A DNA stretch of 64,000 nucleotides, taken from the NCBI GenBank assembly GCA_051313645.2, contig JBNRSN020000014.1, positions 122,264,001-122,328,000 on the forward strand, in the 5' to 3' direction. The DNA comes from Centroscyllium fabricii. Taxonomy: Eukaryota. The notes beneath the pieces are model-generated. The model searched no databases. It was not told where the DNA came from and was given only the letters and a program-made list of their open reading frames with translations. Both the position numbers and the translations under genes were made by a program. This document shows positions 1 to 64,000 of the stretch, piece by piece; position 1 is the first letter of the stretch, and every line of letters begins with the position of its first letter.

Positions 1-125
1 GCCGGCGCGTTTTCACATTACAAGTAACGCGGGGCAAGCAGCTGGCTGGTCAATGTGCAAGCCACATTAAGTTGAGTTCGTGTTAGATTTATCTTAACAA
101 CCGAGCACGCACATTCTATTTATAA

Positions 126-227
126 ATGCAAGAAGTCACACAACACCAGATTATAGTCCAACGGTTTTATTTTAAATCACAAGCTTTCGGAGCTTCTGCT
201 CCTTCCTCAGGTGAAAAAGAGACTGAC
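126..227 (-). mobile_element. Penelope-like element terminal (pLTR-like) fragment with minimal hammerhead ribozyme (177-214)
   Basis: Minus strand reads TCAC-CTGAGGA-A-GGAGC-AGAA-GCTCC-GAAA-GCTT-GTGA followed by AATAAA. Near-identical to repeats at 10.1, 14.8 and 35.2 kb. Confidence 0.7.
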
Positions 228-3200
228 ATTATCTATATTATATTTATAATTCTCTCTTTCCCTCTCCCGAATATGCTGAGGGGGTGCAAGCACGCGGTCC
301 CTGTTTTAATTCAGATCGATTGTGTAGGTCCTGGACGGGTGACAAATAGATGGGTTTAAAAAAAAGCCAGGCCCTGACATAATTTACTGTGGTCAGTCCG
401 GGGAGATGTATGACCACATTGCACCTCTGAACTGGAGCTTTGCAATGCAAATATCCGGGGAAATTAACTTATCTGAATCAATGAGCGCACACACACACAC
501 GGAGAAAATATTACCTTTACCTTGGCAAATATAAACGGTGCAAAGTAGACATTATCGATTGCAACCCAAGGTTACTGAATAGATAATCAGAGACACCCCT
601 CCCCTCTCTCTCTCACACACACACATATTCACAATCGCGTTGTATCTTGGTGCAAAGTTCATGTAGATTTTGCTTTCGTGAACTCGGCTTACACTCAACA
701 CAAAAGCGCATTTTCAGAAATAAAGGATAAAGTGGTCGGTCACAAAAATTATGGTTGCACTTCAAAAAGGTGAGTGGAAGTTGTGGCAGTTGAAATTCGG
801 AATCCAGGACCGACTGAGCAGGAGGACACCTCTCGCTGCATGTGTGTCCAGTGCAGATCCCCATTCAAAGCCTGTCGCTAGAATGCCTGTTACAGAGCCT
901 CACAGATTCCCCTCCACAGCAGATTACAGTTAGACATTATCAAAGGCTGCGCTGATTGACACATGGAGACCTTAAGCAGCACACCAAGGACGTGAGGTTC
1001 TTTGAAATATCCTTTCAACTTTGAAAGTCTCACCACATCCATTTTCGTATTTTTAGTTTTAATACAACGTTCATTGCAGTGACAGATTGCCTCCAATGCA
1101 GCAACGTCTGTAGTTGTTCCCACGCGACTGGTTTTTTTTTTTAAAAAAAGGAATTATCATTCAAGCACAAACTAAATGAAGGTGTCTTTAATTTTTGGTT
1201 ATATAAACGCGCTTGAATAGACGGACGAGGAGAATGCTACTTTTTTTTTCCACAGAATGCGACTTTTAACAGGGGGAATGTAATAGCTGACAGCCAACGA
1301 CAGCCTGCTCCCGAAAATAAAACCTACACAGCAGTTTTTAACTTGTTCCTCAAAACCGCCACTTCGACAAAATACTGACCTCGAGAAAAACGCGGGCGAG
1401 ATTTTAAAAGGCATTTTTTTCTCTCCAGAAAACAAATGGCTCGAGAGAGAGAGAGAAAAAATACCATTTCAGACCCCGCCCATCAGCCAAACCCGTGCCC
1501 GTTGTTAAAATTCTGCTCGAAATATGGCCCTCGCCCCATCAATGAAATGGACGCCTGGTATGCAATGAACCGACTGACTCCCATGAAATGTCTTCCATGA
1601 TGTTTTATAGCCGGCATCACCTCCTCGAGTCACATCAAGCAACCACAATATATTGGATTTGAGTTCAGCTCCTTATGGGCAGTATCCTCGGAGTCATTGG
1701 CTCTGTTTACACGAGGCTTTTCGAAGTGACATGGCTATATCACTTTAATAGAAGATTTTAGCTCCATATTAATTCATCCTTTTGTTTATTTATATTGGCT
1801 TTGCCTGGCTGGCGCCAAGGACACTGACTGACTTTGGTCTAGTTTGAAAGTCACTTTTTTTTGTTAAAGGGAAAATAGCCGTGCGTAGTATTTAATGTTT
1901 ATATTGCATCCGAATTTGATACACAATTTGTCAAAGTGTAGATGTTTTCTATTTCAAAACGTTTAATCTCCGGTTTAAAGCTGCAGCGTCCCTTTTCCAT
2001 CTGCAGTCTCATTGCTTTCACATACATTCAGAAATCAATCAACTAACTAATGATCTATACACGGGCTGTCAGTAACTACACTGCTGTGGTACAATGTAAC
2101 TACATCTCAAAACGTTCCAGATGAAATAATAACAGAAACTCAAAAGCAAAAAGAACCCCATACCAACTCCTTTTTTTGTGTGGATTTTTAATACACATTT
2201 TGTAGGATCTCCGTGCAAAGCTCCCGATGATAGCTCCCCCGCTAACTATGAATGAAAGCCTGTCAATGACATAGTTGATTCAAAAGAACTAGTTTGGCGG
2301 TGCAAAATGTACAGCTTGCACCTCCCCCCCCCCCCCCCCACTAAGAAATCGAAGGTTTAAACATTTTTTCATGTTAGAACCAGGACGTCCCGTCTTCAAC
2401 ACGATCAGAAAATGTCCATTTGAGGCCTTTGGGAGCAGAAAGCTATTTGTCTGAAATCCAATGTCCTCGGTTTCTCCCTCCCTCTGAGTTCAGCTTTTGA
2501 AGGGGGGGGGGGGGGCTCTCCAGGACAAAGACGGTTGGCGAGGGTGGGGAGAGAGGGAGGGTGGGGAGAGAGTCCCTTTCATTTCATCTACAACTAGTGC
2601 TTGAGTCCCAGATAAGCGCTCAGCGAAGCCTCTGCATCCCCCCTCCTCTCGCCGCCAATGTAATTATTCTAAAGGTTGAAGAACTGGAGAATGAGGGGCC
2701 CTCGCACTCGCTGTCTGAACATCTCTTCCAAATATTGATCCACTGGCGATAATCCTCTAAACAGATTTTTTTTAAAGGTGGGGGGGGGGGAGTCACCGAG
2801 TTTCGACTATCGGCCCAACCTGTTTTTCCAGCACTTTCCATCGCAGCTCAATCTTACGGTTATCTCAAATCTTTGCCAAGCAACGTCTTTGAATTTGCAT
2901 GCATGGCGGTTTATTTCGGTGGGGGGGAGGGGGGGTGCTTGCGCTTTCATTAAAAAAAAGTCTATTTAAAAGCGAAAGCTATTTGTGGGATGTTTACGGT
3001 GGAGAAATGGAATGCATTGTGTAAACTGGGAGAAGGGTTGAGAGTTGGGGGGGGGGGGGGGGGGTTCCTGCAATCTCCGCAGATCTTTCTAACTCCAGCT
3101 CCTTGCCACGTGTTATTAATGTCTGCCAGGGAAAACAGGGAACGCATTTGCCAGCAAACTGTAACTCGCCATCGAAGGCTTGTCACGTCAGCAATTCTAT

Positions 3201-4199
3201 TTACCGTGGCTTCGTTTTGCAAATATATATATATATATATTTTAAAGAAAGCAAATAAAAAAAATAGCCTTCAACTCAAGGGCGAACTCCCAACTAAAGC
3301 GTGGCAGTGGAAGCCATCCAGCCCAGTAGATACAGTGCGGTAACCTTGCAGGCTACAGTGTGCCCTTCATTGCCCAATTCCGCAAACATGGCTCCCGAAC
3401 CATCGAGCAAATATTTATATATATATATTAAAAAGATGAAATCACACGGCTACAGTTCGATGTCATCGTGACGCACTTAAGAGTTCAATTGCAGGATCAT
3501 TTGGATATACGCGGCCGTAATCTCGATCACTGAGCAGAAATATCAAAGTTTTCAACCAAAAAAAAATCCAAATTACAATCGCCCTTTGTCGATTCGAGGC
3601 CGTTAAAACACACACAAAGACGCATGCACATCGACAAGCGCGTTATTATTAACCGGGATGATTTATTGTTACACATACCTAATCACATTACCGCTTCTGT
3701 TGCATCCGAGTGTGTAAAACAATGAGTCACACACTGAACAAAACCAGGCAAAGGGGGGAAAAAACCACACGGCGTGCTAAACGTAACCAATTGTCTTAAA
3801 GATTCCTTGATACACACACACACTGGGAGCTGGCGTTGCATTTAATTACAAGCTGCAATACACTGATTCCCCCCCCTTACATTTTAAAACATAAGCAACG
3901 TTTTTCCATTAGCGGAGAAAGGAAGGGGGGAATAAGTTGGAAGGAAGCTGTCACTCATTACTGCTCCATTGATCACTCACAATCTTCTGCATTCTCTGCC
4001 GCTGCCATCAGTCACTCGGCATTAATTATCCCTCCCCTCCCCCCTCTCTCTCTCCCCCTCTCTCTCTCTCTCTCTCGCTTTCTTTCTCCATCCTGTCGCC
4101 AATTTTTGAGACAAATGCAACGTTGATGAGTCCTCCAGAAGTTGCGTTTCTTTCATTCGGAGACGCGATTGTGCCTGGGAGATATTCAGATGAGCTCTT

Positions 4200-4640
4200 T
4201 CCAAACATTCAGGCGGTTGCTCCCCCGGCGCTGGGGGAGCTCATTACTATTTCAGTCCCTTTCCTTGTCTTGGGGGAACTTGAGGAACTTGAAACCGCCT
4301 GACAGTGTGTAAAAAAAGCATGGCGGGGGCTGGAGCAGACGGGGGAACTTGAAACTCCTCCCGCAAGATTCTGATGACTATTTCCATCGTTCAGGCGGGA
4401 ACGGGGAGCCTGGAAACGGTGCCATTGGCGGTCCTATTGTAATCGCTCAATGCCCTACCAAGGGTCGCCTTGAAACCGCCCCGGACGCTCTAATTGGTTT
4501 TTCAGGGACGTCGCGAGGGGGCAGCTGGCCCCGGGCCAATCAGAGGCGTGTTTATATTGATTGATTGACAGCCGCCCCGGCCAATGGGAGTCTTATTGAC
4601 ACGGGGTGATTGACAGGAGGCAGGCCCCTGGCCAAACAAT
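4200..4640 (+). promoter_or_regulatory. Probable core promoter of the TNRC18-like gene
   Basis: CpG-rich. CCAAT boxes at 4424-4428, 4493-4497, 4536-4540 and 4581-4585. Two TGATTGACAG (PBX-PKNOX/MEIS type) motifs at 4562-4571 and 4607-4616. Repeated CTTGAAAC motif. Confidence 0.7.
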
Positions 4641-4823
4641 GTGTGCTTCATTGCAAAGAGAGAGTTTTGGAAGACTGGCTAGAGTTGAAAGAGGTTTTTT
4701 TTTTGGTATTTTGTTTTCTGTATGGCGCTTCCACAATCTGCGTTCACCTATAGCCTGGACTCTTAAAATAAACCGAGGGGCGAAGAAAAAAATCTACTTA
4801 GCCTGTCTGAAACGTCCATAAAC
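4640..4823 (+). other. TNRC18: Putative non-coding exon 1 (start approximate)
   Basis: Lies just downstream of the promoter motifs and ends at donor AAC|GTGAGT (GT at 4824). The next exon has an acceptor at 6608-6609. Confidence 0.5.
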
Positions 4824-6609
4824 GTGAGTAAAGTTTTTTTTTTGCACCTAACATACTCAAAGCTGTAACTATTGCACAGTCAACCGTGTTTGTAAGATGT
4901 GAAGTAATGGGAAGGCGCGCCAAGCGTGAAAAACACTATTCTAGGCGCAATCGCACAAGTTTTGGTTGGGAAGTGAGATTCACCAGAACACGAAAGGTTA
5001 CTGGGAACAGAGGGTTGGATTGTTTGTTGTATATATTTTTGTTAATGCTTTCTGTCGAAGAGGCTGTTGCAGTCTGTGCTGAAGTTAGACCGGACCTTTT
5101 GTAACGCAGAGTGAGCAGATCGGTGCTACTTGGGTTTTTTTTTTAACCCCACATTCCTCTTTTTTTTTTGCTTTTAAAATTGAAAACAAGTGTAAAATAA
5201 TCAAAGGTAGACCGCGAGCTGAGCTTTGGGGATTTTGCAGATAACAGCATAAGTTACATTTTATCCAAAGGTAGGGTAGGGGGTGGGGGGGCTGGATTGC
5301 AGTTGATCAAATGGCTGTTTTTAATTAAAATCAGGATTTCAGCCATTCCACGAAACACTGGCGAAAGCCAGGAAATCAAATCAAGGCTCCTCAAGGATTG
5401 AATTGGCAAATGTGCCGCAGCCTGCTCGAGTCAAAAAAAAATATTTCATTCTTTTCCGAGGCTGGGTTTAAAAAAAAATTTTAATGCCTGCTTTTTCTTG
5501 CAGTATATTTCGAGGGAGAACTTGCCCGCCTAACCGATGAGGTTTAGGTGTGTTCGGCCGCTGCATGTTTCAGCATGTTTATGCATCGTATTGGGTGAGA
5601 GCAGTCATTTGTGAATGAACTTGGGATTTTTAGAAGCTGCAACAACAGGCATTAATATGAGGGGCCGAATCGGTCGATTGTAAGCGAACGAAACGTGGGA
5701 GATGGAAACGGTTTAATTAGCCCAAGAAAGGGGGGAAGGAAATGTTATTTAAAAAAAAAACTCAGCTCGGCTGGACTGCAGTGACTAGATCCCCAAAAAC
5801 ATTCCCACCAGAGCTGAACTCTCGCTCCATCTGCACTTCTCCACTGCTGACTCTGATATATTTAATTTGAACATGTCGAGCCTGAATTTTTTTTTTGTTG
5901 AACTTTTACAATTTTGTGAGTAGTGTTTTTTTAAAAAAAAGTGCTCGGCTTCAGAATGTAATTATTGATGATTTTCTACCGAGAGAGGGGCTTGTGTTGA
6001 CATCTGCTGTTTATGTTTCTGTAACGGCCAAGCTATTGTAGGCTGCTAATTTTTTCAGTATGTGCCAACGCTCCGAGCACAGACTCGAGCCTCGAAAGTT
6101 AAGATACAGACTGGGAGATTACTCTGACCGAAACATTCCTTATTCTCTTGCTTTGATGCTGGTGAATGGGGTGGGGGGTGGGGGGGAAGTAGAATTTCCC
6201 TTCAGAATCGTTTTAAAAGCAGCATTTAGGTCTTCAGACTCTCGCTGTGTCTGGGGGGAACGTTGTTCCATGAATTTGAACTGGGCGATAAAATCGCAGT
6301 TCCACAAAAAGACGGGTGTTTCGGCAGATGTTGAAAACAGTAACGCAAACATATCCTTAAACTGCAATTGTTGTTTTGAGAGGGGACATTCACACACGGA
6401 ATAAAACGCCGATCTTCGAAGGAAATGGGCAAATGTTTGGAGTTGAATGTGAAGCATAAATTGGGTTTCGGCCCAGCTCCTTAAACTAATAACCGTTATA
6501 TTTTATTACGAATTTGAGTTCACGTAGACGAGTATAAGAGGAAGAATTAATATTAATTTTTAATTGCACTCAATATATTGAAGCCATGTTTTTCTTCCCT
6601 CCTGTACAG

Positions 6610-6741
6610 ATGCCGCTCAGAATGCCTCAGAGAAAGCCTGATAACACGTTTGTAGATCTTGGGACTGTCCAAAGCAGCCTGAATTAAACAGGAGGGATTT
6701 TGTTCAGAGACCCGAGGAGCAAGGATTCGCACTGACCGATT
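6610..6741 (+). other. TNRC18: 5' UTR part of exon 2, containing uORF 6610-6687
   Basis: Polypyrimidine tract and acceptor TTTTTCTTCCCTCCTGTACAG end at 6609. Confidence 0.65.
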
Positions 6742-6943
6742 ATGGATGGCAGAGATTTCGGGCATCACCGGACTGTTCACGTCCCTTCTCCTCTGCTCAC
6801 CGGGCTGGCCATGGAGGCGCACAGGGTGGGCGCGCCGGCCGGCAGGGTGGCTCCCTCGGCCGGCCACATGAGCTCGGCGCTCGGCTCTCATCTCCCCCCC
6901 GGCAAGTACCTCTCCTCCCCGGTCTCGGTACACGGGCACTCGG
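6742..6943 (+). CDS. TNRC18: First coding exon of TNRC18 (BAH-domain chromatin reader; paralogue BAHCC1)
   Basis: Encodes MDGRDFGHHRTVHVPSPLLTGLAMEAHRVG...LPPGKYLS, resembling the recalled TNRC18 N-terminus (MDGRDFGPQRSVHGPPPPLLSGLAMDSHRVG...LPPGKY). Good Kozak context (ATTATGG). Phase-1 donor G|GTAAGT at 6944. Confidence 0.88.
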
Positions 6944-9900
6944 GTAAGTCTTGCCTTCATCTTCAAGATGCTCGATATGATTTCCAGTAGATTTATTTTA
7001 AAGGCGAATCTGTGTTACATGTGGGGCCAGCTTAGAGTTGTTGGAAATGTGTGTTTTTTAACAAAAAAAACAATGAGTTTTCAAAACCACGAGAGTTTCT
7101 TCAGTGAAAGACAGTCCTTTAATTGAGAGGGGGAGCTGAACTGCGAAAGAGATTGTAAGGATTCTAAAAGTTTGCTTAGAAGTTCTGCAAACTTACTTTT
7201 TTTTACATACAATGAGAGAATTGAGTATGTAATTGTGTTAACAATGAATGCAAATATTCCTCAACAATAATACTTAGGGTCAAGTGTCCATTATCCACAT
7301 CTCATTGACTGCAATCAGATGTTTCTGTGCAGTCTCCCCTCTTTGCAAATGTTAAGCGCATTCGAATAGTTTCTCTTCTAATCTGAGTCGGCCTCACTGC
7401 TTTGTTTTCGTGTGGAGAATCCGTAGTGCAGGCAATTGAAAAAACATCGAGCTGAGGCCCGTTGGCGCGGAGCGTTTTGTTGTTTGCCATTAACCGAGCT
7501 GGTTTGCTTCTCCCAGTATTGAGGTCGGAGAAAAGCGGCGAGAGCTTTAGTTAAAATTGAGCCGTGCCCGTCACAAAACGTTCGAGTTCAGTCCATATCT
7601 GGAGCACCGAAACCGCCCTTTGAAAGGCGCATTTTAGGAAGCAGACAGAGGCTGGCTGTGCAGACTGAGTTAGGGGCCGAGCTTCCAGCTCCTGAGGAAT
7701 GAATGGCTGCTTTCCTTTGGATTTTTTTGTTGTTGGCATCTTACTTATTTTGCGGACGAGAACCGCGTTTCCCTGTTAGCCTGTGTACCTAAAGCGGTGC
7801 TGTTTGGAGGGTTGGTTAGGAAGTGGCATTCGAGCGTTTTATTCCGGTTTGGAGACTGGTTCCCTTCAGTGGCCTTCAATGCGTGCCAGTTCCTTTTTTT
7901 TAAATTGAAAAAGCTCCGAATATCTAGAAATGTGTAGAGCGGTTCGAAGCAGCGAGAGAGAGAGAGAGAGAGAGAGAGAAGAAATGGTTGAGAAATGGCC
8001 AGAGAGAGATTTACAGATAGTCTGAAAGTGGAATTCGCAGCAAGATTCGAGGCGGCCCTCTAAAGCAATTGAGACAGAAAGGAACTTAAAACCGAACTAA
8101 GTTGCAAACAACTATCTTTGGTAAAAGCGAGCGAACATTCCCTACCTAAAGATGTTCTAACGTTGTTCTAATTCCCCCCTAAAAGGGTGTCCTTTTGTAT
8201 GTAAATACACACGCATTGATCACAAATAAACCCAGACAGCAATATTTAGGGCACTTAACGCTTCGGTGGTTGGATATTCTTTGTGAAACAGAGTTTGGGC
8301 GAGGTTTGCAAAGAATGGAAATCCGTGTGTTTTAGAGTTTGTGCCTATTCTCAGTCGACTTATTTATTTTTGAAAGTTCATGCTGATAGTAATAAACCGG
8401 GCACATTCCCCCAAAACACGCAAGGCAGGAACAGGCAGAAATCTTGACATTACAAAGCCAGATAAAAGGTGGGGTTGGGTTGTGGGGGGGGGGGGGGGGG
8501 GGGGCTGGTGGGGGAGCGAGTTAAGGGTGCACGCCAGCTGGTTAAATGAATTGTAAATGTTTCTCGAGGAAGCTGTGCCTCGCTGACTATTTTTCCCTCA
8601 AGCATGCAAATTGTCTGACATTCACACTTATTAGGGTTGATTAGAATTGCGCAGATTGCAAATTCACCTTTGTGTGAAAAAGGACTGGCGGAGCAGGGTT
8701 CAGAAAGCGCTGAACATGACGCTTGTGAAACCACATGCATTTAATGGTATGGGGATATATATATCTGTATAGAAAATGGCAAAATGATTTGTGGGCAGTT
8801 CGAAATCCCCTGAAGTCCAAGGAGCAATGACATAGCCACCTTGAATATGAATCATTGCTCATATTTCTAAGCGCAGTCCTTAATTCATTTCAGCACATTT
8901 ACTAGCCGTTAACTGTTTACATTTTGACCGTGGCTGTTTTTGGGACTGTGTTTATAAGCTGGTACTCTTTTGATGTAATCTTCAATCTTATTGTCAAACG
9001 CAGATGACCTTTTTAAAAAAAAAACGTTTCACTTCCCCCTCTATTATTCCCCATTGGCTCATTGGCAGCGATTTCATGTCGTTATCGGCGATTCCGCCCC
9101 CCCGCCCCCCCCCCTCCACCGTTCTGTGAAAAGTAGAAAGTTTTCGTTTCCCGGCGTAGATTTAAAGTATGTTTCACCGGCTCAGCACAGGTTGACTGCT
9201 GCGTGTGTTCCAATGGAGGAATGGGGCTTCAGTTCAATCCCTGTAGGCAGAGCTGAAACATTTGTTTTTGATTGCTCCCCAGTTTAAAACACATCCCCTC
9301 TCTCTGCATTACAGCCTCAAAAAGTCCTTCAGCTGGCTGTAAAGCGCTTTGGGACGTCTCGAGGTCGTGAACGGCGCTATAGAAATGCAGGTCCTCCTCC
9401 GAGTTCGCAAAACCTCTTGACGGGCTTCTGGCTGGAGACGGGCCGCTTAAAAGGAAAGGCCTTTGAATGCGTTTTCCTGGGGCCCGCTGAGCGGCGAGGC
9501 TGCCCGGCGTACGAGTGATAGCCGAGGAATGAGACTTTGCTTCAAACCCCGTGTGCTCACAGGCAGAGCTGAAACCTTTTCAATTCCCAGTTCCCCTCCT
9601 TGTTCACTAACGCTAAATATTAGAAGGGTTTGCTGGGCAAGTCCTCCTCCAATACTGCAGCTGGTAGTTCAAGTGTTAATATCCAGTGCTATTGTACACA
9701 GTAAATTGTTCCCATTGTCGGAGTGTGTCTGTCTTCCAGTGTTAGAGGACAGGGCACTTTCTGCTAATCTGTATTTTAGTCACACAGTTGAGTAAGATTG
9801 ACTTTAAGTTTTAACTTTAATAATTACTGTGACTAGCAGGTTCCGCTGCCCATGTGTCCCCTTGCATTACCTTAATGGCTTTTTAAATGTTAAATTATGG

Positions 9901-10084
9901 ACAGTGGTTTTAAGTTACGATTAAAGACTTCGACAGGCTTGCAATCGGAAGGTGTGACTGTACATTAACATTGAGAATACTTGGTCGTGTGCCTCTGAGG
10001 TAGCACCAGCTACCGAGGATAGACATCTATGAATCTATGATTAACCACACCAGTTTTGGGGGCGATTCTATGAAAATGCCATAA

Positions 10085-10354
10085 CGTGGAGGTGCCGGTG
10101 TTGGACTGGGGTGGACAAATGCAAGAAGTCACACAACACCAGATTATAGTCCAACGGTTTTATTTTAAATCACAAGCTTTCGGAGCTGCTGCCCCTTCGT
10201 CAGGTGAAAGAGAGAGACTGACTTAAAGAACGCACATATGTGCGTTCTTTAAGTCAGTCTCTCTCTTTCACCTGACGAAGGGGCAGAAGCTCCGAAAGCT
10301 TGTGATTTAAAATAAAACCGTTGGACTATAACCTGGTGTTGTGTGACTTCTTGC
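10085..10354. mobile_element. Palindromic Penelope-like terminal repeat pair with two hammerhead motifs (10170-10207 on -, 10268-10305 on +)
   Basis: 10121-10354 is a near-perfect inverted repeat centred on CATATG (10235-10240). Each arm carries the CTGACGA...GAAA core. Confidence 0.75.
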
Positions 10355-11929
10355 TATTAAAATGCATGCAGGGGTTACCAGTGGAATACTGAAAGTAAGG
10401 CATATTAATTGGAAGAACTGTATGGAGTAAAACAAGGAAGTGTAAAAACCCTATTAATGAGGCTCCATCAAATGTAAGGGCAGAAGTGTTAATGTAGGAA
10501 GATCGAGCAGGTTACTTAGACTGGGTTTGGTAGATGTGTTGCCCAGATAGCAGGGTTGGGTCTTAGAAGCACTGTTACAAATATTCTTGTTTTTAAAGTG
10601 GCATTTTATAAAGTTTATCACTTGGGGAAAGGGCAGCCCAGACATTGCTGGAAACCTTCATGTGATGCTCCACATTCCCAGATCCAAGCCCCGCCAGTGT
10701 CCTTGCAAAGTGCAGCAGGAACGCTATTTTTCGCCACGTCCACTAAACACTCACAAACTGAATCAACATATCGAGAAAGCTTAGCAAAGGGAGCGCGTTT
10801 TAAAAGCCCCCTGTTTAATGATACTGCTCCCTTCCCGGTTTCATTTCGCCGTAATGAAGTCTAGCCATTTTAACAATTAAACACCGGTTCATCTTTTTAA
10901 TTCCCGTGCCCTCTTTACCAGCTCAAATTCTCACCAGTTCTGGACTTAAAAGTTCAACCTGGAATTTAAAAAAAAGCGATGCTTCGATCTTAACGTCGCT
11001 GCGCAGAAAGCTGGAGATGGGTTCATTGTCTTTTGTACATTTGCCTATAATTGGGTGAGAGGGAGGTTTATACAGGGGCCTTTTCCAGGTGTATCATTCG
11101 GCCAAACGAACGTACTTGGAGCCAGGTAAACGCTGCAAAGTTGCTCCTTAAGTTCTGCCCACAAGGGGCTGCCTGACTGCCACGGATTTGAGCGGCCTTT
11201 CTAACCCCCTCCTGGCCAGACCGGGGATTCGATCAGATCAGGGCAGTTTTTGGAGACTTTAACAAGGTCGGGATTTGAAACTGCAGAAAGTAGAGAGAGG
11301 CAGAATGGACTAAAGGCCACGAAACATCAGATAACAGACCAGGAGTTTCAAAAACGGTGTCGCCAAGAAATGACATGATTACGGACACTATCTATCACCT
11401 TATGGGTTGCTCTTATCGGCTTTTTTTTTGTTGCTGCCAGTGCTTGCTTGAACGCCGCGATTGCGCCTGTTTGCTGGGTGATTTATCGGGACACCAGGCA
11501 GCGTGCCGCAGTCTTTGATCGCTGGCTTCAACTTAGCACTCACTGACTGATCCACTGCCCGAAAGGGAAAAAAAAAGTTGAATCCGCCGAGGACTAGGTA
11601 TGATAAATGAGTCAGATGGTTCGGAATTACAGACTTACCGCTTCCAACAATGGAAGTGATTTGGCGCAGGTTTAACCCTATAATGCGAGGTCTCAAGCTG
11701 GGTGCATTTTAATTGAGGTCTCGCCGATATGTTTCATTCCCTAGTCCCATCTTTGCTGTAGTCAGGGTTCAGACTCTTGTTCTCAGGGCTTCTGAACTCC
11801 AAACGTCAACGTTTCCGCCGAACAGGCATTTGAAGATGAATATTTTCAGAACTGTTGGACTGTTGGAGCCCCGAATATGGTGTCGAACCCTCGGGGACCC
11901 CGGAACAGAGATGCTTTTCAGGGGAAGCG

Positions 11930-12075
11930 AGATTAGTACATGAGGGAGACAAGAATGGCAGGGTATTGCTGGTGGGGTGATGAAGAGGGGTGGGAGGAGG
12001 CTGGTGTGGTGCATAAACACCAGCATAGACCAGTTGGGCCCAATGACCTCTTGCTGTGCTGTGCATTCTATCTAC
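11930..12075 (+). mobile_element. Degenerate CR1-type LINE 3' end
   Basis: TACATGAGGGAGA...GCATAAACACCAGCATAGACCAGTTGGGCC, similar to 27255-27385 and 39800-39880/41030-41110. Confidence 0.5.
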
Positions 12076-12082
12076 GTGGGGA

Positions 12083-12146
12083 ATGTGCTTTGGCAACATA
12101 AGATGTATCCTGTCATGCCAATAAAGCAATTTGAATTGAATTGAAT
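12083..12146 (+). mobile_element. Very short 3' tail of RTEX-like LINE
   Basis: TGCTTTGGCAACATAAGATGTATC..GTCATGCCAATAAAGCAATT(TGAAT)n matches the reverse complement of 54600-54667. Confidence 0.6.
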
Positions 12147-14769
12147 GTGTCGAAAGAGTTAACATTTGAAGGGGGGTGTAATGGCCAGCCCAGTTGAAAG
12201 GACGAGGACGAGATACCGGTCACCCAACAGTCACAGACTGAACTCCAGCACCCAGTCACGGCTGGGAGGGCAATGTTCAGCTAAGGATTAAAAAAAACAG
12301 TTTTAAGCTCTGATGCCAAAAGAGATCTGAAACTGCAGACACCAAACAGGAGCCTGGCCGCTCCCTGCCAATTCAATCCCAGTGTCCTGTTCCACAATAT
12401 CCGTTTCGCAACCGTCTTAACGTCTACTTTCCACGTCAGTCTTCACACACACACAAAGTTCAAGATTTTTTTTTTTACAAGTTCCATGTTTACATTTCTT
12501 TTATTTCCCTTCCACTGGAGGTTTAGTCTAGACTTTTCCTCACCCGGTTTATACACATTCAATAAGTAGATGTAATCATACTTTGAACGGGCCCTGGTTT
12601 ATTAATTCCCCTCCACCACCACAGGCTCATTCCGTCTCTCACTGAAGGGTAAAGGGCGAGGAATGTTGATTTATGCCGTGTCACCCATTCTCCAGGCATT
12701 CCCCCGCCTTGGCTTGGACCCTTTGGCAGACTAGAATCCCCCCCCACCCCACTCCCCACTCCCCTCCCAAAATAAAATCTGGTAAAAAGGCTTCCTTGTG
12801 TCGGGGAAGGGGGCGGTGCATAGCTCATTTTAAATAATCTCCGGTTGGACTGCAACCTCAAAAAAGCATTACGTGGCGCTTCAAAATGTCCAGTTTTAAT
12901 TTCTGGCACACCGATTGCGGCAGGTTCCCCCCCCCCCCCCCGCAGCGCATTAAAGTTGTGGGGTAATTTTTAACTGGAGCTTTCAAAAAAATCAAAAAAA
13001 ATCCCAGTACCGTTTTCAACCATTGAAAACAATTGGGAATTTGCCATATTTCAACCGGAGTGCCCCTGTCAATTTCGCGTCAGTGTCACCCTGTATATTT
13101 ACATCGACCAATCGGCGCGCTGGGCTGATTTGTACGGTGGAGTAAGCAAATAGGTCAGCGGCCTTCCACTTTCAGCCAGAGTGTCAGGGAAATCTAACAA
13201 TGCAAATTACATTTATAGATCCGCCTTAGGGGGTCCTTTTAATGACAAAGGCCGTACATTTTATCATTTTTTTTAAATATAAAAAAATAATCGAGGAACC
13301 AAGGTGACGGGACTAGACCCCAGTGCAGGATCCCATCAAGTTTATACATAAAGGAACAAGGTGAACCAGGAAGCTCCCCCTGATGGGGTGACTCCAAGTT
13401 TGGCGTTTTAAAAGGGTGAAGATTATAGTAGGATGTAAAAGCTGACGGACTAAGGAGATACATGTCGTTTTGAGATCCTTGTGGGTTCTTGAGCGAACGA
13501 GCATCTCAATGTTTAGTTTATTCCACTTAAAACGTTTCGAAGTCGAATTGCCTCTTTCCAAATGGTCTTTGTGCATTTTACAAATGGGAGTTGTTGTGAT
13601 CCCGGAACGTGCTGCCTGCAGGGGCGGTGGAATCAGCTTCAACAGTAACTTTCAAAGGGGAATGGGATGAATGCTTGAAGGGGCAACATTCGCAGGAGCT
13701 GTGGGGGAAAGAGCCAGGGTGGAGGGGGGGGGGGTGCAGTGGGAGAGCGCTTTCCAAGAGCCGGCACAGGCGAGACGGGCCGAATGGCCTCCTGCGTTGT
13801 ATCATTCCAGCAAAGCAGGACATTTCTCCGTCTGTACAATACAGTGAAGCCCCGGGGGAGAGCCCCGGGCGATACTATCCGTTACTGGAAAATATCGAGA
13901 GTGGAAATGTGTTTAGCTGGTGTGCATTTTGCTGTTGTAGATTTCCAAATGCAGTTTTTTTTGGCAGGCTAACCCCCTCCACCCCCGCATCCCCCTCCAA
14001 ATAAAGAGCATGTTTAGATTTAACTGCCCCCCCCCCCCCCCACCAAAAAAAAAGAAATGGAGGCAATTATTGCTGGTAATTTCTCAAGCAGAGCATTGTG
14101 GCTAGCAGCGATTAGCAGGAACTTGCTTGTGTCGTACAGTGCAGCACTTAATAGCAGCTGCACTGTGGTGAGTGGGTGGAGAGTTAGCTTCAGATGGTTT
14201 TTGCCCATTAGTTCGGAAGCATTAGCAAAATTGCTGTTGTTTTGGAAGAGTTTCTATCGAGTGAGCCTGTGGAACAACTTATTGTCCGCGCAACGTTCCT
14301 AGATAAATAATTGACTAGGAATGATAAGAGTAAAATAGCACTTTGTTTCTCTCTCCCCCCCCCCACCCTTTTTTTTGTATGTCGGGCATAATGTCCTGAA
14401 GCAACGATTGAATGCTCCTGGAGAATACTCGGGTTTTGTTACAGAACACTGCAAAACCAATGTCGTTCTGTGTCTACAAGCAGCGGCCAAGTCGTCAGTT
14501 CCAAGGGCGCTTTGTCTTGAAGTTTACAGGAATCCCCCTTTCCACGGATCCTGTAGCTCATGTCAGACACTAGATTCAGAAGCATTCATCCATAGACGCT
14601 GAGGCCACCAGCGCAATGGAAGGAACAAGATATTCAAACCAGGGGGGGGGGGGGGGGGGGAGATTGTTTGTGCTGTCGAGCCTCTTGTGTCGGCCCCCCT
14701 CCACTTGCCTTGCCGGCTGGGCTGCAAGCTCTGGAATTCTGCCCCTAAAACTCTCCCTTTCCTCCTGTG

Positions 14770-15025
14770 AGAAGTCACGCAACAGCAGGTTATAGTCCAA
14801 CAGCTTTATTAGAAATCACAAGCTTTCGGAGCGTTGCTCCTTCGTCAGGTGAAGTGTAGAGATACACACACATAGGCTCAGCATATGTAAATCTCTTCAC
14901 TTCACCTGACGAAGGGGCAGCGCTCCGAAAGCTTGTGATTTCAAATAAAACTGTTGGACTATAACCTGCTGTTGTGTGACTTGTTACATTTGTCCACCCC
15001 AGTCCAACACCGGCACCTCCACATC
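14770..15025. mobile_element. Inverted Penelope-like terminal repeat pair with two hammerhead motifs (14816-14852 on -, 14902-14938 on +)
   Basis: Inverted arms around a short spacer. Same 3' extension (TTGTCCACCCCAGTCCAACACCGGCACCTCCAC) as the 10.1 kb copy. Confidence 0.75.
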
Positions 15026-18000
15026 ATTTCCTCCTGTAAGTCGCTCCTTAAAATCTCCCTCTTTGACCCAGATTTTGGTCACCTGCCCTAATTTATCCTT
15101 ATGTGGCTCGGGGGGCAAATTTGGACTTATTAGCGCCCTGGGAGGACGTGTTTGCTACCGCATTAAAGGCGAGTTCTTGTCCTGTAGAGTTCCTGTTGGT
15201 CTGAGTTCAGAAACAGACTCAGTCCCACCCGCACCCACCCTCAGGACAGACAGTGCAGTACTTGAAACTGATGAGCGTGCATTTCACCGCTGCGCTGTTG
15301 CGAGTTGTGTCTGGATAAGCAAGTTTTGGTGATGTTTTTACCCGTTATGACAAAGTGCCAGTGGGAGAGAAATTGAATGTCAAGTCTTGTTAAGTATTCA
15401 TCCACATTTACAGCGGAGTTTCTATGGCAACGCATTATGGTGTACTTCCTAAAAGACCCTCAGCAGCTGAGTGTTAATGGGGGGGAAAACTGGAAGATCT
15501 GTGTAAATAACCAAGCCTTGGTATGTGGGGCCGAATGAATTAGTAGCAAGGTGCAGTACAATTCGCCCCAGTCTCTGTATACCAGCGAGGCTACCTCGAA
15601 TGAAGGAAGATGTGTGTGTTGGGTACAAATGGATGGATGGTATGAAGAGGGACCTATAGTTATCGGAGCGAAAGTGCTTTCAATGGGGTTCTGTATAGAA
15701 ATGAGTGGGTGTTGTTGGCTCGGGCCAGTCGTGAATTGAGGTTTCATGCACTATTTTGGATTCTAGTGAATGTCACTATTCAGATACTTTGTTTATCTAC
15801 TCCGACCTGTAGTAAGAACCACCGGCTTTTTTTTTTGGAAATATTAAAAAAAAAACACAATGACTCCTCTATCTTCCCAAAGGCGACTTTGTAGTGCTTT
15901 TTTCTCTCTCTCTCCATGGGTCACACTGCTGGTCAACCGCCGACTGTGGGCTGGCCTCATTCACTGTGAAGCCGCTCGGAACGCCAGACATTTCCTCTGC
16001 GTTTGGGGTTGGCGGTAACCGGGGTGCCTCCCGGCCGGGTTAGCTGGCAGAGTGTGAAGCTCGTCAACATCTGCATGCTTTGGAGGGGAGGGAGGGCGGT
16101 GGGGGGTGGGGGTGCGGTTGCTGGGACCGGGAATGTTTGAGGTACAGAATAAACCCAACACTGACGGGAAGGGCTTGGTGGCATTCTGCAATTTTTTTGG
16201 GACCTGCCGATCCAAACTTGGCAATCTTTGCTGTACTTCGCCAGATATTAATAATCCCTTTCATTGACTTAAAAGGGAATGTTGTGCTTTAGTGAAACGT
16301 GGAGCGCCGGGTTTGCTGTGCTGTGCTGTAAGCTAACACTGCCCGCCTGTAATGCAGACAGTAAAGTATATTAAAGATGTGTTTTCTCAGTGTTTCAGTG
16401 GTTATGGTGCCGTTTACATCGGGTACCCACATTAATTAAAGCAATGCACACTAACTATCTGAATTGTCATTGATAGTCTTTGCAGGCTTGATGCTGAAAA
16501 TTGCTCGGTGTAGTATTTACCATGGCTCTGACTTTGTGTGTCTTGATCTTAACAATCCCACCGGCAATAGGTTGTGCTTATAATCTTGGACCAAATACTT
16601 CCCTTTCGCCCGTTTTAAGACGTTCCCGCGTCTTTATTCCTGCTGAATTCACCCCTTAAGACCCACATCCCTTCTGTTAACTAACATCTTCGCGCTTTTA
16701 ACAGGACAGTTATTTACCCGATTGTAATGTTCTTGAATGTGATCCATCCTTACTGCGGCGTATCGCGCTGTAGATGGAGCGGGTTGTGTGTGAGCATTTC
16801 GGAGCACGCCGGCAATTTTTTTTTAAAAAACGACCGAAGTCCATGGCAGTCAAATAGGAGATGCTGTGATTTTAATCCTGAGAAAGGACATTTCTGGAGC
16901 ATTGTGTACAATCGCCTCCCTCCACCCGCACAGCCACTGACACCCACTGCAGACCCGAGAGCCCGAATGACACTTTCCCTTGAAGCCTCGGTAAAGAAAG
17001 GATTTCGCCACTTGCTCAACGACACAGCGCGTTCTGTGAAATGCTATGCTTTCTTACGTTAGAAAACACACGGGTGGCTTTGGGTTAGCAATCTGAGAAA
17101 TCCAACAAGACCATTTCGAAGAGCCGATTGTCCTGAATTTTTTGGGTAGGTGTTTATATTTGTTCTCACCAAGCCAGACAGGTGTGTGTGTGTCCCGTGT
17201 GTGTGTCCCGTGTGTTTGGGGTTAAAAGTAGTGGAAGCTGCCAGATTGCAGCTGTAAAATATTTATTGTTTTTAACTAACTCTCTGGGAAAGGAGAGCCG
17301 AGAACACAAACTGCAGCTGTGCGGATCTACTGCCTATATTGCAATTGTTAATTGTACTTGTTGAAGGCTAAGCGAGGCACATTCTCCCACAACACTGCTG
17401 CAATGCAGCATGCAAAAGTCAGAACTCTCAATCCTGGTCGACCAGCCGAAAACTGCCCATCTCCCAAACGTAACTCAGATTAATTCAGTTTTCATTGATT
17501 TGTTTTTTTTGTTAAGGTGAGATTTTGATGATCAGTTTGACCCTTCGGTTTTACCAGCTCTTTGGGATAAGGAAGCAAAAAATATCCCCCCCCCCCCCCC
17601 CCCCACCTCCAACCACCACAAAAAAAACACCGACCCACTAATGTGCAGATACTGCACTCCACTATCCAGAGAGCACCTTGAGCCTCCTGCTCTGCCTGGC
17701 TGCTCAAACAGTCCTTAAGACGGTGGAAGATGTCGCTTTTTGTTAAGCTCATGCCAAAAAAAGTAATGTTCTAAACACATATTCGCAGTGGTGTGTTAAT
17801 AGCAAATGGGTTATAGGATAACACTGTTGTAGCACCGATGGGAGATGGAAGCATTTCTTTTGACAGCCCTGTGTAGATGTAATGAAGTCTGGTTATATAT
17901 TTAAGAGCATTTTGCCAACTGTATAATTTTATAATTTTATGTACATACAATAATAATGGCGAGGGGGAGTAAACTGGGTCTTTAAAGTCTCTCTCGGAGT

Positions 18001-19264
18001 CTCCGTGGTGCATACATTTCCACAGCAGTCCTCTCTGGGCCTTTGTGTTATCAGTTCAAATGACTGAGTCTGGCTGACTGCTGCTGACTCTCCCCTTGGT
18101 CCAGGTTTGCTTTTAAAGAAACACAAGGCAGATTCCAACCTGACAGCCCCATCACTTCATTACAGTCCTCAGCCCCCTGCGCTCAAATCCCTCCTCGCAA
18201 TTTCTTTAAGCCTCTCCGTTCACCGCCCGCCCCCCCCCCCCCCTCTACTCCTTTGACCGGAGTTACAGAAGAAGAAGAAGAAGAAAAAAAAGATGAATAA
18301 TGCATAAATCTGTTTGAAATGTGTGCCAATCCATAACTTGGAAAGGAAAAAGCGCTGAGGGTTTGTTTTTTGGGGGTCCTTTTATTTGCTGGGAGTCAGC
18401 AGATTGCCTTATCTCTTTGGTGCATTGCTTTAGAGAGGGGAGAGGGACCCATCTGTCTGGGCACTTTGAATGTGGTGGGCTATTTAAGTGGATGAGTGTT
18501 TCTTTTTATGGGGGGGAGCGGAGGTAGGGTCTATACCACTAGGTCCAACGGTATAGATTCCTACACATTTCAACCGTCAACCCAGATTAAGTAGGAATCA
18601 ATACACTATCTACCCACCCCAGCCTGTTTTACCCGTTGCAGTATTGGTCTGGAAGTTTAACCCATTTCACATCAAGCTTAATGAAAACCACGGTAATACC
18701 CTTCCTCTCAACTTCAAGTTACATTTAGAAATAAGTTGCAGGCCGATCGATAGGAGACACATTGGATGTGCTTTTTCTTTTAATGAACCATCCACACAAA
18801 TCGACCTAAAAACCGACTGTGTGCCTTCATGTTTCCTGCTGTTTCCTGCTGCAGGGTTTCCTGTGGTGGAGATTCTGCTGAAGTTGAGCTGACAATGGCC
18901 AACTGCTAATAACCTAGACTGCTCCTTAATTCTAAATCTGTATACTTGGCAATATTTGTAAAGGTTATATGTTTCATTGATTCCTTTATGGAGGGAGGGT
19001 TAGAGCAGTACTCTTTATCTAGCTGTCCAGTTAGTTTCAGTTCAGTTATAGTGCAGCTACCAGTCTCGGAACAAGGTCTGTGCATAGGCAGCAGACTGGA
19101 GTTATACAGCCAACTGCAGGCGGCACTGAGGTCGGTCATAAATTGAGCTGCTCCCCACCTGGCTACTTTAGAATGTTGAGAGTGTAAGTGTCTACTAACA
19201 CTGAGAAGGAAGCTTAGAAGTTGCCCAAGAGGTGCCTGGGTACTCTTAAAATGTAAATTCATAT

Positions 19265-19642
19265 CACAGAAACACAGAAGATAGGAGCAGGAGTAGGCCA
19301 TTCGGCCCTTCGAGCCTGCTCCGCCATTTTGATGAGATCATGGCTGATCACCCAAACCCAGCATCCCCCTCCTACCCTCTCCCCATATCCCCCAACACCC
19401 CAACTCTCAAGAACTATATCTCACACACATACTCATGGGCAATTTTTTTTTAGTATCTCCAATTCACCTAACCTGCATGTCTTTGGGTGGTGGGAGGAAA
19501 CCGGAGCACCCAGAGGAAACCCACACGAACACGGGGAGAACATGCAAACTCCACGCAGAGAGGTCCCGAGCCAAGCAGGATTCGAACCCAGGAGCTCGTT
19601 ATTGCGAGGCAGCAGCGCTAACCACTGCGCCACAGTGTCGTC
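19265..19642 (-). mobile_element. tRNA-derived V-SINE (HE1-like), subfamily B
   Basis: tRNA-like head with A/B boxes, V-domain GGAGTTTGCATGTTCTCCCCGTG and CR1-type tail. Matches 34631-35003. Confidence 0.8.
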
Positions 19643-19989
19643 GGGCTGGCGTTATACCACATCTGCTGTGAGCTCAAAGCAACATGAGGTGGTGTCCCAT
19701 AGAGGTGCTCATACCACTTGGGTTTAGGTGCTGGGGTGGGGTGGGGGGGTGGTCAGGCTGGGAACAGACATCCTGACTTGTGCCGTCACTTTAATGTCGC
19801 TGTACACCCAAAACCACCTGGCATTAAGATAAGTGGCAGTATAACAGTTTTCTAGATGAACCTTCTTGGAAATGCTAAAATGTAACCGGATCGATTGGTA
19901 TTATTTGAAATTCAAGTTTTGCATTAAAAAAAAATTGCATTGATTTTTGATCTCTGAATTAGCTCAGAGTATAACTGAATTAAAAAAAA

Positions 19990-20210
19990 TTATTTTCTGG
20001 TTGTGGGCGTCACTGGTAAGGCCAGCATTTGTTACCCATCCCCAGTTTCCCTTGAGAAGCTGGAGGTGGGCCTTCTTCTTGAACCGCTGCAGTCCGTGTG
20101 GTGAAGGTGCTCCCACAGTGCTGTTCAGGGGGAGTTCCAGGATTTTGGCCCAGGGACAGCAATATATGTCTATCTGACCTGGATGAGAACTGTCCTTGAC
20201 CTTCTAGGTG
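19990..20210 (-). mobile_element. LINE 3' fragment (CR1 group)
   Basis: Reverse complement of the 50700-51095 segment (CACCACACGGACTGCAGCGGTTCAAGAAG). Confidence 0.55.
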
Positions 20211-22363
20211 GTGGAGGTTGTGGGTTTGGGTGGTGTTGTGGAACGCTAAGTGGAAATTTAGAAATATAATTATTGAAGAAGAGGATTGATTGTCAGTATT
20301 AAATTTTACAATCAGCAAGATTTTAACTTGAAGGAGAGGGTCCAGTCCTGAGAGGCCCCAAACACTTCTTTCTTAACTCAAATTGGAGGTGGCCTTGGGA
20401 ATGGAGTAATGGCCATCTAGGGAAATGTCCCTGCAAAAAGCTTTTAGTCTTGGGGAATCCTTTTGGAAGGTGGTAATTTGAAAGTGAAGACTGATGTGTT
20501 TTATTAGCAGTTAGTGGGGTGTGTCTGTCAGCAGCAACCTGTCTGTGACATCTCTCTAACACCCTATGACTCTAACACCCCATGACACAAAAGCAATCAG
20601 AGGCTTCCAAAAAAAATCCCCCTTCAGTCTTAGGCGACAATGAAATTGGTTTCTATGATTTTTTCTTTCTAACTTTGTCTGTAAAGAGCCTGATTCATTT
20701 CTACCAGATATTTTATATCTACATCTGATTGATACAAAGCAGAAAATGGTTATAAATCTCTAAAACAAGATAAATGTGGCAATGGCTTAGGAAACATAGT
20801 AACGTTACAGGAAACACGACAGTTTTTAATGAAATGCAACTGCTTTCAAACCCACATATATTAAGACGTGCTTATCATATTGATAATTATATGTAAATGA
20901 TTAGGAGTAAATGTATTGACATATGCAATATTTAGAATCATTTTGGGGTTCGATCTAATCAAATCTGACTATTTTCCTTTCCTACCATGGATGTCAATCA
21001 ATGCAAAACCAATACACTCAGTGTACAATAACCTTGCTTAAGTGGAACTGTAACAGTAACTTCCCCCTCCCCCTTTTAACATTTGGTACTTTATAACCGT
21101 TGAGAGCTTTGTAACCTATTCTTGCCCTCACCTAGAAATAGAAAAAGATTCTTTGAAAATGGCCCGATTCTATCTCGGAGCGATGCTCCACGAGGTTTTC
21201 TGTGCAGTAAACAGCGTGCAAAAGTAGAAGAGGGAGAAAACCTGATAAAAACCCTACTTTTTGGGCGATGAGAAAGCCAGATTCTGTGGAACAGATCGCA
21301 CTAATTCCTTCGGTGCTGAATTCCCCAGTGATAACAGGGAACTCCGTGCCCGAGTAATTCACCTTTCCTTTCGACTTATTGGCTGCCTTTGCATACAACA
21401 TGCCTTATTTATGCCCGCACTGTTTATGCCGCAATAAAAGAGTTTATTTATACATTGAAACAATCATCCATACAGTGAAACATTTTCTTCCAGATCGTTA
21501 AAACCTCACAATTTGACTTTTTTCTTTGTTAGCACCATGCAGTTTTATGTTTGTGGGTGTGATAATCCCATTTCCCACAGGATTAATATTCAACATCTGT
21601 ACAAATGTGGAACGATGACTCACATATGTGAAATGACACCTCGATGGTCCCAGAAGTAGCTTAAAAAGCGGAATTATTGCTTCAGTGGAGGCTGTGCACA
21701 TATAGGACTCGCTGTCTCCGAACAGTATCAGTGCGTTCCAGATATCCTTCCACTCGAGCAAAAAGCCATAATAAACCAGACACGCATATGTAGGGATCAT
21801 CCTCCACATTGTTCGCTTTTAAAGTCGAGTGAGCGAAAGACTTTCTCCGGGTGGGAAACGGAGACTTGGTCACGAGGAATGTAAAATGATTTGAAATGCT
21901 TTTTTTTTTGTTTGCGGTTGAAGACTGCTTGGACCTGTTTTGACAGGAGGGTGTCTGAGAGAACTGGTGAAGTATTAATTGCTTTGGTCTGTGCTGGGGC
22001 CCAGTTTGTGGTAACTTTTTTTCAGTACTAGCTGCTTGTGTGTTAAAACTAGGAATTCTGTCCCTTATTAGCCCTGACAGGGACTCGGCTCCTTTACGGT
22101 GTTTGTCTTATATTATAGCTATAAAAGGCAATCTCTTACTTGGCAAAGGTTTAATCGCCTCATCTTGAGCTTTCTGTAACCCTTGGGAGATTGCATAATG
22201 CACAACAGCACTAGATACATACTGCTTTTAATGATTGTGCTAACTCCACTGAATGGTCCCTTACATTACGCAGAGCCTGAATCTGTTTCTCATCACTAAA
22301 CATATACAAGATTGTGCAAGTCAGCCTTAATGTTAAACATTATAAAGCAACTGGAGGATAGAA

Positions 22364-22406
22364 TGTGTGTCTGTGTGTCGGTGTGTGTGTGTCTGGCTGT
22401 GTGTAT

Positions 22407-22444
<38 letters not shown>

Positions 22445-23090
22445 CTGTGTGTCTGGCTGTGTGTTTGTGCCTGTCTGTGTGTGTCCGTGTGTGTGTGTCT
22501 GTGTGTGTGTGTGTCTGGCTGGCTGTGGGTGTGTGTCTGTGTGTGTGCCTGTCTGNNNNNNNNNNNNNNNNNNNNNNNNNNNNNNNNNNNNNNNNNNNNN
22601 NNNNNNNNNNNNNNNNNNNNNNNNNNNNNNNNNNNNNNNNNNNNNNNNNNNNNNNNNNNNNNNNNNNNNNNNNNNNNNNNNNNNNNNNNNNNNNNNNNNN
22701 NNNNNNNNNNNNNNNNNNNNNNNNNNNNNNNNNNNNNNNNNNNNNNNNNNNNNNNNNNNNNNNNNNNNNNNNNNNNNNNNNNNNNNNNNNNNNNNNNNNN
22801 NNNNNNNNNNNNNNNNNNNNNNNNNNNNNNNNNNNNNNNNNNNNNNNNNNNNNNNNNNNNNNNNNNNNNNNNNNNNNNNNNNNNNNNNNNNNNNNNNNNN
22901 NNNNNNNNNNNNNNNNNNNNNNNNNNNNNNNNNNNNNNNNNNNNNNNNNNNNNNNNNNNNNNNNNNNNNNNNNNNNNNNNNNNNNNNNNNNNNNNNNNNN
23001 NNNNNNNNNNNNNNNNNNNNNNNNNNNNNNNNNNNNNNNNNNNNNTGTCCGTCTGCATGTTTGTGTGTGTCTGTCTGCGTGTGTGTGCAT
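22364..23090. repeat. Degenerate (GT)n microsatellite spanning assembly gap 22556-23045
   Basis: GT/GTCT repeats flank a run of N. Confidence 0.95.
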
Positions 23091-24580
23091 CCGCATCCAT
23101 TTACGTAAAAAGAACCCCAAATGCTAGGCTATATTCAAAGGAAGACTATTTCTTAATGTTTGGTTGGATTTTAATCTTTTGAGAACTGGTATCTTCTTTC
23201 ACCTATAATAACATGTTTTGATATTTTCAGTGTGCTCAAATGCACAAAAAACTGTTCAAGGAAATTATACTGAGCTCAAATTCTGCTTTGTAAGATCTAA
23301 TATTTGAAATCTATGATATACCATGACTTTGACCACTTCAAAATAGAGCACGGAATTCAAATAACACCATATGCCTAAAATGGATTAAAAATCCTGCATT
23401 CTCCACTTACAGTCTTTTGCACAACAACACCGGGGCTTTGAACAGAATGCGAAACGTGATATTTTGTGACTTGTAATAGCCATTTACTGACATCAATTTG
23501 AGCTTTTGGTGAGGCCCAGTAGAATATTGGCAAGAGGGGAACAACATTACGATAGAAATAGATACTTAACTAATCACTTTGTCCTTGAGTTGGCCTGGGC
23601 ACTGTACTATATTGCCCGTGTACTTTAGCCAGCGGTTAAGTTGCCATACAGAGGCCAGCTAGCTCCATTGCAATAACACAGCAAACATTGAAATATATTC
23701 TTAGCCTTTCGGTTTATTAACTGAGCAATTGACGCACATGCTAATGGAAAAATATACACGCACGCAATTCCAAATTTGGAGCATGCTGATGCTCGCTGGT
23801 ATTTGTATTTGTTTGTTTATGTGCCAATATGTTTAGTATGGCCCAAATTCCTGATTTAATCAGTAATGGATTGAGTGTTCGATTACAAAAATAATTGGCT
23901 GCCACGGCCCTAATAAAGATTTATGAGGTACCCCGAAAGAATAAAGGTGATGGTGGCCTAACAAGAGGTAACGATGATTTATTGCGCAGTTCAGCTGTGG
24001 CTAATAAATCTCTATCTGTTATTCTAATGAAAGCTGTGACCTTTATCGCCTCGGTGAAGGATTCTTTAACTTTTTAACATGGCATCAATTACCAAATGAT
24101 GTTTCAACTGGAATTTGGACAATGCAAAAATGGTGAATGTTTTACGAATTGCAGCAGAATTAAACTTTACAAGATGGCTGCCTTTCACCTCTATGCCCCC
24201 TCCCACCCCATCTCCCCTGCCCCTCCTCCCCCCCGCCAACCCACCACAGTTTATTTAGAAAAGGCAGTAATGAAATGTCCTGTGTCGCAATGGAGTTTGC
24301 TATTTCGACTTTTAATATTCAGCAACTTTACTACAATAAATTTTTTTTTAAAGCAGATGTTTTAGGCATATTTTTCAAGGCTCCCCAAAGACCCGCTGCT
24401 TAAAACATAAGAAGATTCAATAATAAAGACGGGTCTTCTCAATCATGTGCTTCTAATGTTAGTGCATAATATCTTTCTATTTTTAGTGGTATTTGAGCAA
24501 TTATAAAACTTGCATCAAAATACGTGAGTCAGAAAGAATATGATTTTGATGTTAAGGACGGCCCCAGCCCATCTACTGCT

Positions 24581-24760
24581 GAAATGCTTATCCATGCGTT
24601 TGTTACTTTAGACTCGACTAATCCGACGCTCTCCTAACTGGCCTCTCACCTTGCACCCTCCGTGAACTTGAGCTCATCCAAAACTCTGCTGCCCGTGTCC
24701 CAACGTGCACCAGGTCCAGTTCACCCATCACCCCTGTGCTCACTGATCTATACTGGTCCC
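24581..24760 (+). mobile_element. L2 LINE ORF2 C-terminal remnant
   Basis: Degenerate LIHAFVT.RLD...LIQNSAARV...PITPVL.DL.W coding pattern. Confidence 0.6.
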
Positions 24761-24789
24761 ATTCGTCCTTCCGTATCTTGGCCAAGTGA

Positions 24790-25060
24790 CCATTACGTGA
24801 GCGCCGACAGGCTATCTGACCACTGCGAGTGCCACGTCTGAGCCCGTTCCTGCCCTCACCCTACAGTCACCTACCCACACAGCCAGCCAGCGAGGGCCGC
24901 TGGACTGTGATCAGCATCTAGCGTTCTCCCCGCTAGCCTAATTGGCACCGAGGCCAATTGTAGCCCCTGGCCGCACCCCGCCCCTCCCCCACTACCACCA
25001 CCACCAACTCAGCTGAGATCATCTAACTCAGCAGAGAGCAGGGATTGAAGCAGGCACCCT
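24790..25060 (-). mobile_element. Old unclassified SINE-like repeat (related copies ~34430-34600, ~38010-38085, ~57290-57460)
   Basis: Shared blocks such as GAGGC(C/T)AA(T/C)TGTAGC and CTCAGCA.AGA between dispersed copies. Confidence 0.4.
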
Positions 25061-25192
25061 GTGTAGTTCAGCCTAGGAAAAAAATATTGTTTAAACTGTT
25101 GTCGCTGCCAGTTCTGTTATATTTAGTGAGGGTGCACAGATATTTTTTTAGAGGTTTTTGTAATTCGCATATGTTACTTGTGGTGCCTAGTA

Positions 25193-26950
25193 CAGGTACA
25201 CAACCCTTTATCCGAAAACCTCGGGACCGGGCGGGTCTCGGTTTTCAGATAATTTTTGTTTTTAGAGTTGGCCCAGTGCGCATGCGCAGATCGCATGCGC
25301 ATTGCTGTGTTTGCGGCCCAGTTCGCAGTCGGGAACGGCATATCTGCTGTTTGGAATGGGAGATCTGTCACTGGCGAAGGCAGCTGTCCCTACCTGCTTC
25401 AAGACCGCCACCATCATCCCTGTGCCCAAGAAAACGGCCGTGACGTGCCTGAACGACTACCGCCCTGCCGCACTTACACCCATAATCATGAAGTGTTTCG
25501 AGCGGCTGGTCCTGGCCCACATCAAAGCCAGCGTCCCCGCCGCCCTGGACAAATACCAGTTCGCCTATCGAGGAAACAGATCAATGGAAGATGCTATCAC
25601 TACGGCTCTTCACTCTGCACTAAACCACCTGGATAGCAAAGATACGTATAACAGAATGCTGTTTATTGACTACAGCTCAGCATTCAACACCATCGTCCCC
25701 AGTAAGTTGTCCCCAGCAACACCTCACCCTCGGCCTGAACACCTCCCTCTGCAACTGGACCCTGGACTTCCTAACGAACAGACCACAGTCTGTGAAGTTA
25801 GGCAACCTCACCTTCCCCCCCCATTCCCTGAGCACGGGGGCCCCACAAGGCTGTGTGCTGAGCCCCCTCCTCTACTCCCTCTTCACTCACGACTGTGCGG
25901 CTGTCCATGTCTCCAACATGATCATCAAGTTTGCGGACGACACCACGGTGGTTGGCCAGATCACCAACAACGATGAGTCAGCCTACAGGGATGAGAGCCA
26001 GCGCCTTGTAGGATGGTGTGCCGATAACAACCTGGCACTGAACACCAAGAAAACTAAGGAGATCATTGTGGACTTCCGGAGGACTGAAAGCAGAAGACAC
26101 CCCCCCATCTTCATCCAAGGGGCTGAGGTGGAAAGGGTGTCCAGCTTCAAGTTCCTCGGGGTCCACATCTCGGAAGACCTCTCCTGGTCACTAAACACCT
26201 CCTCTCTGGTTAAGAAGGCCCAACAGCGCCTGTACTTCCTAAGGAAGCTGAAAAAAGCCAAGCTGTCATCTGGCATCCTCTCCAACTTCTACCGCTGCAC
26301 AATCGAAAGCATACTGACAAGTTGCATCACAGTCTGGTATGGAAATTGCACCAGCTCGAAGGCCCTGCAGCGGGTAGTCAAAACTGCCCAACGCATCACC
26401 GGCACCCAGCTACTGTCAATTGAAAGCATCTACCTCAAACGCTGCCTACGGAGGTCTCTGAACATTATTAAAGACCCCACACACCCCAGCCACAGTCTGT
26501 TCGCCCCCCTGCCCTCCGGGAGACGCAACAGATCAATTCGCACCCGCACGACTAGATTTAAGGACAGCTTCTTCCCCAGGGCTGTCAGCCTCCTGAACTC
26601 TAAAAATAAACTCCGGTACCTGCACACCTGATAATGTACTTTACCGTATGCAATTGCATGTAAATTATTTGCACTACTCTCGGGAGCGGCGAGTCTTCGT
26701 CTCGTTGTATTGTACTAGTACTCTGCAATGACAATAAAACTTGAATTGAATTGAATTGAGATCGGCCGTTTTGTTTCCTCAGCACGGCATCAACAGCACG
26801 ACATCAAGGTAAAAACATATTTTTTCTGCTGTAGCAGGTCACTTCCTTCAATTTATTTAAGAAAAAAAATGGTTATTTTGGCGCAACTCGGGATTTCGGT
26901 TTTTGGAGCTTTTCGGTTTTTGGAGTTGCGGATAAGGGGTTGTGTACCTG
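25193..26950. mobile_element. Tc1/mariner-pogo type MITE interrupted by a Rex1 LINE
   Basis: TIR CAGGTACACAACCC.TTATCCG at both ends, flanked by TA (25191-25192, 26951-26952). Confidence 0.85.
25366..26759 (+). mobile_element. 5'-truncated Rex1/Babar non-LTR retrotransposon (RT domain, one frameshift near 25715)
   Basis: Motifs [43 protein letters not shown] and FKFLG. Tail CAATGACAATAAA(TTGAA)n. Possible TSD GAGATC. Confidence 0.88.
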
Positions 26951-27389
26951 TATAGGAATATGGGGTCAAGAGATCTAATAATAAAATGATTGCCTCGCGT
27001 ACCAGTTGCAGCTCAATAATTAAATTTGTTGAGTTGCGTTATTCACTGTGTGAAGCTACAACAAGGAGCTTTATTTTCGTAGAAGCTTTTCAACCCGTTG
27101 TATAACAAAATATACTTTTTTTCTCGCCACCTCCCCCGTAAGCGACCTCGAAAACTCATTTCAATCAGATGCGACTAGTATTGTAAAGTAGAATGAGAGA
27201 AAAGCACAGCACTGGAGAACATTCTTAATTGAAAATATTATGGGACAAAGGGGAAGCTAGATAAGTACATGAGGGAGAAAGGAATAGAGGGATATGCAGA
27301 TCGGGTGAGATGACGTAGGGTCATGTGGAGCATAAACACCGGCATCGGACAGTTGGGCCGAATGGCTTGTTTCTGTGCTGTAAATACAA

Positions 27390-28127
27390 GGGGGGCTAAA
27401 TTGGCGCCTTAGTGCCGGCCCGTTGGGCGCTAATTGGGCAGCGCCGAATTAGCACTAAAAATAGCGCCCAGCGCTAAATTCAGCTGGGCGCTAAGTTGGG
27501 GGCTAACTGGTAGCGCCCCAACTAATTTAGCGCCCAGCTGGATGTCGGGAATGATGTCATCAGGCCGCACAGCGCCTGGGAGGCGCCCATGGCTGAAATT
27601 GGGCAGCGCCTGCCATTTTGCCCCTGGGCGCCTCCCGCGCCAGCTATCTGCAGCCCTAACAACAGCGCTCGAGCGCTGCTTAAAGGGAAGTGTGGCGGTC
27701 AGCCATTTTTATTGCTGGCCGACCACCAGCACCTTCCCCCGCTGCTCCCCCGGCAGGGTGAGGCCTCCGTCAGCTGAGCCCGGCACTTCCCTCCAGTGCC
27801 GGGCTCGCTCTCCGGCTCCTGCTCCCACGGCGGCCCCGCGGGGCTCCGGCCGCAGCTGCACTAGGCCCCTCCCCTTTAATGGGGGAGGAAGGCCTGCCGT
27901 TCCGCGGGCCGCCGCTGCGGCCTCAGTCGCGCAGTGCGATGCCCAAGCCCCAGCATTCGGCCGCCTCACACTAAGAGTGAAGCGGCCCGTCCGATTCTAC
28001 GCTTGCCCACCCGTAATGGGCGAGGCGGCCAATGTTGGCATTTTTAGTGCCAGCTCATCGCTGACGCTGAAAATAGCGCATCGCCCGGGTCAGCGCCACA
28101 AAACGTGGGCTGACCAATTTCTCCCCC
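27390..28127. mobile_element. GC-rich non-autonomous DNA transposon, PIF/Harbinger-like
   Basis: Imperfect TIRs GGGGCTAAATTGG / CCAATTTCTCCCC, many subterminal GCGCCC/GGGCGC motifs and a possible CAA duplication. Confidence 0.55.
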
Positions 28128-28654
28128 AATGAACATTAAGTAAGTCTTGCTGCAGAAATTGAGCCGCAGTTGTTGAAGGGTTAATCAGTTTAAAAATCTG
28201 CTTTTTTACTTCTAATTCACAGAAAAACTGACATTGCTAAAACCGCCACAAAAGGATGGAGCTGCTTGACTGCTCAAGAACTTTTGTTTTTAACATTACC
28301 ATCTCCTGAGAGAATTTCAACATACTGTTCAAATTTACCAATTCGGCTTCTCGCGGGCGATGCTTCTAACCCTTTACCCCCCAGAATCTTCGCTTTCATG
28401 GAAAACAAGACTCTACGAAGGCGAAAGGTTAAAGATTGTACGGTTTCGAGACAAATTCTTTCAAGTGAATGAGATGCCCACGCCAAAAGCTTCGGCCGAG
28501 AGTTGAAAATATCAAAGCAGCATGAACAACAGAACGTAGCACTCTAGGGGGAGAGAGAGAATCTGTCCTTGGCAAGAGCAAAGATGACTTGCAGCATGAA
28601 TCTGCTGCTGATGTTTCCCCATTACGTGTTGAAAGGATGAGACAAAGGCCAGAT

Positions 28655-29412
28655 ATTCTAGCATTTCTATAGCACCTTTCATGACCACGGGACGTCCCAT
28701 CTGCTTTACAGCCAATGAAGTACTTTTTAAAGTGTGGTCACTGTTGTAATGTACTATCTGTGTGGAGTTTGCACATTCTCCCCGTGTCTGCGTGGGTTTC
28801 CTCCGGGTGCTCCGGTTTCCTCCCACAGTCCAAAGATGTGCGGGTTAGGTTGATTGGCCAGGATCAATTGACCCTTAGTGTTAGGGGGATTGAATATGTG
28901 GGGTTGCGGGGATCGGGTGGGATATGTGTCGGTGCAGGCTCGATAGAGATGTGGGGAGGGGGCGGGGCGGGGTGCTGGGTTTGGATGATCAGCCATGATC
29001 TCATTGAATGGCGGAGCAGGCTCGAGGGACCGAATGGCCTACTCCTGCTCCTGTCTTCTATGTTTCTATGTAATGTAGGAAACGTGGCAGCCAATTTGTG
29101 CACTTCAGGCTCCCACAAACAGCAATTGTGTTAAAGGCCAGATAATCTGTTTTCAGTGATGTTGATTGAGGGATAAATATTGGCCCCAGGACATTGGGGA
29201 GAACTCCCCCCTGCTCTTCTTCAAAGTGGTGCCGCGGGATCTTTTACGTTCACCCGAGCAGACGGGGCCTCGGTTTAACGTCTCGTCCGAAAGACGGCAC
29301 CTCCGACAGTGCAGCACCCCCTCAGCACTAGACTGGAGTGTCAGCCCTAGATTATTGTGCTCAGGTCCCTGGACTTGAACCCACAACCTTGACTCAGAGG
29401 CAAGAGTGCTAG
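28655..29412 (-). mobile_element. DeuSINE (SacSINE1/AmnSINE1-like) interrupted by a V-SINE
   Basis: Deu-domain-like GGCCTCGGTTTAACGTCTC..CCGAAAGACGGCACCTCCGACAGTGCAGCAC and L2-type tail. Confidence 0.75.
28753..29070 (+). mobile_element. 5'-truncated V-SINE (HE1-like)
   Basis: V-domain and CR1-type tail, flanked by duplicated TGTAATGTA. Confidence 0.85.
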
Positions 29413-29464
29413 AAATTAAGAAGGAAAATAAGACACAAAAATGACAGTCTACTCATGATGTCTG

Positions 29465-29519
29465 CATGTGATTGCTCACGTCATGTGATTGCTCACGTCA
29501 TGTGATTGCTCACGTCATG
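29465..29519. repeat. 17-bp tandem repeat (CATGTGATTGCTCACGT)x3
   Basis: Three perfect copies plus a partial copy. Confidence 0.9.
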
Positions 29520-29824
29520 CTTGCTTGTGCAGAAATTACTCCCCTTTAGTCTTGATGCACGATCAATTACTGTGAGTCGGAGAAGTAAAGCAATTGAGGC
29601 TTTTATTAACAAAGAACTGGAGTATTACAGTACAGTATTGGTAGTAAACGGTTTACCACAAGTCTTCAAAAAAAAATCTTTCCAATTGCTTCTGGTAACC
29701 CCTTCACGATGATTTAAGTCAGGGAAGGACTGCTGGGTAGTAACAATTGGTGCTCAAGTGGTCAATTCTTCTCCTCCCCTCTCCCTCCTCCCTGCTACCT
29801 GCTAGTTTGTGAATGGGGCACAAC

Positions 29825-29988
29825 CAATGTTCCCTCTAATTTTTATTTTTGGTGCATGGGCCCTTTAATGGGCTGCGTGGCCCATTCAAATCTCGGCGCA
29901 TGTGCAGTTTTTCGATTTAAAGGCCGGCGAGCGGCCTGCGCGGGGCCTCCAGACCGCTGCGTGGCCACGTGGCTTAATGGGAACACTG
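29825..29988. mobile_element. Short hAT-type MITE
   Basis: TIR CAATGTTCCCTCTAA / TTAATGGGAACACTG with a decayed 8-bp TSD (GGCACAAC vs GGTATAAT). Confidence 0.6.
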
Positions 29989-30659
29989 GGTATAATCCCA
30001 CTTACCAGCTCGGAGAAACTGGCACTGGATTCATTCAGTGAATCTGTGAATCTGGCTTGCAATCCCATAAGGATCAGGCTAGTGAAGACTCTGAACTACG
30101 TGCTTTTAAATCTTTTTGTTTAATGTGGTGCTGCGCTTTCATTTTGCCTTGGTGTTACTTGCCATAGTCTCTAAAGTACTGGTTTGTCCAGGCCAGTGAA
30201 ATGATCCGCTATCTTTAAATTGAGAGACGGTTTGGCACCAGGGTGCAAAAGGGATGCAGGCTCACTAAACTGAAGGACTTAGTCATCCATGGCTGGTGGA
30301 TCAATCTGCCAAGAATGGTGAGTCTTTAGACTAAAGAGTCAGCTCCCATGCTCTGGACAGCTTCACTCCGACAGGCTCTCACTGGAGAATGCAAGCAGCA
30401 CAGAGTGGAACCCGCTTCATGTCAGGATGTCAGTTTTAAAGCATTTCCCTTCAACAGTACGATGCGCTGAAATACCGCCACGCTGTAAGATTTCAGTAAC
30501 CGCCCGGCGAATAAGGAATAGCCGCCTCCTTGTAAAGTGAAGCGTTTTGGTTATCCGCCAGTGCTGCAGTACAGGTAAACTGAAGCTGCCACCGTTAACC
30601 TGCAGTTTACACCTCATCAGTATATCGTTCAGCTGTTTCAGATCTCATTACCCAGATGT

Positions 30660-30880
30660 ATAATGACAACTTGCGTTTATATAGCGCCTTTAACATCGTA
30701 AAATGTTCCAAGGCACAGGAGCGATTATCAGACAAAAATTGACACCGAGCCACGTAAGTAGATATTAGGACAGGGAAGGAGGTAGGTTTCAAGGAGCGTC
30801 CTAAAGGAGGAAAGTGAGGTAGAGATGTTTAGGGAGGAAATTCTGGAGCTTAGGGCACGGCTGCCAATGGTGGGGTGGGC
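30660..30880 (-). mobile_element. L2 LINE 3' end remnant (similar pieces at ~9333-9395, 35530-36050, 39505-39752, 41190-42300, 46860-47010)
   Basis: CAACTTGCGTTTATATAGCGCCTTTAAC...GACACCGAGCCAC...GGAGCTTAGGGC recurs across the window. Confidence 0.65.
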
Positions 30881-31139
30881 GAAGGAAATCGCGCATTTCA
30901 GCAAAGTCACCGATCGACCAATGCAATTCTAAAATATAAAGTTAAACTTTAAATATCATTAGTTCAACTATTTTGTAACTAGGTTTAAATTATAATGGAT
31001 TATTTTTTCATTTTAATATCAATGACTCGATAAGTTCCTCCGCCTGTTTTCCAATCCACCTTAAAGGTGCGGTTTGGCTGTAATTTCTCACAATCCATCC
31101 TCCTCCAGCACCTCACTTGAGTGGCCATCCTTCACTTTG

Positions 31140-31474
31140 GGCCACGGTGGCATAGTGATTAGCACTGCTGCCTCACAGCACTGGAGACCCGGGTTCAAAT
31201 CCGGCCTCGGGTGACTATCTGTGTGGAGTTTGCACATTCTCCCCGTGTCTGCGTGGGTTTCCTCCGGGTGCTCCGGTTTCCTCCCACAGTCCAAAGATGT
31301 GCGGGTTAGGTTGATTGGCCAGGATAAATTCACCCTTAGTGTTAGGGGGATTGAATATTTGGGGTTACGGGGATAGGGTGGGATATGTGTCAGTGCAGGC
31401 TCGATAGGGATCGAGGGATATGGGGACAAGGCAGGGACAGGGTACTGTGTTTGGATGATCAGCTATGATCTCAT
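31140..31474 (+). mobile_element. V-SINE 5' part (remainder at 34349-34427), split by a CR1 LINE
   Basis: Full head and V-domain. The tail breaks at GATCTCAT and resumes as TGAATGGCGGAGCAGG after the LINE. Confidence 0.8.
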
Positions 31475-34348
31475 CGGAACAAGGTAGATGAATTATCTGT
31501 AGAAATAGAGGCAAACAAATATGATTTGGTTGCGATTACAGAAACATGGCTGCAGGGTGGACAAGGCTGGGAACTTAACATACCAGGGTATACAATATTT
31601 AGGAAGGATAGGCAAAAAAGAAAGGGAGGTGGGGTGGCATTACTGGTGAGGGAGGGGATTAACTCAATTGAAAGGACTGATATTAAATCTGATGATGCGG
31701 AATCTGTATGGGTAGAACTGAGGAATAGCAAGGGGCGAAAAATGTTGCTGGGAGTGGTATATAGACCGCCAAATAGTAATATGGAGGTTGGGGAAGGCAT
31801 AAAAAGGGAAATTAAAGAAGCGTGCAATAAGGGCACAGCTGTCATCATGGGTGACTTTAATTTACATATAGATTGGACTAGCCAGATTAGTAACAACACG
31901 ATGGAGGAGGAATTTCTGGAGTGTATACGAGATGGTTTCCTGGACCAATATGTCGAGGAACCAACTCGGGATCAGGCCATCTTAGACTGGGTACTGTGCA
32001 ATGAGAAGGGATTGATTGGCAATCTTGTTGTACGAGGCCCATTGGGGCGGAGCGATCATAATATGATCGAATTCTCACTCAGAATGGAGAGGGAAGAAAT
32101 TGACTCGGAGACTAAGGTCCTAAATTTAAGAAAAGGGAACTATGATGGTATGAGACGAAAGTTGGGTACAATTGATTGCGGGGTGTCGCTCAGGGGGCTG
32201 ACGGTGGATCAACAATGGCAGGCATTCAAAGATCGAATGGAAGAAGCGCAGAGCTTGTTTATACCAGTTTGGAATAAAAATAAACCAAAAAAGGTGACTC
32301 AACCGTGGATAACAAGGGAAATTAGGGATAACATAAAAACCAAAGAAAGGGCGTATCAACTGGCCAAAAAAAGCAGCAAACCTGAAGATTGGGAACAATT
32401 CAGGATACAGCAAAGGAGGACAAAGGGATTAATTAAGAAGGGGAAAATAGATTACGAAAGAAGGCTTGCGGCAAACATAAAAACTGACTGCAAAACCTTT
32501 TACAGATACATTAAAAGGAAGAGACTGGTGAAATCCAGAGTTGGGCCCCTGCAGTCCAAATCAGGAGATTATATAATGGGGAACAAGGAAATGGCGGACC
32601 AATTAAATTCATATTTTGGTTCTGTCTTCACAGAGGAGGACACAAATAGCCTCCCGGAGATGTCGGGAAACATAGGGACTAATGAGAGGGAGGAACTGAA
32701 AGAAATCAATATCTCTAAGGATATGGTGTCCGGGAAATTGAAAGGATTAAAGGCCGACAAATCCCCAGGGCCTGATAAGCTGCATCCTAGGGTGCTTAAG
32801 GAAGTGGCCCTGGAGATATCAGATGCTTTGAGGATCATTTTCCAGAACTCAATAGACTCTGGAATGGTGCCCAGGGATTGGAGGGTAGCTAATGTTACCT
32901 CACTATTCAAAAAGGGGGGTAGAGAGAAGGCGGGGAATTATAGACCGGTAAGCCTTACATCGGTTGTGGGCAAAATGCTAGAGTCCATTATTAAGGACGT
33001 AATAGCAGATCACTTGACTAAGAGTGACGGGATCGGACACAGTCAACATGGATTTATAAAAGGTAAATCGTGCTTGACTAATCTATTGGAATTCTTCGAG
33101 GATGTAACCGATAAAATAGATAGGGGAGAGCCAGTAGATGTGGTTTATCTGGACTTCCAGAAAGCCTTTGACAAGGTCCCTCATAGGAGATTGGCAGGCA
33201 AAATTAAGGCTCATGGGATTGGGGGCAAGGTATTGGCGTGGATAGAGAACTGGTTGGCAGATAGAAAACAGAGAGTTGGGATAAACGGGTCGTTTTCTGA
33301 TTGGCGGGCAGTGACTAGTGGGGTACCACAGGGGTCGGTACTGGGACCCCAGCTGTTCACAATATATATTAATGACCTGGATGAGGGAATTGGGTGTAAC
33401 ATCTCCAAATTCGCAGATGACACCTAAGCTTGGAGGGGGAGTATGCTCTGAGGAGGATGTCGGGAAGCTCCAGAGTGACCTGGACAGATTGGGGGATTGG
33501 GCGAACACATGGCAAATGCACTATAATGTGGATAAATGTGAGGTTATCCACTTTGGTAGCAAAAACAGAAAGGCAGAGTATTATTTGAACGGCAATAGAT
33601 TGGGAGATGGGGAAGTGCAAAGAGATCTGGGTGTTCTTGTGCACCAGTCACTGAAGGTGAGCATGCAGGTGCAGCAGGCAGTTAAAAAGGCAAATGGTAT
33701 GTTGGCCTTTATATCAAGAGGGTTTGAGTATAGGAATAGGGATGTCTTGCTGCAGCTGTACAGGGTCTTGGTGAGGCCACACCTTGAGTATTGTGTGCAG
33801 TTTTGGTCGCCGCATCTGAGGAAGGATGTTCTTGCCATGGAGGGAGTACAGCGACGATTCACCAGGCTGATACCTGGGATGGCAGGAATGACTTATGAGG
33901 AGAGATTGTGTAGTCTGGGCTTATACTCGCTGGAGTTTAGAAGATTAAGAGGGGATCTCATCGAGACTTATAAAATTCTGTCAGGCGTGGACAGGTTAGA
34001 TGCAGAAAGGATGTTTCCGATGGCCGGGGAGTCGAGAACCAGGGGGCATAGTCTAAGGATAAGGGGTAAGCCTTGTAGGACTGAGATGAGGAGGAAATTC
34101 TTCACACAGAGAGTGGTGAACCTGTGGAATTCCTTGCCACAGAGGGCGGTGGAGGCCGGTTCATTGAATATATTCAAGAGGGAACTAGATATATTTCTTC
34201 AGGCTAAAGGGATTAAGGGATATGGGGAGAAGGCAGGGACTGGGTACTGAACGTGTAAGATCAGCCATGATCTCGTTGAATGGCGGAGCAGGCTCGAAGG
34301 GCCGAATGGCCTACTCCTGCTCCTATCTTCTATGATTCTATGATTCTA
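31475..34348 (+). mobile_element. 5'-truncated CR1-clade LINE (HER1-like): APE endonuclease + RT ORF2 with a single +1 frameshift near 33425
   Basis: Motifs [45 protein letters not shown], then KLGG..RDLGV..RPHLEYCVQFW to the stop at 34250. 3' UTR ends in (GATTCTAT)n. Confidence 0.93.
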
Positions 34349-34630
34349 TGAATGGCGGAGCAGGCTCGAAGGGCCGAATGGCCTACTCCTGCTCCTATCT
34401 TCTATGTCTATGTCTATGTCTATGTCCACAGGGGCCGTGCTAACCCCATCCCGACCTCACCTGCTGTTCACGACCGCAGTGCTTCCAGCAGGGATCACGG
34501 GAGCCCTTGTAGATTTTCCCCCCTCCGAAAGGTGCTGAGGCTAACTGTAGCACACCTGCCGTAACCCAGCGGAGACCACCTGGCTCAGCACAGATTCTAC
34601 TTCAACCCCAGCTCCTCCGCTTTACTGAAT

Positions 34631-35003
34631 AAACACAGAAACACAGAAGATAGGAGCAGGAGTGGGCCATTCGGCCCTTCGAGCCTGCTCTGCCATTTTG
34701 ATGAGATCATGGCTGATCATCCAAACCCAGCACCCCCCTCCTACCCTCTCCCCATATCCCCCGACACCCCCAACTCTAAGAACTATATCTCACACACATA
34801 CTCATGGGCAATTTTTAGTATCTCCAATTCACCTAACCTGCATGTCTTTGGGTGGTGGGTGGAAACCGGAGTACCCGGAGGAAACCCACACGAACACGGG
34901 GAGAACATGCAAACTCCACGCAGAGAGGTCCCGGGCCAAGCAGGATTCGAACCCAGGAGCTCCTTATTGCGAGGCAGCAGTGCTAACCACTGCGCCACCG
35001 TGT
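34631..35003 (-). mobile_element. V-SINE subfamily B
   Basis: Highly similar to 19265-19642. Confidence 0.8.
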
Positions 35004-35142
35004 CTTCCCTGAGTCTTCACGAAGCCCTAGTCTCAGTTCTCAGAATTATTCCAGGGCTTAAATTCCGCATGCTCTTGTCATCTTTGTAAAACGAGGCCAC
35101 ATATTTTGAATGTGGAAGAGATCGGATTTCTCCCTTCCTCCG

Positions 35143-35260
35143 ATATGTGTGTTCTTTAAGTCAGTCTCTCTGTCCACCTGAGGAAGGAGCAGCGCTCCGA
35201 AAGCTTGTGATTTAAAATAAAACCGTTGGACTATAATCTGGTGTTGTGTGACTTCTTACA
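35143..35260 (+). mobile_element. Penelope-like terminal fragment with hammerhead motif (35174-35210)
   Basis: CAC-CTGAGGA-A-GGAGC-AGC-GCTCC-GAAA-GCTT-GTG. Corresponds to one arm of the 10.1 kb palindrome. Confidence 0.72.
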
Positions 35261-35624
35261 TATTTTGAAGTAATGCAGATCGCGGATAACGGAAACATCT
35301 AAAACAGATCTCTATCTTCAGAAATATTGTACATTTGCAGAGATATATATGTCCTGTAAAAGGAACCAATAGCTTTAATGTTATTTTCAGTGTGTAACCT
35401 GGATGAAGCTTTCACCCAAACCCTCACTATAAGATTTATCACAAAACTCCCACTGCAGCACCCCAGCAAGGAGATAGAGATGTGACTTTTGTAAAGTGTT
35501 TTGCTTGAATCTTGAGCTCTCTCGTATCAACAGCAACTTGCCATAACTTAGTAAAATATCCCAAGACGCTTCACCGGAGCGATTATCAAACACAATTTGA
35601 AACCGAGCCACATATGGAGATAAT

Positions 35625-35902
35625 TAATTCAACTTTATTGTCATTATACAATACAAGGACATGAACAACGAAATGTGATCTTGCAAGCTCCCAAGAGTCC
35701 AGCAAAGCCGCTGCGTCTGTGCGCGCCGCTATTCCATCTTTCCATCATTCCGACAATCTTCAGCCAACCGCCCCTCCCCGGGGCTCCTTTCGTGACCTTC
35801 TGCACCTGGTATTCCCTGGTGGTCACCCATCCAAGTACTAACCAGGCCTGGCTCTGCTTAGCTTCCAAGCCTTGCCAGTGACCCTGTCCCTAGTCCCAGG
35901 AA
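35625..35902 (-). mobile_element. Candidate 5S-derived SINE with Rex1-type body and tail, inserted in an L2 remnant
   Basis: 5S-like segment 35802-35866, then a block shared with 41538-41572, then a Rex1-like tail. Approximate duplication AGATA(A)TT. Confidence 0.6.
35802..35866 (-). pseudogene. 5S rRNA-derived fragment (internal control region)
   Basis: GGAAGCTAAGCAGAGCCAGGCCTGGTTAGTACTTGGATGGGTGACCACCAGGGAATACCAGGTGC resembles roughly nt 47-112 of vertebrate 5S rRNA. Confidence 0.85.
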
Positions 35903-36199
35903 CAGATATTAGGGCAGCTGACTCAAAACCTGTTCAAAGAGGTAGGTTTGAAGCGGAGAGGTTTAGAGAGGGAATTCCAGAGCTTAGGGCCTCGGCAGCT
36001 GAGGGCACGGCCGCCGATGGTGGGGCGCTGAAAATCGGGGATGCTCACCAACCTCATGCAGCATGCGACTTACCGTAGTTTGATCTGGCCTGACGTGATG
36101 TGAAATGGATGGGGGTGAAGCTACACTGTAAGCCCCACAAATAGGTGCTTCAGATCACCTTGTACGATCCGCTACTGAACTTTGGTTACACAGAGGGAA

Positions 36200-36545
36200 G
36201 GAAAGAACTTGCATTTATGTAGCACCCTACACATCCTCAGGACATCCCAAAGCGCTTTTACACCCAATTAATTGCTTTCAAAGTGAAGTCACTGGCATGT
36301 AGGCAAATGTGCCAGCCAACTTGTGTACAGCAAATGAGACACAAGACAAGTTAATCTGCTTTGGTGCTGTTAGTAGAGGGATCAATATTGACCGGGACAC
36401 ATGGGGACATCCATTGCTCTTCTTTGAATGGGATCTTTTACATGCACCCGAACAGGAAGATAGCACTTCAATTTAATGTCTCATTCACAAGGTGGCACCT
36501 CTGATAATGCAGCAACCGCAGTACTGTGTTGTATGGACTGATTAT
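36200..36545 (-). mobile_element. Highly diverged DeuSINE
   Basis: Degenerate match to the copies at 28655 and 55310. Confidence 0.5.
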
Positions 36546-37055
36546 ACTGGAGCCAAAAACACCTCTGAAATGAGTTTTTCCAATGTGCATTATGACCCGC
36601 TACGTCTGCGTTTACTGTTTGCTGTTCACGTAACGGTATAGCTGCAAGTTCCTATTCCAGATTGTTCCTTGATCTGATCCATCATGAAGCACGCCATTGT
36701 GGTGACCTCATTTCCCACCCGCACGTTCATTGCCACATGGATAGTATAACTGATGCATAATTGAAGAAATCTGTCTCTGGTACCGTCCCAGATTCTGGCA
36801 CCAGAGCCAGTATGAGCAAGTCACAAGGAAACACGTAGCCGAAGTAAACTTGGCGATTTACAATAATGCTGGTCAAATGGAACAGATTGTGGCGTTTCCA
36901 TATCGTGCTCATTCGGTTGCATTCCAACTGTATTTCTCTTCATAAAACAAAGTGCCATGCAGCCCATGTCAATGGATGTTATATCGCAGTGAGATCACAT
37001 TCGCTGTGGCTGCCCGGCACAGCACTGTTGAAGAACAGGCAGACTCGGTAACAAT

Positions 37056-37304
37056 ATAGAAACATAGAAACATAGAAACTAGGAGCAGGAGTAGGCCATT
37101 CGGCCCTTCAAGCCTGCTCCGCCATTCAATGAGATCATGGCTGATCATCCAAAACCAGCACCCCGCCCCTGTCCTCCCCCCCATATCCCTATTGAGCCTG
37201 CACCGACACATATCCCACCCTATCCCCGTAACCCCACATATTCAATCCCCCTAACACTAAGGGTCAATTTATCATGGTCAATCAACCTAACCCGCACATC
37301 TTTG
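37056..37304 (-). mobile_element. 5'-truncated V-SINE
   Basis: (AGAAACAT)n tail and body as in other copies. Confidence 0.8.
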
Positions 37305-38089
37305 GAATATCCAACGGAATCTGGCTCCGGCTGGCACAGCTCTGATTAAACATTCCCCCCAACAGTGCTCCAACTAATGGTCATTCCAGCCATAAGCCAG
37401 TGTGAAAGGATCTGAGGGAAATAACAATGCTTGTGTATGAATAACTGGTGGTAACAAAGATGAAATGAAAACAAGACATCCTTCATGGCAATAGTGAAGA
37501 TTGTGATTTTTATTTGTGAAAACCCAGGTGTCAAATGGTTTAAATTTCCCTGCCGCTGAATTTTCTTCCCTCTTTACAGGAAGCGCTGGGGTACATATCC
37601 ATAGGAGCTAACAATCCTCCAGCACCACACCCAACAATGCCCATGCTTAACACATGAACCTGGGCAGCGAGTGTCAGCAGAGAGTGCAGGTCCTTTCCAC
37701 ACAGGCACTTACAAGCCCGAGTTCCTGCACAGTAATCAGGAGCGGGGACCCTAACCGGCCTAGCCAAAGCAAGCCTTGTGTGGTGCCTCTACTGCCACTC
37801 CACCTGCCATTAAAGCGTCCTGGCCCTTAAAGCTCAGGGGCACCCGGGAAGTGCACTTTCACACCAAGCCATCCCCGAGCATGTACATTTGAAATCCTGT
37901 TCCTTCCTTGCCAGCTTTCTTCCAAGCACACCTCCGATGACATTGAGCCCTTGCTGAGGTAGGGTTTTGTGGATGCTGGGCGCCTTCTGGTATCCCACCC
38001 ACTGCTCATGTGTGAGCCTTGATAGCGAGTGTTGGCTGGCTATTCACGCACACAGAGGAAGGCATCACAGCCAAGCCCAGTCGAGACTT

Positions 38090-38487
38090 AGAAACATAGA
38101 AACGTAGAAAATAGGAGCAGGAGTAGGCTATTCGGCCCTTCGAGCCTGCTCCGCCATTTAATGAGATCATGGCTGATCATCCAAACCCAGTACCCTGTCC
38201 CTGCCTTGTCCCCACATCCCTATCGAGCCTGCACCGACACATATCCCACCCTATCCCCGTAGCCCCACATATTCAATCCCCCTAACACTAAGGGTCAATT
38301 TATCCTGGCCAATCAACCTAACCCGCACATCTTGCGACAGTGGTAGGAAACCGGAGCACCCGGAGGAAACCCACGCAGACACGGGGAGAATGTGCAAACT
38401 CCACACAGATAGTACCCAAGGCTGGATTTGAACCCGGGTCTCTAGTGCTGTGAGACAACAGTGCTAACCACTGTGCCACCGTGCCGC
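38090..38487 (-). mobile_element. Full-length V-SINE
   Basis: Head, V-domain and tail all present. Confidence 0.85.
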
Positions 38488-38499
38488 TCTTTTGAAGCC

Positions 38500-38880
38500 C
38501 ACACACACAGGTAGACACACACACACACACGAAGACAAACACATACATGTTGAGACACACACACATGTAGACACACATGTCGAGACACACATACATGTCG
38601 AGACACACACACACGTAGACGCACGTCAAGACACACTCATGTAGACACACACGTACACACGTCGCAACACACATGTGGACACACATGTTGGCATACACAC
38701 GTCAAGACACATAGACACACACATGTAGACACACGTTGAGACACACATGTGGACACACCCATGTTGACGCGCACACAAGTAGACACACACGAACACACAA
38801 TGTCGAGACGCACGTCAAGACACACACGTAGTCACACACACATATGTAGACACACACATACACATGTTGAGACACACAGG
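38500..38880. repeat. Degenerate CA-rich repeat (GTAGACACAC / GAGACACAC units)
   Basis: Directly visible low-complexity array. Confidence 0.85.
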
Positions 38881-39879
38881 TGGGGAGCTACAATCTAACT
38901 TCTTAAAATGTGCAATGCACGGGGGGAAGGAAGCTGACTGAAGAGATGCAGTTGAATATTTTGTGACACAAAAATCTGTGCACTGCAGAACAATTCAGGC
39001 CTGACAGGGTCACCCCGTCGCTGGTAATGACAGGTGCTCACTGCATGCTCTGTGCCAAATGCTTTTGTTTGTATAAATAAATGTTGCTTGTCTGATGTTG
39101 CCTGATGCTGGCCCCAATCCCCAGGTTCTTAATGGAATCGAGCAGATTGTTTACAAAATGCAACTTGTGGCTGTGACTACCAGACACTAAAAATGGATCC
39201 GACTGGTGGCCATGTGCAGATCCACACTGGTGACCTGATTGTGGTTGGGGAGTATTTCACCCAGGACCATTTTTGGAGAACTCCCTGCATCGAACACAAG
39301 TGTCTCCGATTTCTCACGGTCGAAATCTCAAACTGGGTGCACCGGACGGAGCAAATCTAATCACAGAAAGACATTTCTTGTAACATGGTATCGCTGAGGA
39401 AGGTGTAGGTTGGAGATAATGACCATCCCCTGGAGAGATTTTGGTCACAATTATTAACTCTTTAAAGACTGGGACCGGAGGGAGGGATTGACATCTAGAT
39501 TTTAATCGCTCCACCGTTGGCGGCCGTGCCTTCAGCTGCCATGGCCCTCAGCTCTGGAATTCCGTCCCTAAACCTCGCTACCTCTCTTTCCTCCTTTAAG
39601 ACGCTCCTTAAAACCTACCTTTTTGACCAATCTGCCGTAATATCTCCTGTGTGGCCCGGTGTCAAATTTTGTTTTATAACTCTCCTGAGAAGCGCCATGG
39701 GACATTTTACTCTGTTAAAGGTGCTATATAAATACAAGTTGTTGTTGTTGTAAGCATGCCTGTGTTGCTGGCTGACTTTCTTTCAAGTTACTTGTTGATA
39801 CCTTTAAGAGGAAGCTTGGTAAGTACATGAGGGAGAAAGGAATAAAAGGATATGTAGATAGGGTGAGATGAAGTAAGGT

Positions 39880-41030
39880 CACAGAGTCATAGTTATAGAG
39901 TCATTACGGCACAGAAGGAGGCCATTCGGCCCATCGAGTCTGTGCCGGCTCTCTGTGGCGCAATCCATTCAGTCCCATTCCCCTGCTCTAACCCTGTAGC
40001 CCTGCAAGTTTATTTCCCTCAATTTCCTTTTGAAATCATTGATCATCTCCGCTTCCACCACCCTCGTTGGCAGCAAGTTCCAGGTCCTCGCCACTCGCTG
40101 TGTAAAAAAGTTCTTCCTCACATCCCCCCTGTATCTCTTGCCCAAAACCTTAAATCTGTGTCCCCCGGTCCTTGTACCATCAGCTGATGGGAACAGCTCT
40201 GTCTACCTTCTCCAAACCCGTCATAATCTTGTATACTTCTATCAAATCTCTCCTCAACCTCCTTTGCTCCAAGGAGAACAACCCCAGCTTCTCCAACCTA
40301 ACCTTGTAGCTAAAATCCCTCATCCCTGGCACCATTCTGGTGAATCTCCTCTGCACCCGCTCAAAGACCTTCACATCCTTCCTAAAGTATGGTGACCAGA
40401 ACTGGATAGAAACATAGAAGATAGGAGCAGGAGTAGGCCATTCAGCCCTTCGAGCCTGCTCTGCCATTCAATCAGATCATGGCTGATCATCCAAACCCAG
40501 CACCCTGTCCCTGCCTTGTCCCCATATCCCTCGATCCCTATCAAGCCTGCACTGACACATATCCCACCCTATCCCCGTAACCCCACATATTCAATCCCCC
40601 TAACACTAAGGGTCAATTTATCATGGCCAATCAACCTAACCCGCACATCTTTGGACTGTGGGAGGAAACCGGAGCACCCGGAGGAAACCCACGCAGACAC
40701 GGGGAGAATGTGCAAACTCCACACAGATAGTACCCGAGGCTGGATTTGAACCCGGGTCTCTAGTGCTGCAAGGCAACAGTGCTAACCACTGTGCCACCGT
40801 GCCGCCCTACGGATGCAATACATTAGTTGGGGCCTAACCAGAGCTTTATAAGGGTTCAGCATAACTTCCCTGCTTTTGTACTCCACACCTCTATTTATGA
40901 AGCCCAAGATCCCATATGCTTTGCTAACCACCCTCTCAATATGTCCTGCCACCTTCAAAGATCTATGCACATGAACCCCCAGGTCCCTCTGTCCCTGTAC
41001 ACTCTTTAGAGCTGTGCCATTAAGTCTATA
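39880..41030 (-). mobile_element. CR1 LINE 3' fragment interrupted by a V-SINE
   Basis: VSKAYGILGFINRG...LVRPQL and QFWSPY..RVQRRFTRMVPG on either side of the SINE. Confidence 0.8.
40407..40807 (-). mobile_element. Full-length V-SINE
   Basis: Head, V-domain and tail all present. Confidence 0.85.
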
Positions 41031-41529
41031 TTGGGAGGAGGCTCATGTGGAGCATAAATACCGGGATAGACCGATTGGGCCGAATGGACTGTTTCTGTGC
41101 TGCAAATTCTGTGGAATTTGGTGGTGTGGATTTCCATATGTTTGACAACGTTGCCTCAACCTTGTAATTACACTTTTTCACTGACCCTGTTTAAGCAATT
41201 TGCATTCATATAGTGCCTCGAACTTGGAAAGAATATCCCAAGGTGCTTCACAGAGACGTGAGGGATAAAACAGGTGCCGAGCCAAGGAAGGAGAGATTGA
41301 GAGGGGTAACCAAAAGCTTGGTCGAAGAGTAGCGTTTTAAGGAGGGTCTTAAAGAAGGAGATGGTTGTAGAGAGGTGGAGAGGTTTACAGAGGGAATCCC
41401 AGAGCATGGGGGCCAGGTGGCTAAAGGCACGGCCACCAATGGTGGGGCAAGGGGGGGTGGTGGTGATGCACAAGAAATCAGAGTCAGGTGAATGGAGAGT
41501 TTGGGAGAAGAGCAGATTACATAGGGAGT

Positions 41530-42137
41530 GTTGTGAGCAAGATGGCGGCGCGCATAGACGCAGCGGCTTTGCGTCTCCCGAATTTGTAGTGTCCCTGGTT
41601 CCCGCACTGTTCCTGGAGAGGGCGGCGGGGTCGGTGGAGTAGAGCACCGGTGCTCCTCAATCGGGGCACCGGTGTTGACGCACCAAGCCGTCGTGGTCGT
41701 CGGAGCGCCAGGGTGCTGAGAGCTGCGAGGCCCGGGAGCTGTGGGGCCGTCGGGGGCCGGGAGCTGCGAGGCCCGGGAGCTGTGGGGCCGTCGGGAGCTG
41801 CGAGGCCCGGGAGCTGTGGGGCCGTCGGGGGCCGGGAGCTGCGAGGCCCGGGAGCTGCGGGGCCGTCGGGCGCTGAGAGCTGCGAGGCCCGGGAGCTGCG
41901 AGGCCATCGAGGGCCGGGAGCTGTGAGGCCGTCGTGGCCGGAGCGCCAGGGCCTGCGTGGCCGGGCACCGGGCGCATCGTGGCTGCAGCGCCGGGTGGTC
42001 CTGGTGGGATGGAATGGATCAGACTGGGACTAAAGGACATTTTAATAATTTGGGAGATTGCATGTTTGCATTTCGTTGTTTTGTGTATGTTCACTTTACA
42101 ATGACAATAAATTGAATCTTATCTTATCTTATCTTAT
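41530..42137 (+). mobile_element. Non-autonomous Rex1-tailed element with internal GC-rich minisatellite (~41690-41950)
   Basis: Starts CAAGATGGCGGCGCGC, contains GAGCTGCGAGGCCCGGGAGCTGTGGGGCCGTCGGG repeats, and ends CAATGACAATAAATTGA(ATCTT)n. Confidence 0.65.
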
Positions 42138-42705
42138 GTAAATGTATGGAGTTTGGAGGCAGAGGTATGGATGAAGGTTTCAGTGGTGGATGGGCCAAGG
42201 CGGCAGTGGTACGGAGGCATCAATAGGCAGTCTTTGGGATCTATAGGATATGGGGATTGGGAAGCTGGGCTCGGGGTTGAATAGGACACCGAGGCTTAAG
42301 CTGGGATTCTGGGAAATCGTCCACAATGAACCAGCTCCCGACAGCTAACATTGCTAATTCTGACTCCATCATCCTGGCGACAGGCTCCGACAGATTCCCG
42401 CGGACGTAGAAGTTTTCTGGCAGGTAAAGTGAGGTGAATATAAGCCCCGCAGCGTCTTGGGACGTTTTACCACGTTAAAGGCGCTATGTAAATACAAGTT
42501 GTTGTTGTAACAGTGCGAGCTGGCTCACAGGCGCCAGTCTATGGAATCTGACCTGAAACAGCGCAGGTGAAAGATGTGTTTTAAAAAAGGTTTGTGAAGG
42601 ACAACCAAAAATAAAAAGACTAAAAGCGAAACATCTGGTCAGCTAGCGCGATCCTGTAGACAGGTTGGAAATTCTCAGTATATAAGCGAGCTTCATGGAA
42701 CCAAG

Positions 42706-43113
42706 GGGCGGCACGGTGGCACAGTGGTTAGCACTGTTGTCTCACAGCACTGGAGACCCGGGTTCAAATCCAGCCTCGGGTACTATCTGTGTGGAGTTTG
42801 CACATTCGCCCCGTGTCTGCATGGGTTTCCTCCGGGTGCTCCGGTTTCCTCCCACAGTCCAAAGATGTGCGGGTTAGGTTGGTTGGCCATGATAAATTGA
42901 CCCTTAGTGTTAGGGGGTTTGAATATCTGGGGTTACGGGGATAGGGTGGGATATGTGTCGATGGAGGCTCGATAGGGATCAAGGGATATGGGGAGAGGGC
43001 AGGGGCGGGGTACTGGGTTTGGATGATCAGCCATGATCTCATTGAATGGCAGAGCAGGCTCGAAGGGCCGAATGGCCTATTCCTGCTCCTAGTTTCTATG
43101 TTTCTATGTTTCT
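42706..43113 (+). mobile_element. Full-length V-SINE
   Basis: GGCGGCACGGTGGCACAGTGG head, GGTTCAAATCC B box and (TTTCTATG)n tail. Confidence 0.88.
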
Positions 43114-43402
43114 AAGAGCTGTGACCAGGTGTGGTGGCATTCTCGCAACTTCTAAAAGGAGTTAATTAAGAAAAGAAAAAAGTGTGTGGCACAAATATAT
43201 AATACCATCGTCACCCGCCACATGGCCAAGGTCACGGCCCACGCGGTGTACCTAATCCTCGGCACCAGTGCTGGTGGCTAAATTCTGGATCATAGTTCTG
43301 CAGTGGCTGCCTATTCCTTTTCTGCCTGTTGGCTGCTTGTGGCCATATTTAGTATTGTTTTCCACTCCTCACAGTGGTTCTGCTGGTCAAATGCCCTCCT
43401 AT

Positions 43403-44218
43403 GGCAAGGGGATGGAGTATAAAAGCAGGGAGATCTTGCTGCAGTTGTACAGGGTATTGGTGAGACCACACCTGGAATACTGCGTGCAGTTCTGGTATCC
43501 ATATTTAAGAAAGGATATACTTGCTCTCGAGGCAGTGCAGAGAAGGTTCACTAGGTTAATTCCGGCGATGAGGGGGCTAACATATGTCGAGAGGCTGAGT
43601 AGATTGGGCCTCTACTCATTGGAGTTCAGAAGAGTGAGAGGCGATCTTATTGAAACATATAAGATTGTGAGAGGGCTTGATCGGGTGGATGCGGTGAGGA
43701 TGTTCCCAATGGTGGGTGAAACTAGGACTAGGGGGCATAATCTTAAAATAAGGGGCTGCCATTTCAAAACTGAGATGAGGAGAAACTTCTTCACTCAGAG
43801 GGTGGTGGGGCTGTGGAATTTGCTGCCCCAGAGAGCTGTGGAAGCTACTACGTTGAATAAATTTAAAACTGAGATAGACAGTTTCCTGGAATTAAAGAGA
43901 ATTAGGGGTTATGGTGAGTGGGCAGGTAAGTGGACGTGAGGCTACGTTCAGATCGGCCATGTGATCTCCTGGACCAGTTTCCGATCGCCTAGATGGGTCG
44001 GAGAGGAATTTTCCTGATTTTTTCTCCCAAATTGGCTACTGGGTTTTTTATCTGTTTTTTCGCCTCTCCCAGGTGATCACATGGGTCTGGGCGGGGTGGA
44101 GAGTAAAAATAAAATTGAGGTTAGGATCAGATCAGCCATGATCTTGTTGAAGGGCGGAGCAGGCTCGAGGGGCCGATTGGCCTACTCCTGCTCCTATTTC
44201 TTATGTTCTGATGTTCTT
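43403..44218 (+). mobile_element. CR1 LINE 3' fragment with longer 3' UTR
   Basis: KGMEYKSRE..LVRPHLEYCVQFW..RRNFFTQRVV to the stop at 43939, then a CR1-type tail. Confidence 0.88.
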
Positions 44219-47200
44219 ACATCAAAAGTTACACGTGTGAAATCCTCGAGCGACAAGGAGACCGGGGCTGTTTCTAGCGAAGGATCAAAATGATAAAGGA
44301 TATTCATTATATATCTTTTTTTTCCTGGTTGAAAACTGCCCCAGTCTCCTTGTCATTGCAGGACTTGGCATATTATATGAGCTATTTAAATAATATACAG
44401 GCCTGTGGTTCCAATGCTGCAATAAGAAATAAGTTCATCCAGCTAAATATGGGTTAATGTCTTAAGATTGTAATTCATCAAATCCTGCTATTTTCATCCT
44501 TGATTTCTGTTTCTATACATGTGTATACACACACACACACCCAGACACAGAAACACATGTTAAATGTATGACTGAACTGCTTCACACCCTGCTAACAGTA
44601 AGGGTAGGCGCATACCTGAAGCGACCGGAACTATTTGCACATGTAATCACACCGTGTCATGAGCAGGTGTTTGGCGTGTACGTGCAAAATGTACGATCTG
44701 TTTCCATGGAACGTTCCAGAATGCAGCAGCTGGAAAGAATGAGCTCGCAGATTTCTGCGGCCTTTAGATTGCCTCACTAAAAAGCGTTACGAGTCGAAAT
44801 GTTCCTCAGATAACCCATAACTTCTTTTCATTTCTCTGGTTGTACATAAAGTACGGCTTGAAGTTTGGTAATTGGACAACACATGGCAGCCCTGTTGTTT
44901 ATTAAAGTCAAAAGGTTAAATGCAGATGCACAGTAAAGGCTAAGGATGTCTCTGTAATTACAGCTCATGATGGTGCAATTATAAGCGTTTATTAAAGGTG
45001 TCACTGGAACTTGCTAATCATATCATCGCGGAACAGCTTTTTAAATCTGGATCTTCTCTCACCTCAACCACCCCAAAAAAAACATACATATGTGAAAGGA
45101 AAAAGAAAAGCTTATTTATGGTGTCTGAATCCATTTCCTGTTGACTGCGGAGCAGACTAGCAGTGACATGTTCAGTTTGCAAAAACAGATGGGCATGGGT
45201 TTGAGCCCCAGCGCCACTTGGGACTTGAATGTGCCCGGCGTTGTTGAGACTTGTCCATGTTCCTCCAGGCCACTAGGTGGCAGGCCCTGTGGAAGCCAAG
45301 TGCTCCTCCACGGTGGTGCGGGAATGGAGGGTGGGTGGGGGAGGAGAGCGAGCAAGAGCCAAAAAGAATGCCCGTCCCTACTGCAAATGTAACATCTGTA
45401 GCCTGACTTACAACAGTTGTGGAGAATTCTGTGCCCCACTTAGAGGTGGCATGGAAGTTAGGTGTCCTTGGTCAATGTGGGGGACTGAAACATTTTATAA
45501 AATTTACTTTGTTTTGCCAAGTCTCCCCATAATGAAACCGAAAATAGCAGGAATGAATAAGGGTCTCAAATGAAATTCATTCTAGTAGCATTTTCTTTCC
45601 CAGGCTTAATGATGCCCAGCAGGAATTTGTAAATCATTATATCAAAACTTTGAAAACAAAATTGCATATTAAAACAAGATGCCAGCCTTATTATGTTGTA
45701 CAAGTTGGTACCCAGATGTTTTATGCATTAGAATATATTCATTTAGTTCCACTGTGCTGCATGAGTTCAGCATGAGCATTAATACAGTAACAATAATGGA
45801 TGAGATGTACTCTTAATGAGCCCTGTGATGCCAAGATTAGCTGATGGATATTTGGAACGATTGAGAATGAATTTGAATTTTCTTTGTGTCCTTGAGCGAG
45901 GTTTTTATGGTGAAGCTGAATTTTTATTTTTGGTTGTGAATCTTTTGCGACTTGGATAGTTCCTGAAATTGGTAAATGTTTAAAGAAACTTGAGACAATC
46001 CACATAAATTGAAACAAGGATGGGTGGAGAAGGGGCCAGGAAAGAGACTCAGCTAATGGTGTGAGGCATGGGAGGGAATGTGATACCCATAAAGTTTTGA
46101 CTCTAGGTTTTGTTTCCAGAATCTGTTTCCATTCCAGACGTATAGTCCGCATTGTTTCCTGTGGGACTCGAGGGACATAACTGAGCCAAATCGTCTGTCT
46201 TTAAAATCAGTTCCATTTTCTATCCTTCATGCACGCTATAAATATGTTGCTCCTATACCCTTTGACACAGATTTGGAGCTGTTAGACTAGCTGATATCTT
46301 TTTTTCTCATTTCTCTTCTCCACAACTCTTGCTTTTCCCGTTGTCCGCCCCAGTCCCAAATCCCGTCAGGCCACACTGCAAAAAGGAACCGAGGCGACAT
46401 TCTACGTGTCAATCTAAGTCAAGAGCTACCTTGCGATGAGCAAATACTCACAGATATTTAACCCGTTTGGAATGAAGTACAATGAAAGTCAGACTGATGG
46501 TGAGCTTTACCATTTCTGAATGGATGTGGAGCTCCCACTCGTGTAGACACTGCCAGGGTCAAACTGTGGAGTTCACCACAGAAAATTACACATCTCCTGT
46601 TTTCCCTTTAAACAGCTTAAGTGCTTTTACATTAACGTAATCTTCTGTTGTGGTTAAAATCTGACAAAGAAATGATATATTTCAACAAAAGAAAATTCCC
46701 AGGTGCACACAGCATGATGATTTTAAAACAATTTAATATTATATATTGGCAGAAGAAAATAGAAAAAACCTTTTGCGGGGGGTGGGGAGGGGTCTCTCTC
46801 TAGGTGGAAGTGGCTCCCCATGGGTGAATCACTGCCAGCAGAGCAGGAATGTCTCATCAGCAACTTGCATTTATGTGGTGCCTTTAACCCAATTTAATAC
46901 AGGAGCGGCATTAAACACAATTTGACACCGAGCCACATAAGGAGATGTCAGGAGAGGCGACCAAAAGCTTGGTCAAAGGGTAGGTTTTAAGGAACGTCTC
47001 AGAGGAGGAGAAGGGAATCAATGGGAGCCCATGTCTCTGAATGATTTGAAAGATGAATTCCATCTGTAGGTTGGACAGGAGTCAGCTGTAACCCCACGCA
47101 CGCACACGTACATTTTAGTTTTCCCAAAAGCCCCGGCACGCTCACGTGCTTTTCCCAAACCACAGTAGATGGGATTCCAACGTCAGTAAATACCCACCGA

Positions 47201-47805
47201 CTGGCTTCCAATCGCCAGCGCACAATGGAACGGGCAAGAGTTTTGTTAAAGGCGAGGCGATTACAATATTTGCAGCTCTGAAGCTGATTAATCGTGGGTG
47301 TGCAGCAGAATGAGTAAGGGCAGGGCAAGGAAGTGAACTCTGAAGAGGGTTCTACAGGAATTGTTGCTCCACCAATTAAACCAGACAGATTTCAACCAGA
47401 TTTATGTGTGTTTTTTATATTAAAAAAAAGAATTGACCAGGAGCAAAACGGCTGGTACACAAACAGCAGAGTCTGCTAATGAGTGCGATTTAATAGCAGA
47501 TTTATGCTTGGTTTTCACACAGACCCCGGCCTCTTGCTGTACTATGCATTATCAAGAACTAGTACCGATTTAGTTGGTGGCTGTGTTGTTGTAATAGGTT
47601 GCAATAATAGCAACCATTTCAGTGACGATTCAGTAGGTTGCAGTGTGGGATCTTAAAGTGTAAATTCAGTCAGACTGCTTGTTGAATGACAATTTGATTT
47701 TTATTGCACTGTATTGGAACCATGTACGCTAAAGTACACCTAAAGTAGGTGGCAGTTTAATCAGTAACAGCTTTCGGTTATCAATGCAGTTTTCTCCCCC
47801 TCTTT

Positions 47806-48073
47806 AAACACAGAAACACAGAAGATAGGAGCAGGAGTAGACCATTCGGCCCTTCGAGCCTGCTCCGCCATTCAATGAGATCATGGCTGATCATCCAAAC
47901 CCAGCACCCCCCTCCTACCCTCTTCCCATATTCCCCGACACCCCCCAATTCTAAGAACTATTACATATCCCACCCTATCCCCGCCACCCTATCCCCGTAA
48001 CCCCACATATTCAATCCCCCTAACACTAAGGGTCAATTTATCCTGGCCAATCAACCTAACCCGCACATCTTTG
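47806..48073 (-). mobile_element. 5'-truncated V-SINE
   Basis: Tail and partial body. Confidence 0.75.
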
Positions 48074-48106
48074 ATCTTTAAATTATCTCCTCTTCAATTC
48101 TCTCTG

Positions 48107-48532
48107 TGTCAGCTGTTGCTCAGTGGGTAGCACCCTCTCGCCTCCGAGTCAGAAGGTTGTGGGTTCAAGTCCCACTCCAGGGACCTGAGCACAACAATCC
48201 AGGCTGACACTCCAGTGCAGTGCTGAGGGAGCGCTGCACTGTCGGAGGTGCTGTCTTTGAGATGAGACGTTAAACCGAGGCCCCATTTGTTCTCTCGGGT
48301 GGGCGTAAAAGATCCCACGGCCACTATTCGAAGACGAGCAGGGCAGTTCTCCCCGGTGTCCTGTCCAATATTTATCCCTTAACCAACATCACTAAAAAAC
48401 AGATGATCTGGTCATTATCACACTGCTGTTTGTGGGAGCTTGCTGTGCGCAAATTGGCTGCCGTGTTAACTGCATTACAACAAGTGACTACACTTCAAAA
48501 GTCGGGAAAGGCGCCATATAAATGCAAGTTCT
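48107..48532 (+). mobile_element. DeuSINE (SacSINE1-like)
   Basis: tRNA-like head (GCTCAGTGG..GGTTCAAGTCCC), Deu-like domain and L2-like tail. Confidence 0.78.
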
Positions 48533-49599
48533 TTGATCACCCACCTAAACAGAGGGCATGCAGTTCCGTGAACTTCAGAAAGTCCTTATTTTTTTTTACA
48601 GAATTGTCTAAATTGCTGTAGGACAATTTAGGTGACTTGTACGAATGAACCTGCAGCACATTTCCAATATAAGAAGGACAGGAAAGAGAATCAAAGTGCA
48701 GCCTTGCCGATGGGATTGTTGTAGAAGGAAGCCCAGCCCAGCCCAGGCTGGTATACTAAAAGCTAAGCAACCTCTCTTTCAAGTAGCACGTACGCCCATC
48801 ACTCTGATTTACAATAGGCGTTAAAATATGGCACAATGTAATAACAAGTAAACAAGTCCACATACGCTCCTCCATTACATTCTGTTCTTATTTGCGGCGA
48901 TGGGTTTGAATGTTGGCATTACCTTCAAAAATAAAACTTTGGCTTCTGGCAAAGGGCTTACCTTGGGTTAGTTCCTTGGATGGCAGAAAGGCTTTGGGGA
49001 ACAAAACAACACAAAACAGATTTGATTCCTTTTTAAGTTTGAAAGCAAAGGTGAGTGATTGCGATGAAAATGACCGCAGATGTATTTCATACTGCGGCCT
49101 CTCTGGTTCTCCCCTGTACTAACTGTCCCCATAAACAACCACATGTCCTTGCTTTCAAGGTTGTTGCAAGCTGTAATTTAGCCCCCCGCAACACTTGCCG
49201 AGGTGCAAGACATTCAATGTCAGCACATTGCAGGATATTCTGCGAATGAAGGGGAATGTGAGACCCAGACCGATTTTTTTTGAACTAGTAAACAGCATAA
49301 TTTAAACACCTTAGTGAGTGTACATTTATATACAATCTACTTTTAATTCAGAGTCACGTCATTCGACACATTCATTAATTTGTTTACTGCAAGCACAAAA
49401 ATAGCAAGTGCTCTGTTGCATATTATGAATGGCTCGATAATTCCAATATGTTTTTGTCCAAAAATGACTTGAATACACAGGAGTAGACTATGTTAGTCAA
49501 AACTTTCAGCATTAGGATAGCATTGGTATGAGAAAGAGAATGACAGCCCAGTAAGCCATTGTCTGTCTTGTGATGGTGCCTTGTAACCGAACAAAGGAA

Positions 49600-50280
49600 T
49601 ACAGTTCGATAGAATTTGCAGCACAGAAATAGGCCATTCAGCCCAACTGATGCCATTGTTTGTGCTCCACGAGCCTCCTCCCCATCTACTTCATATGACC
49701 CTATCAGCATCTCCTATTGCTTTCGCCCTCGGGCACTCATCTAGCTTCCAGTTAAATGCATCTGTACTACAGGTCCGACACCGTTAATCCGGCACGGGCG
49801 GGACCAGGCCGGTGCCGGACAAGTGAAAACTCTGAACGATTAAAGCTTCGGCGAGCGCACGCGCAGACCATTCAAAATGGCCACCGCGAAGCATTTTGAA
49901 TGGTCTGCGCATGCGCTTGCCGAAGCATCAGTCATTCGGGGAGGCCCGGGCATGCGCAGCCAAGCGCGGCGGCCATTTCGCGCATGCGCTGACCAGTCGG
50001 GGAGAGCCCCGCAAGCGCGGCAGCCATTTTGCGCATGCGCAGACCAGTTGACCGGATTCGTTCTGGACGACTGAAGTTAGCGGATTACCGGTGTCTGGAT
50101 TAACGGTGCTCAGCCTGCATTCGCTTCAACCACTCCGTGTGGTAGCGAGTTCCACATTCTCACCACTCTCCGGGTAAAGAAGTTTCTCCTGAATTCCCCA
50201 TTGGATTTATTGGTGACTATCTTATATTTATGGCCCCTAGTTTTGGATTCTCCACAAGTAGTAACATCTTCTCTACATCT
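49600..50280 (-). mobile_element. Diverged CR1 3' fragment interrupted by a MITE
   Basis: GAGTTCCACATTCTCACCACTCTC.GGGTAAAGAAGTTTCT pattern typical of the other CR1 ends in the window. Confidence 0.6.
49770..50117. mobile_element. Tc1/pogo (Tigger-like) MITE
   Basis: Imperfect TIR CAGG....CACCGTTAATCC, TA at the left flank, internal GCGCATGCGC repeats. Confidence 0.7.
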
Positions 50281-50299
50281 ATTATTGGGGTTTTCATTG

Positions 50300-51095
50300 G
50301 AACAGAAGCCGGGTATTCTGCAGCGAGCGGTTCACCTCCCCAAAGCCTCTCGACCACCTACACGACACAAGTCAGGAGTGTGATGGAATACTCTCCACTT
50401 GCTTGGGTGGGTGCAGCTCCAACAACACTCAAAAAACCCCACACCATCCAGGGTAAAGCAGTCCATTTGAGCAGCTTAAACATCCACTCCCTCCACCACC
50501 GGCGCACCGTGACTGCAGTCTGTCCCATCTACAGACTTACTGAAGCAACTCGCCAAGGCTTCTTTGGCAGCAACTTCCAAACCTGCGATCGCCACCACTT
50601 GAAGGACAAGGGCAACAGGCAGGTGCATGGGAACAGCGCCACCCCAAGTTTACCTCCAAGTTACACACCATCCTGACTTGGACATGTATCACCGTTCCTT
50701 CATCGTCGCTGGGTCAAAATCATGGAACTCCCTCCCTAACAGCACTGTGGGAGTACCTTCTGTGGTAATATTGAACAGACTTCCGGGGGAAGGCTAAGGG
50801 GTGAACTCTGTACATGTCACTTCCTGTTTTCTGTTAGTATAAATACTGGAACTGCTCAGTATGGGGTGAACGCTTCACCTGGAAGCATGGTAAAACCCGT
50901 CTTTGTACATAGTGATAATGTAGTGGATTAAAGATTTGCTTTAAGTTATTGATGTATCAGACTCCATTATTACATCACCTTCACCACACGGACTGCAGAC
51001 GTTCAAGAAGGCCAATCACCACCATCTCGAGGGCAACTAGAGATAGGCAATAAATGCCGGCCTTGCCACCAATGCCACCTCCTGTGAATGAAAGA
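50300..51095 (+). mobile_element. Diverged LINE 3' fragment (CR1 group) interrupted by a solo LTR
   Basis: Y..QVRSVMEYSPLAW coding remnant and tail GGGCAATAAATGCCGGCCTTGCCA. Confidence 0.65.
50761..50977 (+). mobile_element. Solo LTR (217 bp)
   Basis: TG...CA ends with a short imperfect inverted repeat, 5-bp TSD CCTTC (50756-50760, 50978-50982), TATAAATA at 50838 and ATTAAA at 50927. Confidence 0.8.
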
Positions 51096-51109
51096 AAAAT
51101 CAATTCCGG

Positions 51110-51490
51110 GGTGATTTGATGAGATGTTTAATATATTGAAGGAATAGAACAGGCGGGGAGGCAGAAGCAGAGTGGTTCCAGTGGTTGAGGGGTCTGGAAT
51201 AAGGGGATGTGGATATAATTAATATGAACTTTAGAACAGAGAGCAGGAGAAACGTTTTAAAACGGAGGGTTGTGAGCCTGTAGAATACACTGCCCGAGTT
51301 AGTGATTGGAGCAGAGACCAGTCCAACATTTAAGAATAGGTTGGATAGATGATTGAAGGAAAGGGGGCTGAAGAGATATGGAAACAGAGCAGGCGCAGAG
51401 GATTACGGCTATCGCTTGTGTAGAGGGCAAACACCTACAGAGATCAGTTAGGCCAAATTGCGAGGTTCTGTGATGTACTTTCTATGTAAT
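51110..51490 (+). mobile_element. Highly diverged CR1 3' fragment
   Basis: GGAGGGTTGTGAGCCTGT.GAAT..ACTGCC...ACATTTAAGA pattern. Confidence 0.5.
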
Positions 51491-51501
51491 GCTGTGCAAT
51501 A

Positions 51502-51858
51502 CAGGTTGAGCACCGATAATCTGGCACTCTCGGGACCAGGCCGGTGCCGGACCACTGAAAATTCCGACCCACTGAAGGTTCGGAGGGGGGGGGGGGAGCA
51601 CGCGGTAGAACACTCCCTGGGGCCCGGAGCGCGCGGGTAGAACACTCCCCAGGAGGGAGCCCGGGGACAGAACACTTACAAGCCCTAAAAAAAACAGAAA
51701 CCCAAACGCCCGACGCCTTCGGCGCTCGCCCACCCTTCATGGGAAACGGTGGCGCCGCCGAGCAGCTGCTCCGCAAAATGAAGAGCGGCGGTTTCCAATC
51801 GTGCTGGACCACTGAAGCTGCCGGACTATCGGGTGTCGGATTACCGGTGCTCCACCTT
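51502..51858. mobile_element. Tc1/pogo (Tigger-like) MITE
   Basis: TA-CAGGTTGAGCACCGATAAT ... ATTACCGGTGCTCCACCTT-TA. Confidence 0.75.
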
Positions 51859-52944
51859 TATATGTAATATATAAAGGCTATCTGGCAGGGGGGGGAGGGC
51901 GGGGGGGTGGGGGGGTGCAATAAAGGTCTGGCTGTCTGTGGCCTTACTTGTTTCACTAACTCCATGGCTAATGTTTTGGAGTGTAGGCCTTTGGCCGTGT
52001 ACCTATTAGACGTGTTTAGTTGATTTACAGTTTGCTAAGTGTACCATTGGGCAAGGAAAGATCTGAACCTTTTTTCAAAAAAGGACGTTAACATTCGAGC
52101 GTGGAAATAAAAACTGTTGTCAGTTGTGTGCAGTTTAGGTGTTCTGGGGTTCTCTAACTTGTCAGCCACCAACACCAGAAATGTGGAGATCACAGCTTTT
52201 AATTTTGTTCAATGTCTGTCATATTGTCGCCCCCTCCAACTGGTTATGCCGAATCGCAACGGGATTTTCTTTGAAATTAAAAGCTTGTCTTCAAAGTTCC
52301 CTGACTGCTGAGGGGGTAAATACACTCTGCAGTGTGGAACAGAGCTGTACAGGCCAGGGATGTCCTAGGTGGGTGCTGGGACAGTGGGAGCGATGCTACA
52401 ATTAGCATCAGTACACCTACGGGGGGGGGGGGGGGGGGGGGCGGGGGGTGGGGGGGGTGTGGAAGAGGGAAGGAGAAAAACAAATCAGCCAACATTCCTA
52501 CCCCGATCGCAGGCGAGTGAGTCGTGCTGGAAACTGCCTCTATGTGGGCCTGATCTCTACAATTGCATTAGAGTTGTATGAAAGTTCACTGGACAGTGTC
52601 GCGAGTTTGACGTGTAAAGCTATCTAACTGTGATTATTTGCTTACTTTTGGTTGTAAAGCACTTTGGGACATCCAGACGTCATTAAAGGCACTATATAAA
52701 TGCAAGTCTTTCTTTTTAAACCATCAAACGTGCACACTGAATGTCAGTGGATTATCTCTGAATCCAGCACGTTTCGAACTAAATCTGCAGCACGTGATAC
52801 ACACTCAGTAACCATTGACAGCGTTTTGTGTCAATTGCCCATTGTTTGGGATTGGGAGGGGGGTGGGGAGCGGGGCAGCTATTAAACTCAGCAGTGGACA
52901 CCTGTTTTGACATGACTTTGCATCATGACCTCAAGCAAGCACAT

Positions 52945-53695
52945 AGGCCCAGAAATTCGGGTCGGAGGCTTCCCGCGTGTGTAAACCTCCAACCTGCACT
53001 TAGCTAGCGCGCCGGCTGTTGAGCTGTTGGCCTGTGTGGAATCCCGATGCGGGGCCTGCCTCAACTGCCGGCGCGCTGTGCTTGCATATCCCAGTGGCGC
53101 AGATAGCGCGATGGGTCACGTGGGCAACGGAGAGCCAATCGGAGCACAGAATGCTCTATTCATAAGTTTGACAGGAAGAGCTGTGAAAATATGAAAACTA
53201 CAAGCCCCAAAACATCACTAAATCTTCAAATAAATTTTTTTTAAATCAAATTTTCAAAATAACTATCAATTACATTAAATAACTTTTAAACAATAATTTA
53301 AATTTTTGAAAAAATTGATTATTTTTTGTAACGGGGCTAAGAATAAACGTACCTTTCTTTAAAGTATTTAAAAATAATAAACGTGTGGAAAAAATGTTTT
53401 AATTTGAATTAATTCTCCACTTACCTTGTTAAAACCAGGCTTTACACATTAAAATATCAGCCGTAACTTTTTGACACTTACCCGGACACAGAATCCTGTA
53501 AAAAAAGCGGAAGTGCAGTGCGCACGCGCAGCCGCTCCCGCGCACGCATTCTGACCTCTGAACCCTTCTGTCAGGGGATCGGAAGTGCCGGTTTTGCGCA
53601 CATGCGCTGTGCATGCACGAAACCGGCACTTTGGATGGGCCTACGCGTGAGTACCCAGCGCGTACTCACGCGTTGGGACCGGAATTTCTGGGCCT
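52945..53695. mobile_element. Non-autonomous DNA transposon, PIF/Harbinger-like
   Basis: TIR AGGCCCAGAAATTC / GAATTTCTGGGCCT, GC-rich subtermini, AT-rich core and internal palindrome 53643-53673. Confidence 0.7.
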
Positions 53696-53715
53696 CAAGC
53701 TTCATATCCCAAATA

Positions 53716-54204
53716 CAGGTTGAGCACCGGTAATCCGTTACCCCAAACGCCGGCAACTTCAGTGGTCCGGTATAAATTGCCCCGACTGCCCTGCGCATGC
53801 GCAAAATGGCAGCCGCGATCGAGGCTTCGGCGAATGATCTGCGCATGTGACGCCGGACGGCGAGCGCATGCGCAGATCATTCAAAACGGCCGCCGGACGA
53901 GCCGGGCCTTCCGTGGCATCAGGGCGCGGCAGCTCGTGACGCGTTTTGAATGTGCGAGTCCCGAGCGCCCGCCATGGTGAAGCGCGCGGTTCCCCAGAGC
54001 AGCCTGCAGGCCGTCATCAGGAGGCACAACTCACAGCTGAGACTCAGCAAGGACGTTTGGCGGCTATTTCCAATGTTGTGCGCATGCGCGCGGCCATTTT
54101 GAATGGTGCGCGCATGCGCACTGACCGACTTCATGCTACCGGTTTTTTCACTTTCCCGGCACGGGCCTGGTCCCACCCGTGCCGGATTACCGGTGCTCAA
54201 CCTG
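53716..54204. mobile_element. Tc1/pogo (Tigger-like) MITE
   Basis: Perfect TIR CAGGTTGAGCACCGGTAATCCG with TA flanks. Confidence 0.88.
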
Positions 54205-54599
54205 TACTGCACATGCATATTCTGCACATGTGTGCGCTTCCTCTTTGCCAGTTCACAGGAGACCAGCGTTGCGATTTAAAGGTAAATTCAGGAGAGTGGT
54301 GCGCTTGGGCTGCGACTCCTCCCCTGAGACCAATGTAAAAGATTCTGCCATGTACCCTCTGCACTGACCCACCAGGAGATTGGGGACGGGCATCCTCATA
54401 GACATGCCAATTGATGCAGGTTTTCTTTGTTTTCATCTTAAAGGGCATCCCCCCCCCCCCCCACCCCCCCACACCCCCTACCTTCCGTGCCACAGGCTAC
54501 ATTCCTATCAGTCCGTTGAGTTTCAGTTTTAATATTTAAGAGCAAAAGCTGATGGACAATAATAGCGTAATCAGACAAAGCACACCGTCCATATTATTC

Positions 54600-55165
54600 G
54601 TTCATTCAATTCAATGCTAATTGCTTTATTGGCATGACAAGATACATCTTATGTTGCCAAAGCACAGAAAAAGGACATATACAATTGAACACACAAATGC
54701 AGAACTAGAGCATACAGTGAATGGATAACTATGCAAACATACATATATACCCACATATAAATCTCATATACTCTTCTTAGCTTCAGCGGTCACTGGTTGT
54801 CCCTCTGCTTATGGCAAGCTGTGACGTAGTTTGCCACTAATTTTATACAGTCCCTCTGTTCCCCCAATAGATATGGAAGTTTTTGGTGGTCGTTCAAATT
54901 TTTGAATCAGGGCATGTTTTTACGAATTTTGGGTAGAAATTCCCCCTTATGCCCTGATAGTTTTCACAAGTTGTGAGGAAGTGCAGCTCTGTCTCCACCA
55001 CTCCCTGACTGCAGTAGGAGCACAGCCTTTCCTCTCTGGGCAGACAAGTCTGTCTGTGTCTGCCTTTTTCAATGGCTAGGCTGTGCTCACTAAGTCTGTA
55101 CATTGTCAGGGTTTTTCTCAGTTTGCTATCTTTCACCATGGTCAGGTAATCAGCCGTGGTGTACA
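54600..55165 (-). mobile_element. 5'-truncated LINE, RTEX-like C-terminus
   Basis: YRLSEHSLAIEKGRH...RLCSYC..VETELHFLTTC (Cys/His motif) followed by an AATAAA/(TTGAA)n tail. Confidence 0.65.
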
Positions 55166-55309
55166 AAGTTATTGAATTGGACCCTAAGATTTTACACAAA
55201 GGTTTCTGCTTCACACTTCCAGCAGGGAGCTGAGGCTGAGCTCCTCACGCGATTTCTGTTTCCCTAAACGTACCACAACACGGAGCCAGCAGTATAAGTT
55301 TGGTCCCAC

Positions 55310-55636
55310 AAGAAAGAAAGATTTGCATTTATACAGCGCCTTTCATGACCTCAGGACCTCCCAAAGCCATTTACAGCCAATGAAGTACTTCTTGAAATGT
55401 AGTCACTGTTGTAATGTGGGGAACGCAGCAGGCAGTTTGTGCACAGCAAGCTCCCACAAACAGCAATGCGATAAATAACCAGATAATCAATTTTTGTTTA
55501 AGTGATGTTGGTTGAGGGATAAATATTAGCCTGGTCACCGGGGATAACTCCACTGCTCTTCTTTGAAATAGTGCTGCGGGATCTTTTACGTCCACCTGAG
55601 AGAGCAGTCGGGGCCTCGGTTTAACGTCTCATCCGA
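55310..55636 (-). mobile_element. 5'-truncated DeuSINE
   Basis: Matches the 3' two-thirds of the other copies. Confidence 0.75.
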
Positions 55637-56270
55637 AGAAATTTCTCCTCTCTCCCGCCTCCCGCCCACACACCCACCCCGCACCGCCGCCCCCCCGCTG
55701 CCCAGCAGAAATAAATGACCCAAAAGTGACAGCAATAAAATAACGTACACAGTGGATTTATTACATTTCTAGTGATTATTTCGGAACCAAGACCACTGCC
55801 GCAGTAGCCGTCCTTCACTATGCGCTTGTGAGACAAGTAAATTTGAACCTATACCGTGAAGTTGCTCAGACTAAACAAACGCAGTTAGGCCCCGGGCTAT
55901 AAGAATACCAGCAGGATGATCAAAAAAAAAGCTCGCTAACATTACATCATTACTGCTGCAAACTAGGAATTTCCCTTTTTTTAAAATCCAAATCGACTGC
56001 CCGCTGCTGGCCTGATTTGTCCAGAGAACGCTCAGCTCTCTTGCAAAGGAGCTTCTAAACTCCCTCGGAGCCCCTGCAGTAAGATGCACAGAGCCAGAGA
56101 CTGGTAAACAACTCTGTCAGGGCCGCTGATCTTCCTGGTTGTACAGCAGGGCTGAGCCTCGGCTCGCCCGATATTTGGCCATTTGAAGTCAAATTAAAGG
56201 CAAAACAACGACAACAACAACAAAAAAAAACCATGAGGTGGTCAACCAGCCCCATTGCCTTTAAGTTGAA

Positions 56271-56845
56271 ACATGGAAACATAGAGGATAGGAGCAGGAG
56301 TCGGCCATTTGGCCCCTCGAGCCTGTTCCGCCATTTAATGAGATCATGGATGATCATCCAAACTCCGTACCCCGTACCTGCCTTCTCCCCATATCCCTTG
56401 ATACCTTTAGCTCTAAGAAATATATCTAACTCCTTCTTGAATATATTTAATGACTTGGCCTCAACTACATTCTGTGGTAGAGAATTCCACAGGTTCACCA
56501 CTCTCTGGGTGAAGAAATTCCTCCTCATCTCTGTCCTAAATGGCTTACCCCTTATCCTTAGAATGTGACCCCTGGTTCTGGACTCTCCGACCATCTGGAA
56601 CATCCTTCCTGTATCTAGTCTGTCTGGTCCTGTTAGAATTTTATAAGTTTCAATGAGATCCCCTCTCATTCTTCTAAACTCCTGCGAGTATAAGCCCAAT
56701 CGACCCAACCTCTCCTCATACGTCATTCCTGCCATCCCAGGTATCAACCTGGTGAATCTTCGCTGAACTCCCTCCATGGCAAGAACATCCGTCCTCAGAT
56801 AAGGCGGCCAAAACTGCACACAATACTCGAGGTGGGGTCTCACCA
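56271..56845 (-). mobile_element. CR1 (HER1-like) 3' fragment
   Basis: VRPHLEYCVQFW...KGIKGYGEKAGTGY, very similar to the 33770-34330 segment. Confidence 0.9.
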
Positions 56846-57604
56846 AGGGGGCTATCAGACACCAGGCGACCCCACACGATCCTTAAAGAGAGGTGTTTTG
56901 GAAGTTTCAAAAGATGGTGAATTGTATCGGTGCTGTGTCCTTCCTGTGCTTTCCACTAGACTCTAATTCCTGTCAGGGGGTGGATTCATTTTCCAAAACA
57001 GAATCTGGAAAAAGGAACAGAAAGAGAGAAATGTCGAGTTGGAACACATGATTTTACAATTATAGTCGCATGCCTCGCCTTTTAAAAAAGAAAAAAACAC
57101 AGGAGCCAAATCGAGCGCTCTGTGTTACCACAAAAGATTTTTTTCCCCAGAAACGAGTCAGAACTTAGAGAGAGGGCTTCCGCTCTTTAGGCCTTTCTCT
57201 CTGCCCCTACGAGGCGCAAGCCGCTCTGTCAGCAAGTGAACTGTTCGATGTGGAACTGATACCAAGGAGCAGGAAAGGCCCAGCCAGGCCTGTGCTGAGT
57301 TTGCAGTACAGTGGGGCTTTCAACTGGCCCCCTGAAACAGGGAGGAGCTAACTCCGACCGCAGTTAGCGCTCCTGATCACGACCCCGAGTCCGAGTCTGT
57401 CGGGGGAGGACAGGGGCCGGGCTTGGCTGTGACGCTTTGCATGGTCGATTAACCCACTGCTGCACAAAGATGGGCAACTTGGAAAAGATGCCAGAGGGTT
57501 GCGGATGCCTGCTGAACCTTCGCACAGCTACGGTTGGCTGTAAAGCACTTTGAGACGTCCGGTGGTTGTGAAAAGCGCTATATAAATGCAATTTTTTTTT
57601 CTTG

Positions 57605-58455
57605 TGCCAGCTGTGGCTCAGTGGGCAACACACGTGCCTCTGAGTTAGAAGGTTATGGGTTCAAGTCCCACTCCAGCGACCTGAGCACATAAAGCTAGGC
57701 TGACACTCCAGTGCACTGCTGAGCAAGTGCTGCACTGTCAGAGGTGCCGTCTTTCGGATGAGATGTCAAACTGAGGCCCTGTCTGCTCTCTCAGGCAGAC
57801 GTAAAAAACCCCATGGCACTATTTTGAAGAAGAGCAGGGGAGTTATCTCTGGTGTCCTGGCCAATATTTATCCCTCAACCAACATAACAAAAACAGATAA
57901 TCTGGCACAGTGGCGCAGTGGATAGCACTGTTGTCTCACAGCACTGGAGACCCGGGTTCAAATCCAGCCTCGGGTCCTATCTGTGTGGAGTTTGCACATT
58001 CTCCCCGTGTCTGCGTGGGTTTCCTCCGGGTGCTCCGGTTTCCTCCCACAGTCCAAAGATGTGCGGGTTAGGTTGATTGGCCAGGATAAATTGACCCTTA
58101 GTGTTAGGGGGATTGAATATGTGGGGTTACGGGGATAGGGTGGGATATGTGTTGATGGAGGCTCGATAGGGATATGGGGAGAGGGCAGGGGCGGGGTGGG
58201 TGCTGGGTTTGGATGATCAGCCATGATCTCATTGAATGGCGGAGCAGGCTCGAAGGGCCGAATGGCCTACTCCTGCTCCTTGTTTCTATGTTTCTATTAT
58301 CACATTGCTGCTTGTGGGAGCTTGCTGTGCGCAAATTGGCTGCCGCGTTTCCCACATTACAACAGTGACTACACTTCAAAAAGTACTTCATTGACTGCAA
58401 AGCGCTTTGAGACATCCAGTGTTCGTGAAACGCGGTATAGAATTGCGAGTCTTTC
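57605..58455 (+). mobile_element. DeuSINE interrupted by a V-SINE (57904-58296, +)
   Basis: DeuSINE head and body run to 57903 and resume at TTATCACATTGCTG after the V-SINE tail. Confidence 0.8.
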
Positions 58456-58825
58456 TTTATTTTATATATAATTAAATTGTAAGTTGTAGCATATTATTTG
58501 TTGCTTTAGTGTTCTGTTCCTGTCAGGTTCTGACTCTGGATCCAGTCCATTTATCCCAGTTGAGAATTAGTTGACCATCCCAAATGAAATCCCCCACTGC
58601 TGTTCACTGCCATGCCGCATTCTGAAAGTGTCGTGAGAAGCTGTCCCTCGATTATCCAACGATAAGTGTTAGGGGCCCTTCACAATTGTCAACATTTTCA
58701 CGAGCGTACAAACCGTACGCTGGGGGGGGAGGGGGTCCGACGTGTCCGTACGCTTTTTTTTGCGTTTAAATGTCGATTTTTTTTTCGATTTTTTTTTTGT
58801 TGTTTTTTTTTTTTTTTTTTTTTTT

Positions 58826-59468
58826 GTTCCGGTTCCGGTTCTGGCAGGACGGCCGCCATCGGGCGGCTGTACCTCGACTCCTCTTCGTGGAGTCAATCCG
58901 TTCTGGTCGACCGCCATTTGACGTCGGCAGAGCCGGTGAGATGCGGGGCACAGTTCAGCCCCAGGACGCCGCATCAGTTCGGCCTCGTTCCAGAGTTCGG
59001 ACCTCCGGGGTGTCGGGACGGCCTTGGCTTGGCGTTCCGGGGAGCCTGCGTCGAGCGCTGGAGCTCCGGGGAGCCTGCGTTGAGCGCTGGAGTTCGGAGC
59101 TCAGGGGAGCTGGGATGGGGCACTCGGAGAGGGCTAGGCTTCAGGCCTCAGGACGCTGTGCCCGGAGTTCGGAGCTCCGTGGATTCGGGGAGTCGGGCTG
59201 AGAGTGGCCACGGAAGGAACAGTGGCAGAGCGAATTGACTGGGCGAGAGAGGACAATTTTACCAACGGTTGAGTGGCCAGAGCAGGAACGGGATCCACGA
59301 TGATGGCGCCGAAGGATGGCTGACGTCTTGCGGGCTCGTTCGCGCCGGGCAGCTTAATTGTTGCGCGGTTGTTGTTGTTGTTGCACGGTGTGTCGGGTAG
59401 CAGTAAGCATTTCGTTGTATGGTGTTTGTTCGCTGTACAATGACAAATAAAATTGAACTTGATTGAAA
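58826..59468 (+). mobile_element. GC-rich element with Rex1-type 3' tail
   Basis: Ends CATTTCGTTGT...ACAATGACAAATAAAATTGAA. Internal GGAGCTC repeats. Confidence 0.5.
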
Positions 59469-59574
59469 TTCCGCCGGTTTGAGAAGTGAAAAAAACAGGT
59501 TTAAAGGTAATTAAAAAAAAATTCCTTTGGAGATATTTGTTTGTGGTCTTACAGGTTGTAAATGTGAAGGTTTT

Positions 59575-59700
59575 TATATATTTTGGTGATAGTGAAAAAA
59601 ATCGGCAATTTGAACGCGATGTCGAGAGCTGCGAGAGCTCTGAGAGCTGGAGAGATCGCGTTCAAATCCCCGATTTTTTTCACTATCACCAAAATATATA
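59575..59700. repeat. 126-bp hairpin (possible tiny MITE)
   Basis: TATATATTTTGGTGATAGTGAAAAAAATCGG...CCGATTTTTTTCACTATCACCAAAATATATA. Confidence 0.85.
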
Positions 59701-59990
59701 GGGCGGAAAAAGGAGGAAGACATAAAGCAGGAATTTAAGGAACTAGGAAGGAAACTGAGAGACAAAACGAATAATGCCACGATTTCTGGGATCCTACCAG
59801 TGCCACGGGATAGGGAGTGGAAAAACAAAAAAAGAATGAGAATAAACGCGTGGCTACAGGATTGGTGCAGAAGGGAGGGCATGAGTTTCGTGGACAATTG
59901 GGGATCGTTCTGGGGAAGGTGGGATCTGTATGACCGGGACGGCTTGCACCTGAACCGAAGGGGCATCAACATTCTGGGTGGGAAACTCGC
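59701..59990 (+). mobile_element. Fragment of CR1-type ORF1 SGNH esterase-like domain
   Basis: ISGILPVPR..INAWLQDWCRREG..FVDNW..LYDRDGLHLN..G, including the DxxH motif. Confidence 0.7.
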
Positions 59991-61101
59991 CCATAGAGCT
60001 TTACAGCACAGAAAGAGACCCTTCGGCCCATCATGTCCGCGCCGGCCATCAAGCCCTTTCTATTCTAATCCCATTTTCCAGCACTTGGTCCGTAGCCTTG
60101 TATGCTATGACATCTCAAGTGCTCATCCAAATGCGGTCGGGCTGCGCCTTGGGCCTTGCTGCCGCGGTTGAGGTTTGTCCTCCCGGAGGAGCCGGGGCCA
60201 GGGCCGGGGATGGGGATTGCTGTGCGGCTGGTCAGTCAGTGTGTTTACTGTCATCTTGTGCTGATTTTTACAGATCTGAAGTTCCATCAACACACAAGGC
60301 CGCCGGCCCCCCGGCCCATGACCGCAGACAGTGACTCTGAGTAACGAGGATCTCCCTGATGAGTCTGCAGTCACTCTGGTTCCTTTCTAAACCTCCCTGT
60401 GCTAATTAAATTCAATGGATGATGTTGGAAAAAATCAACATTTTTGGTGTACACTTCCAGTGGGGGGGGAGGGGGTAGCAAAAAAGAGTACTCTTTGTAC
60501 ACTTGTGAAAATGTTGACAATTGTGAAGGGCCCCTTAGTAATTGCTGGATTTTGTGACATTTAATATTGCAAATGTCCGCCAGATATTTGCCTTTAGCAG
60601 ATGTTCTCATTCACTGTGTTGCAAACCATTAGGTACAGTCACTTAATTATAATCCTGGAATAGAAAACACAGCTCCCTCTCCCCGCTTGGTCTCTGGGTC
60701 ATCCAGCACTATTTAAACACAGCCTGTCAGGGCCATAAACATGCAACCAGCACATAAACACTGCAGCAGCAATCTTGTGCTCACAGAGCATTGTTATGTT
60801 TTCATATATAAATACAAACTCCAATCATTGGCTGCTTTCGTTTGGACTCTCAACTTTATTGTTTCCAGCAGGTCAGATTAATCTCTTGTGAGTTTGAAAT
60901 CGAATGTGCGGCTGTTCTGTCGGGGGGCCACTACAAAATGATATTTGATTACACACTGTCCTTCAGCCACCTGCCTGCGTGGAATACTAACGCACAGGAG
61001 TGTCGGTGCATTCCAATGATGTCACCTTCAGCAGCTGGCCTGTCACTTCCAACCATTTGGAATCGTCCAGCAGTGGCAGTGGTCAGTTCTGACCTTAAGA
61101 C

Positions 61102-61548
61102 CAGCGTTCCCCAACCGCCGGTCCGCGACCCGGCACCGGTCCGCGGGACATTTTTACCGGTCCACGGGACGGTCTGTGCCTCGGCGCATGCGCAGATCAT
61201 TCGCTGACGGAAGACGTTAAACGAGGCACAGACGGAAGACACTCCGCCCCCGGTCAGTCAAAAAATCTCCGCCAGCACCCCCCCCCCGGTCAGTCAAAAA
61301 ATCTCTGCCAGCCCCCACCCCCCGGTCAGTCAAAAAATCTCCGCCAGCACCCCCCCCCGCCCCCGATCAGTCAAAAAATCTCCGCCAGCACCACCCCCCC
61401 CGGGTCAGTCAAAAAATCTCTGCCAGCCCCCACCCCTCGATCAGTCAAAAAATCTCCGCCAGCATCCCCCCCCCCCCCCCCCGCCGGTCCGCGAAAAAAT
61501 TGACAAGTCCAAAACGGGCCGCGACCCCAAAAAGGTCGGGGACCCCTG
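61102..61548. mobile_element. hAT (Charlie-like) MITE with internal minisatellite (~61250-61482)
   Basis: TIR CAGCGTTCCCCAACC / GGTCGGGGACCCCTG, perfect 8-bp TSD CTTAAGAC, and six TCAGTCAAAAAATCTC.GCCAGC(C)n units. Confidence 0.9.
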
Positions 61549-62114
61549 CTTAAGACAACAAACACCACTCACATAAAAAGGATGGCCGCGAGTATAGGCT
61601 CCACCCTCCCCCTCCTGTGGCTCCAGGTAATTTGGTTTAATAGCCAATTGACCACTAGCCGCTTCCACCGACGTCTCCGGGCACTTTTTGCGAAAACACG
61701 AACCGATCTTTCGTCGCATAAACATCTGCAGGCGCGAGACTCCAGGCAAAGCTGCAAATCAGGTGCTCCCAAAGGCGGGGTGGCGGGTGGGTGTAGAATG
61801 GTGCTTCGTTGCTGTGGAGAGCCAGGAATGGGCTGGGGGTGAGGGGTGGGAGGAAGTCTCCCCACACTCGTAATCCTACTCTCCCACTTGATGGGAATTG
61901 CAAAGATAAACAGAGCCACGATATTTCCACGTTTGCTTTGGCCATTGCGGTTTGCAATGGGAATGGTGATCGAATCACCAAGTATTTCTGGAGAACCCTT
62001 TAAGATTAGGTACTTTTTTAGACTTTTAAATGGAGCGACATTACTACCACAGTGAAGTTGCAGGTTGGGCAGGACATGCCTTTCATCCCAGAATATCTTT
62101 GATAAAAAAGAAAG

Positions 62115-62972
62115 ACAGCCTTGCATTTCCATAACGCTTTTCACGGCCACCGGATGCCTCAAAGCCTTTTACAGCCAATGAAGTACTTTTTTTGGCGTGT
62201 AGTCACTGTGGTAATGTAGGGCAACGCAGCCGCCAATTTGTGCACAGCAAGCTTCCACAAACAGCAATATGATAATGACCTGATAATGTTTTTTGTTGTG
62301 TGGATTGAGGGATAAATATTGGCCAGGACACTGAGAGAAATCCCCTGCTCTTAAACATAGAAACATAGAAACTAGGAGCAGGAGTAGGCCATTCGGCCCT
62401 TCGAGCCTGCTCCGCCATTCAATGAGATCATGGCTGATCATCCAAACTCAGCACCCCGCCCCTGCCCTCTCCCCATATCCCTCGATCCCTATCGAGCCTA
62501 CATCGACACCCTATCCCCGTAACCCCACATATTCAATCCCCCTAACACTAAGGGTCAATTTATCCTGGCCAATCAACCTAACCCGCACATCTTTGGACTG
62601 TGGGAGGAAACCGGAGCACCCGGAGGAAACCCACGCAGACACGGGGAGAATGTGCAAACTCCACACAGATAGTCACCCGAGGCTGAATTTGAACCCGGGT
62701 CTCCAGTGCTGTGAGACAACAGTGCTAACCACTGTGCCACCGTGCCGCCCAAAACATTGCCATAGGATCTTCTACATCCACCTGAGAGAGCAGACAGGGC
62801 CTCGGTTTAACGTCTCATCTGAAAGACGGCACCTCCAACAGTGCAGCACTCCCTCAGCACTTCACTGGAGTGTCAGCCTAGCTTTATGTGCTCGAGTCCC
62901 TGGAGTGGGACTTGAACCCACAACCTTCTGACGCACAGGCGAGAGTGTTACCCACTGAGTCACAGCTGACAC
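62115..62972 (-). mobile_element. DeuSINE interrupted by a V-SINE (62353-62750, -)
   Basis: The two DeuSINE halves are colinear around a full V-SINE, with AAACAT at both junctions. Confidence 0.8.
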
Positions 62973-63684
62973 TGATAACCTGCTCACATTAAACCAAAGC
63001 AGCGGTGAAAAACACAACGTAAATGAGGAAACGGTGTGCCATCAATGAATTATCCAAGGGGTGAGGTAGTATTTTTGCGCCACTTGCAACGCGCACACCT
63101 CTTTTAAGTGTAGAGACATTAGGAGACATTATTGGCTTGCAAGCCATAAACATCTACTTAGAAGCAAATTGACAAATAGAATAAGCATTTGAAGATCACA
63201 AAGCGTTCCATACATGGGATTATAGCAAAGTTCGCGGCAGATTATTGTCCTGCCATTGTCTTGGATAACGCTGAGCCAACGTTGCTCACCCTCAGGCCTC
63301 TAACCTTTCACGATGAGATGATGATGGCAAGACAGGTTTAGACCGAGAAGCCCCTTCGGCCCATTTGATCCAATCTTTCCAGAACACCAACCCCCTCCCG
63401 TCTTCCACTTACAGCAGCTAGCTGTTTCTTCAACGCATCCAGTGGCCTGACCTCAGCCCGCCCGCCTGGGCCTCCATTTTAAGCATGCGGTTTTCTGGAA
63501 GGCGGAATCTTTTTTCGGTGTTTCCTCGCTGTGAAAGCCTCTTCTGTTGAATCGTGCCATGCGTGCCATTTTAAACTCAGCACACGGTTTTAGCAGTCAG
63601 TGCACAGTGCCCGCGCTCACAGACCCAGCCCACCTTTTGAAAATACTAATTGTTGTTCTAAATGCCTCTGTTCAATGTCACCTA

Positions 63685-64000
63685 CAGGTTCGGACACTGT
63701 TAATCTGGAAACTTCAGTCCAGCACGAATCCGGGCTTCTCCCCGACTGGTCTGTGCATGCGCAGCAGCCATTTTGAATGGTCTGTGCATGCGCAGTGGCC
63801 ATTTTGAATGGTCCGTGCAAGCGCAGTGGCCATTTTGAATGGCTCCGTGGCGGCCATTTTGACTGGTCTGCGCATGCGCGGTGGCCATTTTGAATGGTCG
63901 GCGCATGCGTGGTGGCTATTTTGAATGGTCTGCGCATGCGCTCACCGAAGCTTCAGTCGTTCGGATTTTTCACTAGTCCGGCACCGGCCTGGTCCCAACG
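63685..64000. mobile_element. Tc1/pogo MITE (runs off the window) with a ~31-bp tandem array at 63747-63941
   Basis: TA-CAGGTT left end. GTCCGGCACCGGCCTGGTCCC subterminal block shared with the 49770 and 51502 copies. Confidence 0.75.

Follow-up and report, generated by a model that had tools for sequence, protein, structure and literature searches.

The six hammerhead motifs found in the 64,000-nucleotide stretch of DNA analysed here (the window) very probably represent the minimal-hammerhead part of the terminal repeat (pLTR) of a very abundant Penelope-like retrotransposon (PLE). Four short insertions carry them, within the first coding intron of TNRC18 or next to it, and are likely to be inert passengers there.

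Hammerhead motifs and insertions in the window

An earlier note had reported six motifs, and a check of the window finds all of them at the positions and on the strands that it gave:

177..214, minus strand: minimal hammerhead motif 1, from pattern match and fold, predicted cut between 181 and 180
10170..10207, minus strand: minimal hammerhead motif 2, predicted cut between 10174 and 10173
10268..10305, plus strand, sense to TNRC18: minimal hammerhead motif 3, predicted cut between 10301 and 10302
14816..14852, minus strand: minimal hammerhead motif 4, predicted cut between 14820 and 14819
14902..14938, plus strand, sense to TNRC18: minimal hammerhead motif 5, predicted cut between 14934 and 14935
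35174..35210, plus strand, sense to TNRC18: minimal hammerhead motif 6, predicted cut between 35206 and 35207

The pattern search of the window gave these 6 matches as against 0 in 100 dinucleotide shuffles. Every core consists of CUGANGA, one extra nucleotide, a helix II with G10.1-C11.1, and GAAA. AGCU followed by U17 is present in 6/6 motifs, together with an NUH triplet, and there is no intramolecular helix III. As had been observed, the six differ from one another only at N7, which is C or G, in a stem II loop of 3-4 nt, at a single A-U/G-U pair and at the outer base of stem I; the outer pair of motif 6 is C-A. Stems I and II are both present in the minimum-energy fold of 6/6 monomers (37-38 nt), with a helix I of 3-4 bp. 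The proposal of a palindromic stem III formed by dimerisation stands in so far as a partner is needed, but the palindrome is the 4-nt AGCU (A15.1-G-C-U16.1) and not AAGCUU because A14 and U17 are unpaired core positions in hammerhead numbering. For 6/6 motifs another dimer is predicted to be more stable than the double hammerhead, the best of these alternatives by 5-11 kcal/mol. An Rfam scan of the window at E<=10 placed no hammerhead family among its 14 matches; the miRNA matches in that scan are merely the fold-back hairpins of the insertions.

The extra A had been taken to mark a variant hammerhead. It does not, as the motif is the published minimal-hammerhead consensus (Cervera and De la Pena 2014, PMC4209133), CUGANGAH, in which a nucleotide between A9 and G10.1 is listed as a conserved feature of metazoan PLE hammerheads. 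The CUU triplet was correctly read and appears in the same paper, so neither can be considered a novelty. Features shared with the minimal hammerheads of PLE pLTRs described there include the G10.1-C11.1 pair, GAAA, the palindromic 15.2/16.2 pair, NUH, a 4-bp helix I, a U-rich 5' flank and an AU-rich 3' flank, and the occurrence mainly of single truncated copies plus close opposite-strand pairs. In the supplementary alignment G-C-U-U also follows GAAA in a turtle motif, and a lamprey motif has the same UCAC/GUGA helix I. The shark family differs in its helix II of 5 bp and in copy number, which exceeds 128,000 where the highest vertebrate counts given in that paper are about 4,000 and 9,000; cartilaginous fish are absent among the rows examined of its Fig. 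S3 and Table S1. This agreement, and the full-length elements described below, bear out the reading as a minimal type I hammerhead in Penelope-like termini. The six are genuine copies of an RNA motif that is known from Penelope-type elements and for which self-cutting is predicted.

The six copies do not correspond to six events. There are four insertions, two fold-back pairs and two solos, all 5'-truncated and each with its own target duplication of 11-13 bp:

124..227, minus strand: insertion 1, antisense solo pLTR stub, tail absent, start about 45 nt before the predicted cut; target duplication 113-125 and 237-249 (12/13 alike)
10080..10353, both strands: insertion 2, head-to-head fold-back pair of pLTR stubs, tail of about 35 nt on the minus arm, both arms starting about 65 nt before the cut; target duplication 10068-10079 and 10354-10365 (11/12 alike); predicted hairpin -221 kcal/mol
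14769..15026, both strands: insertion 3, head-to-head fold-back pair from a subfamily that looks older, tail on the plus arm; target duplication (11 bp) 14758-14768 and 15027-15037; predicted hairpin -172 kcal/mol
35111..35261, plus strand: insertion 4, solo pLTR stub, tail absent, start about 97 nt before the cut; target duplication (12 bp) 35099-35110 and 35258-35269

The stubs end either with the pLTR itself or with the tail, and target duplications flank them. Since these duplications are intact and the window copies are 92-98% identical to other copies, the insertions are young. Inverted 5'-truncated copies, one-sided tails of 30-40 bp and target duplications have all been described for PLEs.

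The parent element

Exact matches to the motif number 128,881 across the 7.2-Gb shark-like genome, compared with 0 for a reversed control, and the adjoining pLTR segment has 147,723 matches. Strict motif matches occur on average once per 56 kb. The earlier note expected a linked RT/endonuclease ORF elsewhere in the genome, and full-length copies with the order pLTR, 890-aa RT/GIY-YIG-type ORF, pLTR do exist. One such locus, L056, comprises an inverted pLTR, a pLTR, the 890-aa ORF and a further pLTR. Open frames of 907-937 codons are present in 9 of the 20 loci examined, and six loci (L056, L057, L059, L060, L061 and L064) have the motif in both pLTRs. In full-length elements the motif of the 5' pLTR precedes the ATG by 91 nt, and that of the 3' pLTR follows the stop by 465 nt.

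The L056 protein matches Pfam RVT_1 with 36.8 bits (cut-off 29.6) and carries DKG at 295, YIDD at 531 and a CX4CxxC linker between RT and endonuclease (residues 752-760). A Pfam scan gave no GIY-YIG match of its own for this protein; its C-terminus, which has Y..YIG and C-C-H-H motifs, aligns with protein P0024 across the Pfam GIY-YIG domain of the latter (39% for the alignment overall). Indirectly, these similarities point to a C-terminal GIY-YIG endonuclease with CCHH. Pfam searches with ORF fragments and a PDB sequence search with the full ORF returned nothing useful, and the nearest named proteins are from sharks (89%, 84% and 80%). As expected of EN+ Penelope-like elements there are direct and inverted pLTRs, a one-sided tail and a short target duplication. 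Neptune-type EN+ PLEs (PMC8557442, PMC3846280) share these features and also the single ORF with RT followed by a C-terminal GIY-YIG-type domain, a CX2-5CxxC linker, CCHH and head-to-head palindromic junctions. The shark element may be assigned to the Neptune type, an assignment made by motifs alone, with the linker also described in Nematis and Naiad.

Are the short copies products of truncation or an independently spreading, non-autonomous element of retrozyme or SINE type? In a sample of 136 copies taken with a downstream anchor, 75 have a fold-back partner and 71 a tail, and only 16/136 have an ORF end within 900 nt upstream, so that short copies far outnumber those linked to an ORF. Animal retrozymes have been traced to PLE pLTRs in a 2026 preprint, which would fit independent spread. 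The same preprint defines non-LTR retrozymes by tandem units with a complete hammerhead in each, whereas the window copies are solos or head-to-head pairs, and we reject the retrozyme designation. The sampled copies share no fixed start, their 5' ends being spread across upwards of 200 nt, and each window copy matches part of the full-length pLTR and has its own target duplication. A separate non-autonomous element is accordingly improbable, and truncation of the Penelope-like parent is the reading we adopt.

The TNRC18 intron

The gene context had been correctly recognized. TNRC18 was identified from a large downstream exon and the BAH exon, a homolog search with the first exon alone having found none, and the window contains the start of its coding sequence:

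6742..6943, plus strand: TNRC18, first coding exon; 91% match to residues 1-68 of the whale-shark TNRC18 protein P0121

A GT donor follows directly at 6944. The next exon lies 132 kb downstream, beyond the window, giving a first coding intron of 132 kb, and five of the motifs are therefore intronic (three sense, two antisense); the sixth lies 6.5 kb upstream of the ATG exon.

Three sense intronic copies with intact cores might be domesticated ribozymes acting on the TNRC18 pre-mRNA, by cutting or tuning it. Other introns are known to hold hammerheads that derive from retroelements, and HH9 (RECK) and HH10 of amniotes (PMC6155905, PMC3088659) are, like the sense copies here, type I, intronic and in host-gene sense. 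Those are single, conserved, canonical and active as monomers, whereas the shark copies are minimal and belong to a huge, young repeat family. The TNRC18 transcript offers no canonical, monomer-competent fold of the HH9/HH10 kind, helix III being absent. Motifs 3 and 5 are predicted to be fully paired with their inverted arms in long hairpins; for motif 3 every one of the 11 CUGANGA and GAAA positions has an unpaired probability of 0.0 in the predicted pre-mRNA fold. Motif 6, the sole sense copy in the window outside a fold-back, is without a stem III or a free partner. Over the 275-kb coding span there are 7 sense and 7 antisense pLTRs, with an intact core in 6 and 5, respectively, hence no strand bias, and one strict match per 56 kb is what the genome shows on average. 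Given also the youth of the insertions, we regard domestication as barely credible, and the suggested relevance of the sense copies to the pre-mRNA lacks support. The insertions are likely inert passengers, although we caution that this judgement is based on equilibrium folding and a small count (14 pLTRs, about eight events). We reject the notion of a six-ribozyme system around TNRC18; as a feature of that gene the motifs carry little weight, being passenger stubs of a commonplace repeat.

Constraint, 5' ends and self-cutting

A mechanism can be proposed by analogy with the Poseidon element PAc of Anolis carolinensis (Frangieh et al. 2024, PMC11167929), which belongs to a different clade from the shark element. 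Both have a hammerhead near the pLTR-ORF junction, AT-rich targets, a tail explained by two RT start sites and uncut RNA as the main template. The ORF of PAc has its start within the ribozyme and includes the tail, whereas in the shark element the ATG follows the cut by 91 nt and marks the end of the tail. The shark protein would nick AT-rich DNA, and reverse transcription would begin at one of two internal sites, producing a tail or none. Copying would run toward the 5' end and usually halt early or fold back, leaving solos and head-to-head pairs. In the element's own RNA two motifs may pair via AGCU, probably with help from the protein, and cut after CUU with low efficiency. Most RNA would be copied uncut, with a small share of copies, around half a percent, being run-offs from cut RNA.

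In 78 copies that span the motif, common variants affect N7, the wobble pair, the stem II loop, the flanks and the outermost base of stem I (its pair being U-A in just 40/78). None of the 11 core positions has a variant at 10% or more, and G15.2 and C16.2 are invariant (78/78). Off-consensus bases make up 26/858 (3.0%) in the core and 27/858 (3.1%) in the flank, compared with 150/390 for N7, wobble and loop together. The core is thus fixed between subfamilies and after insertion decays like the flank. The earlier note would have held a core decaying as freely as the loop against the ribozyme; this test was mis-set, because inserted copies are neutral and constraint shows between subfamilies. 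No stem I or II pair is changed on both sides in the 78 copies, only one-sided A-U/G-U changes being seen, so covariation is absent within this young family. The 50 nt downstream are about equally conserved, and conservation by itself is therefore not specific to catalysis.

Does the motif cut in vivo? It could be kept as a folded signal, such as a protein-binding site, promoter or splice-linked element, which is not, or no longer, catalytic. The 5' start lies upstream of position -4 in 128/136 sampled copies, so most derive from uncut RNA. A CUUGA core, with an extra base in the CUGA box, is present in 5,598 copies belonging to at least three loop subfamilies, some loci with long open frames, and suggests that an intact core is unnecessary for spread. 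PLE clades without hammerheads are described as thriving. In the published account of the anole element (PMC11167929), insertion in vitro was unaffected by mutating the ribozyme, and RNA-seq revealed no ends at the cut. The same account reports that the anole motif does cut, though only when protein is present, and the shark motif varies exactly where a hammerhead tolerates change (N7, loop and wobble). The locally raised number of starts at the cut site and the re-start loci, both described next, also count against a non-catalytic signal, which is in our view rather unlikely but a serious contender.

The new observations are modest clues. Genomic copies starting exactly at the predicted cut are about 1.7-fold more frequent than at the four neighbouring positions. 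Five of eight short re-start loci begin at that site, a count made after setting aside 51 of 63 short re-start matches explained by TGTGA microhomology, mostly in three minisatellite arrays. The CUUGA-core copies are the third clue. Among the 136 sampled copies there is no peak at the cut: 2/136 start at -4..+2, compared with 1.0-1.5 per nt in the stretch from -45 to -4. The sample is too small and coarse to reveal an excess of 0.5%, but it lends none any support. AT-rich filler at junctions was found in 6/23 cases at the cut site and 3/35 at two control positions, which is not significant (p = 0.13). Tentatively, and with rather less than even confidence, we suggest that these starts are a fossil record of ribozyme cutting in the germ line. 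On this reading the RT would sometimes run off the new 5' end (G1.1) that the cut creates. After adding bases without a template it would resume, much as telomerase does, either about 30 nt further back or on a different, uncut molecule.

Minimal PLE hammerheads have low activity in vitro. In a young family of more than 128,000 copies, junction statistics can address cutting in living cells. The CUUGA lineage provides a natural control, as the footprint should be absent there if that core is dead. If the suggestion is true, the germ-line footprint would be in vivo evidence of cleavage by a minimal PLE hammerhead.

Six motifs and four insertions in and beside TNRC18

Direct reading of the window confirms the places and strands of the six minimal hammerhead motifs described in the earlier note, and their pattern occurs in none of 100 shuffles. 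All six run on into a common downstream segment of 50-90 nt and are therefore pieces of one repeat, the terminal repeat (pLTR) of a Penelope-like element (PLE). Their count as separate copies does not stand, since they belong to four insertions, two solo stubs (short, 5'-truncated pLTRs) and two fold-back pairs.

Insertions in the window, from repeat alignment and target duplication
124-227, -, insertion 1, solo stub
10080-10353, both strands, insertion 2, fold-back pair
14769-15026, both strands, insertion 3, fold-back pair
35111-35261, +, insertion 4, solo stub

All four are flanked by target duplications of 11-13 bp, of which two match perfectly and the others have a single mismatch each. 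Only one arm of either pair carries the extra tail of about 35 nt. A pyrimidine-rich tract lies 5' of the motif (10250-10267, 14885-14901 and 35155-35173), present in every subfamily with the sequence itself not shared, and looks like a 3' splice-site tract. In Drosophila Penelope an intron ends at helix I of the hammerhead. A 5S rRNA-like piece at 35804-35917 (-) scores 32.4 bits, below the Rfam gathering score of 38, and is likely a pseudogene or the head of a 5S-derived SINE.

The proposed TNRC18 context is borne out. A 132-kb intron, which holds five of the six motifs, separates the exon at 6742-6943 (TNRC18 residues 1-68) from the next one. A large downstream exon matches whale-shark TNRC18 at 83%, with TNRC18 making up nearly all named top matches, and a BAH exon lies 270 kb downstream on the same strand. 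For the two sense motifs that sit in fold-back pairs, folding predicts complete pairing (probability unpaired 0.0) with the antisense arm, which is transcribed immediately beforehand. The third sense intronic motif stands alone in insertion 4; its outer stem I pair is C-A, and the window offers it no free partner in sense orientation. Across the 275-kb coding span there are seven sense and seven antisense pLTRs (intact core in six and five) and no sign of selection on strand in this small count of 14. The six strict matches in the window exceed the genome mean of about one per 56 kb, a raw count representing only four events.

LINE-like endonuclease/RT frames at 31469-34247 (+) and 25266-26628 (+), which we take to be CR1-like and Rex-like, are ordinary repeats of the TNRC18 intron. 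Short-period tandem repeat takes up 10 kb or more of the same intron (locus L044, G000:C446:122348001-122358000). A 437-codon open frame at L002:1701-3011 (-) resembles a Harbinger/PIF-type transposase.

The element family

Across the 7.2-Gb genome, exact matches number 128,881 for the strict motif (reversed control 0) and 147,723 for the adjoining pLTR segment. The linked RT/endonuclease frame sought elsewhere in the genome was found in L056, a full-length element, ordered as inverted pLTR with tail, pLTR, 890-aa ORF and pLTR. The predicted cut falls 91 nt 5' of the ATG and again 465 nt 3' of the stop, and the tail runs up to the ATG. A first look gave 104,763 candidates genome-wide for an ORF upstream of one motif, 111 of which were scored, at 96-100% identity throughout; open frames of 907-937 codons occur in 9 of the 20 loci fetched for long frames.

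The L056 protein combines an RT domain and DKG with a CX4CxxC linker and a C-C-H-H motif. Its C-terminus is alignable with the GIY-YIG domain of a related protein; a Pfam search gave no GIY-YIG match of its own. Among named proteins the closest are those of the sharks Heptranchias (89%), Scyliorhinus (84%) and Mustelus (80%). By the protein-motif definitions of Neptune-type elements alone, as given in the accessible part of Craig et al. 2021 (PMC8557442), the element is classed as Neptune-type.

Minisatellite arrays, whose 41-bp unit derives from the pLTR segment immediately 3' of the ribozyme, are spread across megabases (L297-L303, L306; contigs C922, C1221, C1267). In L056:6100-6760, contigs of two other organisms (runs X1-X3) cover the ribozyme, the stretch that follows it and the end of the ORF but hardly the 3' UTR between ORF end and motif; conservation among relatives is thus higher in the motif region.

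Possible genomic footprint at the predicted cut

Positions are counted from the predicted cut after CUU, +1 being G1.1. In a sample of 136 copies picked by a downstream anchor, 128 start upstream of -4, so most templates were uncut RNA, and no peak appears at the cut. Genome-wide counts, confined to copies with all four upstream bases unlike the element, give 497 starts at -8, 370 at -1, 607 at +1, 386 at +2, 348 at +3 and 308 at +4. Corrected for this filter, +1 takes 1.3% of copies, its four neighbours 0.66-0.83% and -8 1.06%; the excess at +1, a local peak, corresponds to roughly half a percent of the family's copies. As a caution, microhomology and deletion classes differ from one start position to the next (internal deletions at 2 of 29 loci for +1), and the frequency of AT-rich filler at +1 (6/23) is not significantly above that at controls (3/35, p = 0.13). 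Among the 136 copies, starts run at 1.0-1.5 per nt across the ribozyme, from -45 to -4, roughly threefold the density between -120 and -45 (0.4-0.5 per nt). RT stalling at the fold may account for this, or else poorer references for upstream parts that have diverged.

A search for short re-starts, not conditioned on start position, gave 63 matches, 51 of them set aside as TGTGA microhomology. The other 12 lie at eight loci; five restart exactly at G1.1, the rest at -3, -3 and -6. Four of the five have 7-8 A-rich filler bases and one has fillers of 0 and 1. The binomial p for one of 14 positions is about 1e-4, a post hoc figure because the idea itself arose from three of these loci. At four of the five, an intact motif is read through in the upstream unit, as though copying had ended on uncut RNA. 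These results suggest that run-off from cut RNA may be a minor copying route. Short re-starts exactly at the predicted cut, mostly after A-rich filler, are seen at L277, L278, L280, L282 and L305, and L282 has as many as five successive units.

Constraint and comparison with published hammerheads

Conservation was assessed in 78 motif-spanning copies of the 136-copy sample, chosen by downstream anchor and nearness to the window, window copies excluded. No position of the 11-nt core carries a variant at 10% or more; variants that common are found at N7, the wobble of stem II, the loop, the outer base of stem I and the flanks. The core, which the earlier note had weighed against the loop, holds 26/858 off-consensus bases compared with 150/390 at N7, wobble and loop; the flank at +41 to +51 holds 27/858 (p = 1.0), and the 50 nt downstream are conserved to a similar degree as the motif. 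The covariation check found no double compensatory change in the stems of the 78 copies. We read the source elements as being under hammerhead-like constraint, with inserted copies decaying neutrally. The missing double changes, the conserved downstream stretch and the CUUGA lineage described next all speak against pressing this reading too far.

Copies whose CUGA box has gained a base to read CUUGA form a lineage of 5,598 exact matches genome-wide, distributed over three or more subfamilies by stem II loop; they make up 3 of the 78 sampled copies. Examples are L050, L067, L072, L113 and L144, some adjoining long open frames. Insertions near C3 impair cleavage of a saltern hammerhead, according to the accessible part of that report (PMC3088659), and the lineage may therefore have spread with a weak core. 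CUUGA would be either a tolerated core variant or one that spread without an active ribozyme.

The accessible portions of Cervera and De la Pena 2014 (PMC4209133) give the consensus U-rich, NNN CUGANGAH G..C GAAAN palindrome NU H NNN, AU-rich, in which the nucleotide between 9 and 10.1 is a conserved feature. In their turtle row the GAAA column, which the PDF text sets apart, is followed by a terminal G-C-U-U, and U stands at 17 in many of the rows. The extra A and the CUU triplet, put forward earlier as variant traits, are thus both on record there and neither is new. Single truncated copies and close opposite-strand pairs are also described there. The window ribozyme is, by its motif, of this published kind. 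Its dimer helix III is AGCU, 4 bp, and for all six motifs alternative dimers are predicted to be more stable than the designed double-hammerhead, the best of them by 5-11 kcal/mol. This fits the low activity measured by Cervera and De la Pena and the protein-assisted cleavage reported for the anole Poseidon element PAc in the accessible text of Frangieh et al. 2024 (PMC11167929).

Anatomy, copy number, location in both pLTRs, target duplications, tail, truncation spread and host gene are established here. By analogy with the accessible anole work (PMC11167929), the element would nick AT-rich DNA, its RT would start internally, and copying would stop early or fold back. Cleavage after CUU, judged from motif and literature, would be weak, partner-dependent and probably protein-dependent; a small share of copies may be run-off from cut RNA.

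A literature search with most subscription journals outside its coverage gave no paper on shark Penelope hammerheads (the sole match uses 'shark' for shape), and its titles and abstract openings held nothing on genomic copies starting at a hammerhead cut site. A 2026 preprint on tandem retrozymes, in the part accessible, includes one chondrichthyan. The family adds a shark member to the published minimal PLE hammerheads.
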